NCBI GenBank assembly: GCA_963782055.1
Contig: CAWAIF010000003.1
Coordinates: 928,001 to 992,000, forward strand
Length of the DNA stretch: 64,000 bases
Reading direction: 5' to 3'
DNA from: an uncultured delta proteobacterium
GTDB taxonomy: Bacteria; Myxococcota_A; Polyangia; Polyangiales; Polyangiaceae
Numbering within the stretch: position 1 is the first letter of the stretch; the number at the start of each line of letters is the position of its first letter. Position numbers and translations under genes: made by a program. Below the pieces are notes generated by a model. The model searched no databases. It was not told the DNA's origin and was given only the letters and a program-made list of their open reading frames with translations. Below are positions 1 to 64,000 of the stretch, one piece after another.

Positions 1-2382
1 GTCGACACCCTGGAGCAGAGCGCCTCGCAGGGCCGTCACCTGGACGCCGCGCTGGACGCCGGCCGCCCCTTCCGCCCGCTGGACCGCACCGAGACCGCGG
101 CCTTCCTCGATCACCCCGAGACGCGCGAGCTCTGCCGCCGCATGGAGAAGGCGGGCGTGGACAAGGCGCCCTTCAAGGTGGCGGCGCTGCTCGACGCGCT
201 CGGCCCGGTGCTGCCCCGCCTCCGCTTCTCGAAGGTGGAGGAGCACACCCCCATCCCGGTGTCGCTGGTGCTGGACCTGGGCAACTCGCGCTCCACCGCG
301 GTGCTGGTGGAGCGTCGCGATCAGGGCCTGTTCGCCGTGCCGCTGGAGGTGCGCTCCGCGTCGGACCCCTTCGCGGTGAGCGACGAGACCTTCGACTCGC
401 GCGTCACCTTCCTGCCGAGCGCCTTCGATCGCTCCGTCGCGGCCGTCGCCGTCGGCGAGTGCTTCGCGCGCCCCTCCATCGTCAAGATGGGGCGGGAGGC
501 GCTCGACCGCGCGCTGGAGACGCCCGCGCGCTACCTCTGCACGCTGAGCGGCCCCAAGCGCTACCTCTGGGACGATCGCCCCTCGGCGGAGCGCTGGCAC
601 TACGCGACCGCCATCGACCCTTCGGGCGCCGGCCAGGGCGAGCACAAGCCCATCTTCGGTCGCATCCTGAAGTATCTCGTCGAGGAGAAGGGCGGCCTCC
701 AGCTCCGCGGCGACGGCCCGGCCACCCCGGCCGACCCGCGCTACGCCCCGCGCGCGATGATGCTCTTCGCCCTGGTGGAGATCCTCTCGCAGGCGATCGC
801 GCAGGTGAACTCGGTCGCCTACCGCGCCTTCCAGGGCAAGGAGCAGGTGCCGCGCGTGCTGCGTCACGTGGCGCTCACCTTTCCCTCCGCGATGCGCAAG
901 GAGGAGCGCGACGTCTACGAGGCGCTCGCGCAGAACGCCGCCGCGCTCGTGTGCCACGTGCTGGGCCTTCCGCCGGAGCGCCGCCCCAACTTCGACGCGG
1001 CGAGCGGCGCGTGGGAGCCCTTCCTCTTCGTCGACGAGGCCCTCGCCGCGCAGATGGTCTACGTCTACCAGGAGGTCGCGCACGAGTTCTCCGGCTCCTT
1101 CGAGGAGCTGGCCGGCGTCTACGGCAAGAACGGCAAGACCCTGCGCGTCGCGTCGATCGACATCGGCGGCGGCACCAGCGACGTGATGATCGCCGACTAC
1201 GCGGACAAGCAGCCCGGCGTCGCCACCTCCCTCACCATCAAGAAGCTCTTCCAGGACGGCGTCTCGGTGGCGGGCGACGAGGTGTGCCGCGCGGTGCTGG
1301 AGGACGTGGTCTTCTCGCAGGTGCTCGCCCAGCTCCCGAACGTCTCCGCGCGCACCAAGCTGGTGAACCTCTTCGGCGAGGGCGACGGTGGCCACGGCGA
1401 GGCGTGGCGCAGCCTGCGCGCCAAGCTGGTGCCGTACTTCTGGCTGCCGCTGGCGCGCTGCTTCTGGGCCCTGGCCGAGGGCCGCGAGCCGGAGGGCCAC
1501 GCGGCGGACAAGCTCTACGGCATCAGCGACGTCTTCCGCGCCTTCGACACGCCCTTCTCGCCGTACGTCGTGGAGGAGGTGGACCGCTTCCTCGGCGCGG
1601 TGGTGCCGAAGTTCCCCGGCCTGCTCAACGTCGTCCTCAAGCTGGACCGCGCCGGGGTGGAGGCGAGCGTGCTCTCGGTGCTGCGCGAGCCGCTGCGCAA
1701 GTACGCCGACATCGTCGCGCAGTTCGACGCCGACCTGCTCGTGCTCGCCGGGCGCACTTCTGCCCTGCGCTGCGTGCGCGATCTCTTCGAGTCGGAGATG
1801 CCGCTCCCGCCGCCGCGCATCAAGTCGATGGCGAGCTACGGGGTGAGCGAGTGGTACCCCTCCCGCTGGCAGGAGGGCGGTCGCATCAAGGACCCCAAGA
1901 GCACCGTCACCGCCGGCGCCGCGGTCCTTCACCTGGCGAGCAAGAATCGCCTCCCCGGCTTCATGCTGGACGAGATCGTCCCCGCCGAGATGCACCCCAT
2001 CTACGGCGTCTACCAGGACAAGGAGCCGCACGTCGCGCGCGACACCGAGCTGTTCCGCAAGGAGCGCACCAGCGCGCCGATGCTCTACACCGCGGGCATG
2101 ATGCTCGGCTTCCGCAACGTGGACTCGGAGGAGATGGACGGCTCCCCCCTCTTCGAGGTGCGCCCGGCGAACGCCGACGTGGAGCAGGCGCTGCTGGAGG
2201 ACCGCGTCAACCTGCGCTTCGCCCTGGACGAGTCGGGCCGCATCGCGGTCGCCGACGTGAGCTCGCAGCGCGACGTCTACTCCTTCGGAAAGGACGACTT
2301 CGTGCTCGCGCTGAAGACCATCACGACCGACCGGTACTGGCTGGACAGCGGCGTCTTCCGCAACCTCGGTCGCTACGTCTGA
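1..2382 (+). CDS. srfB: SrfB-like virulence-factor family protein (actin/Hsp70-like fold), 5' end lies outside the window
   Basis: Frame is open from base 1. Motifs LVLDLGNSRS, LSGPKRYLWD, LRVASIDIGGGTSD and DPKSTVTAGA match my recollection of SrfB-family proteins. Confidence 0.75.
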   Translation, partial: VDTLEQSASQGRHLDAALDAGRPFRPLDRTETAAFLDHPETRELCRRMEKAGVDKAPFKVAALLDALGPVLPRLRFSKVEEHTPIPVSLVLDLGNSRSTAVLVERRDQGLFAVPLEVRSASDPFAVSDETFDSRVTFLPSAFDRSVAAVAVGECFARPSIVKMGREALDRALETPARYLCTLSGPKRYLWDDRPSAERWHYATAIDPSGAGQGEHKPIFGRILKYLVEEKGGLQLRGDGPATPADPRYAPRAMMLFALVEILSQAIAQVNSVAYRAFQGKEQVPRVLRHVALTFPSAMRKEERDVYEALAQNAAALVCHVLGLPPERRPNFDAASGAWEPFLFVDEALAAQMVYVYQEVAHEFSGSFEELAGVYGKNGKTLRVASIDIGGGTSDVMIADYADKQPGVATSLTIKKLFQDGVSVAGDEVCRAVLEDVVFSQVLAQLPNVSARTKLVNLFGEGDGGHGEAWRSLRAKLVPYFWLPLARCFWALAEGREPEGHAADKLYGISDVFRAFDTPFSPYVVEEVDRFLGAVVPKFPGLLNVVLKLDRAGVEASVLSVLREPLRKYADIVAQFDADLLVLAGRTSALRCVRDLFESEMPLPPPRIKSMASYGVSEWYPSRWQEGGRIKDPKSTVTAGAAVLHLASKNRLPGFMLDEIVPAEMHPIYGVYQDKEPHVARDTELFRKERTSAPMLYTAGMMLGFRNVDSEEMDGSPLFEVRPANADVEQALLEDRVNLRFALDESGRIAVADVSSQRDVYSFGKDDFVLALKTITTDRYWLDSGVFRNLGRYV

Positions 2383-2408
2383 CCGCCGAAAGCGTGTATG
2401 CTTCAGGC

Positions 2409-3062
2409 ATGGGGAACCATCGCTTTCTTCGTGCACTTTGGCTCTTGCCCGCGCTCGCCGGCGGGGTGTGGCTCTTCGCCTGCGTGGGCGACACCAACAC
2501 GCAGGCCTCACCGTGCGACGCCTACTGCAACGACATCCAGTCGGTCTGCACCGGCGTCGACCAGCAGTACCCCGACCTCGCCACGTGCCAGACCTTCTGC
2601 CGGCAGATGGCGCCGGGCACGCCGGCGCAGGGTGGGGCGGACACCGTCGCCTGCCGCCAGCTGGATGTCTCCAGCGCCAAGGACGCCGTCTCCGACGCGG
2701 AGAAGCACGCCAACTGCGTGGGGGCGGGCATCGCCACCAACTGCGGCGGCTCGCAGTGCGCCGCCTTCTGCAAGCTGAACCTCTCGATGTGCGGGGGCGT
2801 CTCCAGCTACGTGACCGCCGCCGGCTGCGAGGCCGCGTGCAAGAAGTGGGGGACGAGCTTCGACGGCAAGCTGCTCGGCTCCACGGGCGACACGTTGCAG
2901 TGCCGCACCTACCACATGGAGCTCTCGCAGACGGGCACCCCGCAGGACAAGACGACGCACTGCCCGCACACCGATCCTGTGAGCGCGCGGTGCTTCGACG
3001 CCGACGCGGGCGCGGGTGACGGCGGCGGGGACGCGGGCGCCTCCGACGCGGCAGCCGACTGA
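2409..3062 (+). CDS. Cys-rich secreted lipoprotein
   Basis: ATG at 2409 within ORF 459..3062. Signal peptide with LFAC lipobox, two repeats of C-x-x-[YF]-C...G-[AG]-DT-x-x-CR, and a DAG-rich tail. Confidence 0.8.
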   Translation: MGNHRFLRALWLLPALAGGVWLFACVGDTNTQASPCDAYCNDIQSVCTGVDQQYPDLATCQTFCRQMAPGTPAQGGADTVACRQLDVSSAKDAVSDAEKHANCVGAGIATNCGGSQCAAFCKLNLSMCGGVSSYVTAAGCEAACKKWGTSFDGKLLGSTGDTLQCRTYHMELSQTGTPQDKTTHCPHTDPVSARCFDADAGAGDGGGDAGASDAAAD

Positions 3063-3383
3063 TCAGGCGAGCGCCGCGCGCAGGCAGAAGCCGATCGCCG
3101 TCGCGGGCACCGCCGCGCACAACCAGCACACGACGGTGAGGCCGAGCCCGGTCGCGGCGGCGTTCGCGCACCATGCATCGGCCACGCCGGCCTGCTTGCG
3201 CGTCGCGTAGAAGTAGACGGGTAGCACCAGGAAGGGCGAGACGAGCGCCAGGGCCAGGTATCCCCCGAGGGATGGGGAGGAGAAGTCTGTCTGACGGCGG
3301 AGCCGTGCCGCGTCGCGGCGGTAGCCGCGGTCGATGACCATCGTGAGGGTGGCGAAGCCGAACCAGAGGAGCCAGAGGATCAT
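3063..3383 (-). CDS. small membrane protein
   Basis: 106 aa with three hydrophobic segments. GGGAGG RBS upstream of the ATG. Confidence 0.65.
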   Translation of the reverse strand: MILWLLWFGFATLTMVIDRGYRRDAARLRRQTDFSSPSLGGYLALALVSPFLVLPVYFYATRKQAGVADAWCANAAATGLGLTVVCWLCAAVPATAIGFCLRAALA

Positions 3384-3425
3384 GACCTCCCTTCGGCCGC
3401 TCCACGGCGAAGTTGCGTCGACTGG

Positions 3426-3869
3426 CTAGGGGGCGCCCGGACCGCGCTGCAGGATGGGCAGGTCCGGCAGCGCCAGCTCCACCCGCCACTTGCCCTTCTC
3501 CCGCGTGCACTGCACCGTGGCGTGCTCGCTCGGCAGGTCGCCCGTCACCTCCACGTGCGCCACGTCGCCCTCGACGGTGGCGTGCATGCTCTTGGGCCGG
3601 AAGCGCATGCCGAAGCGGCCCTGCGCGAGCATCTCGTACGGCTCGACGTGCCGGCCCTGCACCTGGCTCGCCCGCTCCGCGCGCTCCTCCAGGTTCTTGC
3701 GCGTCGCGCTGCCGAGCAGGCCGTAGGCGGCCTTCGCCTGGTCCGTGCCGCCGCTCTCCATGTCATCCATCCAGGCGCGCAGCGCGCCGTCGGGCGTGGC
3801 GTCCGGCTGCGGGTGCGAGCACGCGACCGCGCCGAGCAGCAGCGCGAAAAGGACCAGGGCGCGCACCAT
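3426..3869 (-). CDS. lipoprotein, possibly NTF2-like fold
   Basis: MVRALVLFALLLGAVAC lipobox and C-terminal REKGKWRV strand. Confidence 0.7.
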   Translation of the reverse strand: MVRALVLFALLLGAVACSHPQPDATPDGALRAWMDDMESGGTDQAKAAYGLLGSATRKNLEERAERASQVQGRHVEPYEMLAQGRFGMRFRPKSMHATVEGDVAHVEVTGDLPSEHATVQCTREKGKWRVELALPDLPILQRGPGAP

Positions 3870-3928
3870 GACGCGAAGGCTTAGCCGAAAAGTGGCGGCC
3901 GCGCGAACCACCTCGATACGATCGCTCC

Positions 3929-4897
3929 GTGGGCAAGGTCTCCCGAGCGGTGCGACTCAGCTGGGACGGAAAAGCGGCCGGTTTCGGCCCCGCGGCGCCG
4001 CTGGCCAAGGCCCGGCCGGCGCCGGAGTGTGTGCTCTCCAGGCCGGACGGCAGCGCGCTCTACTTCGGCGACAACGTGGCGGCCATGGCCCACCTGGGGC
4101 CCGCGCTGGGCGAGAAGGTGACGCTGGCGTACCTCGACCCGCCCTTCCTCACCGGCCGCGTGCACGAGGCCAAGTCGCGCCAGGACGGCGGCCGCCGCGC
4201 CGCCTTCGACGACCGCTGGGAGGACCGCGCGGCGTACCTGGAGGCGCTCGCCCCGCGGCTCTGCCTGGTGCGCGAGCTGCTCGCGCCGCACGGCTCGGTG
4301 GTGGTGCACGTGGACCCCAAGACGAGCCACTACGTCAAGGTGATGATGGACGAGATCTTCGGCGACGCGTGCTTCGCCAGCGAGATCGTGTGGCGCTACC
4401 GCCGCTGGCCCGCCCGCACGCCCAACTTCCAGCGCGTGCACGACGTGATGCTGCGCTACCGCAAGGACGCGAGCGTTTCCCCGCGCTTCGTGCCCCTCTA
4501 CGAGCCGCTCGCCCCGTCGACGCTGGCGACGTGGGGGACCCGCAAGCAGCGGGCGGTGGTCAAGGACGGCCGGCGCCTTCGCTCCAGCTCCACGTCCGCG
4601 CCCACGCCCGGGGTCCCCATGGGCGACGTCTGGGACGTCGGCGTCATCGCGCCGGTCGCTCGGGAGCGCACGGGCTACCCGTCGCAGAAGCCGGAGGCGC
4701 TGCTGGAGCGCCTCGTCGGCGCGCTCTCTGCCCCGGGGGAGATCGTGCTCGACCCCTACGCCGGCTCCGGGACGACCCTGGCGGTGGCCGCGCGCATGGG
4801 GCGGGTCTTCGTCGGTGTGGACGCCAGCCCGGTCGCCATCGAGACCGCGGCAGCCCGCCTCGAGGCGCCCTCCCGCCGCGCGGCGGCGCGGGTTTGA
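3929..4897 (+). CDS. site-specific DNA methyltransferase (N6A/N4C, beta class)
   Basis: Catalytic YLDPPF precedes [10 protein letters not shown] and the SAM-binding [11 protein letters not shown] motif. Confidence 0.9.
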
Positions 4898-4900
4898 GCG

Positions 4901-4916
4901 TGGCAAGTCGCTTGCC
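4901..4916 (+). promoter_or_regulatory. candidate sigma-54 (-24/-12) promoter of the MCP gene
   Basis: TGGCAAGtcgcTTGCC fits GG-N10-GC and ends 33 bp before the ATG at 4950. Confidence 0.5.
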
Positions 4917-4949
4917 TGGCCAGCCTCGGCCCGCGTACCCTCGACCCGG

Positions 4950-6569
4950 ATGAGCTTGTCGGGAAAGCAGCTTGGCGGTGTGTTCGCCGTGCTGGTGATC
5001 GCCCTCGCGGGCGCGTTCCTGGTGAAGGACGCAGGCTCGACTCCCATCCTCGCCGTCATGGCGGTGGGCGTCGTGGCGGCCGGCGCGGTGGTCTACTTCG
5101 GCGGCGGAGCCGCCGCGGAGTCGCTCGATCCCATCGCCGAGGCGGTGCGGCGGGCGGCAGCCGGGGAGACCCCGAAGGCCCCGCAGGGCGCGAGCCAGGA
5201 GGTGCTGCGCGTCTTCGAGGAGCTGGAGGGGCTCGCCCGCGCGCGCCGCAAGGAGGACGGAGACCTCCAGCTGCTTCGCGACCGCGCGGAGGCGTCGGAG
5301 GGCGCCGACCGCACCCTGGGTGACGTCGCCAAGCGCCTGCGTGACGGCGTCTCGGCGCAGCTCCAGAGCATCGAGGTGACCTCGCGGCTCATGCGCGAGC
5401 TCGCGGGCGCCATCCACGAGGTGGCGGCCAACGTGGAGTCGCTCACCTCCAGCGCGGAGGAGTCCTCCAGCTCCATCCTGGAGATGACCGCCACCCACGA
5501 CGAGGTGGCGGAGAACATCGGCGAGCTCGCGGGCAGCGTGCGCGAGACGGTCAGCTCCATCGAGGAGATGGCGTACTCCATCAAGGAGGTCGCCAAGAAC
5601 GTCGACGCCCTGTCGCTGACGGCGGAGGAGACCAGCTCGTCGATGAACGAGATGGACGTCTCCATCGACCAGGTGCAGTCCAACGCCAACGAGACGGCGC
5701 GCCTCTCGGAGGAGGTGGCCCTGGACGCCGAGAAGGGCGCGGAGGCCATCCTCAAGACGATCAGCGAGATCTACCGCATCAAGGAGAGCTCGCAGGAGGC
5801 GGTGAGCGTCATCTCCAACCTGGGATCGCGCATCGAGGCCATCGGGCAGATCGTCAACGTCATCGACGACGTGGCGGAGCAGACCAACCTGCTCGCCCTC
5901 AACGCCGCCATCATCGCGGCGCAGGCAGGCGAGCAGGGCAAGGGCTTCGCCGTCGTCGCCGACGAGATCAAGGACCTGGCCGAGCGCGCCGGCGCCTCCA
6001 CCCGCGAGATCACCGATCTCATCAAGACCGTGCAGGCGGAGAGCAAGAACGCCATCACCGCGGTGGAGCGCGGCGCCCACAACGTCGACCGCGGCGTGGA
6101 GGTCTCCAACGAGGCGGAGCGCGCCCTCAAGAAGATCCTGGAGAGCTCGCAGAAGTCCACGAACATGGTGCGCGCCATCGCGCGCGCGACGGTGGAGCAG
6201 GCCAAGGGCTCCAAGCAGGTCACCGACGCCATCGGCCGGATCGCCGAGACGGTGCAGCAGATCGCCGCGGCCACGGCGCAGCAGGCGCGCGGCAGCGAGC
6301 TCATCATGAAGAGCGCGGACAAGATGCGCCTCATCTCGCAGCACGTGGAGCGCAGCTCGCAGGAGCAGGCCAAGGGCAGCCGGCAGATCACCACGACGAT
6401 CGAGGGCATCTCCACGATGGTCGGCCAGGTCAACGCGGGCCAGCGCGCGCAGACGAAGGTGAGCGAGCAGCTGATGGCGTCCACGCAGCGCATGGACGAC
6501 GCCGTGCGCGGCCAGGACGCGGCGATCGCCAGCCTCGTGGAGGCGGTCGATCGCCTTCGCAACACCTGA
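4950..6569 (+). CDS. methyl-accepting chemotaxis protein
   Basis: Two adjacent N-terminal TM helices. Hairpin-tip motif [40 protein letters not shown]. Confidence 0.93.
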
Positions 6570-6617
6570 CTATTCCTTGCGCCCCGCCCGCGGGGTGGTC
6601 AAATGCGAGGGCGGGCG

Positions 6618-7571
6618 ATGGGGCACGGGCACGACCACAAGCAGGGGCACGATCACGGTCATGATCACGCCATCGAGGCCGGCGGCGGGCACGCGCGCAA
6701 GCTGTGGATCGCGCTCGGCCTGACCGTCGGCTTCATGGGGGTGGAGGTGGTGGCGGGCTTCGCGGCGCACAGCCTCGCGCTGCTCTCCGATGCCGGTCAC
6801 ATGCTCACCGACGCCGGGGCGCTCGCCCTCGCGCTGATCGCCCAGCGCATCGCCGAGAAGCCGCGCACGCGCCTCTTCACCTTCGGCTTCCGGCGCGCGG
6901 AGATCGTCGCCGCCCTCCTCAACGGCATCATCCTCGCGCTCAGCGCCGTCTGGGTGATCGTGGAGGCGGTGCGCCGCTTCGCCGACCCGCCCCACATCGA
7001 CGGCGGGTGGATGCTCGTGGTGGCCACGGTGGGCCTCCTGGTCAACCTGGTCTCGGCGTGGGTGCTGGGGAGCGGCTCCGGGGACAACGCCAACGTGCGC
7101 GCCGCCTTCCTCCACGTGCTCTCCGACGCCGCCGGGTCGGTCGCGGCCATCGTCGCCGGCGTCTTCATCGTCACTGTGGGCTGGACGCGGGCGGACCCTG
7201 TGGTCTCGGTGCTCATCTCGCTGCTCATCCTCTGGGGCGCGTATCGCCTGCTCCGCGACTCGGTCCACGTGCTGATGGAGACGAGCCCCGCCGGCGTGGA
7301 CATCGAGAAGGTGGAGCGGACCATCCGGGCGACCCCCGGCGTGGCCGATCTCCACGACCTGCACGTGTGGGCCATCTCGCAGGGCTTCCCCGTCGTCACC
7401 GTCCACGTGCTGCTCGACGGCGACGCCCACGGCACCGACGTGGCGCGCGACGTGGGCGCGCGGCTGCGCGAGGCGCACGGCATCACGCACGTCACCGTGC
7501 AGCCGGAGGCGCCGGCGCACGACATCGTGCCGACGAGCCGCCTGTCGTCGCGCCGCAGCGCCGCGTCCTGA
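6618..7571 (+). CDS. cation diffusion facilitator (CzcD/ZitB-like) metal efflux transporter
   Basis: His-rich N-terminus, SLALLSDAGHMLTD, NVRAAFLHVLSD and HDLHVW motifs. Alternative start at 6603. Confidence 0.92.
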   Translation: MGHGHDHKQGHDHGHDHAIEAGGGHARKLWIALGLTVGFMGVEVVAGFAAHSLALLSDAGHMLTDAGALALALIAQRIAEKPRTRLFTFGFRRAEIVAALLNGIILALSAVWVIVEAVRRFADPPHIDGGWMLVVATVGLLVNLVSAWVLGSGSGDNANVRAAFLHVLSDAAGSVAAIVAGVFIVTVGWTRADPVVSVLISLLILWGAYRLLRDSVHVLMETSPAGVDIEKVERTIRATPGVADLHDLHVWAISQGFPVVTVHVLLDGDAHGTDVARDVGARLREAHGITHVTVQPEAPAHDIVPTSRLSSRRSAAS

Positions 7572-7574
7572 CGC

Positions 7575-8252
7575 TCAGCGCGGGGCGAGCAGGGCGCGGT
7601 AGGCCTCGTCGCGATCGCGGCGGATGTCCTCCAGGCGTCGCGTGAGCTCCTCGAGCCCCATGCGCTCCACCGTGGCGAGGTTGGTGCGGGCGATGCGCTC
7701 GCGGAGCGGCGGCTGCGGCGGGCCGGCGGTCGCGAGGAACGCCTCCAGCGCGGACACGTCCACGTACTCCGTCCCCTGCGGCGAGCGCCCGCGCACGCGG
7801 TCGAGCACGCTCTCGCGCACGAGCTGCACCGTCGGGTCGGGTGTGCGCCGGAGGAAGGGGATGAGTCGCTCCGGCTGGCGGGTGTCGGCGGGCGCGCTCG
7901 GGTGGAAGGCCGCCATCGCGAAGGGGATGGCCCCTAGCGGATGGCGACGGGCGTCGGCGTCGCGCATGCGCGCGAAGAAGGCGTCGAACGGGGGCCGGCC
8001 CAGGTCCAGGCGCGGGTAGATGAGCAGCGCGACCTCCACCGTCTCGTCCGGGGCGAGCGCGTCGATGACGGCGAGCGACGCGGCGTGGGCCTCCTCCTCG
8101 CCGGCCGCCAGCACGACCCGCGGGTGGACGCGCCCCTCCAGCCGCGCGCGCTCCGCCCAAGGGCAGAGGCCGCACGCCTCCACGATCTCGACCTGATACC
8201 GCGCGTAGACGCGGAGCGCCTCGCGCTCGAGAGGGTCGGTGCGGTCGGGCAT
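7575..8252 (-). CDS. DUF1415-like hypothetical protein
   Basis: GLCPWA, AAFHP and RRTPDPTVQLVR resemble DUF1415 motifs. Confidence 0.6.
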   Translation of the reverse strand: MPDRTDPLEREALRVYARYQVEIVEACGLCPWAERARLEGRVHPRVVLAAGEEEAHAASLAVIDALAPDETVEVALLIYPRLDLGRPPFDAFFARMRDADARRHPLGAIPFAMAAFHPSAPADTRQPERLIPFLRRTPDPTVQLVRESVLDRVRGRSPQGTEYVDVSALEAFLATAGPPQPPLRERIARTNLATVERMGLEELTRRLEDIRRDRDEAYRALLAPR

Positions 8253-8298
8253 CGGGGGAGGATACCGCGCCCTCCGAGTCCGACGCGACTGTCACCTC

Positions 8299-10158
8299 TC
8301 AGTTGGGGATGCAGCCCAGGCCATCGGTGCACTGGCCGTTGCAGCACACCAGGTTGTCGCAGCACACCGTGTTGCCGTTGCAGGTGTCGTTGAGCTGGCC
8401 GCACGGGCCGCCGTCCTGCGGGGGAGGAGGCGCGATCGACTCCACCCACTGCGCCGAGTGGTTGTGGCTGTTCACGTCCTGGAAGGGGAGCCAGAAGGCG
8501 GGGAAGGAGCGGTCGCCGGAGTCCAGCGCCGTGCCGTCGTCCACCAGCACCGCGGCCATCCAGATCTGCGGCTGCGCGCAGTTCTCGTAGGTGGTGTTCT
8601 GCTTGGAGAGGGGCTGCGGCTGGTCGTACGTCGGACCCTCCGGCGGGTAGCAGTTGTCGAAGCCCTTGTTGCCGAGGTGCAGCCCGTAGTCGCGGTTGGA
8701 GGAGAAGGTCACCCAGAGCAGCTTGTGGCCCTTGTACTCCTGCACGAAGGGGCTCCAGCGCGGCCAGGAGTTGGTGAGATCGCCCTGGCCGTTGAGCGCG
8801 GGCAGGTCGATGGGCGTCGGGTTGTTGCCCGCCGGGTAGTGCAGCAGCTTCACGCGCGCGCCGCGGTTGTAGAAGGCGTCGTCGTTGGTCGTCGCCGTGT
8901 TGCCGGGCTGCGGCGCCTGGTCGAAGACGACGAAGGTGCCGTTGGGCGAGAAGGCGGGGTAGTAGTCGTTGTTGCTGCCCGCATCGAGCAGGAGCTGGGG
9001 CGCGCCCATGGCGTTGGTGGAGGCGTCGAAGGTGGCGGAGTACAGCGAGCCGCCGGTGAAGTGGTGGTCGCCGGCCTTCTCGATGGTGCCCGCGGCGGGC
9101 ACGACGAAGACGAGCTGCGAGTCGTCGCGCGAGAGATCGGGCTGGGTCCCCAGCATGCCGCTGGGGAAGGCGTCGGTGGCGAGGAGCGTCTTGCCGTCCC
9201 CGTCGAAGACCTGGAACGACTTGTTCATCCCGGTCTTGAAGGTGCTGGCGATCATCTTGGAGTGGTCGTGGGTGAAGGTCTGGAAGCCCGGTGACAGGCT
9301 CTTGCCGCCGCCGGTCACCACCTTCGCCGGCACCGTGAGGACCTGGGTCTTGACGTCGCCGAACTCGTCGTCGCCGTCCGGATCGTCGGTGGCGAGCGCC
9401 ATGCGCTGCCCGTCGCGCGAGAGGTTGTGGCAGCCGACGCACGTGCCGGTGGAGCCGGCGGTGAAGAAGGGCGTGGGCGTCGGGTCGAAGGTGCCGAAGT
9501 CGTGGCTGTAGATGCCGCCGGTCTTGCCGCCGATGCCGCCGTACACGGCGGACTGCCAGTAGTAGATGCCGCCGGCGAGGTCCTCCTTGGCGAAGCTGAT
9601 GTCCACCTTGGTCTGCGACGTGGAGACGCAGGACCCGTCGACGGTCGCGCGGACGGTCACGGTGACCGGGTCGCCCTCGCGGTTGGTGTTGGCGATGTCG
9701 TTCCAGGCGCCCTGCGGGAGCGTGACGCCGCAGCCGCGGCTCGCGCCGCCGCGCACGTCGGGGACGGGGGCGCACGTCGTCTCGACGCGCACGTCGGTGA
9801 CGCCGTTCTCGAAGTCCACCTCGTAGAGGGTCGCGGTCTGCGGAGGGACGAACTGCACCTCCAGGACGTTCATGTTGGGCGGGAGCAGGATGCCGTCGAG
9901 CGGGTAGGCGACGGTCGCGGGGCCGAGCACCTTCGGGTCGCACTCCGGCGCGGGCAGCGGCGGGAAGTCGGCGCAGCCCGTGCAGGGGTAGTCGGTGTGG
10001 ACCTTGCCGTCGCCGTCGGGGGAGATGCCGTCGGTCGTCCCGTCGGCGCCGCCGTCGGTCAGCTGGTCCGACCCCCCGCTGTCGCCGCAATGAACCAGCA
10101 TCGCCCCGCCCAGACCCAGGGTGATCGCGAGCGCCACGCCGCCGTGCGACTTCAACAT
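8299..10158 (-). CDS. TolB/PD40-like beta-propeller lipoprotein with a CxxCH motif and Cys-rich tail
   Basis: ATG at 10158 with signal peptide and LVHC lipobox. Motifs CVGCHNLSRDG, YYPAFSPNG, NSWPRWSP and WVTFSSNR. Confidence 0.8.
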   Translation of the reverse strand: MLKSHGGVALAITLGLGGAMLVHCGDSGGSDQLTDGGADGTTDGISPDGDGKVHTDYPCTGCADFPPLPAPECDPKVLGPATVAYPLDGILLPPNMNVLEVQFVPPQTATLYEVDFENGVTDVRVETTCAPVPDVRGGASRGCGVTLPQGAWNDIANTNREGDPVTVTVRATVDGSCVSTSQTKVDISFAKEDLAGGIYYWQSAVYGGIGGKTGGIYSHDFGTFDPTPTPFFTAGSTGTCVGCHNLSRDGQRMALATDDPDGDDEFGDVKTQVLTVPAKVVTGGGKSLSPGFQTFTHDHSKMIASTFKTGMNKSFQVFDGDGKTLLATDAFPSGMLGTQPDLSRDDSQLVFVVPAAGTIEKAGDHHFTGGSLYSATFDASTNAMGAPQLLLDAGSNNDYYPAFSPNGTFVVFDQAPQPGNTATTNDDAFYNRGARVKLLHYPAGNNPTPIDLPALNGQGDLTNSWPRWSPFVQEYKGHKLLWVTFSSNRDYGLHLGNKGFDNCYPPEGPTYDQPQPLSKQNTTYENCAQPQIWMAAVLVDDGTALDSGDRSFPAFWLPFQDVNSHNHSAQWVESIAPPPPQDGGPCGQLNDTCNGNTVCCDNLVCCNGQCTDGLGCIPN

Positions 10159-10174
10159 GCCGTCCTCCCTTCCT

Positions 10175-11425
10175 TCAGTGAATGAGCGGCGCGCACCGCA
10201 GCGCGCCCGCGAGCCAGAGGCAATCCGAGGTGCCGGAGCAGCAGTCCGCGCGTGCGCTGCACGCCGCGCCGTCCGGCACGCACGCGGTGGAGCACGCGAA
10301 GCCCTGCGACGCGGGCGGGCAGCGCCCGTCGCAGCAGTCGTGGGCGAAGGCGCAGGACGCGCCCTGCGAGGCGCACGACGCACCCGGCGTGCAGCGTCGC
10401 GCGCCGAGGCTCCCGGGGTCCGGCGTGCACTTGGCGGGGCCTCCTGCGGAGCAGCACTGCCCATCGGCGGAGCAGATCTCCCCGGCGCCGTCGCACGAGC
10501 TGGAGGGCTGACACCGCTTCACCCCTGCCGAGTCCGCCGCGCAGGCGCCGGAGCAGCAGTCCGCCCCGTCGGAGCACGGCTCGCACGCGGGGCGGCACCC
10601 GCCGATGGGCGCGCAGCGCCTCGTGCCGTCGCCCGTCGGAACGCACCGCCGCGAGCAGCAGTCGCCGTCCCCCTTGCACACGTCGTCCACCACGCGCGAG
10701 CACGGCTTGCCGTCCCCGGCGGTGCAAGCCGCCGACCCGTTGCAGTGGCCCACGCCGTGCGAGTCCTTCGTGCAGTCGCTCGAGCAGCAGTCGGCGGGCG
10801 CGGTGCACACCTCGCCCGTGGCGCGGCACCCCTGCAGCAGCACGCAGCGAAGCTGCTCGTCGCTCGCCGTCGCGCAGACGCCGCCGCAGCACTCCGGGTC
10901 GCCCTTGCAGAGCTCGCCCGCCGGAGAGCAGGTCGCGGAGGTCTTGGCGCACTTGCCCGCCTGGCAGTCGCCGGAGCAGCAGTCCTCGCCGCCGGCGCAC
11001 GACTCGCCCGACGACGCGCAGAGCGGCGACTCGGCGCACGCGCGGGCGGGGGGACCGGCGTCGGTCGGCGCGCACCCGAGCGAGCAGCACGCCCCGGCGA
11101 AGCCGCAGGCGGTCCCGACGCCGAGACACCCCGTCGTGGGACGGCAGGTAAGGCGCGCGGTGGTGTCGAGGCCGCAGAGGCCGGAGCAGCACTCCTGCGA
11201 GGCGGTGCACGAGGCACCCTGCGCCGACAGCGCGCACCCGGAGTCCGGGGAGGCGTCCGCACCGCCCTCGACGGGCGCCGCCGGCGCGTCGGCCGACCCG
11301 TCCTGCGGGGCGGGGGAGAGCACCTCCAGCGACGAGGGCTCGCAGGCGCCGACGAGGGCGATGGTCAGGACGCTGCACCACAGCAAGGTACCGCGCCACC
11401 CGGCGAGAGTGTCACGTCCCTTCAA
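10175..11425 (-). CDS. Cys-rich repeat lipoprotein (C-x5-CCSG-x-C repeats)
   Basis: About ten CCS/CCG modules and an LVGAC lipobox. TTG start overlaps the upstream stop (TTGA), so the start is uncertain. Confidence 0.75.
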   Translation of the reverse strand: MKGRDTLAGWRGTLLWCSVLTIALVGACEPSSLEVLSPAPQDGSADAPAAPVEGGADASPDSGCALSAQGASCTASQECCSGLCGLDTTARLTCRPTTGCLGVGTACGFAGACCSLGCAPTDAGPPARACAESPLCASSGESCAGGEDCCSGDCQAGKCAKTSATCSPAGELCKGDPECCGGVCATASDEQLRCVLLQGCRATGEVCTAPADCCSSDCTKDSHGVGHCNGSAACTAGDGKPCSRVVDDVCKGDGDCCSRRCVPTGDGTRRCAPIGGCRPACEPCSDGADCCSGACAADSAGVKRCQPSSSCDGAGEICSADGQCCSAGGPAKCTPDPGSLGARRCTPGASCASQGASCAFAHDCCDGRCPPASQGFACSTACVPDGAACSARADCCSGTSDCLWLAGALRCAPLIH

Positions 11426-12429
11426 AAGGTCCCCCAGAGGCCGAGCGACGCGGCGAGACCCGCGTCGGCGATGCCGCCGATGTAGGCGGCCCCGTCGGTG
11501 ATGCGGACGGGATGGAGGGGCAGCGCCGCCTCGGCTTCGGCCACGAGCCGCAGGTCGGACCCGAGCCGCAGCCAGCCGCCCAGCCCTCCATCCAGCAGGA
11601 CCGCGACGTCGCCGCGCGAGTAGCCCGTCGCCCCGGCGAGGGCCGTCCCGGAGTACTGGACCGCCAGCAGGGCGAGATGGGCCTGCAAATCCAGGCCGGC
11701 GCGCAGGGTCGGCGGCGTGAGCGTCAGGGCGGCGCCGAGCTTGCCGGCGAAGGCCTGCGCGGCCACGTCCCCGTCCGGCGCGTGGAGGGTCGCGGCTCCT
11801 CGCAGCCCGATCCGGGCGTCCAGCGCCAGGCGCGGCACCACCCACAGCCGCGCGTCGGCGTCGGCGCCGAGCAAGGTCGTGCCGGCGCCGAAGGCGTCGA
11901 CGGCGAAGGCGGCGCCGAGCGCCGCGCGTGGCGTGGTCGGTCGCCCGAGCGACGCATCCACCGAGCGACGTATCTCGACGGGGACCGGCCTGGCTGGCGG
12001 CGGCGCGGTGCGCAGCGCCAGCTCCGCCCAGCTCGCGCGGAGCAGCTCGTCCGCCGCGAGCGCGATGGTGAGGGGCCGGCCGTCGGGCGGCACGGTGTCC
12101 AGGGCGACGTCGCGTCGCACCGACTTGGCCGTCACCGCGTCGTGCACCTCCACGTTCACCAGCGCCGCCGTCTCGCCCACGCGCACGTCGACCGTCGCGA
12201 TCGCGGGCGTCGCGCCCGGCTGGGCGTCCTCGCAGAGCGCGATGTGCCGCGACGCGAGCTCGGCGCGCAGCAACCCGAGCACCTTCGCCGAGTCACTCTG
12301 CGCTCGCCCCTGCACCACCAGCCGCACCCACGGTGCTCCCGGCGGCGGGCACGCATCGTCCGCGGCGCACGGCGCGGCGTGAGCGATCCCCACGAGCAAC
12401 GCGGCGATGCCCGCGCGTCTCGCCGTCAT
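11422..12429 (-). CDS. exported, probably outer-membrane protein of the ECF cassette
   Basis: Signal peptide, amphipathic C-terminal strands ending in F, and ATGA coupling to the fecR-like gene. Confidence 0.65.
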   Translation of the reverse strand: MTARRAGIAALLVGIAHAAPCAADDACPPPGAPWVRLVVQGRAQSDSAKVLGLLRAELASRHIALCEDAQPGATPAIATVDVRVGETAALVNVEVHDAVTAKSVRRDVALDTVPPDGRPLTIALAADELLRASWAELALRTAPPPARPVPVEIRRSVDASLGRPTTPRAALGAAFAVDAFGAGTTLLGADADARLWVVPRLALDARIGLRGAATLHAPDGDVAAQAFAGKLGAALTLTPPTLRAGLDLQAHLALLAVQYSGTALAGATGYSRGDVAVLLDGGLGGWLRLGSDLRLVAEAEAALPLHPVRITDGAAYIGGIADAGLAASLGLWGTF

Positions 12430-13472
12430 GGCGCGCAGCGGGCACCCACCTCCGCCGCGTGGACGCCCGACGGGTAGCGCGAGAGGTAGTTGTCCCGCGC
12501 CTCCGAGCAGCGCGGGTCGTGGGTGCGGTCGAGCGCCTGCACCCTGCGCGCCTCCGCGTCCTCCCGGAAGGGCGCCGCAGGCGAGAGGGCGATCGCGTCG
12601 TCGAAGGCCTCCACGGCGCCGCGCGGGTCGCCGAGGGCATCCAGTCGCAGCCGTCCGAGCTCGAAGGCCGCGAGCCCGGCGCGCGCATCGTGACGGTGGT
12701 GCTTGCGCAGGGTGTCCAGCGCGGCCGCCGCCTCGGCAGGTCGGTTCGCCATGCGCGCGGTGTCGGCCTTCTGGAGGAGGGCCTTCGCGCTCGGCACCGA
12801 GGCGCGCGGCGCGACGGTGGGCACCGGCGCCTCGCTCGCGGTGGCGCTCGTCGTCGCGCTCTCGCGCGGCGCGGTCGCGGCGGGCACCGGTGAAGGCACC
12901 GAGCTCCAGGACTCCCCACCCACCACCAGGCGCACCGGGAGCACGCCACGCCGGTCGCGCACCTCCACGCGCCCCAGCGCGACCTCCACGCGGACGGACT
13001 CCGGCCCCGGCGCCGGCGCGTACGCCACGGTGAACTCCGTCCCCACGTCCACCACGTCGAACCGTCCGGCGTGCACGACGAAGGGGCGGCCGGGTACGTG
13101 GGTCACCGTGAGGTGGGCCTCTCCCCGCTCCAGCGTGACCTCCACCCCACCCTCGTCGAAGCGCTCCAGCCGCACCTTCGCGCCCGCACCCAGCGTGATG
13201 TGCGAGCCGTCGGCGAGCGTCATGGCCCCGTCGCGATCGTACTCCACCGCGTGCGCCGCGGCGGCCGGCGGCGCCGGCGCGCGGTGCAGAGGAACGACCG
13301 CGACGACGCCGGCCGCCGCCACCGCGGCCGCCAGCCCCACCGCCGGCCATCGCCATCGCCAGGGAGGGCGCGCGCCGCGCGCGTCCACGCCGTTCCATAG
13401 CCGCTCGACGCGCGCGGAGTCGACGCGGGTGGGGACGAAGCGCTCGAGCTTCCGGGGATCCGAGAGAGTCAT
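12426..13472 (-). CDS. FecR-domain anti-sigma factor with C-terminal TPR-like region
   Basis: TM helix, LADGSHITL...LERGEA...VVDVGTEFTV FecR motif, and C-terminal YLSRYPSG. Confidence 0.85.
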   Translation of the reverse strand: MTLSDPRKLERFVPTRVDSARVERLWNGVDARGARPPWRWRWPAVGLAAAVAAAGVVAVVPLHRAPAPPAAAAHAVEYDRDGAMTLADGSHITLGAGAKVRLERFDEGGVEVTLERGEAHLTVTHVPGRPFVVHAGRFDVVDVGTEFTVAYAPAPGPESVRVEVALGRVEVRDRRGVLPVRLVVGGESWSSVPSPVPAATAPRESATTSATASEAPVPTVAPRASVPSAKALLQKADTARMANRPAEAAAALDTLRKHHRHDARAGLAAFELGRLRLDALGDPRGAVEAFDDAIALSPAAPFREDAEARRVQALDRTHDPRCSEARDNYLSRYPSGVHAAEVGARCAP

Positions 13473-14077
13473 GGCTTCCTCCGGGGGGAAGGTTCTTCCA
13501 GGGCGGCGGCGAGCAGGGTGTCCGCCTGCGCGGCGAGGCGCTTGGCGGTGGAGAGCGAGACGCGGAGCATGGCGGCGACCTCCTCGTGACCGAGACCGTC
13601 CACGCGGCGGAGCACGAGCACCATCCGCACCCTCGCCGGGAGCCGCTCGATCAGCCCGTAGACGCCGACGAGCTCGGCGCGGACGTCGGGCGGCGCGTCG
13701 CGCCCGACGAGCGCCTCGACGTCCAGGGCGTCGCGCTGCCTGCCGAGGCCGAAGCGGCGCATCAGCGCGCGCCTGCGCAGCATCTTGTGCGACGTGCGCA
13801 CCACGATCCGCTTGATCCAGAGCGCGAAGGCCTGCGGATCGTCCAGTCGTTGCAGCGACGCGAGCGCCTGGGCGAAGGCCTCCTGCGCGAGATCGTCCGC
13901 CTCGTCGTCGCGCCCCAGCAACCGATGGGCGAGCCCGATGACCGTGCTCGCGTAGCGGCGGCAAAGCGCCTCGCGCGCCCACGCCTCCCCGGCGCGCGCG
14001 GCGACCACCAGCGCGGCGTCGGAGGGGCCCGCCCCGCTGCGGGTGGGGGAGTCGGAGGGGGTGGGAAGGGCACCCAT
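13469..14077 (-). CDS. ECF RNA polymerase sigma factor
   Basis: DAALVVAARAGE, ADDLAQEAF, FALWIKRI, and region 4 GLGHEEVAAMLRVSLSTAKR. Alternative start at 14128. Confidence 0.9.
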   Translation of the reverse strand: MGALPTPSDSPTRSGAGPSDAALVVAARAGEAWAREALCRRYASTVIGLAHRLLGRDDEADDLAQEAFAQALASLQRLDDPQAFALWIKRIVVRTSHKMLRRRALMRRFGLGRQRDALDVEALVGRDAPPDVRAELVGVYGLIERLPARVRMVLVLRRVDGLGHEEVAAMLRVSLSTAKRLAAQADTLLAAALEEPSPRRKP

Positions 14078-14111
14078 CGTCTCCAAGGTACCGCGAGTCC
14101 CGCCTGGCGGC

Positions 14112-15392
14112 TCAGCGTCCGGGGGCATCTTCGCGCGATCCCGCGGCGCCCTCGAGCGCCCGAGGCAGTCGGACCACGAAGGTGGACCCGCCGCCCACGC
14201 GGTGCTCGACGGTCACGGTGCCGTCGGCCTGCTCGACGATGCGCTGGACCGTGGCCAGGCCCATGCCGGTGCCCTGGCCGTCGCTCTTGTGGCTGTAGAA
14301 GGGCTCGAAGATCCGGTCCCTCTCGTCCTCCGGGATGCCCGGGCCCTCGTCGGATACGCTCAGCGCGACGAAGGGCACGCGGTCCACGTCGCGCGGGCCG
14401 ATCTCGATGGCCACCGTGCCCCCCGCGGGGGTGACGTCGCGGGCGTTGAGCGCCAGGTTGAGCAGCACCTGCTCCAGCTGGCTGCGGTCCACCCGCACCG
14501 GCAACGGCTCGTCCGACACGGTGATCGTCACGTGCGCCCCGTCGTGCGAGAGCGTCTCGAGCACCGGCGTCATCGCGCGGAGCACCTCCCCCGCGTCGAC
14601 GATCACGCCCTGGTCCGGCTGGTGCCGGGCGAACGCCATGAGCTGCGCGATGAGCCGCTTGCCGACCTCCGAGACCTGCAGCAGCCCCTCCGCCTGCTCG
14701 CGCAGCTCCGGCGTCACCGTCTCGGCATGGCGGAAGAGATCCGCCGTGAGCATGGCCGCCGCCAGCACGCCGTTGAAGTCGTGGGCGACGCCGGCGGCGA
14801 GGCGGCCGAGCGCCTCCATGCGGTCGGCGCGCGCACGCCGGGCCTGCTCGGCGCGCAGGTTCTCCTCGGCGGCGAGCCGGCCCGCCTGCTCGAAGAGCGC
14901 GGTCAGCATGTCGGAGACCGATCCCGCGAACTCCATGTCGCGCTCCGACCACTCCCGCTTCGACCCGACGTGCTCGTGGCACACGACCCCTGCCACGCGG
15001 CCGCTGCGGTACAGCGGCGCGTCCAGCATGCTCGTGATGCCGTGCGGCACGAGGTAGTGCTCCTCGAGCTCGCGCGTGCGCGCGTCCACGTGGACGTCGG
15101 CGGCCGCCACGAACTTCCGCGAGTGCAGCGCGGCGAGGTAGCGCGGCCAGCGCGTGACGTCGAGGACCTGCCCCGCGGTGAGCGACTCGGTGCGCGCGTC
15201 GTAGAGCGCCAGGCACCGCAGCGTGGTCTCGTCGCTGTCGAAGAGCCACACGCTGACGCGCGCGACCTCCAGCGTCTGCGAGCTCACCACCACTGCGCGC
15301 TCCACGGCGCGCATCAGCTCACCGGAGGCGGCGAGGCCCGTGCGTGCGAGGACGAGGCGGCTGGCCTCGAAGGTGGTCGGCGTCTCCCCCAT
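14112..15392 (-). CDS. GAF-sensor histidine kinase
   Basis: GAF region (SMLDAPL, VVCHEH), H-box AGVAHDFN, N-box NLALNARD, and DEGPGI/GTGMGL G-boxes. Confidence 0.92.
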   Translation of the reverse strand: MGETPTTFEASRLVLARTGLAASGELMRAVERAVVVSSQTLEVARVSVWLFDSDETTLRCLALYDARTESLTAGQVLDVTRWPRYLAALHSRKFVAAADVHVDARTRELEEHYLVPHGITSMLDAPLYRSGRVAGVVCHEHVGSKREWSERDMEFAGSVSDMLTALFEQAGRLAAEENLRAEQARRARADRMEALGRLAAGVAHDFNGVLAAAMLTADLFRHAETVTPELREQAEGLLQVSEVGKRLIAQLMAFARHQPDQGVIVDAGEVLRAMTPVLETLSHDGAHVTITVSDEPLPVRVDRSQLEQVLLNLALNARDVTPAGGTVAIEIGPRDVDRVPFVALSVSDEGPGIPEDERDRIFEPFYSHKSDGQGTGMGLATVQRIVEQADGTVTVEHRVGGGSTFVVRLPRALEGAAGSREDAPGR

Positions 15393-16923
15393 GCTCCGAG
15401 CGTAGCCCGAGATGGCGGCGCTCGCTCAGCCGGAATCCGGCGGGTGGCTCCGGCGGTGGCTCCGCTTGCCCCAGTGGAAACAGACCGAGCGATTGGAGGC
15501 GAAGGTCGATGGGCTTCTCCTCCAGGGCCTTCTCCAGCGCCTCTGCCTGGACCGGCTCCCACGGCTTGGCCTCGAGCAGCGAGGTCTCCAGCGGCACGAA
15601 GGCGGTCTCGCTCACCGCGACCGAGTGGGCCTCCGGCGTGACGAAGAGCACCTGACCGGTCGGCGCACCGAGCGCGCGAAAGAGCACCTCCGGCGCGACG
15701 GCGGGGGTGACCTCGTAGCCCGCAGGGATGTAGAGCCCCGGGTGAAGCTCCACAAAAAAAGTGCCGAGGGGGATGGCCTCGATGCCCGTCGGTGATCGCA
15801 GGAAGGCCCCGCGCGAGGTGAGCGCGATGGTGGTCCGGTCCACCGTCTGCCGCGGCAGGGAGTACGCGAGGCGTCGCAGCAGCGGCACCTCCTCCGGACG
15901 GAGCCACGTGGCGGTGACGTTCTTCCAGGGCGCGCCGGAGGGCATGACCCGCAGCGGGACGCGCACCGGCTCCGGCTTGTGCGAGTCGGAGGCGATGGCC
16001 TCCCCGCCTTCCTCGGCGCGCAGCTCGACGCGCGCGAAGGCGCGCAGGTCGCCCAGCATGGGCATCTTGTCGAGCACCCAGGGCTCGTCGCCGCGACCGC
16101 GGATGAGCACCAGGCCGCCGGGGTCGAACACCGGGCACGCGCGCAGCATCACCGGGTGGCGGTAGCCGATCTCCACCGCCACGCCCGGACCGGCGGGGAG
16201 GAAGGTCGTCAGGCCGGGCGTCGCGCCCATGAGCGGGCGCATGCGCGGCGGCAGCTCCGGCACGCGCATGACGTAGCGTCGCACCGGGCCCTCGTCGAAG
16301 GCGCTCGCCGGCGGCCACTCGCCCACCGCCACCTCGCCGTCCACGCGCGAGCGCACGAAGTAGTGGATGAGCGCCGGCCCCAGGCCCTGCTCGGCGACGA
16401 TGAAGCGCGTGCCGTTCTCGTCGGCCGTGGATGGGTCCACGTGCGGCATCAGGCGCAGCAGCAGCGCGCGCAGGTCGATGGGCTTGTCCACGTCGTAGGC
16501 CTGCGTGAACTTGTCGTGGTAGAGGACGACCGACGCCTCGCTCGGCAGGAGCTGCTGCGCGTCGTAGCCGAAGGGGGCGCCTGCGTCGCGGTACTGCACG
16601 AAGTGGCGGCTCGTGCCGGTGAAGGTGAAGCCGCCGACGAGGCGTGCCGTCTCCGCCATGCGGTCCATGCGATCGCTCGACTCCGCCGCGAAGGACAGGA
16701 GCAGCTCGCGCGTGCCCAGCTTGCTGCGCAGCACCTGGATCTCCAGGCTGGGCATCAGGTCCTCCAGCGAGTGCTCGCGCGTGTACACGCTGAGCAGCGC
16801 GACGAGCCTGTCGATGGAGGGCAAGAGGATGGTGCCCTTCGCGCCGAGCGCCACGCCCTTGCCGTCCAGGCCGAGGCCCGGCGTGCGCAGTCGGGTCTGG
16901 TGGAGGGCGATGCGGTCGAGCAC
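15319..16923 (-). CDS. conserved hypothetical protein (possibly related to FtsH ternary-system X7 domain)
   Basis: 534-aa ORF with strong GC3 coding bias and the motif RHFVQYRDAGAPFGYD. The family link is a tentative recollection. The 3' end overlaps the kinase by 74 bp. Confidence 0.7.
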   Translation of the reverse strand: MLDRIALHQTRLRTPGLGLDGKGVALGAKGTILLPSIDRLVALLSVYTREHSLEDLMPSLEIQVLRSKLGTRELLLSFAAESSDRMDRMAETARLVGGFTFTGTSRHFVQYRDAGAPFGYDAQQLLPSEASVVLYHDKFTQAYDVDKPIDLRALLLRLMPHVDPSTADENGTRFIVAEQGLGPALIHYFVRSRVDGEVAVGEWPPASAFDEGPVRRYVMRVPELPPRMRPLMGATPGLTTFLPAGPGVAVEIGYRHPVMLRACPVFDPGGLVLIRGRGDEPWVLDKMPMLGDLRAFARVELRAEEGGEAIASDSHKPEPVRVPLRVMPSGAPWKNVTATWLRPEEVPLLRRLAYSLPRQTVDRTTIALTSRGAFLRSPTGIEAIPLGTFFVELHPGLYIPAGYEVTPAVAPEVLFRALGAPTGQVLFVTPEAHSVAVSETAFVPLETSLLEAKPWEPVQAEALEKALEEKPIDLRLQSLGLFPLGQAEPPPEPPAGFRLSERRHLGLRSEHGGDADHLRGQPPRPRTHGPRRLR

Positions 16924-16935
16924 GGGAGAGCAAGC

Positions 16936-17673
16936 CTACCAAGCCCCGAGGAGCACGGCGACCGCCCCGAGCACCGCCGCGGGGACCGTCTCGGTGCGGA
17001 GCACCGGCGCGTCGATCGCGCAGGCGCGGAAGCCGTGCGCCTCGGCCGTCCGGAGCTCGTCGTCGGAGAGTCCCCCCTCCGGTCCAGCGGCGAACACGAG
17101 CGCCTCGTCCGCAGACGCGCCGCGCAGCACCTCGCCGAGGCGCGCCTGCGCGGTGGGGTGGAGGCACACGCGCACCCCCTCCGGCGCGCGCCCCAGCGCG
17201 CCCTCCCACGACGCGGCGAGCGCGATCCGCGGCGCCTCCTCCCGGCCGCACTGCCGCGCCGCCTCCGCCGCCACCTTCTCCCAGCGGCGCAGGCGCGCGG
17301 CACCGCGCTCGCCCGCCAGGCGCGTCACGCTCCGCTCGGCGGGCGCGAAGACGATGTCCGTCGCCCCGAGCTCGGTCGCGTCGCGCGTGATGGCGTCGCT
17401 CTTGTCGCCGCGGGGCAGCCCGTGGATCCACACCACGGCGCGCCGGGCGCCGCGCCTGGCCGCGCGCGGAGGTCCGACACGCACCGTCGCGCGCCCGCTC
17501 GCGACGCGCTCGATGGTCGCGTCGGCGGCGACGCCCGCCCGGCCGTCGAAGAGCAGGAGCGCGTCGCCCGCGCGCCGCCGGTGCACGCTCACCACGTACC
17601 GCGAGGCCTCCTCCGGCAGCGTGACCAGGCCTTCGGCGATCGGCGAGAGCGGGACCCGCAGCGGTCCCTTCAT
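16936..17673 (-). CDS. rsmE: 16S rRNA m3U1498 methyltransferase
   Basis: ATELG, EAARQCGR, GPEGGLS and LRTETV motifs. Lies immediately after prmA. Confidence 0.92.
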   Translation of the reverse strand: MKGPLRVPLSPIAEGLVTLPEEASRYVVSVHRRRAGDALLLFDGRAGVAADATIERVASGRATVRVGPPRAARRGARRAVVWIHGLPRGDKSDAITRDATELGATDIVFAPAERSVTRLAGERGAARLRRWEKVAAEAARQCGREEAPRIALAASWEGALGRAPEGVRVCLHPTAQARLGEVLRGASADEALVFAAGPEGGLSDDELRTAEAHGFRACAIDAPVLRTETVPAAVLGAVAVLLGAW

Positions 17674-18538
17674 GCGCGCGCGCGATACGCGAGGCCGATC
17701 CACTCCCCGTGCTCGATCGCGCGGACGGGCAGCCCGAAGGCCGCGATGACGTCCTCGCGACGCGAAGAGAGGATCCCCGAGAGGACCATGAGCCCGCCGG
17801 GGGCGAGGCGCTTGGAGAGGTCCTTCTTCAATCCGATGAGCGCATCGGCCTCGATGTTGGCCACCACGACCTGGAACTGGTCCGCCACGCGCTTGAGCGG
17901 CGTCGTCTCGAAGCGTGTCTTGCGCTGCATCCTGTTGCGCGCGGCGTTCTGCCGGGCGACCTCGATGGCGTCGGCGTCCACGTCGATACCGAGGGCGTCC
18001 TTGCCGCCGAGCGCCAGCCCCACCAGCGAGAGGATCCCGCTGCCGGTGCCCACGTCCAGGATGTGCGCGCCCTTCAGGTCGGCCGGCTGCGAGGCCAGGA
18101 TGCGCGCCACCAGCGCGGTCGTCTCGTGCAGGCCGGTGCCGAAGGCGCGGCCGGGCTCCAGCTCCAGCACGTGATCGCCGTCGGGGGGGAGAGCTTCTCC
18201 CACGGCGGGCGGATCCACAGACCCGGGCACAGGCGGAAGGGACGGAAGTGCTCCTTCCACGCGTCGCGCCACTCGTCGCCCACCAGCTCCTCGATGCGGC
18301 CGCCCACCGACTTGGGGAGCTGCGCCAGCGCCTGCTTCGCCAGCTCCTCGGTCGGGAAGCTCCCGACGACGGTGACGCGGCCCGTCTTGCCGCGGACCAG
18401 CGTCGTCTCGTCGCGTACCTCCACGCCCTGGGCGCCGACGTCGAAGAAGCGCACGCCGAAGTCCTCGGCGCGCTCGGGCGGCACGTCGGCCGCGACGAAG
18501 TAATAGCGTGGAGTCTTCTTGGCCGCCCTCGTCGTCAC
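17670..18538 (-). pseudogene. prmA: ribosomal protein L11 methyltransferase, frameshifted at G7 run 18183-18189 (probably an assembly error)
   Basis: The N-part (W-x3-WKEHFRP...IRPPWE) and C-part (LEPGRAFGTGLHETT, LDVGTGSGILS, VVANI) are in different frames. One extra base restores the frame. Confidence 0.88.
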
Positions 18539-19422
18539 TCGCCCACGCCCACGCTCACCGTCGCGTTGTTGTTGCCGCCGCCGAAGGTGCCGGTGGCGAA
18601 GAGGACCGCGATGACGCCGCCGGCGACCGCGAGCACGCCGGCGCCGACGCCCAGGCCGATGAGCCAGCCCTTGCTGGGCTCGGGGACGGCGACGCGGAGG
18701 GGCGCGGCGGCGTCGCCGCGCGACGCGATGGGCAGCCCGCCCTTGTCGAAGCCCTGGAAGTAGTACTCCACGAGCGGCGGCTTCACGACGGTGTGCGGGA
18801 TGGTGGCGCGACCGGTGCTGTCGGCGATGGGCGTCTCCAGCTCGCTGAACTTGCCCTTCGACCCGGTGCGGTAGAAGAGCTTCACGTCCTGCACCCGGCC
18901 CTGCGGATCCTCCAGCTTGATGGTGAGCGGGATGTCGGTGTCCGGCTTGACCTGCGACGGCGAGCGGTGCTGGATGTCGACCGGCGCCTGCGTCGGCGCC
19001 GCCCCCGCCGTCACCAGACCGGGGCGGCCCTCCGCCTCCCACTTCTTCTGCACCTCGGAGAAGAAGTCGCGGAAGCGCGGCGACTCGCTCGCCGGCAGCG
19101 AGTACTCCGGCTCCAGCGAGAGCAGGCCGCGCACGGCGCTCTCCGCCTCTTCCTTGTGGTTGAGGGTGATGTAGTTGAGCGCCAGCAGCCGGTAGATCTC
19201 GATCTTCTGGTCCTTGGTGTTGTTGGGGCGGACCAGGGCGGCGCTCAGGGTCTGGATCGACTCCTCGTACTGCTGGTCGTCGAACAGGGAGCGGCCGTGG
19301 GCGATGAGATCCTGCTGCTTGGCGGCCTGGGCGAAGGCGGGCACCGCGACGGTGAACGCCGCGGAGTGAACCGCGGCGGCGAGGGCGACGGGGGCCACCC
19401 AGCGGACGAAGCGTCCAGTCAT
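18535..19422 (-). CDS. exported TPR-like protein with C-terminal membrane anchor
   Basis: Signal peptide, helical TPR-like N-domain, Ig-like segment and a C-terminal hydrophobic helix. Confidence 0.75.
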   Translation of the reverse strand: MTGRFVRWVAPVALAAAVHSAAFTVAVPAFAQAAKQQDLIAHGRSLFDDQQYEESIQTLSAALVRPNNTKDQKIEIYRLLALNYITLNHKEEAESAVRGLLSLEPEYSLPASESPRFRDFFSEVQKKWEAEGRPGLVTAGAAPTQAPVDIQHRSPSQVKPDTDIPLTIKLEDPQGRVQDVKLFYRTGSKGKFSELETPIADSTGRATIPHTVVKPPLVEYYFQGFDKGGLPIASRGDAAAPLRVAVPEPSKGWLIGLGVGAGVLAVAGGVIAVLFATGTFGGGNNNATVSVGVGE

Positions 19423-19574
19423 GAAACCCAGGGTACTTGAGGCGGCTCGTGTGCGATAGATCGTGATGCTGGGGTGGCCGCGAGCCCTGAAATTCCCGCC
19501 TCCACGCGGCCCCCAGCGGGATGTAGGTACTTGGCCCACCCCGGCGGTTGGGCGTATTGTCGCGATGGGTTCCG

Positions 19575-21755
19575 ATGCAGTCGAAGTTTCTCGTGCCCAT
19601 GCTCCTGGTGATCGGCGCCGCCCTCGTGGGGGGGACGGCGGAGGCGGGGAGCAAGCCCGCGCCGAAGAGCAAGTCGCCGCCGGCCAAGCACGCGGCAACG
19701 CCGGCGAAGCACGCGGCAGCGCCGGCGAAGCACGCGGCGGCGCCGGCGAAGCACGCGGCGGCGCCGGCGAAGCACGCGGCGGCGCACGGCGTGGCGAAGA
19801 AGCCGGCGACGAAGGGCCACAAGGGCTCGTCGCCCACCTTGCACGGCAAACTGGTCGGCGTGGCCGACCCGGCGGTGCGTCGCCAGGTCGCCGGCGGCCC
19901 CACGGTCGACGACGTGGAGCTGGGCGCCGAGAGCCCGGAGCTGCGCGCGTTGCGGGAGGCCGAGCGCGAGCTCTTCCCGCCCGCCGGTCCCCGACCGGGC
20001 AAGTCGTGGCCGAGCGAGCTGCCCTCGCCCGTCCCCCAGAGCGATGACGCGCCCATCGTGCACGCCACCGGCGTGGCGCCCCCGCCCCCGCCGAGCTCCC
20101 CGCCCGCCGCGGAGGGCGGCAAGGATCTGTCCTGGCTCTCCGCGCTGGTGCTGCCGGACCTGCCCGTTCGCTGGGACGCGCGCGTCGTCCGTTACCTCGA
20201 GCTCTACAAGAACGACCCGCGCGGGCGCGGCGCCCTCGCCGTGTGGCTGAAGCGCTCCGGCAAGTACCTGGACGAGATCCGCCGCACGCTGGCGAGCAAG
20301 GGGCTGCCGCGCGATCTGGCGTGGCTCGCCATGATCGAGAGCGGCTTCGAGCCGACCATCCGATCGCCGGCGGGCGCGGTTGGCCTGTGGCAGTTCATGC
20401 CGCTCACCGGCCGCAGCTACGGGCTCCCGGTCGATCGCTGGGTGGACGAGCGCATGAACGTGCGCGCCTCGACGGAGGCGGCGGCCGACTTCCTGAGCGA
20501 CCTGCACCGCCGCTTCGGGAGCTGGGAGCTGGCGATGGCCTCCTACAACATGGGCTACGCCGGCGTCGCCGCGGCGGTGCGCAAGTACAACACCAACGAC
20601 TTCTGGGAGCTCTCCCGGCTGGAGGGCTCGATGCCCTGGGAGACGACGCTCTACGTTCCCAAGATCATCGCCGCCGCCATCGTGATGCACAACCTCAAGG
20701 TCTTCGGCCTGGACGGCGTCACGCCGGAGGCTCCGGTCGAGTACGAGGAGGTCACCGTCCCCTACGGCGTGCCGCTGAAGTCGGTGGCCCGGGTGGCCGG
20801 CTGCAACACGAAGGACCTGGAGGCGCTCAACCCCGAGCTGCGCGCGGCGCGCACGCCGCCCAGGCAGAGCGACGCGGCGGCGACGGCAGGTCCCGACCAG
20901 GGCTTCGTCCTGCGCGTGCCGCCCGGGAAGGCGGAGCTGGTCTCGCAGAGCCTGCCGAAGCTCCAGCGCGACGACACCTCGCTGGAGCGCTACGTGGTGC
21001 GCTTCGGCGAGACGCTGGACCAGATCGCCGCCGCGCGCGCGACGACGGTGGCCAAGCTCGTCGACATCAACGCCATCGCCCAGGGGGAGGTCGTGCGCGG
21101 GGGCACGGTGCTGCTGGTACCGCACGCGCCCACCAAGAAGCCGGCGGGCGCGCCGGCCGCCGTCGCCGACGAGGACAAGCCGGTCGTCATCGTGCCGTCG
21201 GACCTCTTCGTCTACCCCGACAGGAAGCGTGTATTTTACAAGGTCCTGGTGGGTGACACCGTGCGCGACGTCGCCGTCGCGCTCCACGTCAGCGTGGACG
21301 AGCTCCGCCGCTGGAACGACATCGACCCCTCCGCGCGGCTGCAGGAGGGCATGACGCTGCAGGCCTTCGTCCCGGACGACGCCGACCTCTCCCGCGTGGT
21401 GCTCCTCTCGGAGAACGACGTGCGCGCCATCCCGGTCGGCTCCGACGACTTCTTCACGTACTGGGAGTCGAAGGGCCGGCAGCGCGTGACGGTGAAGGCG
21501 AAGGCCGGCGAGACCATCGCCGACATCGGCCGGCGCTACGGGCAGAGCGCCGGCCAGATGGAGCGCATCAACCGCCGCTCCCGCCACGAGGTGCTGGACG
21601 AGGGCGACGAGGTCATCCTCTACCTGAAGCCGCGCGCGACGCCCGCGGGCGCGCAGGCGAAGGCGGGCAATCCGCTCCCCGATCCGGACGCGGTGGAGGG
21701 CTCGCCCCTGCCGCCGCTCGAGACGGCGCCGCGTCCGGACCTCCTGCCGCCCTGA
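19575..21755 (+). CDS. MltD-like lytic transglycosylase with LysM repeats
   Basis: AMIESGF, AVGLWQFM, ASYNMG and ETTLYVPK SLT motifs, followed by several LysM-like repeats. Confidence 0.9.
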   Translation: MQSKFLVPMLLVIGAALVGGTAEAGSKPAPKSKSPPAKHAATPAKHAAAPAKHAAAPAKHAAAPAKHAAAHGVAKKPATKGHKGSSPTLHGKLVGVADPAVRRQVAGGPTVDDVELGAESPELRALREAERELFPPAGPRPGKSWPSELPSPVPQSDDAPIVHATGVAPPPPPSSPPAAEGGKDLSWLSALVLPDLPVRWDARVVRYLELYKNDPRGRGALAVWLKRSGKYLDEIRRTLASKGLPRDLAWLAMIESGFEPTIRSPAGAVGLWQFMPLTGRSYGLPVDRWVDERMNVRASTEAAADFLSDLHRRFGSWELAMASYNMGYAGVAAAVRKYNTNDFWELSRLEGSMPWETTLYVPKIIAAAIVMHNLKVFGLDGVTPEAPVEYEEVTVPYGVPLKSVARVAGCNTKDLEALNPELRAARTPPRQSDAAATAGPDQGFVLRVPPGKAELVSQSLPKLQRDDTSLERYVVRFGETLDQIAAARATTVAKLVDINAIAQGEVVRGGTVLLVPHAPTKKPAGAPAAVADEDKPVVIVPSDLFVYPDRKRVFYKVLVGDTVRDVAVALHVSVDELRRWNDIDPSARLQEGMTLQAFVPDDADLSRVVLLSENDVRAIPVGSDDFFTYWESKGRQRVTVKAKAGETIADIGRRYGQSAGQMERINRRSRHEVLDEGDEVILYLKPRATPAGAQAKAGNPLPDPDAVEGSPLPPLETAPRPDLLPP
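19680..19784 (+). repeat. five 21-bp tandem coding repeats (PAKHAAA)
   Basis: ccggcgaagcacgcggcggcg x5 with minor variants. Confidence 0.95.
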
Positions 21756-21761
21756 GGCCGC

Positions 21762-22712
21762 TCACTGCGGCGCGCAGGTGGAGACGCCCGCGCCGACGAT
21801 GGTGGACGGCAGGGTGGTGGCCTTGGTCTCCGACTGGGTCTGCGGATCGTACCTGGTGACGGTGGAGGGGCCGCCCGGCGCGGTGAAGATCCAGAAGTCG
21901 CCGCCCCAGAAGGCGAAGGCGAAGGCGTCGTTCTGCTGGCCGATCTTCAGGTTGTTCAGCCCCGTAACCTGCGCCGTCACCGGGTCGATCTCGGCGATGT
22001 GGGAGCCGCTGCCGGTGGTATTGGGCCAGAAGGCGAAGAGGTGGCCATCGCCGGTGCCGGTGAGCTCGTCGCGGGGGATCGCCGGGTTGAACGCGGCGAT
22101 GAAGTTCAGCCCGAGCGACTGCGTGTCGATGGTGGCGAGGCCCATGGAGGGGTTGGCGCTCTGCGAGACGAAGAGCGACTCCCCGTTCTGATCGCCGGAG
22201 AAGCCCATCCCGAAGGTGACGAACCCGTGCTGTCCGACCTGGAAGCTGGTGGACTGGCACGTCGCGGTGGCTGTCGAGACGTTGTACAGGCGCCCGTCGG
22301 TGAAGACGATGTACGCCAGGCCCTGGCGATCGACGGCCATGGAGAAGGGTGTCGTCTGCCCAGCGTTGGGACACGAGATGACGCCGATCTTCTTGAAGCC
22401 CAGCGTCGGCGGGTAGAAGGAGTAGAGCTCGTTCTGCTCGGTGATGACGTAGACGAGGGTGGAGCCGGCGTCGGGGCAATCGTTCGGCGGCTGCACGTCC
22501 TTGTGCACGACGTCGATGGGCGGGAGGGCGTCTTCTTCCTCCACGTCGATCCCCGTGTCGACGCCGCCGTCCTGCGCGTCCGGCGCGGCGTCCACGCCGC
22601 CGTCCTCCTCTGGCGCGGAGACGGCGAGCAGCCCGGTGCGGCTCCCGCACGCGACCAGCGCGATCGCCATCAGCGCGCGCAGCAGGCGTCCTCGTTTCGG
22701 CTGTGCCTTCAT
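21762..22712 (-). CDS. beta-propeller-like lipoprotein (paralog A)
   Basis: LVACGSRTGLL lipobox, SMAVDR, ELTGTGDG, FAFAFWGGDFWIFT and IVGAGVSTCAPQ. Confidence 0.85.
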   Translation of the reverse strand: MKAQPKRGRLLRALMAIALVACGSRTGLLAVSAPEEDGGVDAAPDAQDGGVDTGIDVEEEDALPPIDVVHKDVQPPNDCPDAGSTLVYVITEQNELYSFYPPTLGFKKIGVISCPNAGQTTPFSMAVDRQGLAYIVFTDGRLYNVSTATATCQSTSFQVGQHGFVTFGMGFSGDQNGESLFVSQSANPSMGLATIDTQSLGLNFIAAFNPAIPRDELTGTGDGHLFAFWPNTTGSGSHIAEIDPVTAQVTGLNNLKIGQQNDAFAFAFWGGDFWIFTAPGGPSTVTRYDPQTQSETKATTLPSTIVGAGVSTCAPQ

Positions 22713-22975
22713 GCGCCGCAAACGTAATCCAGCGCCGCGCCCTCTGCTCAAACATTGGCGGTGCGGGTCGCCAATATTGGCGGGGGACAGGGAAGGCACC
22801 TCACGCCGGCCCGCCCTGCGCCACGACCGGCCGGAGCAGGGGGCCTGCCCCGTGGAAAACCGCGCTCGATTCCCCTGCGCTCCTCGAACGGCTCCGCGTG
22901 AGGCGTCGCGTCGTCGTCGCTGCTCGCGCGCCGCGGTCTTGCGTGTGCGCGGCACCGGGTCTACCCGTGTGGGCG

Positions 22976-23600
22976 ATGGCCTTCGACCCGGTATCGTTCA
23001 TCGAGTCGGCGTACGCGTGGGAAGCCGACGAACACGCATGGAGCGCGGGGCTCGCCGAGGCGGCGCGCACGCTCGTGCCGCGCAACCTGGGCGCCTACGC
23101 CATCACATACGATGCGTCCGACGTCGCGCGCTGCGTCTTCGGCAGGCTGGTCGTGAGCGGCATCGACAACCAGAAGGCGGTGCGCCTCCTGGAGGTGGAC
23201 ATTCCGCGCGCCTACCAATCCGACCCGACCTCCGTCGAGGCGGTCTTCCGGAGGACCTGGTACGGCCGCGCGCGGCACTTGCCCCTCGGCGACGGAGTGT
23301 CGTGGCGACCGGCGTCGGCGACATCCTCGGGCTCAACGGCGTGACGCCGGACGGCCGCAGCGTGCGTCTCGCAGGGCACGCTCGCTCCGTGACGGGCCCA
23401 CGCCGCGTTCGACGCGCCTCGCCCTAACGAGCGGACCGGCGGATCGCGCCGGAATCTCCAGGAGCGCGCCGACGACGGAACGTGCGTCGTGCGTCCGGGC
23501 GCGGTCGCGTTCCGCCGGCCGCCCGACACGACGAGCCCGAGCGAACGAAGCTGCTACGAGGACGCCGGTTCGCGCGACGCGCTCGCGGCGTGCAGCGCGC
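22976..23600 (+). pseudogene. decayed regulator gene (N-terminus resembles myxobacterial LuxR-type regulators)
   Basis: MAFDPVSFIESAYAWE... frame shifts near 23310 into GVGDILGLNG and then degenerates. No HTH was found, and the 3' boundary is approximate. Confidence 0.45.
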
Positions 23601-23810
23601 TTCCAGGCATGGCCCGTCGAGGTAGACGCGGGCGGCCGCGCCTGACCAGCGCTCCCTTGCCCCCTGGCATGAAGTCGAGCGCCTCGCGTATCACCATCCT
23701 CGATGTCATGGCCACCAATCCAACCTGCGCCGCGTCGGCAGGGGTCGAGCACGGGTGAGGCCCTCAGAATACCCACGCGCGTCGCGCGTCCAACGTGGGA
23801 GGATTGAGGC

Positions 23811-26351
23811 ATGAAAACCGAAGCCGTTCGTGCGCTCGGGGTGGGGCTCGTCACCGCGTGCGCGTTCGGCCTGGCCGGCGTCGCGGGCTGCGGCGGGGAC
23901 GACAGCGGCGGGACGCCAGACGGGTCGACAGTCGGTGACGGCGGCGGCGACGGCACCACCAACCTCGACGGTGGCACCGCGTTCACCCTCGACCCCACGT
24001 TCGGCACCGACGGCGTCACCACCACGGCGATGCGCGAGAGCTACGACCTCGCCCCGCGCCTCCTCCGCCAGCCGAGCGGAAAGCTGGTGGTGGGTGGCTT
24101 CGACGAGTCCAACGCCACGCCCTACCTCGCGCGCTTCTCCGCGGCGGGGGCGCTCGACACGACCTTCGGCGTGGGTGGGCGCGTGATCCTCGCCGGACCT
24201 GTCACGCCCGGGCTCACCGCCAACCCCGGCGGGTTTGCAATGCAGCAGGACGGCAAACTGCTGGCGCTGGTCAACATCGTCGCGCTCGGCGGCGAGGTGG
24301 CGCGCTTCGACGTGGACGGCGCCGCGGACACCACCTTCGGCGACGGCGGGCGCCTGGTGATGACGAACATGTTCCCGTGGGGCGTCGTCCAGCAGCCAGA
24401 CGGCAAGATCATCGTCGTCGGAGGGAACGCCGAGGACCCCAACTACCCGTTCATGATGACCCGGCTCACCGCCGGGGGCGCCGTGGACACCACCTTCGGC
24501 ACCGCGGGCTTCGTGAGCATCACCAGCGGCGACGGCGCGGCGATCGGCGCCGGCGTCGCGCTGGATCCGAGCGGCAACATCGTCGCGCCCGGCGGCAGCC
24601 TGAGCGGGCTGGTGGTGCGCCGCTTCACGCCGGCGGGCGCGCTCGACACCACCTTTGGCGGCACCGGCATCGTCACGTCGTCGCTCACGCCGCCGGTGAC
24701 CACGTTCAACCTGCGCGCCTTCGCGGTGCAAACCGACGGCAAGATCCTTCTGGGCGGCAGGGACCCGAACAACGGCCCGACCGTGGAGCGATTCGACACC
24801 GCGGGCGCGCTCGACACCACCTTTGGCGGCACCGGCATGGTTGCGATCGAGCCGGGGGCCTCCACCGATACGGTCGAGAGCCTCTCCGTCGCTCCAGACG
24901 GCAGCGTGCTGGCGACCGTGCAGAGCCTGGTCTTCCGCCTCACCTCGGCGGGCGTGGTCGACGCGACGTTCGCCGGCGGCCACCCGAGCGTAGCGTTCAC
25001 GGCGCGCGCGACGATAGGCCTGTCCAACGGGAGCGTGCTCGCGGCCGGGGACGGCCCGCAGTTCAAGGCCTGGATCGCCGCGCTGACGCCCGCAGGCGCC
25101 TTCGACTCCGCCTTCGGCGCGAGCGGCAAGGTGAGCTTCGACATCGGCGCGTCGTCCGACGAGATCCTCTCTCTCTCCCTCGCGAGCGACGGAAGCATCG
25201 TCGCCGGTGGTCACGCCACCTCCTTCTCCCCGTTCAGCGAGGGGTGGGTGCTCTCGCGCTACAAGCCCGACGGCACGCTCGACCCGACGTTCGCGACCCA
25301 GGGCAAGTACTTCTCGCCGACGCCGGACAACTTCACTTCGCGCGCGGTGCTCGTCGACCCCAACGGCGCCATCTTGACGGCCGGCGGAGCCCTGACCTTC
25401 GACGCGGCGCGCTTCACCTCGGCCGGCGTCCTGGACACGACCTTCGGTACGGCCGGCTTGGCCTCGTACCCGGTGACGCCCTCCAAGTCGGCGGTGTGTT
25501 ACGCGATGGCGCTCGACAAGAGCGGCCGCATCGTGCTCGCCGGTGGCGACAACTCCGCCGTTGGCAACGCGGAGCAGACCGGCGTCATGCGCCTGACCCC
25601 GCAGGGCGCGCTCGACACGACCTTCGGTGGCACGGGCGCGGTCTCGACGCCGTGGAACACCGCCACCGGCGTGAGCTCTGCCCTCGCGGTCGCGGTGCAG
25701 GCCGACGGGAAGATCGTGGCGGCCGGTACGGCCAGCGTGAAGAACGGCTACGGGGTCGCGGTCGCTCGCTACACCGACGCTGGCGCGCTGGACACCACCT
25801 TCGCCGGCACCGGCATCCTGACGGTGAGCGTCGCGCCGGACCCGACGTCCGCGTGGGAAGCCGCGCGGGCCATGGCCATCCAGCCCGACGGCAAGATCGT
25901 GCTCGTCGGCAGCGCGGGCTTGCCGCTCGGGAGCGGCCCGACGCCGGACGACTTCCTCAACTACGTCGGATACGGCCAGTCGCGCCTGGTCGTGGTGCGC
26001 GTCCTGCCCGACGGCACGCTGGATCCGAGCTTCGGCCAGGCGGGCATCGTCGCGGAGGACTTCGGCTACAAGGTGGCGCTGGGTCAGGCCGTGCAGATCC
26101 TGCCCAACGGGTTCATCGTCGTCGCCGGAACGGCGCTGGATGGAGGCACCAAGCACGGCCTCATCGCGCGATTCGGTCCCGGCGGTGCGCTCGACACGAG
26201 CTTTGCGCAGGGCGGGGTGGGCCTGATGAACCTGGGCGCGGGGAGTGGGCTGCGCGCCCTCGCGCTGCAGCCGGACGGCAAGGTCGTCGCCGGTGGGAGC
26301 GCGTTCATGAACCCGACGGGGTACGACTTCGCCCTGATGCGCCTGGAGTGA
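23811..26351 (+). CDS. delta-60-repeat beta-propeller lipoprotein
   Basis: VAGC lipobox and more than ten copies of QPDGKI(V/L)...R[FY]...G.LDTTFG. Confidence 0.9.
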   Translation: MKTEAVRALGVGLVTACAFGLAGVAGCGGDDSGGTPDGSTVGDGGGDGTTNLDGGTAFTLDPTFGTDGVTTTAMRESYDLAPRLLRQPSGKLVVGGFDESNATPYLARFSAAGALDTTFGVGGRVILAGPVTPGLTANPGGFAMQQDGKLLALVNIVALGGEVARFDVDGAADTTFGDGGRLVMTNMFPWGVVQQPDGKIIVVGGNAEDPNYPFMMTRLTAGGAVDTTFGTAGFVSITSGDGAAIGAGVALDPSGNIVAPGGSLSGLVVRRFTPAGALDTTFGGTGIVTSSLTPPVTTFNLRAFAVQTDGKILLGGRDPNNGPTVERFDTAGALDTTFGGTGMVAIEPGASTDTVESLSVAPDGSVLATVQSLVFRLTSAGVVDATFAGGHPSVAFTARATIGLSNGSVLAAGDGPQFKAWIAALTPAGAFDSAFGASGKVSFDIGASSDEILSLSLASDGSIVAGGHATSFSPFSEGWVLSRYKPDGTLDPTFATQGKYFSPTPDNFTSRAVLVDPNGAILTAGGALTFDAARFTSAGVLDTTFGTAGLASYPVTPSKSAVCYAMALDKSGRIVLAGGDNSAVGNAEQTGVMRLTPQGALDTTFGGTGAVSTPWNTATGVSSALAVAVQADGKIVAAGTASVKNGYGVAVARYTDAGALDTTFAGTGILTVSVAPDPTSAWEAARAMAIQPDGKIVLVGSAGLPLGSGPTPDDFLNYVGYGQSRLVVVRVLPDGTLDPSFGQAGIVAEDFGYKVALGQAVQILPNGFIVVAGTALDGGTKHGLIARFGPGGALDTSFAQGGVGLMNLGAGSGLRALALQPDGKVVAGGSAFMNPTGYDFALMRLE

Positions 26352-26419
26352 CGGCGCCCTCGTCCTCCGTCACAGCACAACCGTCGGCCGGTCCGCCGCC
26401 CGCCCGCCTCCGCGCCGGC

Positions 26420-26735
26420 GACAGAGCAGGACGACGACAAGCCGAAGCGCTCCCGCTACTGGCCGTGGGCGGCGCTCATAGGGACCCCGCGGCCGGGCTG
26501 CGAAGCAGACCGCTGCCGCGGGCCACGCACCTTCGCGGTGGACGTGCAGCAGTGCCCGAAGTGCGAGGGCCGCATGAAGCTCGTCGCGATGGTGCAGGAG
26601 CCGCGCGGCATCCGGAGGTTCCTCGAGGGGCGCGGCGAGCCGCACGAGGTGCCGCCGCGCGCGCCGGCTCGCGCTCCGCCCTACTACCGCAGCGCCGTCA
26701 TCCGCCGGATCGCCGGCGCCATCGTCGCCGCCTGA
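26420..26735 (+). mobile_element. C-terminal remnant of an IS91-like transposase
   Basis: RSRYWPWAAL...RTFAVDVQQCPKCEGRMKLVAMV...ARAPP matches the zinc-ribbon tail I recall for IS91/ISCR-type transposases. The catalytic part is absent. Confidence 0.65.
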
Positions 26736-27401
26736 CGCTCTGCCCGGGAGGGGAGACCTTGGCGAATATCAGCTCGCCGATTGTCTTGCGGGGCATGGGT
26801 GTCTCCCGGATCGATACCGCTTCCGACGTCAGGCGGAGTTTTCCTCGGGCTCCACCTCTTGCTCGATTTGTTCGGTCCACTGCCCGGCAGGATGCGTTGG
26901 TTCCGCGAGGGTGGCGTGTCGTGGACGAGTCGGCGATCCTGGGACTCGATGGGTGCCGCAGAAAACCGTCTTGCAAAGCCGCTGGGTGCCCTGTTGCCGG
27001 ACTGCCGCGCGCCGGCGAGCTGAGCCATGCAAGGTTTCGCCACCGAAGTGGGCATCGTTGCTCTCGCCTGGTCGCCTGGTGGAGACCGCCTCGCCATCGT
27101 GCAGCAGAACCTCGAGACACACGCGATCAAGAACATGACCCGCGTATGCACCGCGGAGGGAGAGGTCCTGCACCAGTTTCCATCCGCGGGTGCTGCTGTC
27201 CGGCGCCGAGGTCCGCCCCGTGCAGCCGATCAGCCTCCCCGATGGCGCGCGGGAGCGCGACATCGAGGGGAGGGGCGCCACGCGCAGGGCTCGCGCGCAA
27301 GCCCGCGTGCGTGCCGGCGCCCGTGCACCACGTCTCCCCCGTCGGCACGCACGCGGGCGAGCACGAGCCCGAGCATGGCGCCCGGAGGGGCCCCCCCTCC
27401 C

Positions 27402-28379
27402 TCACTGCGGTGCGCAAGTCGACACCCCCGCCCCCACGATCGTCGACCCCAGCGTCGCCACCGCGGTCTCCTTCTGCGTGAGCGGATCATACTGCGTGAC
27501 CGTCGACGCCCCGCCCGGCGAGGTGAAGATCCAGAAGTCCCCACCCCAGAACGCGAAGGCGAACGCGTCGTTCACTGCGCCCACCGCGAGCTTGTTGGCG
27601 CCGATGACGTTCGCCGTGGCCGGATCGATCTGCGACAGCACCGAGCCCGAGCCCCCCTGGTCCAGGCAGAAGGCGAACAGGCGCGCGTCGCCGGTGCCGG
27701 TGAGCTCGCAGCGCGGCAGCGGCGGGGAGAAGTTGCCGACGAAGCCGAGCGTGAAGCTCTGGGTGTCGATGATGCCGAGCCCCTTGGAGAGGCCGTTGAA
27801 GTTCGCCTCCGCGACGAAGAGCTGCTCGCCGTTCTGATCGCCCTCGAAGCCCATGCCGAAGGTCTGGAAGCCCAGCTGGCCGGGGGCGTACGTCGTCGTC
27901 TGGCAGGACGCGGTGGCGGTGCTCAGCTGGAAGAGGCGGCCGTCGGTGAAGACGGAGTAGGCGACGCCCAGGCGGTCGACGGCCATCGAGTAGGGCGTGG
28001 CCGAGCCGGCGGTGGGGCAGGCGATGTTGCCGATCTTCTTGAAGGCGTGGGTCGGCGGGTAAAAGGAGTAGAGCTGGTTCTGCGACGTGATGAGGTAGAC
28101 GAGCGTCAGCGACGCGTCGGGGCAGTCGTTCGGCACGACGACGTCCTGCTTGGTGGCGTCGATGGGAGGCAGCGCGTCCTCCTCGGCGGCATCGATGACG
28201 TCCGGCCCGGCCTCGCGCGCATCGGGGCGGGCGTCGGGGAGCGAGGCGTCGTCCCCGCGCTCCGGCGCCAGCAGGCCGGTGCGCGAGCCGCACGCGAGGG
28301 CGAGCAGGGTGGCGGCGGCGATCTCCACCGCCACCACGTGGCGCAGCGCGCGCCGGCCTCTTTGCCTGCCCGAAGCCAC
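27402..28379 (-). CDS. beta-propeller-like lipoprotein (paralog B)
   Basis: LACGSRTGLL lipobox and end-to-end similarity to 21762..22712. The GTG start is uncertain. Confidence 0.85.
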   Translation of the reverse strand: MASGRQRGRRALRHVVAVEIAAATLLALACGSRTGLLAPERGDDASLPDARPDAREAGPDVIDAAEEDALPPIDATKQDVVVPNDCPDASLTLVYLITSQNQLYSFYPPTHAFKKIGNIACPTAGSATPYSMAVDRLGVAYSVFTDGRLFQLSTATASCQTTTYAPGQLGFQTFGMGFEGDQNGEQLFVAEANFNGLSKGLGIIDTQSFTLGFVGNFSPPLPRCELTGTGDARLFAFCLDQGGSGSVLSQIDPATANVIGANKLAVGAVNDAFAFAFWGGDFWIFTSPGGASTVTQYDPLTQKETAVATLGSTIVGAGVSTCAPQ

Positions 28380-28425
28380 CAACGCACATGTACCACGCCG
28401 CCGCGCCCGCGGCAGAGTCAGCGCG

Positions 28426-30087
28426 CTACTTCTTCTTCTTCTTCTTGTGGTGGTGGTGGGTGTGCTTCTTCTTCGGCGGCTTCTTGTGCTTCGGCGGCGG
28501 CTTGGGCTCCTCGTCGGGGCTCGCCGACCCACCCGACGCGTCGGCGGCGTCGGCGTCCGGCTTCTCCGGCGGGGGCTCCGTCTTCCTGTCCTCCGGCGGC
28601 GGAGCGGGCTTCGGCTTCGTCTCGTGACCCCTGGGGGGCGCGGCCGCAGCGGGGGGCGCCAGGTCGAAGGCGTACTGGAAGCCGAGGCCGATGATGGGCG
28701 CGGAGACGGAGTACTTGCCGCCGTTGACCGCCTCCGTCTGCGTCGGGTAACCCGACACCGGGTTGACGAGCGGGATCGCCGCCTCGCTCGGCGGGACGGT
28801 GATGTCCGGCATGATCGTGTAGGCGAAGACGGCGTCGAACCTCCAGCGCGGGCCGATGTGCAGCCCGGCGCCGACGGAGAGCGTCGCCTTGTCGCCGTCG
28901 ATGGTCAGCGGGGAGACGTAGGCCGTGGGGATGGCGCTCGTCTCGTAGGAGAAGCCGAGGCGCAGGTCGAGCTTGGTCGCGGCGCTCACGTCGACGCGGT
29001 ACTCGCCGCCCAGACGGAAGGAGTTGGAGTCCTGGAAGTGGCGCGGCATGCTGATGGTGCCGACGTGGAAGGGGCTCGGGAAGCCGTAGATCCCGCTGAG
29101 CGAGACGTCGTCGCTGGTGACGTCGATGGTGTCGTGCACGCTCCAGAACTCGCGCTCGTACGCCGCCTCGACGCGCAGGGCGGGCACCGGGCGCACCTCC
29201 ACGCCCGCGCGCAGGATGGGCGGGAGGCGGAACTTGACGTGCGCGCTGTCGCCCGTCTGCACCGCGGCGTCGAACTCGGCCGCGGTGGGCAGGCGCACGC
29301 GCACCGTCGCCGGGGCATCCACCCAGAAGGGGAGCTGGCCGCTCAGGCCGAAGCGCAGCTGCTCGATGGGCTTGTAGATGACGCCCAGGTTGCCGCTCGG
29401 GGTGATGACCGTGGCGCGGAGCTGGCCGAGCGAGTCGTACTCCGGCGCCTGCGGTGGGCCGAGGAGGCGGTCGGCGGGGTTGGCGTTGAAGTAGAGCAGC
29501 GACTGGAAGACGCCGGTGAGCAGCTCCAGGCCCGCGCCCACGCGAAGCTTGTCGGAGAACTTGTACGAGGCGTACGCGCCCAGGCCGGCGAGGACTGTCC
29601 CCTCCAGGGAGATGAGGGAGTAGCGCTGCGGCGCCGGCTGGCCGTTCACCGTCTCCGGCCAGCGCAGGAGGGGCGCGTACGGCGCGAAGACGCCGCCGGC
29701 GAAGGTCCACTGCCGGTGGTCGCCCGCGGGGAAGGCGATGGCGAGGGTGGGGAAGGCGAGCGGTGGGGTGTCGCCGTGCACGCTCGGGTAGTCGTAGGTG
29801 CGGACGGTCCCGCCGGCGTCGACCACCTGCGTCTGGCGGGTGAAGTCGGCGTTGAAGAGCATCAGCGACGCGTCGAAGAGCATGGTGCCGCCGGCGTCGG
29901 CGATGCCGGCGGGGTTGAACCAGATGGCGCCCAGGTCGTCGGCGCCGGCGACGAAGGCGCCGCCGCGCGCGAGCGGCCGCACCCCGCGCTCGGAGTAGTA
30001 CATGCCGCCGGCGTGCGCGGGGCGCGCGAGGCCCGCGACGGTGAGGGCGGCGGCGACGAGCGCCGCGCGCGTCTTGAAGGGCGTCAC
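28426..30087 (-). CDS. FadL/OmpP1-family outer-membrane transporter with Pro/Lys/His-rich tail
   Basis: LARGGAFVAGADDLGAIWFNPAG FadL N-terminal motif and amphipathic beta-strands. Confidence 0.85.
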   Translation of the reverse strand: MTPFKTRAALVAAALTVAGLARPAHAGGMYYSERGVRPLARGGAFVAGADDLGAIWFNPAGIADAGGTMLFDASLMLFNADFTRQTQVVDAGGTVRTYDYPSVHGDTPPLAFPTLAIAFPAGDHRQWTFAGGVFAPYAPLLRWPETVNGQPAPQRYSLISLEGTVLAGLGAYASYKFSDKLRVGAGLELLTGVFQSLLYFNANPADRLLGPPQAPEYDSLGQLRATVITPSGNLGVIYKPIEQLRFGLSGQLPFWVDAPATVRVRLPTAAEFDAAVQTGDSAHVKFRLPPILRAGVEVRPVPALRVEAAYEREFWSVHDTIDVTSDDVSLSGIYGFPSPFHVGTISMPRHFQDSNSFRLGGEYRVDVSAATKLDLRLGFSYETSAIPTAYVSPLTIDGDKATLSVGAGLHIGPRWRFDAVFAYTIMPDITVPPSEAAIPLVNPVSGYPTQTEAVNGGKYSVSAPIIGLGFQYAFDLAPPAAAAPPRGHETKPKPAPPPEDRKTEPPPEKPDADAADASGGSASPDEEPKPPPKHKKPPKKKHTHHHHKKKKKK

Positions 30088-33000
30088 TCCTCGGTCCCCT
30101 TGCGTACGACCTCGTAGAACTGCTCCAGCCCGCGCTGCTTGTCGAGCAGGAAGCTCGACACCTGCGAGGCGATGGCGCCGTAGTCGTCGGCGGCCAGCTT
30201 GTCGGTCTGCGCGGGGTTCTTGCGGTTGACGTCGGCGATGACGTCCATGATCACCTCGAGCGGCGCCTGCGTCGCGCGCCCGGTGTCGTCGGTCATGGGC
30301 GTCACGAGGCGGGTGAGGACCTGCGTGAGGACCTGGTTGGGGTCCATCTCGCTGGCGCAGATCTCCTTGCCGCTCTGCTTGTCCACGTACTTGCCCGCGA
30401 TGCGGGCGAGCAGCGCGAGCTGCGCGTCGACGAGGCTCTTCTTCACCACGTTGCCGTTCTGGTCCTTCTGCGTGGGCGCGAGGGCGGGGGCGAGCGCGTG
30501 GAAGATGGGCACCAGGTTCTGGTCGTCGTCGAGGACCTGCAGGGCGTCGGTGGACGCGGCGAGCATGGCGGCGAGGGCGTCGTTGTCGGAGGCGGCGTCG
30601 ACCATATACTGCAGGAGCGCCTCGAGCTGCGTGCGCGCGCCCTCGTCCTGGCGGATGGCGTCGACCAAATCCATCGTCGTGGCGAAGAGCGGGCCCTTCA
30701 CCGAGTCGGCCATGGAGTTGGTGAGATCGTCACGCGCCCAGCCGCACCGCGTGAAGGGCGCGGCGTAGCTGTCGGGGCAGTGCGCGAGCATCTGCCCGCG
30801 CAGCATGTCCACCAGCGTGGGGGTGATCGTCGGGATGGACGGGTCGGCGAAGGCGGAGGAGGCGCCGGAGCCCTTCACCGAGAGGAACTGGTCGACGAGC
30901 TGCGAGCGACCGAGGTGCCAGTTGTCGAGCCGCTTGGCGTCGTCCGGCGACTTCTGGGGGAACGTGGCGAAGGCGTTGTCGATGGCGTCGAGCGCGCCGG
31001 TGAGCAGGTAGACGGGGGTGACCTGCGGGTTTGTCGTGCCGTCGTTGCGCAGCGCCGTGACGCCGCCCTTGCGGTCCGTCAGTCCGGCGGACTTGGCGCG
31101 CACCGGGTCGACCAGGCCGCGCGTGCCCTCCGCCATCACCGTGATGCCGTCCTCGGTCTTGGAGCCGGTGCACATGTGGTTCTGGTCGGTCGCGGTGCAG
31201 ACCTTGATCGTGGAGGACTCGAGCGTCTTGGTGAGGGCGGCGAGACCGGGGAGGAGATCCCCGGGGAGCGCGTCGACGAGCAGCGGCTCGTAGGAGTCGG
31301 CGCCATCCTTGGTGCACTTGTCGCACTCGGAGGCGGTGCCCTTGTCGTCCTGCCAGTGGCGGTAGATGGTATCCATCAGCTGGATGAACAGATCCTCGCG
31401 GCCGTGGATGGCGAAGGCGTTGATGAGCGGCGCCATCGCCGCGTAGCTGCCGAAGTTCTCCAGCACGAAGGTGGCGTCGGGGTCGCGCTCCTGGAGCGAG
31501 TCGCCCGGCGCGCATTGCCGCAGGCCGTGGATCTTGCCGTCGTTGGCGGCGTCGGCCGCGCCGGGGTCCGGGTCGTTGATGACCTTCTCCGGGCACGCGG
31601 TGGTCCCCACCGAGTTGACGCCCATCAGATCCTTGAGGAAGCGGTTGGTCTTGTAGTTGGTGCCGCCCGGGTTGGGGCTGTCGTTGGGGATATCGAAGTA
31701 GACCTGCCGGTTGAGAAACTGCGGCGTCGGCCGGAAGGTGTGCGCCCCGGCGGCGTCCCAGAAGCCGGTGATGCCGCTGGACTGCTCCATCATGCTCACC
31801 GTGGCGGCCCCGATGCCGGCGATGCCGTTGCGCAGCACGCCGGGCCGCATGTAGAGGTTGGCGCGGCCGACGATGGAGTCGACGTAGAACTTGGCGAGGT
31901 TGTCGATCTTGAAGACCTCGCACTCGTGGAAGGGGCGCGTGCCGGGCAGGGCGCAGAGGGCGAGTGTCCCGGCGCAGATGTCGCCGCTGCCGAGGATGGG
32001 GACGCCCTGGGCGTGGAGCACGGCGCCTTCCTTGTTGCACGCCGTCACGCCGTTGGTGTCGTGGACGACCTGCAGGAAGCGCAAGAAGGCGCTGCGGTTC
32101 CACCCGGTGTCCGCCTTGGTGCGGTCCACCGGGGTCTTCATGTCGTTGTTGCTCGCCGTGTCGAAGTTGTACGGCTTGCCGTTGAGGTTCTTGCGGTCGT
32201 AGCTGACGTGATCGCGAAACCCCATGTAGTTGGCGAAGATGCCGTTGAGCGGGAGGGCCTGGTCGGAGCCGAGGGAGCGCAGCACGTCCTCCAGCAGGCC
32301 CGGCTCCTGCTCGACCTTGACGAGCACGTCGAGGATCTCGTCCCAGAAGGTGGACTTGGCGGGGAGCACCGCCTCCGGGTGCTTGTCGGCGACGTCCTTG
32401 AAGGCGAGGCCCGCGCCGACGACCCGCGCCAGGTCGGCGGTGTGGTCCTTCATCAGCATGCTGGAGTACTGGAGGAGCGCGTCGGTCGGCGCGTCGCCGA
32501 GGAGCTGGCCCACGGCGTAGACCAGGTCGAGCAGGGGGGAGGTCTCGGCGTGGAAGGCGTCGTAGGTGACGGTCACCTGGCCGGTGGTCGTGTCGCCGTA
32601 GACCTTCTGCGTCATCGGCGCGCCGTCGCGCGGGCCGAGGATGACGACCATGCCGCCGAGCGCGTACATGAGCGTCTCGTGGGCGTCCTGCGGGTCGGGG
32701 TCGAGCAACGGCTTCATGTTGCGCAGGGCCGACGCTGTGAAGGTGTGGCTGGTGTCGACGTAGTCGTATAGGAGCTTGTTGGCGTCCAGCGACCGACCGA
32801 AGGTGTCGTAGGCCGTGGCGGGCGGGGCGTCGGCGGCGAAGAAGGGCGCCGGAGGGGCCTGGCCGTTGGTGGAGACGAAGCGGCCGAGGGCGTCGATGTC
32901 GGGGAGGCCGTCGGCGTCCTGGTCGACGAAGGGCGCGGGCACCTTGCCGCCGACGAGCGGCACCGCGGCGAAGCCGCGCGAGTCGCGGCGCACGATGTAG

Positions 33001-33973
33001 CGGGAGGTGCCGCCGCCGAAGGTCGGGTCCTCCGCGAGCATCACGTCCTGCAGCGCCTCCAGCGTGGTGCGCGGCCTGGAGAGCACGCTGCGGCTGGCCA
33101 TCGCGTCGGGCGTGACGACGAGCGGCGTGGTCTTGGCGCTCGGCGTGGCGGTGCGCAGCTCCTGCTGGAGCACGGCGAGCGCCTGGTTGAACTGCGCGTT
33201 GGCGGAGCCGGGGGGGAGCTTGGGTCGTAGGCGTCGGAGTGATCGCTGAGGACGCGGAGCGTCGCGTTGGCGAGATCGCGCAGGTGGGGGTACGCCATCG
33301 CGGGGCGGGCCGCGCCGAGCGCCGTCGCCACCGGGCGGTAGCCGAGCCGCGCGCCGATGCGCGCGAACGCGGCCTGCGCGTCGGGGGAGGCCTGGATGGA
33401 GTCCATCAGCTCGCCGAGCGACTCGGTGGAGTGGGGGAGCGTCCCGTCGTCGTAGAGCGTCGCGAAGCGCGAGAGCATGTCGGCGAGGGCGTGCGGGAGC
33501 GAGTCCTCGCCGGAGGCCGCAGGGGCGTCGCAGCTCCTGGTGGGGTCGGGGTTGGACACGTCCTTCACCGGCACCTTCACGTCGGGCACGACGGCGTCGA
33601 TGGCGGCGATGAGATCCTGCCGGCGGCGGGTGAGGGCGCCGATGCGCGACAGCGCATACGCCCGGTCGGCCTGCTGCTTCTCGATCGGAACGGGGTTGCC
33701 CTGCTGGTCGACGGCGTCGGAGGTGGGGGGCGGAAGCAGCGATTCGTCGACGGTGTCGGCGTACTGGCCGTCCACCTTGTGGCAGACGGCGTGGAAGGAC
33801 GCGCCGGTCAGGTCCTCGCGCAGCACCTGTCCCGCCACGCGATCGCAGAAGATCCCGAAGACCTCCTCGCCCACCGACCCGCGCGCCGGGAGCTGGCGCG
33901 AGGTGTCGATGTCGGAGCAGGCTCCCATCACCAGCACCGACAAGCCAAAGAGCCCAAGCCGAACGAACCGCAT
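30084..33973 (-). CDS. giant (~1300 aa) lipoprotein of unknown function, frameshifted near G7 run 33210-33216
   Basis: The N-part MRFVRLG...VMGAC (ORF 33041..34159) and C-part GSANAQFNQ... (ORF 30084..34028) both have strong coding bias and join with one extra base. Confidence 0.8.
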
Positions 33974-34165
33974 CGCAGGACAGTCTACGTGACCTGCGCC
34001 GTCCCAGACATGGTGCACCGACGCCCATGGATGACGCGATGCGTCAGCCGGGCTCGCCATGGCGGCCCGGTGGGGGCTCCTCCCTGCCGCGCCAAGCGCG
34101 GGATGGTTCGCCGTGCAGCGATCGCCGATCGGCCCCGTTCCAGCGGGAGTGGCCGCCACCGCACT

Positions 34166-34248
34166 GTTGGCGGGCGAACGATCGGAGGTTGGCGGGCGAA
34201 CCGTCGGAGGCCGGCCCGGTCCGATGGAGGGGCCCGGTCGGATGCAGG
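34166..34248 (+). repeat. two imperfect tandem duplications (22 bp x2 and 18 bp x2) in a divergent intergenic region
   Basis: gttggcgggcgaac(ga/cg)tcggag at 34166 and 34188. ggcccggtc(c/g)gatg(g/c)agg at 34213 and 34231. Confidence 0.8.
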
Positions 34249-34308
34249 CCGGAGCGGCGGGCGCCCGATCGTTGGCACGCAGACGATCTGTGCTTGAATG
34301 CGCGGGCG

Positions 34309-35718
<1,410 letters not shown>

Positions 35719-35761
35719 GGAGTTTGCCGCGCCCGACCCGGCGCGATAAGCGTAGGACTCG

Positions 35762-37045
<1,284 letters not shown>

Positions 37046-37049
37046 AGGA

Positions 37050-37670
37050 GTGACCGAGGCCCTCACCCTGGCCGTGCCGAAGGGGCGCGTGCTCAAGGCG
37101 CTGGCGCCGCTGCTCGTGCGCGCGGGCGTCGACGCCGCGCCGCTGCTCGCCGACGATCGCACCCTCATCCGCACCGCGGGGGGCCTGCGCTTCCTGCTGC
37201 TCAAGGCGGACGACGTGCCCACGTACGTGGAGTACGGCGCCGCGGACCTGGGCGTGTGCGGGCGCGACGTGCTGCGCGAGCACGAGCCCGACGTGCTCAC
37301 CCCGCTGGACCTGCAGATCGGCCGGTGCACCATGATGGTGGCGGCGAAGCAGGGGCTCGGCCCGTGGCCCGACGTACCGCGCGTGGCCACCAAGTACCCG
37401 CGCACGGCGGCGGCCCACTTTGCCCGGCGGGGCGTGCAGGCGGAGATCATCGCGGTGTCCGGCTCCGTCGAGCTGGCGCCGCTGACCGGGCTGTCCGACT
37501 TCATCGTGGACCTCGTCGAGACGGGGGAGACGCTCCGCCAGAACGGGCTGGAGGTGGTGGAGGAGGTGGCGCGCGTCTCCAGCGTCCTCGCCGCCAACCG
37601 CGCCGCCCTCAAGCTGCGGCGCGCGGAGATCGTCCCGCTCATCGAGCGGCTGCGCGCCGCCGTCACCTGA
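37050..37670 (+). CDS. hisG: ATP phosphoribosyltransferase, short form
   Basis: LAVPKGR, VATKYP, GSVELAP and DLVETGETL. 206 aa with no regulatory domain. Confidence 0.95.
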   Translation: MTEALTLAVPKGRVLKALAPLLVRAGVDAAPLLADDRTLIRTAGGLRFLLLKADDVPTYVEYGAADLGVCGRDVLREHEPDVLTPLDLQIGRCTMMVAAKQGLGPWPDVPRVATKYPRTAAAHFARRGVQAEIIAVSGSVELAPLTGLSDFIVDLVETGETLRQNGLEVVEEVARVSSVLAANRAALKLRRAEIVPLIERLRAAVT

Positions 37671-37784
37671 ACCAGCGTGCACGATTCGGCTACGCCGGAT
37701 GGTGCCTCGGGGAGGCTCATCCCCGCGCCGCCGAAGTGAACTCGGCGGCTCTCCCCTTGGTTCGCGTTCGCGAATCGCGACCGC

Positions 37785-38297
37785 TCACCTGGTTGCAGTG
37801 ACCGGTACGCCGGCGTCCGCGCTGCCCAGGCGCACCAGCGGCCGCAGCTTGTGCAGTGTGCGGCGGCCGATGCCGCGTACGCGCAGCAGATCCTCGATCT
37901 GCCGGAAGTGACCGAGCCTCCGCCGCAGCGAGAGGATGGCGAGCGCGCGCTTCGGGCCGATGCCGGGGAGGCGGCGCAGGTCGTCCGTCGTGGCTTCGTT
38001 GAGGTAGACGGGATCGTCCGGTGTGGCGCGCGCGGAGTGCGAGCGCGGGGCGGCGGCGTCGGGACCGGCCGCCGGCTCCACGTCCGCCGGGGGGGCCGCG
38101 GCGAGCGCGGACGGCGCGGGGGGAAGCGGCTCGGGGACCGCCGCGGCCGCCGGGGGGACCTGCCCCCCGACGACCACGAAGCGGCCCACGACCGCCAGGA
38201 GAAGGAGGCCCGCGGCTGACAGCAGCACGCGTGACGCAGGCCTCCACCACCGCGAGACGACGAAGCGCCGCGCGGTGGCCCTGACCGTGGTGAGCAC
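37785..38297 (-). CDS. comEA: ComEA-family helix-hairpin-helix DNA receptor
   Basis: TM helix and Pro/Ala linker, then VYLNEATTDDLRRLPGIGPKRA...DLLRVRGIG. The GTG start is uncertain. Confidence 0.88.
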   Translation of the reverse strand: MLTTVRATARRFVVSRWWRPASRVLLSAAGLLLLAVVGRFVVVGGQVPPAAAAVPEPLPPAPSALAAAPPADVEPAAGPDAAAPRSHSARATPDDPVYLNEATTDDLRRLPGIGPKRALAILSLRRRLGHFRQIEDLLRVRGIGRRTLHKLRPLVRLGSADAGVPVTATR

Positions 38298-38305
38298 GGC
38301 GACCC

Positions 38306-38575
38306 TCAGGCCTCCGCCGGCTGCTGCGGCAGACGAGGCGGACGCGCCTCCGCCGGCAGGCGGGGCGGGCGCACCGCCATCAGGTTGTTGGCGCCGCGGT
38401 TCTCGCCGGGCGGCTCCCACTCGCGAACCTGGAGCATCCCGTTGGTGGGGATGGCCTCCAGGCGCAGGTTGATGGACCCGTCCTGGTTGACGGAGCCGAA
38501 GCCCACCCGCGTCCAGTACGACTTGCCGTTGCGCTCCGTGACCGTGAACACCGTCTTCAGTTGCCGACCTTCCAT
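38306..38575 (-). CDS. small conserved protein, putative ssDNA-binding (DUF736-like)
   Basis: GAGGA RBS and 89 aa containing KSYWTRVG...NQDGSINLRLEAIP. Ends 8 bp before comEA. Function is inferred. Confidence 0.8.
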   Translation of the reverse strand: MEGRQLKTVFTVTERNGKSYWTRVGFGSVNQDGSINLRLEAIPTNGMLQVREWEPPGENRGANNLMAVRPPRLPAEARPPRLPQQPAEA

Positions 38576-38636
38576 GACTTCCTCACTTGTTTGTCCGAGA
38601 GCGCCCGCCTCCCTGGCGGTGCGCGAGAGGGTGTAG

Positions 38637-38652
38637 AGCGAGACGCGTGCCA
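38637..38652 (-). promoter_or_regulatory. sigma-54 -24/-12 promoter of the small-gene/comEA operon
   Basis: Minus strand reads TGGCACGcgtcTCGCT (GG-N10-GC). Confidence 0.75.
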
Positions 38653-38696
38653 CGCACGCCACGGCGGAAATCCGCGCCGAACGCGTGAGCGGCCCC

Positions 38697-38729
38697 TGTC
38701 CCCGGACAGATCGCGGGTGTCCCCGGACA
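38697..38729. promoter_or_regulatory. tandem palindromic sites TGTCC-cc-GGACA x2 (candidate enhancer)
   Basis: Identical 12-mers at 38697 and 38718, a 21-bp period. Confidence 0.75.
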
Positions 38730-38766
38730 CCCCGGCCGTCGTCCGGGCGCGGTCCCGATGAGCTCG

Positions 38767-39786
38767 CTAACGATCGCCCGGTTGCGCGCGTCGGCGCTCG
38801 GGGGGCTCGAGCAGGGTGAAGGCGAGCAGGCACGCCGTGGTGAAGCCGAGCGCGTTGGCGACGCCGTGCACCTCCACCATGCGGGTGATGGAGAAGAGCG
38901 GGTCGTCCGACGCGTCGCGCCCCGCCGACCCGGTGACGGCGAAGGTGGCGGCGAACGCCATGCTGACGACGAGGCTCAGCCCGGCGAGGGCGAAGAGCGC
39001 CGCGGCGGCGCGGCCGCGCCACCCGGGCCGCAAGGCGAGGGCGGCGCGCGTGGCGCGCAGGAAGAGGAGCGCCGCGAGCGCGAGCATGCCCGCCGCCAGC
39101 AGCAGCGCGCTGGTGGCCTCCGTGCCGTGGCTGGTGAGGATGCCGACGGCGGTGAGCGGCACGCCCGCGCACACCGCGACGGCGGCGACGCGGTACTCGA
39201 ACGAGGTGCGCTCCCCCGGCTCGTGGACGAGCCGCCCCACCAGCCCGCAGACCAGCGGCGCGCCGAAGCCGGCGTAGTGGAAGTGCGCCGCCGTCAGCAG
39301 GATGACGGGCTCCCGGAAGCCGAGGGGCGTCGCGCCGCCGCGCGAGAGCGCCAGCCACACCGCGCCCACGGGCAGGTAGAGGAGCCCGACGTCGATGCAG
39401 ACCTCGTCCGCGGTGAACAGCGCGCCCCGGCGCCATCGCCGCGCCGCGCGCGCCACCCCGAGCGCGCCGATGATCCCGCACGCGACGACCCACGCGCCCG
39501 CGAGCACGGCGGCAGCCGCCCCCGGCCGGTAGGTGTAGGATGCAATGACCGCGCACGCGCCGGGGAGCACCGCCATCGCCGCCGCGCGGTCCACGACGGG
39601 CCGCGGCTCTGCCGGCGCGCGCTGGATGACCAGCGCCAGCCCGAGCGGAACGATGGTGATCGCCGCGTAGGCGACCAGCACCTCCGCCGCCCACATGGGG
39701 AGGTACGGGGTGAGGGCGGCGGCGAGGAGCACCACGCCGGTCAGGGCAAGGCGCCTCAGGATGCGGGTCCACGGGTCCGGTGTCAC
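38767..39786 (-). CDS. YndJ-family membrane protein
   Basis: LLTAAHFHYAGF and HGVANALG motifs, multiple TM helices. Confidence 0.85.
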   Translation of the reverse strand: MTPDPWTRILRRLALTGVVLLAAALTPYLPMWAAEVLVAYAAITIVPLGLALVIQRAPAEPRPVVDRAAAMAVLPGACAVIASYTYRPGAAAAVLAGAWVVACGIIGALGVARAARRWRRGALFTADEVCIDVGLLYLPVGAVWLALSRGGATPLGFREPVILLTAAHFHYAGFGAPLVCGLVGRLVHEPGERTSFEYRVAAVAVCAGVPLTAVGILTSHGTEATSALLLAAGMLALAALLFLRATRAALALRPGWRGRAAAALFALAGLSLVVSMAFAATFAVTGSAGRDASDDPLFSITRMVEVHGVANALGFTTACLLAFTLLEPPERRRAQPGDR

Positions 39787-39813
39787 GGCGACTGGTGGTG
39801 TATCCTGCCGACC

Positions 39814-41349
39814 GTGGCCGCGGGCAAGGATCCGTTTCACCTGAGCGGGCAGGTGCTCGACGGACAGTTTCGCGTGGACTCCGTGGTGGGGGAGGGGGGA
39901 TTCTCGGCGGTCTACAAGGGGTTCCACCTCGGACTGGAGGAGCCCATCGCCATCAAGTGCCTCAAGCTCCCCACCACCGTGGGCGCGGCGATGATGGAGT
40001 CCTTCCTGCGGCGCTTCCGCGACGAGAGCAAGCTGCTCTACCGCCTCTCGCAGGGCAACCTCAACATCGTGCGGTCCATCGCGAGCGGCACCGTGGCGCA
40101 GGATGGTCAGGCCATCCCGTACATGGTGCTCGAGTGGCTGGAGGGCGTGTCGCTGGGCGAGGACTTCGACGAGCGGCGGGCGCGCGGCGCCGGTGCGCGG
40201 TCGCTGAGCGAGGTGATGGGGCTCTTCGAGCACGCGGCCGACGCGCTGGCGTACGCGCACGCGCAGGGGGTCATCCACCGGGACCTCAATCCGGGCAACC
40301 TCTTCCTCGCCCGCCGGCGCGAGGGCGGGGTGCGCATGAAGGTCCTGGACTTCGGCGTGGCGAAGGTGGTGAGCGACCACGCGCTGGAGCTCGGCCCGCG
40401 CGCGCCGACGCTCGGCCAGATCCGCATCTTCTCCCCCGGCTACGCGGCGCCGGAGCAGTTCGACGCCACCATCGCCCCCGCCTCACCCGCGACCGACGTC
40501 TACGCCTTCGCGCTCATCCTGACCGAGGCGCTGCTCGGCCGCCCGGTGGTGGAGGGGGTGACGCTCGGTGACTACTTCAAGCAGACCCTCACGCCGACCT
40601 TCGTGCGCACGCCGCGCGCGCTCGGCGCGGGAGTGGGGGAGGCGGTGGAGGCGGTGTTCGCGCGTGCGCTGTCGCTCGACCCGTCGGAGCGCCCCGCCGA
40701 CGTGGGGCGTCTCTGGGCGGAGCTGCAGCAGGCGGCGCGCGGACCGGGGGCGCGCGACCCGCACCCCACCGTGCGGCAGATCGTGCCGCCGTCGGCGGGG
40801 CCGGCGTCGCAGGAGGAGCCCATCCCCTCCACCGACCCGCAGCTCGGCGAGGCCAGCACCTTGCCCGCCGCCATCAAGGTCCCCGGCCCGCCGGCGCCGG
40901 CCCCCGCCGCGCCGGGCGGCACGTCGCTCGCCAACCTGAAGTCCACCGTGCGCATGGCGTCACCACCTCCGCCCGGGCCGTCGCGGTCCACAGCGCCGCT
41001 GCTCCAGGGCGCGGCGATGCCGCCGCCCGCGGGGACGCCGAGCTTCCAGTCGCAGTCCATCCGCGCGTACGGCGGGCCGGTCGAGCCGCTGTCGTCCGAC
41101 CAGGTGCCGGCGCCGCCCGCCGCGCCGTCGCCCGCGCCCGCGCAGCCCCCACCGCCCGCGGTCGCCGTGCCGCCGGCCGGCGCGACACGCGTCCCGACCG
41201 TCAAGATCGAGCGCGCCTCCCTCCCCGCGCCGGGGGAGGTCACCCCGCGCCGCACCAGCCTGCTCGTCCTCGGCCTCGCCGTCTTCTTCGGCGTCCTGCT
41301 GATCGGTGGCGCCATCCTGGCGCTCCTCGTCTGGCGGCAGCGCGCCTGA
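39814..41349 (+). CDS. Ser/Thr protein kinase with C-terminal TM
   Basis: GEGGFSAVY, IAIKCL, HRDLNPGN, DFG and YAAPEQ, then a Pro-rich linker. Confidence 0.92.
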   Translation: MAAGKDPFHLSGQVLDGQFRVDSVVGEGGFSAVYKGFHLGLEEPIAIKCLKLPTTVGAAMMESFLRRFRDESKLLYRLSQGNLNIVRSIASGTVAQDGQAIPYMVLEWLEGVSLGEDFDERRARGAGARSLSEVMGLFEHAADALAYAHAQGVIHRDLNPGNLFLARRREGGVRMKVLDFGVAKVVSDHALELGPRAPTLGQIRIFSPGYAAPEQFDATIAPASPATDVYAFALILTEALLGRPVVEGVTLGDYFKQTLTPTFVRTPRALGAGVGEAVEAVFARALSLDPSERPADVGRLWAELQQAARGPGARDPHPTVRQIVPPSAGPASQEEPIPSTDPQLGEASTLPAAIKVPGPPAPAPAAPGGTSLANLKSTVRMASPPPPGPSRSTAPLLQGAAMPPPAGTPSFQSQSIRAYGGPVEPLSSDQVPAPPAAPSPAPAQPPPPAVAVPPAGATRVPTVKIERASLPAPGEVTPRRTSLLVLGLAVFFGVLLIGGAILALLVWRQRA

Positions 41350-41427
41350 TCTCAACGTCCGTGGAGCAGGCGTTCGCCCGGCGCGCAGCGGAGGGGCCCC
41401 GCGTGCAGCCCTCCCAGGCCAGTCCTC

Positions 41428-43677
41428 TCAGTCGGCGCCCGCGTCGGCCGGCGGCGCCGGACACGTGCTCAGACTCTGCACCCACTGCGTGAGCACGCCG
41501 ACGCCCGCGGTGTCCACCATGCTCGTGGCGAGCGGTGGCATGCGGTACGCGTCCAGCCGTGACGGCCGCTGCACCAGCAGCGACTTCGCCGGATCGCCGG
41601 GCGCGATGATCTTCGCCCCTGCGATCCCCAGATCCCCCGCGCTCGGGTCGACGCCGCACGCCATCGCCGAAGCGAGCGGGGTGCCGAAGCGGAAGTCCAT
41701 GCTCCCGCCGCCGCCCGCGTTGGGCCGGTGGCACATCGAGCAGTTGACGTGCAGGTACGCGCGGGCGCGCGCGTCGAGAGGCCCGGAGCCGAGCGGGTCG
41801 GGGTAGGCCACGAGCTGGTCCACCGGCGCCGGCAGCGGCGTCGAGAACATGCCGATGTGATCCAGCGTGGCCATCTGGTTGGAGAGGCGGTTGGTCTCCG
41901 GGTAGGTGAAGTCGTGATTGAGCTGCCCGATCTCCGGCCCCAGGCTCGTGTTGGCCGCCTGCGTGTGGCAGCGGAAGCACTCCGCGCGGCTGGGGAAGTA
42001 CCAGGTCTGCCCGCCGACATCCTTCGACTTGCTGGAGGGAAGGAGCGTCGCGTCCGTCTGCGCATCGTTCCACTCGTAGCTGTAGCCGCCCCACCCACCG
42101 TCGTCGTGGCGGACGAACAGGCGCGTCTCCACGCGCTTGCCGCCGACGTCGAACTCCTTCACCAGCACCGTGCCGATGGGGAAGTCGAAGTCGCCGTCGG
42201 GCAGCAGGGTGATCGTCTTGCCGTCGGGAAGCGCCATCCAGCGGTGCTTCTCCGCGCCGTCGCTCCACAGGCGGCTCGACGGCTCGTAGGGGATGAGTCC
42301 CGGCGCGGCCTTCGTCGGGTCGCCGGGGTCGACGCAGCCGGTCTTGGAGAGGGTGGCGGGGAAGGTGTCCGGCGGCGTCGGGCCGGAGGCCACGAGCTGG
42401 TAGACCGCCCCGTACAGGGAGACCGCGAAGACCTCGCCGTCCTGATCCTGCGCGAAGTCCACCCAGCCTCCGCCGCCGCCGTTGGGGACATCGGCGACGA
42501 CAGGCTTGCCCTGCGCGTCCACCGTCAGGCTCCACACCTTGCCGCTGCCGTTGTCGCCGAAGACGTAGGTGCCGACGAAGGAGGGGATGGCCTTGCCGCG
42601 GTAGACCACGCCGCCGATGACCGCGTTGCCCTGCGAGTGATCGTAGTTCCAGATGGGATCGATCAGCCCCGCGGTCGGGCAGTTGGTCGCGGGGCTGTAG
42701 CAGTGCTGCCCCTCGCGCACGTTCCAGCCGTAGTCGCCGCCGGCGCTCACGCCGAGGTCGATCTCCTCCCAGAGGTTCTGTCCGACGTCGCCCACCACGA
42801 CCTGGTCGGTCGCCATGTCCACGCTGAAGCGGAAGGGGTTGCGGAAGCCGTAGGCGAAGGTCGCCGGCTCGCCGCCGGCGCTGGCGAAGGGGTTGCCCGG
42901 CGGGATGCCGTAGGTCTTGCCCTGCGGGACGTTGTCCACGTCCAGCCGCAGGATCTTGGAGAAGAAGAGGTTGGTGTTCTGCCCGTGGCCGAGCGGGTCG
43001 CCGCCGGAGCCGCCGTCGCCGAAGGAGCAGTACAGGTAGCCGTCGCTGCCGAAGTTCAGGTCGCCGCCGTCGTGGTTGGTGTACGGCTGGTCGAAGGAGA
43101 GGAGCTCCTTGTAGCTGGCCGCGGGGAAGGTCTTGCCGCCGTCGGTGCTGGTCATCTCCGCGATGACCGAGCGCATGTTGGCGGCGGAGGTGCCGCTCGT
43201 GGTGGTGAAGGAGATGTAGACCTTGCCGTTCTGGGCGAACTTTGGGTGAAAGGCCATCCCGAGGAAGCCGCCCTCGCCGGCGGTCTGCAGCGGCTTGGGG
43301 ATGGTGAGGACCGTCGTCTTGGTGGCGTCCACAGGGTTCTGCGCGTCGAAGGAGACGGCGGTGCCGCTGCGCAGCGCCGCGAACCAGCGCGAGCCGTCCC
43401 CGGGGATCTGCGTGAGCAGCATCGGCGTGTTGAGGGTCAGCCCGGGAAAGACCTTCTTCAGCTCCACCGCCGAGGGCGCCTGCGGCCGCGCCGGCGCGAG
43501 GCACGTCGTGTTGGAAGGCCGCGCGTCGAGCCCGAACGGCGCGGGCGTGGGACCGGTCTCCACCGCCGCGTCCGGCCCGCCGCTCGTGCTGTCGTCGCCG
43601 CCGCACCCGCCCGCCGCCGCCGCAGCCAGAAGGCAGACGGCGGCGCATGCCCCCACGAAGCCACACTTCCACCGCAT
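41428..43677 (-). CDS. PQQ-dependent sugar dehydrogenase-like lipoprotein fused to a dihaem cytochrome c region
   Basis: GEGGFLGMAFHP, NHDGG, GFRNP and GDVGQ, plus CFRCH and CSMCH haem motifs. Confidence 0.88.
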   Translation of the reverse strand: MRWKCGFVGACAAVCLLAAAAAGGCGGDDSTSGGPDAAVETGPTPAPFGLDARPSNTTCLAPARPQAPSAVELKKVFPGLTLNTPMLLTQIPGDGSRWFAALRSGTAVSFDAQNPVDATKTTVLTIPKPLQTAGEGGFLGMAFHPKFAQNGKVYISFTTTSGTSAANMRSVIAEMTSTDGGKTFPAASYKELLSFDQPYTNHDGGDLNFGSDGYLYCSFGDGGSGGDPLGHGQNTNLFFSKILRLDVDNVPQGKTYGIPPGNPFASAGGEPATFAYGFRNPFRFSVDMATDQVVVGDVGQNLWEEIDLGVSAGGDYGWNVREGQHCYSPATNCPTAGLIDPIWNYDHSQGNAVIGGVVYRGKAIPSFVGTYVFGDNGSGKVWSLTVDAQGKPVVADVPNGGGGGWVDFAQDQDGEVFAVSLYGAVYQLVASGPTPPDTFPATLSKTGCVDPGDPTKAAPGLIPYEPSSRLWSDGAEKHRWMALPDGKTITLLPDGDFDFPIGTVLVKEFDVGGKRVETRLFVRHDDGGWGGYSYEWNDAQTDATLLPSSKSKDVGGQTWYFPSRAECFRCHTQAANTSLGPEIGQLNHDFTYPETNRLSNQMATLDHIGMFSTPLPAPVDQLVAYPDPLGSGPLDARARAYLHVNCSMCHRPNAGGGGSMDFRFGTPLASAMACGVDPSAGDLGIAGAKIIAPGDPAKSLLVQRPSRLDAYRMPPLATSMVDTAGVGVLTQWVQSLSTCPAPPADAGAD

Positions 43678-43754
43678 GCCGTCAGCGTATCACGCACCAC
43701 GGCCGAGCCAGGAGCGTTACAGACGCGCTCATCCGGGCTTGATACCCTGGAGGC

Positions 43755-45230
43755 GTGGGCGCGGACGTCTTCGGACTTGGAGGTCACGTCATCGACGGAC
43801 AGTTCCATGTCATGGACGTCGTCGGCGAGGGCGGGTTCTCGGTCGTCTACCGCGGGCAGCACCTGTCGCTGAAGGAGCCCATCGCGATCAAGTGCCTGAA
43901 GATCAGGACCAAGCAGAAGAGCGAGAAGCTCGTGCAGTCCTTCACCCAGCGCTTCTGGGACGAGAGCCGCATCATGTACCGGCTCTCGCAGGGCAACCTG
44001 GACATCGTGCGGTGCATCACCACCGGCTCCACCATCGCCCCGACGACAGGCGAGACGGTGCCGTACATGGTGCTGGAGTGGCTGGAGGGCGTCTCGCTCG
44101 CCCAGGACTTGCGGCAGCGCCGGGCCGAGCAGCGCCAGGGCCGCACGCCGGAGGAGCTCATCGAGCTCTTCGAGCCGGCGGCGACCGCCATCGCCTACGC
44201 GCACTCGCAGGGCATCGTGCACCGCGACGTCAAGCCGGGGAACCTCTTCGTGCACGCCACGCGCGCGGGCCAGCGCCTGAAGGTGCTGGACTTCGGCATG
44301 GCCAAGATCCTCGAGCCGCAGGCCATGGGCGGGATGCAGGGCGCGGCCACGCTGACCAACTTCATGGTCGCCTCGCCGCAGTACGCGACGCCGGAGCAGC
44401 TCGACCCGCACCACGGCGCCATCGGTCCGTGGACCGACGTCTACGCCTTCGCGCTCATCCTCGTCGAGGCCATGCTGGACCGTCGCCTGCGCTCGGCCGA
44501 CACCCTCACCAATCTCATCGCGCAGGTCGCGCGCGGGCAGCTCACCACACCGCGCGCGATGGGGCTGCACGTGAGCGACGCGATGGAGGCGGTCTTTCGC
44601 TCCGCCCTCGCGGTGAAGTCGACGGACCGGCAGGCGGACATGGAACGGTTCTGGTCGGCCTTCACCGCGTCGGCGAAGGCGCCCGCCCCCGCCGCGCGTC
44701 AGGATTTCGCGCAGACCGTCGCGTCGCCGCCGCCCCAGGCGGAGCCGCCGCGACCGGCGGCCGCGCTCGGTCAGACGCTGCCGCTCTCCGCCGTGCGCTC
44801 GCGGGTGGTCGGTCGTCAGGCGGCGGGCCAGGGTGGCACCGCGCTGATGCCGAACCAGAGCGCCATGGAGCTCGTCGCCGCGGCGCGCGCCAACCGGGCG
44901 GCGTCGCAGCCCCCGCCCGCCGGGCCGAAGGCCCCGAGTCCCATGGCGGGTACCGTGGGCGGGCCGCCGCCCGCGCAGGCGCTGTCCCAGCAGCCGGCGA
45001 ACGTCGTACCCGCGTGGGCCACCGCGCTGCCGCACTCGCGGGTGACACCACCTCCTCCTGGCCCCGCCCCGCCCTTCGCGCCTGCCGCGTCGGAGCCGCC
45101 GCCCGCGCTCGCCCCGCCCGCGCCCTCCCGCCCGGCCTGGCTGTGGGTGGTCGTCGCGATCAGCATCCTGGCGCTGCTGGGCAGCGTGGGCGTGATCGCG
45201 TACGTCATGCTGGTCGCGCGCACACGATGA
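43755..45230 (+). CDS. Ser/Thr protein kinase with C-terminal TM
   Basis: GEGGFSVVY, HRDVKPGN, DFG and YATPEQ. Confidence 0.92.
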   Translation: MGADVFGLGGHVIDGQFHVMDVVGEGGFSVVYRGQHLSLKEPIAIKCLKIRTKQKSEKLVQSFTQRFWDESRIMYRLSQGNLDIVRCITTGSTIAPTTGETVPYMVLEWLEGVSLAQDLRQRRAEQRQGRTPEELIELFEPAATAIAYAHSQGIVHRDVKPGNLFVHATRAGQRLKVLDFGMAKILEPQAMGGMQGAATLTNFMVASPQYATPEQLDPHHGAIGPWTDVYAFALILVEAMLDRRLRSADTLTNLIAQVARGQLTTPRAMGLHVSDAMEAVFRSALAVKSTDRQADMERFWSAFTASAKAPAPAARQDFAQTVASPPPQAEPPRPAAALGQTLPLSAVRSRVVGRQAAGQGGTALMPNQSAMELVAAARANRAASQPPPAGPKAPSPMAGTVGGPPPAQALSQQPANVVPAWATALPHSRVTPPPPGPAPPFAPAASEPPPALAPPAPSRPAWLWVVVAISILALLGSVGVIAYVMLVARTR

Positions 45231-45307
45231 GGGTGCCAGGCACCCACACGGCCCGGTCGCGCGCTCCGGACGGACGTGGGGGCTCCGCCCATGCTACAGA
45301 ATCGGCC

Positions 45308-46591
45308 ATGGCCGGCACGCGATCTCGAGAGCTCTTCGCGCGCGCACAGCGCGTCATCCCCGGTGGCGTCAACAGCCCGGTGCGCGCCTTCCGCGCCGTC
45401 GGCGGCGAGCCGCTCTTCATCGCCCGCGCGGCCGGGGCGAAGCTCTGGGACGCGGATGGTGTACAATACACGGATTACGTCGGCTCCTGGGGGCCGATGA
45501 TCCTCGGCCACGCGTACCCCGCGGTGGTGGAGGCCGTGACGAGCGCCGCCAACAACGGCACCAGCTACGGCGCCCCCACCGAGCTGGAGGTCCGCTTCGC
45601 CGAGAAGCTCGTCGAGCTCTACCCGTCGATCGAGATGGTGCGCGCCACCTCCAGCGGCACCGAGGCGACGATGGCCGCCATCCGCGTCGCGCGCGGCTTC
45701 ACCGGCCGCGACGTCGTGGTGAAGTTCGAGGGCTGTTACCACGGCCACGCCGACTTCCTCCTCGTCAAGGCGGGCTCCGGCCTCGCCACCTTCGGCGTGC
45801 CCGACTCCGCCGGTGTCCCCGCCGGGATCGCCGGCACGACGGCCACGCTTCCGTACAACGACGTGGCCAAGCTGAAGGCCCTCTTCGAGGCGCGCGGCGA
45901 GGAGATCGCCGCGGTGATCGTCGAGCCGGTCGTCGGCAACATGGGCTGCGTCCCGCCGGAGCCCGGCTTCCTGCAGGCCATCGTCGACGTGTGCAAGACG
46001 CACGGCGCGGTCAGCATCTTCGACGAGGTGATGACCGGCTGCCGCGTCGCGCGCGGCGGGATGCAGGAGCGCGCGGGCGTGCGCCCCGACATGACGTGCC
46101 TCGGCAAGGTCGTCGGCGGCGGGTTGCCGCTGGCGGCGTACGGCGGGCGCCGAGAGATCATGGAGAAGGTGGCGCCGCTCGGGCCGGTCTACCAGGCGGG
46201 CACGCTGAGCGGGAATCCGGTCGCGGTGAGCGCCGGGCTCGCGACCCTCGAGCACCTCAACGACAAGGTCTACGCCTACCTGGAGAAGCTCGGCGCCGCG
46301 CTCGAGTCGGGGATGCGCGCGGCGCTCGCGAAGACGAAGGTGGAGGGCTGCGTGCAGCGCGTCGGGGCGATGACGACGCTCTTCTTCACCGCCGGGCCGG
46401 TGCGCTCGTGGGACGACGCGAAGAAGGCGGACACGGCGCGCTTCGGCCGCTGGCACCAGGCCATGCTGGCGCACGGCCAGTACTGGCCGCCCTCCCAGTT
46501 CGAGGCGGCGTTCCTGAGCGCCGCGCACTCCGAAGAGGACGTGGCGAAGACGGTGGCCGCCTGCGAGGCGGCGCTCGCGGCGATCGGCTGA
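45308..46591 (+). CDS. hemL: glutamate-1-semialdehyde 2,1-aminomutase
   Basis: PGGVNSPVRAF, SGTEATM, FEGCYHGH, FDEVMTG and YQAGTLSGNP. Confidence 0.97.
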   Translation: MAGTRSRELFARAQRVIPGGVNSPVRAFRAVGGEPLFIARAAGAKLWDADGVQYTDYVGSWGPMILGHAYPAVVEAVTSAANNGTSYGAPTELEVRFAEKLVELYPSIEMVRATSSGTEATMAAIRVARGFTGRDVVVKFEGCYHGHADFLLVKAGSGLATFGVPDSAGVPAGIAGTTATLPYNDVAKLKALFEARGEEIAAVIVEPVVGNMGCVPPEPGFLQAIVDVCKTHGAVSIFDEVMTGCRVARGGMQERAGVRPDMTCLGKVVGGGLPLAAYGGRREIMEKVAPLGPVYQAGTLSGNPVAVSAGLATLEHLNDKVYAYLEKLGAALESGMRAALAKTKVEGCVQRVGAMTTLFFTAGPVRSWDDAKKADTARFGRWHQAMLAHGQYWPPSQFEAAFLSAAHSEEDVAKTVAACEAALAAIG

Positions 46592-46740
46592 GGGCCCCTC
46601 CGCCCGCGCGCGATTTGCACGAGGTACCCCCGCCGCGCCCGCCTTTTGCGAGTCGCCGCGTGTCTTGCGCCCGGCCGCCGTGGACACGCCAGAAGATCGC
46701 GTCCGTCCGCGGCGGCACGCGCCGTGCTCAGTCCAGAGTC

Positions 46741-47172
46741 ATGCAGCGCACGGTCGGCCCAAGGCCCCCCGCACCACGTGTCCTGCTCGCCGAGGACGAC
46801 GAGCCCACGCGGATTGTCCTGGCCGAGGCGCTGCGGAGCATGGGGCTGAGCGTCGTCGACGTGGCCGACGGTGGCCGCATGCTGGTCAGCGTGGCCACCC
46901 GCTACCGGGAGCCCGCGGAGCCCGACGTCGACCTCATCGTGACCGACGTGCGGATGCCGGTGTGCAGCGGGCTGGACATCGTCGAGGCGCTCCGCGCGGC
47001 GAAGTGGCGTACGCCGGTCATCTTCGTGACCGGCCACGCCACCCCGTGGGTGCTGGAGATGGCGGAGCGACTCGGCGCCACCGTCATGCTCAAGCCGCTG
47101 GACCTGGAGAGCTTCGAGAAGAAGGTGCGCGACCTGCTCACCGTCTCGCGCACCCCCAGGGTGATGCAGTGA
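46741..47172 (+). CDS. single-domain response regulator
   Basis: LLAEDD, VTDVRMP, FVTG and LKP. Confidence 0.9.
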   Translation: MQRTVGPRPPAPRVLLAEDDEPTRIVLAEALRSMGLSVVDVADGGRMLVSVATRYREPAEPDVDLIVTDVRMPVCSGLDIVEALRAAKWRTPVIFVTGHATPWVLEMAERLGATVMLKPLDLESFEKKVRDLLTVSRTPRVMQ

Positions 47173-47224
47173 GCTTCCCCACGACACACCTCCCGGCGTC
47201 CCTACCTTCTGGTAGTGTGCTGGC

Positions 47225-48607
47225 ATGCGTAGCATTTCTACCGGGAAGCTCGGTGTTCTCATCGGGTTCGGCATGGGCGCCTCCGCGGCGATCTTCGCCT
47301 GTGTGGGGGACTCGCCCGTCACTCAGGGGCCGGACGCCGGGTCGGATGCCAGCGGCGCGGACGTGGCGGACACGGGGCCGCCCTCCATCATCGAGGTCGC
47401 GGCCGGGCGCACGCACGCCTGCGCGCTCGCGAGCGACGGCGCCGTCTACTGCTGGGGTGACGACAGCGCCGGCCAGGCGGGCCTGGACCCCGCCGGTGCG
47501 GACGTATCGCATTGTGACTTCTCGGCCGGAGGTGGCGGGAGCGTTCCCTGCGTGACCAAGCCGACCCGCGTCGCCGGCCTGGCGCCGATGAAGCACCTGG
47601 CGCGCCGGCTGGGGGAGGGCTTCTCGTGCGCATACGACGACACCGCGGTCTACTGCTGGGGACAGAACGACCTCGGGCAGCTCGGGCACGCGCCGGGCGC
47701 CTCGGGTGACGGGAGCTGCAAGTCCTACGCAGGCAGCCAGGCCACGCAGGTCAACTGCAACTTCACGCCCCAGCCCACGGGTCTGCAGGCGTCGTCGATC
47801 AGCCAGGTGGCCTCGAGCTGGATCCACTCCTGCGCGGTCGCCGGCGGCCAGGTGTACTGCTGGGGAGACGACTCGCGCGAGCAGCTCGGCACTGCGGCGC
47901 CCCCTCCCGCCGGCAACGCCTTCAACGTGAAGCTCGCCGACGTGGCGCAGGTGTCGGCCGGTGGCGCGTCGACTTGTGCGGTCAACAACGCCGGCGACGT
48001 CTTTTGCTGGGGATCGAACCTGTACGGCCAGCTCGGGCATCCGCCCAGCACCGCCGGCGACGCCGACTGTCAGGGCATTCCCTGCACGCCCACTCCTTCG
48101 AAGGTCCCCCTCGGGGAGGCGACCGCGGAGGTGGAGACCTCCGGCCAGGCAACGTACTTCCGCAACGCGGGGCAGAGCCTCCTCGTGATGGGTACCAACG
48201 CCAACGGCGAGTACGCGACGGCGAGTACGCCTGACGCGGGTGTGCCGGTGCAGATCCCCGGACTACAGGTCTCCAGCATCAGCGCGGACTTCACGGAGTG
48301 CGTGGTCGACTTCCAGCACAACCTGAAGTGCTGGGGACGCAACGACTTCGGCGCGCTGGGACCGGCGACTCCAGGCGCGCCGGTGACGACCCCGGTGACG
48401 ATCATCTCCAATCAGGACACGCTCGCGGTCAGCACGAGCAACACGTACCTGGTCGCGCTGACCATCGATCACAAGGTGCTGGCGGCGGGAGACAACACCC
48501 TGGGGGAGCTGGGGCACGCGCCCGGCCAGAGCGGCGACACCGGCTGCGGCAACCAGAACAAGGCGTGGTGCAACTCGACGCCGGTGCAGGTCACCGGCCT
48601 GCCGTGA
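47225..48607 (+). CDS. RCC1-repeat lipoprotein
   Basis: IFAC lipobox and repeated VYCWG.N..GQLG. Confidence 0.9.
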   Translation: MRSISTGKLGVLIGFGMGASAAIFACVGDSPVTQGPDAGSDASGADVADTGPPSIIEVAAGRTHACALASDGAVYCWGDDSAGQAGLDPAGADVSHCDFSAGGGGSVPCVTKPTRVAGLAPMKHLARRLGEGFSCAYDDTAVYCWGQNDLGQLGHAPGASGDGSCKSYAGSQATQVNCNFTPQPTGLQASSISQVASSWIHSCAVAGGQVYCWGDDSREQLGTAAPPPAGNAFNVKLADVAQVSAGGASTCAVNNAGDVFCWGSNLYGQLGHPPSTAGDADCQGIPCTPTPSKVPLGEATAEVETSGQATYFRNAGQSLLVMGTNANGEYATASTPDAGVPVQIPGLQVSSISADFTECVVDFQHNLKCWGRNDFGALGPATPGAPVTTPVTIISNQDTLAVSTSNTYLVALTIDHKVLAAGDNTLGELGHAPGQSGDTGCGNQNKAWCNSTPVQVTGLP

Positions 48608-48628
48608 CCGCGCGGCGAGGCCCCCGCC

Positions 48629-49267
48629 TCAGTAGGCGACGGTGAAGCGGCTGCGGACGTGCTTGGGGTGCTCCAGCTCGTCGACGACGGCGGCCGCGTA
48701 GTCCGGGATGGAGATGCGGCTCGCGCCGGTGGCGTCGACCAGAAGATCGTCCCCGCCCACGCGGAAGGTGCCGGTGCGCTGGCCGGGCTCGACGAGCGCG
48801 GCGGGGCTGACGCAGGTCCACGCCAGATCGCTCACCTGGCGGTACACGTTGAGCGCGTTGCGGTGGGCGATGGCGACGGCCCGCCAGTCCGCCGGGAAAT
48901 CGGGTGAGTCCAGCAGGTCGACGCCCCTCGCGGTGCGCAGGCTGCCGGCGCCGCCCACGACGAGCACCCGCTTCACGCCAGCCTTCCGCGCCCCGGCGAC
49001 GAGCGCGTGCGCGACGTCCACCAGCAAATCGGCCGGTTGGTTGGCTGCCGGGCCGACCGCGCTCACGATCGCCTCGTGTCCACGCGCCACGCGCGCCACG
49101 GCGTTGGCGTTGCTCACGTCGGCCGTGGCGCGATGAAGTCTCGCCTCCGCGGCGGCGATCTTGCCGACGTGCCTCGCGACGGCCGTGACGCCGTGGCCGC
49201 GTCGCAGCGCTTCCTGGACGATGGCGCCGCCGATTTTGCCGGTGGCGCCGAAGACAATCAGCTTCAA
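48629..49267 (-). CDS. NAD(P)H-binding oxidoreductase (YwnB-like)
   Basis: VFGATGKIG, VVGGAGSL and SRISIPDYA. TTG start with a GAGG RBS. Confidence 0.9.
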   Translation of the reverse strand: MKLIVFGATGKIGGAIVQEALRRGHGVTAVARHVGKIAAAEARLHRATADVSNANAVARVARGHEAIVSAVGPAANQPADLLVDVAHALVAGARKAGVKRVLVVGGAGSLRTARGVDLLDSPDFPADWRAVAIAHRNALNVYRQVSDLAWTCVSPAALVEPGQRTGTFRVGGDDLLVDATGASRISIPDYAAAVVDELEHPKHVRSRFTVAY

Positions 49268-49444
49268 GGGGACCTCCTCTTGCTCCCGGTGCGCAAGCTG
49301 CGGTCGGCTTCAAGACGACTCCTCACTTCGATGCTCGCGGGGCCGGCACGTTGTGCCGCGGGGTCGGCGCGGGTCGGGGCTCCGCGTGCGGCGCGCCCCG
49401 GCAGGGCGGGCTTCGCTCGCCGCGCCCCCGCGGCGATGAAGTGT

Positions 49445-49690
49445 CTACTTGGACATGAGGAAGGCGTGGAGGATGCCGTCCTGCGAGGCGACGAGGAGGC
49501 GGCGGGAGGCGACGGAGAGCCAGCCACCGTACGCGGCGGTCCAGGCCTGCTTGTGCGTCGCGATGTTGACGGCGTAGACGTTCTTGTCGCTCGCGACATA
49601 GACGTACCCGGCCGCGATGACCGGCGGGAGCTTGAGGGAGCCGTCCCCGGAGAAGGTCCAGGCGAGCGAGCCGTCCTGCGCGAACCGCGG
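49445..49690 (-). pseudogene. C-terminal fragment of a PQQ-like beta-propeller protein
   Basis: GSLAWTF...YVYVAS...VYAVN...AWT blades with no credible N-terminus. The upstream DNA belongs to the divergent gene. Confidence 0.55.
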
Positions 49691-49724
49691 CCACCTGGGG
49701 TAGCATGGGGGGAGGAGGTCTCCC

Positions 49725-50816
49725 ATGCGCGTGCTCTCGCTCTCGCTCCTTCTTTGCCTCGCGGTCGCGTGCGGCGGGGACGACTCCGCCGGCACGCCCG
49801 ACGCCGGCGGCGCGGACTCCGGGACCACCCCCGACGGCTCCAGCCCGCCGGATGGCTCCACCTCGCCCGACGCGTCCACCTCTCCCGACGCCGCCGCGCC
49901 GAGCGGGCTCGCCGCGCAGTACCCGGGCGACGTCGGCATCGACTCCGACCCGGCCGTCGTGTGGCACGAGCCCTTCGAGGAAGGGTCGGTCGGCGCCGTG
50001 ACCGCGCGCTACGACGACTTCAAGAACGCGCCGGGCATGACGCTGGTCGCCGACGTGCCGCCGAAGAGCTCCGGCAAGGCGTCGATGAAGCTCGTGGCGG
50101 GCGGCAACCAGAGCGCGACCGACCTCTTCAAGGAGCTCACCAACGGGAGCGGCGGCTACGAGGAGTGGTACGTGCGCTGGTACGCCAAGTACCAGAAGGG
50201 CGTCCCGTGGCACCACACCGGCGTCTGGTTCGGCGGCTACGATCCGGCCTCCAAGTACCCCAACCCGCAGGCGGGGCTGAAGCCCAACGGCGACGACCGC
50301 TTCTCCGTCTCCATCGAGCCGGTGTGGGACATCGGCGGGCCGAACCCGCGCTTCGACACGTACGACTACTGGATGCAGATGCACTCCTGGATGGCGCAGC
50401 CGCAGGGCAACACTGCCTATTACGGCAACGCGGTCATCCACAAGAACTCCTTCACGCTCGACGAGGAGCAGTGGGTGTGCGTCGAGGTGCACGTGAAGCT
50501 CAACACCGACACCGCCTCCGGCGGCGGCGGGGTGCTGGAGGTGTGGAAGAACGACGCGCTCGTCCAGAGCTTCACCGACCAGGGACCGAAGGGGTACTGG
50601 ATCAAGGACAAGTTCTGCACGCCCGACGCCGACGGCACCGAGTGCACCGACTACCCCGCGCCCTTCGACACCGTGCTCGACCTGCAGATGCGCTCCACCA
50701 GCGCCCTGAAGCTGAACGCCTTCTGGCCGCAGAACTACATCACCGACAACGCCACCGGCGCGGTGCAGTACGACGACATGATCGTCGCGACCAAGCGAAT
50801 CGGCTGCCTGCAGTAG
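49725..50816 (+). CDS. lipoprotein with a concanavalin/polysaccharide-lyase-like beta-sandwich
   Basis: AVAC lipobox, PDG linker, WYVRWYAKY, WVCVEVHVKLN and YDDMIVA. Confidence 0.75.
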   Translation: MRVLSLSLLLCLAVACGGDDSAGTPDAGGADSGTTPDGSSPPDGSTSPDASTSPDAAAPSGLAAQYPGDVGIDSDPAVVWHEPFEEGSVGAVTARYDDFKNAPGMTLVADVPPKSSGKASMKLVAGGNQSATDLFKELTNGSGGYEEWYVRWYAKYQKGVPWHHTGVWFGGYDPASKYPNPQAGLKPNGDDRFSVSIEPVWDIGGPNPRFDTYDYWMQMHSWMAQPQGNTAYYGNAVIHKNSFTLDEEQWVCVEVHVKLNTDTASGGGGVLEVWKNDALVQSFTDQGPKGYWIKDKFCTPDADGTECTDYPAPFDTVLDLQMRSTSALKLNAFWPQNYITDNATGAVQYDDMIVATKRIGCLQ

Positions 50817-50870
50817 GTCGCGCGGACCACCGGGGAAGCGGACCTGACCTGGCCCGCCACGTCGGCTATC

Positions 50871-51797
50871 ATGGTCCGGATGCACCGGGCCCTGGGTCGT
50901 CTCGTCCTCCTCGGAGGCGTCGTGTCGGGCGCCGGCGTCCTGGCGATCGCCTGCGGACTCGACCCCAGCGGGCTGGCGGATCTGGACGGGGGGGTCGGCG
51001 ATCACGACGATGGCGGCGCCGGCGCCGATGCGTTCGACCTGCCGGAGGCGTGCAGCTCGCTCGACGCCAGCGCGTGCCTCGGCGCGCTGCCCGCCGGGTG
51101 GCAGCCGGTCTCGGTCGGATCGTCCTGCCCCGCCGGCTACCAGGCCGTGCCGTTCGTGACCGACCCGAGCGTGCCCGACGGCGGCTGCACGTGCGGCGCG
51201 TGCACGGTGAGCGGCACGTACTCCTGCGACGCGTCGGTCCCGATTTCGGGCGGCAACGGCTGCGGGGACAACCCCTTCGCGAACGCGACGCCCGGGCAGT
51301 GCAGCAACGTGAACCAGACGCAGCACCTCAAGGCGCACCTGGTGAAGGCGACCGGCAGCGTCTCCTGCTCCGCGCCGAACGACGCCGGTAGCGGCGCCGT
51401 GGCGACGCCGACGACCGTCTGCGTCCCGGGCTGCGACGTCGACTTCTGCGCCGGCGCCTCCCTCTGCGCGATGGCGGACGGACATCGCGCCTGCCCGCCG
51501 GGCCTGCCGCGCTCGCTCTACGTCGGCACCGGCGCCGACCCGGGGTGCGCGCCCTGCGGGTGCGACGCGAGCGCTCCGGAGAACTGCGCCGGCACCGTCA
51601 CCGCGTACTACGGCAACGACTGCACGCCCGGCGACGAGGCGGGGACCTGGCCGGTCGACACCTGCCAGTACATCCAGGCCAAGTACAAGAGCGTACACGT
51701 CGACCTCACCGCGCCGCCGGCGACGTGCACCGTGGCGAGCGCCACGGTCGAGGGCGACGCGAGCCTCATCGGCGAGAAGACCGTCTGCTGCCAGTGA
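50871..51797 (+). CDS. Cys-rich lipoprotein
   Basis: AIAC lipobox, CTCGAC/CGC motifs and terminal TVCC. Confidence 0.8.
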   Translation: MVRMHRALGRLVLLGGVVSGAGVLAIACGLDPSGLADLDGGVGDHDDGGAGADAFDLPEACSSLDASACLGALPAGWQPVSVGSSCPAGYQAVPFVTDPSVPDGGCTCGACTVSGTYSCDASVPISGGNGCGDNPFANATPGQCSNVNQTQHLKAHLVKATGSVSCSAPNDAGSGAVATPTTVCVPGCDVDFCAGASLCAMADGHRACPPGLPRSLYVGTGADPGCAPCGCDASAPENCAGTVTAYYGNDCTPGDEAGTWPVDTCQYIQAKYKSVHVDLTAPPATCTVASATVEGDASLIGEKTVCCQ

Positions 51798-51807
51798 GCG
51801 CGCCGGA

Positions 51808-52323
51808 TCAGTGGCACACGTCCACGGCGTGCTCGTTCGCCGCGCACGTCGGCGCGGTGTCGGCCTGACTGCAGGAGGGGACCTCCGTCTCGGAGGCCAG
51901 GCACGCGGTCGACGAGCAGGAGCAGCTCGCGCCGAGCGGGCTCCCCTGACCGGTCACGCAGCAGTGGCCTCCGGACGGAGGCGTGCACGAGGCCGTCGAC
52001 GTCCCGTCGGCGGCGCTCGCCGTCACGCTGCACTTGCACACCAGGAGCGTCCCCGATCCGGAGGTGTAGCAGTGAGTCGTGATGGTGCAGGAGCACGCAC
52101 CCGACGCCGGGTAGTCCGCCGACGCGCAGCACACTCCGTCCCCGCCCTGGATGGCGGCGGCCGAGCACGTGGTGTCGCTGCTGCCCGCGTCGCTCGGCGC
52201 GCAGTCGCAGAACGTGCCGCTTCCGGTGCAGGTGATCGCTTGCGACGAGGTCGCGTCATTCGCGCCGCAAGCGACGGCGAGCAGCCCCCCCAAGAGTAAC
52301 CCGATCCGCCGCGTGATCATCAT
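51808..52323 (-). CDS. Cys-rich lipoprotein
   Basis: LAVAC lipobox and about 20 Cys residues. Confidence 0.75.
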   Translation of the reverse strand: MMITRRIGLLLGGLLAVACGANDATSSQAITCTGSGTFCDCAPSDAGSSDTTCSAAAIQGGDGVCCASADYPASGACSCTITTHCYTSGSGTLLVCKCSVTASAADGTSTASCTPPSGGHCCVTGQGSPLGASCSCSSTACLASETEVPSCSQADTAPTCAANEHAVDVCH

Positions 52324-52459
52324 GGTCACCCTACGGGACTCATGATGACAATGCCAGTTCGCAGCCCGGTGTTCTTCGGGATGCTCCTCGGGTTCATGCT
52401 CGCGGGCGCGGAGCGACGCACACCGCTGGTGATCCGCCCCGCGGTCGGATCACCGTGGG

Positions 52460-53023
52460 TCAGGGCCGGAGCAGCCCGTCTCTGGTCACGTCCTCGAAGA
52501 ATCGAGAGGCTGCCGCGTGGGCGGCGTTCCTCTCGCTCGGGGTGAACGCGCTGATCCACGACACTGGCAGCGCGCCCAGCCAGACGAACATGTGGCGGTT
52601 GATAGGGTACGCGTAGGACCTGAGCATCTGGCCGTTGCGGAAGACCTCGAAGATGACGTCGCAGCCGGTCTCGCCGTTGTAAAATGGAATGATCGTCAAG
52701 AAGGAGAGCGCAACGTAGCCGTAGATCTTTCCGGCGAGCGACATCTCGTGATCCCGGGTGCGGACGCGGACGAACGTGCCGGTGGCGGGGGCGTCGTACT
52801 CTTCAATCTCTCGCGCGCGTGGGAACCTCTCGCGCATGGCCGCGACGACGCCGTCGCGACCGCCGAACAGGTAGGCGCCGCGCATGACGTTGAAGCTCTG
52901 GAGGCCGTCGACCGGGGCGATGGCATCCGGAGCCGCGGGGTTGCTCATCCACGAGACGCAGCCCGTGAGGAAGAACGTGGCGAGGAGGAATGCTCCGACC
53001 GGCGCGAGCCTCTTCGGGTCCAT
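52460..53023 (-). CDS. lipoprotein/membrane protein of unknown function
   Basis: FLTGC lipobox and internal hydrophobic segment SFLTIIPFY. Confidence 0.7.
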   Translation of the reverse strand: MDPKRLAPVGAFLLATFFLTGCVSWMSNPAAPDAIAPVDGLQSFNVMRGAYLFGGRDGVVAAMRERFPRAREIEEYDAPATGTFVRVRTRDHEMSLAGKIYGYVALSFLTIIPFYNGETGCDVIFEVFRNGQMLRSYAYPINRHMFVWLGALPVSWISAFTPSERNAAHAAASRFFEDVTRDGLLRP

Positions 53024-53564
53024 GGCGGAGACCGTACATGGCTCAGCCGTGTAGATCAACATCGACAGCCGGGGACAGAGGAGTATCGGCGGTGGCCGTA
53101 GGCCGACTCATGACTCATGGGTGCTCATCCCGACTTGTACGGCACTTCGGTCCCTATCGCGCCGGCCTCCAAGGCGCACTCGATGACCTGCGCGAGTGCA
53201 AGTGCGAGTTCGCTGCCGGCCGACACAACCAGGTACCCCGCCGTTGCCCTTCTCGGGCCCTCTCTCAAGTTCTCGTCGCCTGCCTTCGAACGGCAGAGGC
53301 TGGCGCCCTGGCCGGCGAGACCCGTCGCACCGGGATCCGAATGGTGAGCGCCGGCGACACCCGGACGGCGAGTACGTTGATTGTCCTCGCCTTCCGAGGC
53401 TGCACGCGGCGATGCCATCCCCCCGTCGGGCGTCAGGCCGCGCGCGAGCCGTGCGTCGGTGGTGCAGACATCGGTCTGTATCCCCCACACGGTAGCGGGG
53501 ACGCCTCACAAACCTGGAGGCGAGCGAGTTCGACTCTCGTTGCAGTCACCACCCGCCCTCGCGC

Positions 53565-54377
53565 TCAGCCGAGGGCGAACACCCGCCGCGCGTTGCCGTC
53601 GAGGAACATCCCGCGCGCCTCGTCGTCCAGGCCCAGCGCGTCCAGGGCCTCCAGCGCCTTGTGCGGGAGGATCATGGGGTAGTTGGAGCCGAAGAGCACC
53701 TTCTTGCGGCCGCCGCCCTGCATGTAGCGCACGAGCTCCGGCGGGTAGCGCTTGCAGGTGTACGCCGAGGTGTCGATGTAGACGTTCGGGTACTTGCGGG
53801 CGAGGGCGATCATCTCCTCCGTCCACGGGTAGCCGATGTGCCCGGCCACGATGACCAGGTCGGGGAAGTCCAGCGCCACGTCGTCCAGGTACGGGATGGG
53901 CCGCCCCGGCTCGGAGGAGCGCAGCGGCCCGGTGTGCCCGGCCTGCGTGCAGAAGGGCACGCCCAGCTCCACGCACTCGGCGTAGAGCGGGTAGTAGCGC
54001 CGGTCGTTGGGTGGCAGCCCCCAGAGCCAGGGCAGCATGCGAAGTCCCTTGAAGCCCAGCTCCTTCACGCACCGCCGGAGCTCGCGGACCGCCCGCATCG
54101 GCTTGTGCAGATCGACCGACGCCACGCCGGCGAAGCGGGTGGGGTGCGCCGCCACCATGCGCGCCACCTCGTCGTTGGGGATGAGCGCGCCCTGCGGCCC
54201 GTGCCACGCCGAGAGGAGGGCGACCTCGACGCCGGCGGCGTCCATCGCGGCGAGCGTCATGTCCGCGGGGAGCTCCTCCTCGGGCACCTCCGTCCCCGTC
54301 CAGCGCAGGAGGGAGGCGAACATCTCGTCTTGCAGGAAGTGCCGTGTGGGGTGCTGGATCCAGGCGTCGATGGTCAT
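53565..54377 (-). CDS. amidohydrolase family 2 protein
   Basis: GFKGLR, GHIGYPW, NVYIDTS and VLFGSNYP. ATGA coupling to the upstream gene. Confidence 0.9.
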   Translation of the reverse strand: MTIDAWIQHPTRHFLQDEMFASLLRWTGTEVPEEELPADMTLAAMDAAGVEVALLSAWHGPQGALIPNDEVARMVAAHPTRFAGVASVDLHKPMRAVRELRRCVKELGFKGLRMLPWLWGLPPNDRRYYPLYAECVELGVPFCTQAGHTGPLRSSEPGRPIPYLDDVALDFPDLVIVAGHIGYPWTEEMIALARKYPNVYIDTSAYTCKRYPPELVRYMQGGGRKKVLFGSNYPMILPHKALEALDALGLDDEARGMFLDGNARRVFALG

Positions 54378-55486
54378 GGCTTGGCGGTGGCGACGGTGAG
54401 ATCGTCGAACCAGAAGCTCTGCGCGACGGGCGAGCCGTCGCCGATGTAGGGCAGCATCAGGAACTGGTCGAACTGCATGCTGGCGTGCGCCCCGGTGCGA
54501 AAGAGGATCTGGTCGGAGGAGAGCACCAGGTCCCCGTCCACGGCGAGCCGGATCTTGCCGTCGGGCATGCCGACACCGCCCTGGATGGAGTTGAGCGCGT
54601 AGTACGCCTCCATGTAGTGCCAGTCGTTCTTGAAGTGCGGGCCCGCGCCGTCGGTGAACCACGCCGCGCCGCCGTTGCCGCGCCAGGTGCGCGCGCTGTA
54701 CCACGGCGCGGTGTCGTTGCCGTTGACCGAGTAGCAATCACGCTGATCGAGGAAGCCCTGGAGCCCGTTGCACGAAGCGGCGGACCGGCTCTCGGTGAAC
54801 TTGTAGGACTTGAAGTCTCCGTTGCACCCCACGAAGGAGTCGTCGTTCTTCAGGACGCACGCGGGGTCGACGTTGCTCAGATCCTGGATGGCGAGGCGCG
54901 GGGAGCCGCCGCCGGCGACCCACACCACCTCGAAGTAGGTGGTGAGGTGCGTGCCCGCGGGGCCGACGTAGTCGGTGTCCTCGTTGGTCACCAGGTGCAT
55001 CATGTGGGGGTGGTACGGCTTGCCGGAGCCGACCCAGTTGCTCCCGAACTTGACCCAGACGCCGATGTAGACGCTCTGGCTCGGCGTGAACTTGTGGCGC
55101 GCGGGGGTGCCCCCCGTGCAGTTGGTGCCGCCCTTGGCGAAGGCGCACTCGAAGCTGCTGGTGCTGCCCTGGGCGTGCTCGCTCGTGACGACGCTTCCGC
55201 CGCTGGAGTCGTACCAGCCGCGCTTGGCGAACTGGGTGTCGTCGAAGTCTTCCTGGAAGAGGACGGTGCCGCCGGTCGGGATGCCGCCGGCGTCGCCGCT
55301 CGTGCCGCCGTCGGTGGGGGAGGGCGCGTCGGTCGCGGCGCCGTCGCCGGGGGTGCCGGCGTCGGGGGTGCCGGCGCCGTCGAGCGATGCGTCCGGGCCT
55401 GCGTCGGCGGTCTCGTCGGAGCCGGAGCTGCAGCCGGCGAGGAGGGCGAGCGCGAGGGCGAGGGCGGAGCAACGGAGTCGGTTCAT
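54374..55486 (-). CDS. lipoprotein with a concanavalin/polysaccharide-lyase-like beta-sandwich
   Basis: LLAGC lipobox, LFQEDFDD, WHYMEAYYALN and WFDDLTVA. Confidence 0.75.
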   Translation of the reverse strand: MNRLRCSALALALALLAGCSSGSDETADAGPDASLDGAGTPDAGTPGDGAATDAPSPTDGGTSGDAGGIPTGGTVLFQEDFDDTQFAKRGWYDSSGGSVVTSEHAQGSTSSFECAFAKGGTNCTGGTPARHKFTPSQSVYIGVWVKFGSNWVGSGKPYHPHMMHLVTNEDTDYVGPAGTHLTTYFEVVWVAGGGSPRLAIQDLSNVDPACVLKNDDSFVGCNGDFKSYKFTESRSAASCNGLQGFLDQRDCYSVNGNDTAPWYSARTWRGNGGAAWFTDGAGPHFKNDWHYMEAYYALNSIQGGVGMPDGKIRLAVDGDLVLSSDQILFRTGAHASMQFDQFLMLPYIGDGSPVAQSFWFDDLTVATAKP

Positions 55487-55548
55487 CCGATCATGGTACG
55501 AGCGGCGTCGCTGAGTTCAAACCTTCTCCGGCCGCCGCAGGAGGGCCC

Positions 55549-55578
55549 TTGATACTAGCATGCTAGCAAGCTAGTACG
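55549..55578 (+). promoter_or_regulatory. sigma-70-like promoter overlapped by a triple CTAG operator
   Basis: TTGATA-17 bp-TAGTAC, with CTAGCATG CTAGCAAG CTAGTACG at an 8-bp period. Confidence 0.65.
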
Positions 55579-55586
55579 TTCGCCGG

Positions 55587-55760
55587 ATGCCGGACGACGT
55601 GAAGCAGTTCAACGTCTACCTGCCCGCCGACCTGATCCGCGAGGTGAAGCACCACGCCGTCGAGACGGAGCAGTCGCTCTCGGCGATCGTCGCGGCGGCG
55701 CTGCGCGCTCACCTCGCCGCGCACCGGCCCAGGCGGCGCCCGCCCGGAAAGGAGAAGTGA
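55587..55760 (+). CDS. ribbon-helix-helix (CopG-like) regulator, 57 aa, absent from the ORF track
   Basis: [43 protein letters not shown] shows a beta-strand-helix-helix pattern. Confidence 0.85.
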
Positions 55761-55761
55761 C

Positions 55762-56118
55762 ATGAAGACCGAGGGTATCGAGGCCGTCTTCCTGACGACC
55801 CACAACTGGGGCAAGGCGGCGAAGTTCTTCCAGGCGCTCGGCTACACGCTCGAGTTCGAGACCGACCACCACTCCGGCCAGCTCCGCAACGGCGCGGGGC
55901 CGTACCTGTTCATCGCCGAGGTGCCGGAGAGCGAGCCTGCGGACGTGCGGCTCGTCATGAAGGTCGCCGACGCCGCGGCGTTCCAGCCGGATCCCGTCGT
56001 GAAGGTCCTCACGCCGTTCCAGGACACGCACTGGGGCACGAAGGAGATGACGGTGGAGGATCCGGACGGGCGCGTCTGGAGCCTCCAGGCACCTGGCAGG
56101 CCCGGCGGGGGCGCGTGA
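55762..56118 (+). CDS. VOC/glyoxalase family protein
   Basis: KFFQALGY and THWGTKEMTVEDPDG. AGGAG RBS. Confidence 0.88.
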   Translation: MKTEGIEAVFLTTHNWGKAAKFFQALGYTLEFETDHHSGQLRNGAGPYLFIAEVPESEPADVRLVMKVADAAAFQPDPVVKVLTPFQDTHWGTKEMTVEDPDGRVWSLQAPGRPGGGA

Positions 56119-56981
56119 GCGTCGTGCCGGAGGACGACACCGGGCCGGAGAGCACGGCGGCGCGGACCGCGCTGTGGCGGGCCCTGCATGTCGTGGCCGA
56201 CCCCGCGCCGCACGTCCTGGAGGACGAGCTCGGGCTCCGGCTGCTGGCGCCGGAGGACGACTGGCGCAGCCGCCCCGACATGGACGTGCGCTTCACGCGA
56301 CCCTTCCGCGCCGCGATCGTCGCGCGCGCGCGCTTCGTCGAGGACCTGGTGCTGGAACAGGCGGCGCGCGGCGTCGAGCAGTACGTCATCCTGGGAGCCG
56401 GGCTGGACACCTTCGCCCAGCGACGGCCGGAGAGCGCCTCGCGCGTGGTCGTCTTCGAGGTCGATCGACCTGGTCCTCAGGCATGGAAGCGCCGGCGTCT
56501 CGTCGAGCTGGGCCTCGGCGTCCCCTCCTCCCTGCGGCTCGTGCCCGTCGACTTCGAGGCGGGCGACGCGTGGTGGGAGCGGCTGGCGGCGCCGGGCTTC
56601 GACGCCACCAGACCCGCGGTCGTGGCCTCCGCGGGCGTCAGCATGTACCTCAGCAAGGGCGCGATCACCGCCACGCTGCGCCGCGCCGCCACGCTCGCGT
56701 CCGGCTCGACGCTGGTCATGACCTTCATGCTCCCGATCGACCGGGTGAGCCCGGAGGTGCGCGCCGGAATGGCCCGCGCGATGGAAGGTGCGCGCGCGAG
56801 CGGCACGCCGTTCGCCAGCTTCTTCACCCCGGAGGAGATGCTTGCGCTCGCGCGCGAGGCCGGCTTCCGGGACGTCGAGCACGTGTCCTCCGGCGCGATG
56901 GGGGAGCGCTACTTCGCGGGCAGGACCGACGGTCTTCGCCCGCCGGGCGCGTCGGAGGAGCTGCTGATCGCCCGGACGTGA
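56115..56981 (+). CDS. class I SAM-dependent methyltransferase (LCM-like)
   Basis: TALWRA, QYVILGAGLDT, FEVD and GVSMYL. Confidence 0.9.
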   Translation: MSVVPEDDTGPESTAARTALWRALHVVADPAPHVLEDELGLRLLAPEDDWRSRPDMDVRFTRPFRAAIVARARFVEDLVLEQAARGVEQYVILGAGLDTFAQRRPESASRVVVFEVDRPGPQAWKRRRLVELGLGVPSSLRLVPVDFEAGDAWWERLAAPGFDATRPAVVASAGVSMYLSKGAITATLRRAATLASGSTLVMTFMLPIDRVSPEVRAGMARAMEGARASGTPFASFFTPEEMLALAREAGFRDVEHVSSGAMGERYFAGRTDGLRPPGASEELLIART

Positions 56982-56999
56982 CGGCGCGGTCCCGCGGGG

Positions 57000-57033
57000 T
57001 GTCCCCGGGACAGGTCGAAACTGTCCCCGGACA
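57000..57033. promoter_or_regulatory. tandem palindromic sites TGTCC-N3/N2-GGACA (candidate enhancer)
   Basis: tgtccccgggaca at 57000 and tgtccccggaca at 57022. Confidence 0.75.
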
Positions 57034-57076
57034 CCCCGCGTCGCGCCGCCACCGCGGAAAACGCCTGACTTCGCGC

Positions 57077-57092
57077 CGGCACGCGCCTCGCA
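57077..57092 (+). promoter_or_regulatory. sigma-54 -24/-12 promoter of comM-recA
   Basis: CGGCACGcgccTCGCA (GG-N10-GC), near-identical to 38637-38652. Confidence 0.72.
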
Positions 57093-57105
57093 ATGAGGGT
57101 CGGTC

Positions 57106-58653
57106 ATGCTGGCCACCGCCCTCAGCGCAAGTCTCCTCGGTCTGGATGCGTCGCCCGTTCGGGTGGAGGTCCAGGCGATGCGAGGCGTCCCCTCCTTCGA
57201 GATCGTCGGCCTCGCCGAGGCGTCGGTCCGCGAGAGCCGCGTGCGCGTCAAGAGCGCGCTCGCCGTGCTCGGGGTGGACCTGTCGGAGTACCGCATCATC
57301 GTCAACCTAGCGCCGGCGGACGTGCGCAAGTTCGGGACGGGGTTCGACGTCGCCATCGCCGCCGCCACCCTCGCCGCGCTGCGCGTCGTCCCGCTGGAGT
57401 CGCTGGAGGGGCTGCTGCTCCTGGGTGAGCTCGCGCTCGGCGGCAGCGTCCACACCGTGCGCGGCGTGCTCCCCAAGCTGCTCGGCGCGCGCAAGCGCGG
57501 CCTGCGCCGGGCCGTCGTGCCGGAGGGCAACCAGGCAGAGGGCGCGCTCGTCACCGGTCTGGACGTGCGCACCATGGGCTCGCTGGCCAATCTGCTCGGC
57601 GCCCTCCGCGGTGAGCACGCGCTCCCCCGGGCGATCCCCGGGCCGGAGCCGGAGGAGGCGCTCGCCGGCCTGGCGGACCTGGCGGACGTGCGCGGTCAGG
57701 CCTCCGCCCGTCGCGCGCTGGAGGTGTGCGCCGCCGGCGGCCACAACCTGCTGATGATCGGCCCGCCCGGCGCCGGCAAGACGATGCTCGCGCGCCGGCT
57801 GCCCAGCCTCCTGCCGCTCCTCTCCCCTGCGGAGTCGCTGGAGGTCACGGCCATCCACAGCGTGGCGGGCGCGCTCATGCAGACGCAGACGCTCCATCGG
57901 CTGCGCCCCTTCCGCGCGCCGCACCACACGGTGAGCGAGGTGGGGCTCGTCGGCGGGGGAGACTCGCCGCGCCCGGGGGAGGTGAGCCTCGCCCACCACG
58001 GCGTCCTCTTCCTGGACGAGCTGCCGGAGTTCCGGCGCGCGGCGCTGGAGTCGCTGCGCCAGCCGCTGGAGGACGGGACGGTCACCGTCTCGCGCGCGCT
58101 CGGCCGCGCCACCTTCCCCGCCCGGCCGATGGTCGTCGCCGCGATGAACCCGTGCCCGTGCGGTTACCTGGCGGACGGCACCGGCCGCTGCGGCTGCCCG
58201 CCGGAGCGCGTGCGCATGTACCGCTCGCGCCTGAGCGGCCCGCTGCTGGATCGCATCGACGTCCACGTCGCGCTGCCGCCGGTCTCGGTCTCGGCCCTGC
58301 AGCACCAGACCCACGGCGAGTGCTCCGCCGTGGTGCGCGCCCGGGTGGAGCGCGCGAGGGAGGCGCAGAGCGACCGCGCTCGCCGCAAGGAGGCGAGCGG
58401 GTGGCTCAACTCCGCCCTCTCCCCGCACGACGTGGAGAAGCTCGCGGCCCTCTGTCCACACGGAGAGCGGCTGCTCTCCGCGGCGGTGCAGCGCCTCGGC
58501 CTGTCCGCCCGGGCGTACGGCAAGGTGCTGCGCGTCGCGCGCACCATCGCCGACCTGGACGGCAAGGAGGCGCTCGGCCCGGAGCACGTGGCGGAGGCGA
58601 TCTCCCTGCGCGTGCTGGACCGCCACGCCCACCCCGGAGTGCGGGCCGCATGA
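57106..58653 (+). CDS. comM: ComM/YifB Mg-chelatase-like AAA+ helicase
   Basis: [50 protein letters not shown] and GPLLDRID. Confidence 0.95.
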
Positions 58654-58751
58654 GGCGCGGTCGCAAGTCCGGCGCCGGACCGAAGGATCAGCGCGGCGCG
58701 CCCCGAGCCGCGCACCACTCTCGCGGGGCATTGCACACCAAGGAGAAGGTC

Positions 58752-59783
<1,032 letters not shown>

Positions 59784-59810
59784 GCCGCGCTCGCGTCGGG
59801 TGGCGGCGAA

Positions 59811-59849
59811 CCCCCGCGGGACCGGATACTCCCCCCGGTCCCGCGGGGG
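59811..59849. terminator. perfect 15-bp hairpin between convergent recA and hydrolase genes
   Basis: cccccgcgggaccgg-9 nt-ccggtcccgcggggg with no U-tract. Confidence 0.65.
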
Positions 59850-59871
59850 ACCGTGCCTCCAACCTGCAGCG

Positions 59872-60843
59872 CTAGCCTCGCGGCGCAGGAATGGACGCGT
59901 GCGCGGGCGGCGCCTCCCGTTCCCGCTCCGGCGCCGCCACCCGCCGGGGAGGGAGCTCCGGTCCGGCGAGGAAGGTGTCCACCTCCTGCGCCAGCGCCTC
60001 GGGCACCTCGTTCGCGAGGGAGTGGCGCGCGTCGCGGAAGACGTGAAGCCGCGCGCGCGGGAGCATCTTCACCAGGCGCTTGACCCCCGCGCCCATGCCC
60101 AGGCCGTGATCCTGATCGCCCCAGAGCAGGAGCGTCGGCTGGGCGATCTGGTGGGCGATGGGGAACAGGGAGGTGAGCACCTGCTCGCGCCCGAGCTCGA
60201 AGTACATGCGCACGAAGGCGCGACCGTGCACCTCGCGGAAGTGGGCGAAGGCCTCGCGCAGGGCGTTCTCCCGGCCGGGCCAGCGCGGGTGGTACCAGAA
60301 GCGCGACTGGATCCACACCATGGGCCAGAACATGACGCGGTTGCCGAGCAGGCGGCCGATGAGGGCCAGCCCGTGCTTCGGCTCCCACACGCCGGCAGGC
60401 GCCCAGGCGGCGAGGCGGCGGAAGCGCTCCGGCTCGCGGTGACCGAGGCGGAGGGTGAGGTTTCCCCCCAGGCTCCCGCCCGCGACGTGGGCCTCGTGGA
60501 TCTGCAGGTGATCCAGGAGGCCGAGCACCGCGTCCTCCATGAAGGTGAGGGTATAGGGCCTGTCCGGCTTGTCGGAGTAACCGTTACCCGGCAAGTCCAG
60601 CACGATGACCCGGCGGCGGGCGCCCAGCACGGGCACCAGCTCCTCGTACTCCTCGATGCGGGAGGCGAGCCCGTGGAGCAGAACGACCGGCGGCTGCTCG
60701 CTCTCGGTGCCGGGTGGCACGTCGATGTAGCGGACCCGGACCCCGCCGGCGACTTCTGCGTCGCGCTGGGGGTAGCGCGTGGAACGGACGCGCCCGGGTC
60801 GCCTCATCTCCTTAACTTGGGGACTAGACCGCGCGCGCGCCAC
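59872..60843 (-). CDS. alpha/beta hydrolase
   Basis: VLLHG, DLPGNGYS, GGSLGG nucleophile, WGDQD and RH. The start is uncertain. Confidence 0.9.
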   Translation of the reverse strand: MARARSSPQVKEMRRPGRVRSTRYPQRDAEVAGGVRVRYIDVPPGTESEQPPVVLLHGLASRIEEYEELVPVLGARRRVIVLDLPGNGYSDKPDRPYTLTFMEDAVLGLLDHLQIHEAHVAGGSLGGNLTLRLGHREPERFRRLAAWAPAGVWEPKHGLALIGRLLGNRVMFWPMVWIQSRFWYHPRWPGRENALREAFAHFREVHGRAFVRMYFELGREQVLTSLFPIAHQIAQPTLLLWGDQDHGLGMGAGVKRLVKMLPRARLHVFRDARHSLANEVPEALAQEVDTFLAGPELPPRRVAAPEREREAPPAHASIPAPRG

Positions 60844-60952
60844 TCATGACGTGCGTGTCATGTCGCTTTGCGCGAAGCGCGGCGGCTCGCCGCGCACGCG
60901 ATTCGTCGCCGAGGCCTGCGCGCTCGGGCTCCGGGCGCGCTAAGCTCAGGAG

Positions 60953-61375
60953 ATGGTGCGCAGTCTCCGCTGGCTCGTCCTCGTCGCCGTCTCCGGTTGC
61001 GGCAGTCCTGGCTGGACCTCCACCTTCGACGGGACGGCGGTCCGGACGAACTCCTCCCACGGCTGCGACCCCATCGGCTCGGTGCGCCCGCCGCCTCCGA
61101 TCACCGTGACCTTCCCGGATGCAGGCGGCGGCAGCCGCGCCGTTCACGTGGTGTCGGGTGGGGCCTCGTGCGACATGAGGATCGACAGCTCCGACTACAA
61201 CGTGAGCTTCGTGAGCGACGCCATCCCGTGTGGGTCGCTGCTTGCGCCCCAGCCGCCGACGACCGGGCAGGCCACGATCGAGGGCGGCGACTCCCCCACG
61301 CACATCGTGTTCGCGTGGGCGTACCTCGGACCGGGCTGCTCGGTCACCGACGACTACACCCTCCAGGGGAAGTGA
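60953..61375 (+). CDS. small lipoprotein
   Basis: AGGAG RBS and VSGC lipobox. Confidence 0.7.
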   Translation: MVRSLRWLVLVAVSGCGSPGWTSTFDGTAVRTNSSHGCDPIGSVRPPPPITVTFPDAGGGSRAVHVVSGGASCDMRIDSSDYNVSFVSDAIPCGSLLAPQPPTTGQATIEGGDSPTHIVFAWAYLGPGCSVTDDYTLQGK

Positions 61376-61459
61376 CGCTCGGCGGATCGTCAGCGTGCTT
61401 GCGGTCCGGCGATTGCCGGTACGCCGGCGGTGTGGCCCGCCCGCCGGCAGCCCGCCCGC

Positions 61460-62809
61460 TCACCCGGCCAGCGGCTCCCGGCACTTCTCCGGCAGGCTGG
61501 AGGTCTCCTTCGAGCGGTCCAGCGCCACCTTGAAGACGACCGGCCCGACCAGCTGATTGAGCGCCACGGTCGCGATCACCAGCGACCTGAAGGAGGCGCC
61601 GAAGCTGGGGTTCTCGCGGTCGATGTTGGCGGCGATGCCCAGCGCCACGCCGGCCTGCGACACCAGCGCCGACCAGCCCCAGCGGGAGAGCACCGGCGGG
61701 TCGCGCGCGAGCCGCGCCCCCAGCGCGTTGAGGCCCACGGTGACCGCGAAGCGCGCGACGAAGAGGATGAGCGCCACCGCCCAGAGCGGCCGCAGGAGCG
61801 GGAGGTCGAGCTGCGCCCCGGCGATGGCGAAGAAGCTGACGTACACGACGCTCCCCATGTCCTCGATGGCGCCGAGGAACCTCTCGCCCTGCCTGGAGAG
61901 GTTCTGCACCAGGAAGCCGGCGACGAGAAAGGTGAGCAGCGGCTCGAAGCGCAGGTAGTTGATGACCTCGGTGAAGCCGAAGCCGAGCGCGAGGAGCACC
62001 ACCAAGAACTGGCGCCGGACGAAGCGCAGGTAGGCGACGATGACCAGGCCGAGGGTGGTGCCGATGGAGACGCTGCCGAGGACCTCGTGCCAGAGGATCT
62101 CGAACTCGGCGGTGGAGAGGCTGGCGCCTGGCTCGAGCAGCGGCCGGACGAAGGTCATCACCGCCGCCGCGACGACGATGACGACGACGTCGGAGGTCAT
62201 GACGAAGGCGAGGGAGAAGCGGGTGAGCGGCCCGCGCGCGCGCGTCTGCGAGAGGATGCCCAGGGTGGCCGCGGGGCTGCGGGTGATCGACATGACACCC
62301 CAGAGCAGCGCCACACCCGCGACGAAGGCGACCGGGCGATCGTGCATGAAGGGCATCAGCGGGGAGGCGGCGGCGAAGACGAGGGCGGTGCCCACGATGC
62401 CGAGCACGCTCTGCACGCCCGTCGCGACGAGCAGGCTGCGGAAGCCCTGGCGCACCAGGTCGAGCTTGAGCTCCGCGCCGCCGGCGAAGGCGATGAGCGC
62501 GAGGGCGAGGGTGTCGACGGGGCGCAGCGCGTCGACCGTGTGCCTGTCGACGAGGCCGAGGACGTACGGGCCGGCGAGCACGCCCACAGCCAGGTACGCG
62601 GTGAGGTGCGGGACGCCCAGCGGCTCCAGGAGCTCGCCGAAGAGCGTGCCGGCGGTGAGGAAGAAGCCGAGCGCCGAGATGGTGGAGACGTCGGCCTGGC
62701 CGTCGAGGCGCAGGTGCCTCGCGCCGTACAGGACGCCGAAGCACACCAGGAGCGCCGCGAGCTGGATGATCCTCGTGCCGCCGGCGGCGGGACGCGCCGT
62801 CGCGCTCAC
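61460..62809 (-). CDS. cation:proton antiporter
   Basis: YLAVGVLAGP, IAFAGGAEL, FFAIAGAQL and SQAGVALG. GTGA coupling. Confidence 0.85.
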   Translation of the reverse strand: MSATARPAAGGTRIIQLAALLVCFGVLYGARHLRLDGQADVSTISALGFFLTAGTLFGELLEPLGVPHLTAYLAVGVLAGPYVLGLVDRHTVDALRPVDTLALALIAFAGGAELKLDLVRQGFRSLLVATGVQSVLGIVGTALVFAAASPLMPFMHDRPVAFVAGVALLWGVMSITRSPAATLGILSQTRARGPLTRFSLAFVMTSDVVVIVVAAAVMTFVRPLLEPGASLSTAEFEILWHEVLGSVSIGTTLGLVIVAYLRFVRRQFLVVLLALGFGFTEVINYLRFEPLLTFLVAGFLVQNLSRQGERFLGAIEDMGSVVYVSFFAIAGAQLDLPLLRPLWAVALILFVARFAVTVGLNALGARLARDPPVLSRWGWSALVSQAGVALGIAANIDRENPSFGASFRSLVIATVALNQLVGPVVFKVALDRSKETSSLPEKCREPLAG

Positions 62810-63999
62810 GAGGGCTCTCCTTCGGCCGCGGGCGCCGGAGCCGGCGCGGGCGCGTGCAGCTCGCCGGCGCGGCGGAGCGAGGCGCGGAGCGCCGGCGGCC
62901 CCAGGAGCTCGCCCGCGATGCACACCGCCGCAGCGGACGCGAGGATGAGGTCGCCGGTGCCCCCGTGGAAGCGCAGGTCGCAGAGCAGGCCGATGCACAT
63001 GGAGAGGCCGCCCGACGACATCATCGCCAGCCCGACGAGCCCGCCAGCGGGCCGCGCCGGCGCGTACAGCCGGGAGACGACGGTGCCGAGGACGTACTTG
63101 GAGGCGATGCGCGCGGCGATGGCGACGCCGATGATGGCGGCCATCGCCGGCAGGCGGTGGGCCTGGATGCGCACCCCGCAGAGGATGAGGATCGGCAGTA
63201 GCGCCGAGCGCTCCGTCGCCACCACCATCGCCCGCACCTCGCCCGCGTGGCGCGAGACGGCGGCGATGGTGACGCCGGTGACGAACATGACGGCCACCAC
63301 GGGCAGGCCCGCGCGGAACGAAACGCCGATGCCGAGCAGCGAGGTGCCCAGGATGACGCCCCACGTCTCGCGCAGCCGGAACTCGCGCCCGATGAGCGCG
63401 GCGCACAGGCCGCCGAGCACGATGCCCAGACCGACCGTGGCCGGCACCAGGAGGCGATGGTCGATGGGCGCGCCGGCCGGCCGGGGCGCGAGCGCGAACA
63501 CCGCCACCACCGCCGCGATGGGCACGAAGTCCTCCGCGTCGGCGAGATCCCGCAGCAGCTCGAAGAGCGAACCGCGCGCGCCGTGGCGCTCCTCCACCCA
63601 CCGCATCACGTGGCGGGTGGTCTCGGTGGAGGTCGCGGCGATGCCGACCGCGAGCACCAGCCGGCTGTCCGCCAGCCGTGGCGCGAGGTGCGGCACGGCG
63701 TAGTACACCGCCACGGCGACCGCGGCCCCCGACGCACTTCCCCACGCCAGCGAGAGCGCGACGCGTCGACCCGGAACGCGCCCGCGCGGACCCCGGGCGA
63801 AGGCGAGGCCCTCCACCAGCAGCAGCCACCCCAGCCCCACCACGACGACGGGCTCGACCGAGTCGATGAGGGAAGGGGAGATGACGCCCAGCGCGTGCGG
63901 CCCCAGGAGAAAGCCGAGCACGACCCACTCCACGCTGGACGGCAGGCCGACGCCACGCAGCGCCCGGTCGCCCACCAGGAAGCTGCCCAGGTACGAGAC
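62806..63999 (-). CDS. degenerate cation:proton antiporter-like membrane protein, 5' end outside the window
   Basis: VLGFLLGP and many TM helices. Coupled to the downstream antiporter. Confidence 0.7.
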   Translation of the reverse strand, partial: VSYLGSFLVGDRALRGVGLPSSVEWVVLGFLLGPHALGVISPSLIDSVEPVVVVGLGWLLLVEGLAFARGPRGRVPGRRVALSLAWGSASGAAVAVAVYYAVPHLAPRLADSRLVLAVGIAATSTETTRHVMRWVEERHGARGSLFELLRDLADAEDFVPIAAVVAVFALAPRPAGAPIDHRLLVPATVGLGIVLGGLCAALIGREFRLRETWGVILGTSLLGIGVSFRAGLPVVAVMFVTGVTIAAVSRHAGEVRAMVVATERSALLPILILCGVRIQAHRLPAMAAIIGVAIAARIASKYVLGTVVSRLYAPARPAGGLVGLAMMSSGGLSMCIGLLCDLRFHGGTGDLILASAAAVCIAGELLGPPALRASLRRAGELHAPAPAPAPAAEGEPS

Positions 64000-64000
64000 C

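Follow-up and report, generated by a model that had tools for sequence, protein, structure and literature searches.

A shared sigma-54 enhancer-promoter suggests a competence-like regulon of DNA-uptake and recombination genes in the Polyangiales

Genes for DNA uptake and for recombination in an uncultured member of the Polyangiales share an upstream layout that is, on balance, best explained by an undescribed competence regulon of this order, driven by sigma-54 and an FHA-domain activator and joined by hitchhiking genes. From sequence comparison, we consider it very likely that the shared enhancer-promoter is real, and likely that the regulon which it defines serves competence. All of comEA, comEC, comM-recA and radC have a -24/-12 promoter that is preceded, at 18 bp, by an A/T tract and, at 30-75 bp, by 3-5 half-sites with the consensus TG(G/T/A)C(C/G) in ~10-bp steps. 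The first-pass annotation of this DNA had proposed that a single enhancer-binding protein co-induces uptake and recombination genes, a proposal supported at the level of sequence by additional genes bearing the layout, by its conservation across the order and by a candidate activator.

The comEA and comM-recA loci share an upstream layout

Within the window, by which we mean the entire stretch of 64,000 nucleotides that was analyzed, the layout precedes two operons.

Locus 1, ahead of the small gene and comEA:
38718..38729, minus strand: distal palindrome, comprising two half-sites
38697..38708, minus strand: proximal palindrome, offset by 21 bp from the distal one, with 44 bp between its end and the promoter
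38668..38675, minus strand: GCGG and an A/T tract in the spacer
38637..38652, minus strand: sigma-54-type -24/-12 promoter, predicted start near 38626
Locus 2, ahead of comM-recA:
57000..57012, plus strand: distal palindrome with a 3-bp center
57022..57033, plus strand: proximal palindrome, ending 43 bp before the promoter
57054..57061, plus strand: GCGG and an A tract in the spacer
57077..57092, plus strand: sigma-54-type promoter; transcription is predicted to start near 57103, 3 nt ahead of the ATG of comM

All four box positions in the first-pass annotation were exact, and its observation that the box occurs nowhere else in the window held: TGTCC-N1-4-GGACA matched at these 4 places only, compared with 0.26 matches expected and a maximum of 2 across 100 shuffles. 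Re-measurement returned the same spacer lengths (44 and 43 bp) and the same identity between the promoters (13 of 16 bases), and each spacer has the GCGGA and A/T run described earlier. The A/T tract may represent a bend in the DNA. Two earlier readings required revision. The TCGC at -12 is present as noted, but is not special, since promoter position 13 is variable (of 91 promoters, 57 have T there, 31 C and 3 G). Likewise, the sequences described as two paired palindromes are real, but an array of 3-5 half-sites in ~10-bp steps describes them better.

Genes of the two loci

The genes that follow the two promoters are listed below.

38306..38575, minus strand: gene for an 89-aa protein of no known family, with four predicted beta-strands and invariant K7, W21 and R23
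37785..38297, minus strand: comEA-like gene, encoding an N-terminal hydrophobic segment and a C-terminal helix-hairpin-helix
57106..58653, plus strand: comM (YifB-family AAA+ ATPase)
58752..59783, plus strand: recA, the copy without an SOS-like box

Profile scores agreed with the gene identities assigned earlier. The ComM/YifB protein scored 531.7 bits against a cut-off of 362.4 for TIGR00368, and RecA scored 498.3 on TIGR02012 (cut-off 325.3). The comEA-like protein, the start codon of which is uncertain (38297 or 38228), exceeded the threshold of Pfam HHH_3 and fell under the cut-offs of TIGR01259 (61.2 vs 152.35) and TIGR00426 (51.2 vs 53.1). The 89-aa protein matched no Pfam or NCBIfam family, its Atlas matches were confined to unnamed Myxococcota clusters, and its structural model (pLDDT 70) gave no clear fold match (best Z 3.3), which is not evidence of a new fold. 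In 21 of 24 loci its gene lies ahead of comEA. In a Labilithrix genome, the nearest relative with a titled record, the corresponding small gene likewise follows a TGTCC box and a promoter, and homologue names also point to Polyangiaceae as the family of the genome analyzed here. Downstream of comM, recA is the next gene in 23 of 30 loci (it is not in 5, and 2 are too short to tell), and no promoter-like or terminator-like site was seen in the comM-recA gap.

The genome containing the window (G000) possesses a second, different recA, which has an SOS-like palindrome upstream and lacks the sigma-54 layout. This palindrome, resembling CTGAAC-N7-CAG, precedes that recA and two genes near 2.907-2.911 Mb of contig C3. 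No such LexA-type palindrome was found before comM-recA.

Conservation of the layout among relatives

We compared G000 and 30 relatives, excluding loci at contig edges and considering only the best ssb copy per genome. The promoter score cut-off of 18 was fixed after the first comparison and left unchanged for the held-out genomes; a cut-off of 16.3 was dropped as too loose, because it passed dprA in 16 of 28 loci. Scores of at least 18 were found ahead of comM in 22/26 loci, radC in 24/27, comEC in 21/28 and the small gene preceding comEA in 22/24, as well as ahead of ssb in 2/27 and of dprA in 0/28. Among 20 held-out genomes of the same order, the corresponding frequencies were 17/17 for comM, 16/19 for radC and 13/18 for comEC. 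The layout is thus conserved upstream of orthologues across the order, a requirement that the first-pass annotation had set for regulation. Four genomes of the same class gave 4/5 for comM, 2/4 for radC and 0/4 for comEC, and six genomes of other classes gave 0/5, 0/6 and 0/6, respectively. Since positive loci were also found among five further genomes of other classes (comM 3/5, radC 2/2; the arrays of G037 and G152 are GGACA-type), the layout is patchy, yet not confined to the order.

Across 91 orthologous promoters, half-sites peaked at 30-34, 40-44, 50-54, 60-64 and 70-74 bp upstream (23, 35, 26, 44 and 34 half-sites, respectively, compared with about 6 per bin in a shuffle control), with no clear excess nearer the promoter than 30 bp. 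In 90% of these promoters an A/T was found 18 bp upstream. The half-site itself differs between genomes: it is TGTCC in G000 and G007, TGGCC in G001-G006, and TGGCG in G009, G011, G012, G019, G020, G022 and G026. Counts of the exact box in relatives (0-15 per genome) initially looked negative, and are explained by this lineage-specific drift.

A candidate activator covaries with half-site base 5

The activators of G000 were compared with 14 of 14 from G025, 15 of 15 from G023, 15 of 17 from G012 and 15 of 20 from G015. Four activator groups in G000, G023 and G025 possess a near-invariant recognition helix. The FHA group, which combines an FHA domain, a sigma-54 interaction domain with GAFTGA and a C-terminal HTH, is instead variable, and differs at position X of the recognition helix P-R-[ST]-[ST]-x-R-X. 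Its member in G000 is probably the activator of the shared promoters, as judged from the covariation that follows.

G000 contig C3, 5727967-5729235: FHA-AAA+-HTH enhancer-binding protein, candidate activator (AAA+ by Pfam PF00158)

An RpoN-like gene, located by motif only, lies at C3:2800824. In the candidate's FHA domain, Ser, Thr or Ala occupies what we take to be the usual position of the phosphothreonine-binding Arg.

Among all genomes with at least 3 half-sites, and with G153 counted as Asp, C was the majority at half-site base 5 in 14/14 genomes with Lys or Arg at position X, 1/15 with Asp or Glu, and 1/9 with a small residue (Ser, Ala or Gly). For 17 new genomes, predictions were noted before their promoters were inspected. 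In the genomes predicted from Lys or Arg, all 17 half-sites had C at base 5 (4/4 genomes). The 8 Asp genomes yielded G 31, A 12, C 4 and T 2, with G exceeding C in 7 of 8; G088 contradicted the rule (C 2, G 1), and in G062 and G143 G did not stand alone as the most frequent base. Among the five small-residue genomes the picture was mixed. In G098, where Ser represents a reversion within a Lys clade, base 5 moved to G (G 8, C 4). The covariation amounts to about three independent changes on the tree, given that kin are not independent, and G098 provides the cleanest contrast. Lys and Arg are known to contact guanine, and Asp cytosine; such a contact of Lys/Arg or Asp at half-site base 5 is plausible.

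Several observations fit this assignment less well. Base 3 (T vs G) matched no helix residue: G000 and G006 both have PRTTFRK, yet their half-sites are TGTCC and TGGCC, respectively. The nearest activators in G138 and G158 carry Asp although the boxes there are C-type, and their placement is unstable. Contrary to prediction, the layout was present in genomes of the same class that have no orthologous helix (comM 4/5, radC 2/4). Outside the order no activator orthologue was fixed among the best few compared of the 24-80 activators per genome, and a screen for autoregulation found no GAFTGA-type gene with an upstream box at fewer than 2 mismatches.

These observations raise the question of whether the regulon is real but driven by another enhancer-binding protein, or by two jointly, with the covariation reflecting shared ancestry. 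We regard this as rather unlikely, although the independent changes are few, base 3 is not accounted for, and the layout occurs in G113, G168, G037 and G152 with no clear orthologue among the activators compared. One competitor is an FHA group that occurs class-wide, has a TRYHLRE helix and is represented near G000:C3:4844784. Its helix, however, is identical in genomes with C-type (G113, G158 and G168) and G-type (G023 and G025) boxes, whereas the within-clade reversion in G098, together with G014, follows the FHA candidate, for which the held-out predictions mostly held.

Under the preferred reading, in which the FHA candidate drives the shared promoters, the activator would bind the in-phase half-sites through its Fis-type helix, with Lys/Arg reading the G opposite half-site base 5 and Asp reading the C there. 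With the DNA bent at the A/T tract, the activator's ATPase would open the sigma-54 holoenzyme. Periplasmic DNA capture, inner-membrane import and integration would thereby be induced together, with dprA, comF and the pilus using other promoters. MarR-like cassettes, Uma2 nucleases and IS91-like transposases, having taken on this enhancer-promoter as well, would be co-activated.

Census of the layout in the source genome

A good promoter match precedes 934 of the 6508 predicted genes of G000, which serves as the background. We ranked these 934 genes by half-site content with hand-set weights, and since the weights were derived from these same sites, the ranking is partly circular. Excluding MarR-like genes, the top 17 include the small gene, comM, ssb, radC and an XPB-like helicase followed by DUF790. 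Uma2 accounts for 5 more and IS91-like genes for 3, and the last four are a HEPN gene, the genes for a trypsin-like protease and for a secreted protein of 271 aa, and 1 orphan promoter. A sixth Uma2 gene and comEC rank just under the top 17, behind two genes without a clear array. Profile scans covered one protein each of the Uma2 and IS91 families, the other members of which were judged from sequence.

It had been predicted that the regulon would extend to comEC, radC and ssb, and the layout was found ahead of all three in G000. The same prediction failed for dprA, comF and pilin genes: dprA and comF are both encoded in the genome, and no layout was found upstream of either, of a second radC or of seven pilin-like genes. 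Among the genes expected of a competence regulon, comEA with comEC, comM, recA and radC thus appear to belong to the predicted set, and dprA, comF and pilins do not. Both ssb and the XPB-like helicase/DUF790 pair carry the shared layout in G000. For the helicase, it is also present at a 54%-identical copy in G011 and absent from three 40%-identical copies, and no match to the protein was found in G022 or G026.

Fitting a competence regulon less well, full arrays also precede members unrelated to DNA, namely the trypsin-like protease and the 271-aa secreted protein, as well as two orphan promoters, at which Rfam returned nothing credible. Since both proteins are secreted, and since dprA lies outside the co-regulated set, we considered a post-predation programme in which prey DNA is imported as food and the recombination genes process the incoming strands; myxobacteria are predators, according to the portions of the literature consulted. 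This interpretation appears improbable. Inspection by eye of the 17 genes that rank highest apart from MarR-like ones, most of them scanned against Pfam as well, revealed none that resembles nucleotide catabolism, the 271-aa gene has the layout in just 1 of 5 relatives checked, and the conserved core of comM, recA and radC serves integration rather than catabolism.

The presence of recA, ssb, radC and the XPB/DUF790 pair is likewise expected of a LexA-independent response to DNA damage, in which comEA and comEC would supply templates for recombinational repair. The accessible portion of PMC7029660 describes M. xanthus recA1 as lacking a LexA box, being induced late after UV and supporting homologous recombination, and that of PMC12288472 reports that RecA1 rises with mitomycin C. 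In G000, however, lexA, two uvrA genes, uvrB, ruvB, recN, two uvrD genes, mutS and a dnaE-like gene, all located by motif, were without the layout, and comEA and comEC are among the best-conserved members of the set. The set further differs from the LexA SOS regulon in that lexA, uvr and recN lie outside and comM-recA has no LexA-type palindrome. We therefore view a damage response as quite improbable, and favor competence as the shared function.

Comparison with known systems

According to the parts of the literature consulted, ComK (Bacillus), ComX (Streptococcus and Lactococcus), sigma-H (Lactobacillus and Listeria) and TfoX-CRP/QstR (Vibrio) each place comEA, comEC and recombination helpers under one regulator, as would be the case here, and comM, recA, ssb and radC are among the helpers co-induced in known competence regulons. 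Unlike those regulons, the one proposed here would combine sigma-54 with an activator ATPase and with half-sites arrayed upstream, and dprA, comF and pilins lie outside it. The activator has the same FHA/sigma-54/HTH domain set as myxobacterial FHA-domain enhancer-binding proteins and Fis-type HTH activators such as ZraR; for the FHA enhancer-binding group, no target, site or competence role was found in the literature searched.

Natural transformation has reportedly been observed in M. xanthus. The first-pass annotation knew of no sigma-54-driven competence regulon, and in agreement, the literature searched, which consisted mostly of openly accessible abstracts, revealed no sigma-54/enhancer-binding protein as a master regulator of competence. 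In the portions covered, PMC12288472 mentions neither competence, comEA nor radC, PMC12378983 mentions neither sigma-54 nor RpoN, and PMC12316311 contains neither competence nor comE in its text, and neither comEA nor four COG ids in 11 supplements. Control of natural transformation by a sigma-54/FHA activator would consequently be new, this type of regulator not having been found in print.

M. xanthus offers a parallel for the two recA genes, since there, as here, one copy has an SOS-type box and the other does not (PMC7029660, consulted in part). The arrangement differs: as described in the same portion of that paper, M. xanthus recA1 lacks a LexA box and stands alone, outside any operon, behind its own promoter with -10/-35 sites, whereas here recA follows comM behind a sigma-54 promoter. 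With the regulon proposed here, the second, non-SOS recA would gain a role, and the 89-aa protein and XPB/DUF790 would become candidates for new components of competence.

The Polyangiales include Sorangium, Polyangium and Chondromyces, which are rich sources of natural products but difficult to manipulate. With an activator and its site named, inducible natural transformation would become directly testable in this order, as it did elsewhere through forced expression of ComX or TfoX.

A MarR-like cassette and other passengers

Genome-wide in G000, 69 TGTCC-N-GGACA boxes have a 2-bp center, most of them accounted for by a multi-copy cassette, compared with 2-13 boxes for each other center from 0 to 8. 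The 74 matches with 2- or 3-bp centers form 65 clusters, of which 48 precede a MarR-like gene, 3 lie inside predicted genes and 14 lie elsewhere. Genome-wide scatter irrespective of gene function had been named as evidence against the regulon; the boxes are indeed scattered, but the scatter is that of one copied promoter-gene cassette, not of function-blind repeats.

The MarR-like gene (PF12802) is present in 58 copies in G000, and 2 or more half-sites and a promoter match precede each of them. The cassette has no transposase of its own and is dispersed between unrelated genes. Between near-identical copies, the match extends from the first half-site through the stop codon and is lost at these ends or within a few bases of them; by eye, neither an inverted repeat nor a target duplication was seen there in 10 copies. 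The MarR-like protein is under purifying selection (dN/dS about 0.20 over 78 codons in 36 copies). The cassette thus resembles REP/MITE and other non-autonomous elements in being dispersed without a transposase, and is unlike them in encoding a selected protein, in spanning enhancer to stop, perhaps in the absence of terminal inverted repeats and target duplications, and in having its placement tied to a promoter and half-sites in 58 of 58 copies. That the boxes are simply the ends of a dispersed repeat or mobile element inserted before genes, with no shared regulation, is hardly credible even with 48 of 65 clusters in one cassette, given the fixed spacing to the promoter, the orthologues that keep the layout across the order, the box sequence that changes in step across unlinked genes, and the mere 3 of 65 clusters inside predicted genes.

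MarR-like homologues number 16 in G001, 8 in G004 and 2 in G007, and none were found in G011 or G022. The half-sites of the cassette were TGGCC 29 and TGGCG 8 in G001, TGGCC 17, TGGCG 2 and TGTCC 1 in G004, and TGTCC by eye in the single scorable copy of G007. The cassette variant is therefore the host's own variant in all three genomes. A tentative and more far-reaching version of the preferred reading, which we put forward as a possibility rather than an expectation, is that the FHA activator is a Polyangiales-wide master switch of competence with a co-evolved one-residue code, and that the MarR cassette is a selfish or modulating element of a new kind, expressed only when the host is competent, spread by host uptake and recombination, and with its enhancer rewritten in each host. 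These findings point to mobile genes that may time themselves to the recombination state of the host. IS91-like elements and the MarR cassette have no obvious common end by eye, and Uma2 and IS91-like genes also bear the enhancer.

Enhancer-promoters at a multi-copy cassette and a gene array

In the genome of the window (G000), the sigma-54-type promoter with its upstream half-site array (enhancer-promoter) forms a multi-copy cassette with a MarR-like gene and recurs within an array of Uma2 and HEPN genes:

L061:9896-10492, + strand, enhancer-promoter-MarR-like cassette (example of 58 sites in G000)
L066:2790-17204, about 15 kb, five near-identical Uma2 genes and one HEPN gene

The G000 copies of the MarR-like cassette contain no transposase and end at the stop codon, and their 3' neighbour is convergent in 38 of 55 copies. 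The cassette gene is under purifying selection, and in the relatives G001, G004 and G007 the boxes of the cassette are host-matched, carrying the half-site variant of the respective genome. At L066, each of the five Uma2 genes and the HEPN gene possesses its own enhancer-promoter, and individual unrelated genes, a WYL regulator and DUF2779 among them, alternate with these six in an arrangement like an array of cassettes.

The start codon often lies 27-29 nt past base 1 of the promoter's 16-mer, as at window positions 57077-57106 and at most comM, radC, comEC, MarR and IS91 promoters; because of this spacing, the predicted transcripts are nearly leaderless.

Helicase pair, orphan promoters and the candidate activator

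Further features of interest were:

L062:2201-4700 and L535, XPB-like helicase with damage-recognition domain, followed by DUF790
G000:C3:6428615, - strand, orphan promoter
G000:C3:1338804, - strand, orphan promoter
L191:9375-10724, IS66 transposase, 138 bp upstream of the candidate FHA activator (G000)

Host-matched boxes accompany the helicase-DUF790 pair in both G000 and the relative G011; a ComFA-like role is conceivable, as a guess. Both orphan promoters (loci L067 and L061) have a full half-site array with no clear gene directly behind, and Rfam returned no credible match at either; they could possibly drive small RNAs. The nearby IS66 transposase may have altered expression of the activator in G000.

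Other repeated sequences

Three genes, the second recA among them, are preceded by a CTGAAC-N7-CAG-like palindrome that is probably the LexA box of G000 (G000:C3:143617-144747, 2906840-2907526 and 2909833-2910705). Additional copies of radC and of the small-protein family lie in mobile-looking regions (L055-L060 and G000:C3:5359547-5365270), mostly without the promoter. Eight 349-aa ORFs on G000:C3 (e.g. 1993737, 2003491 and 2765023) share a common N-terminus and, on visual inspection, resemble group II intron reverse transcriptases.
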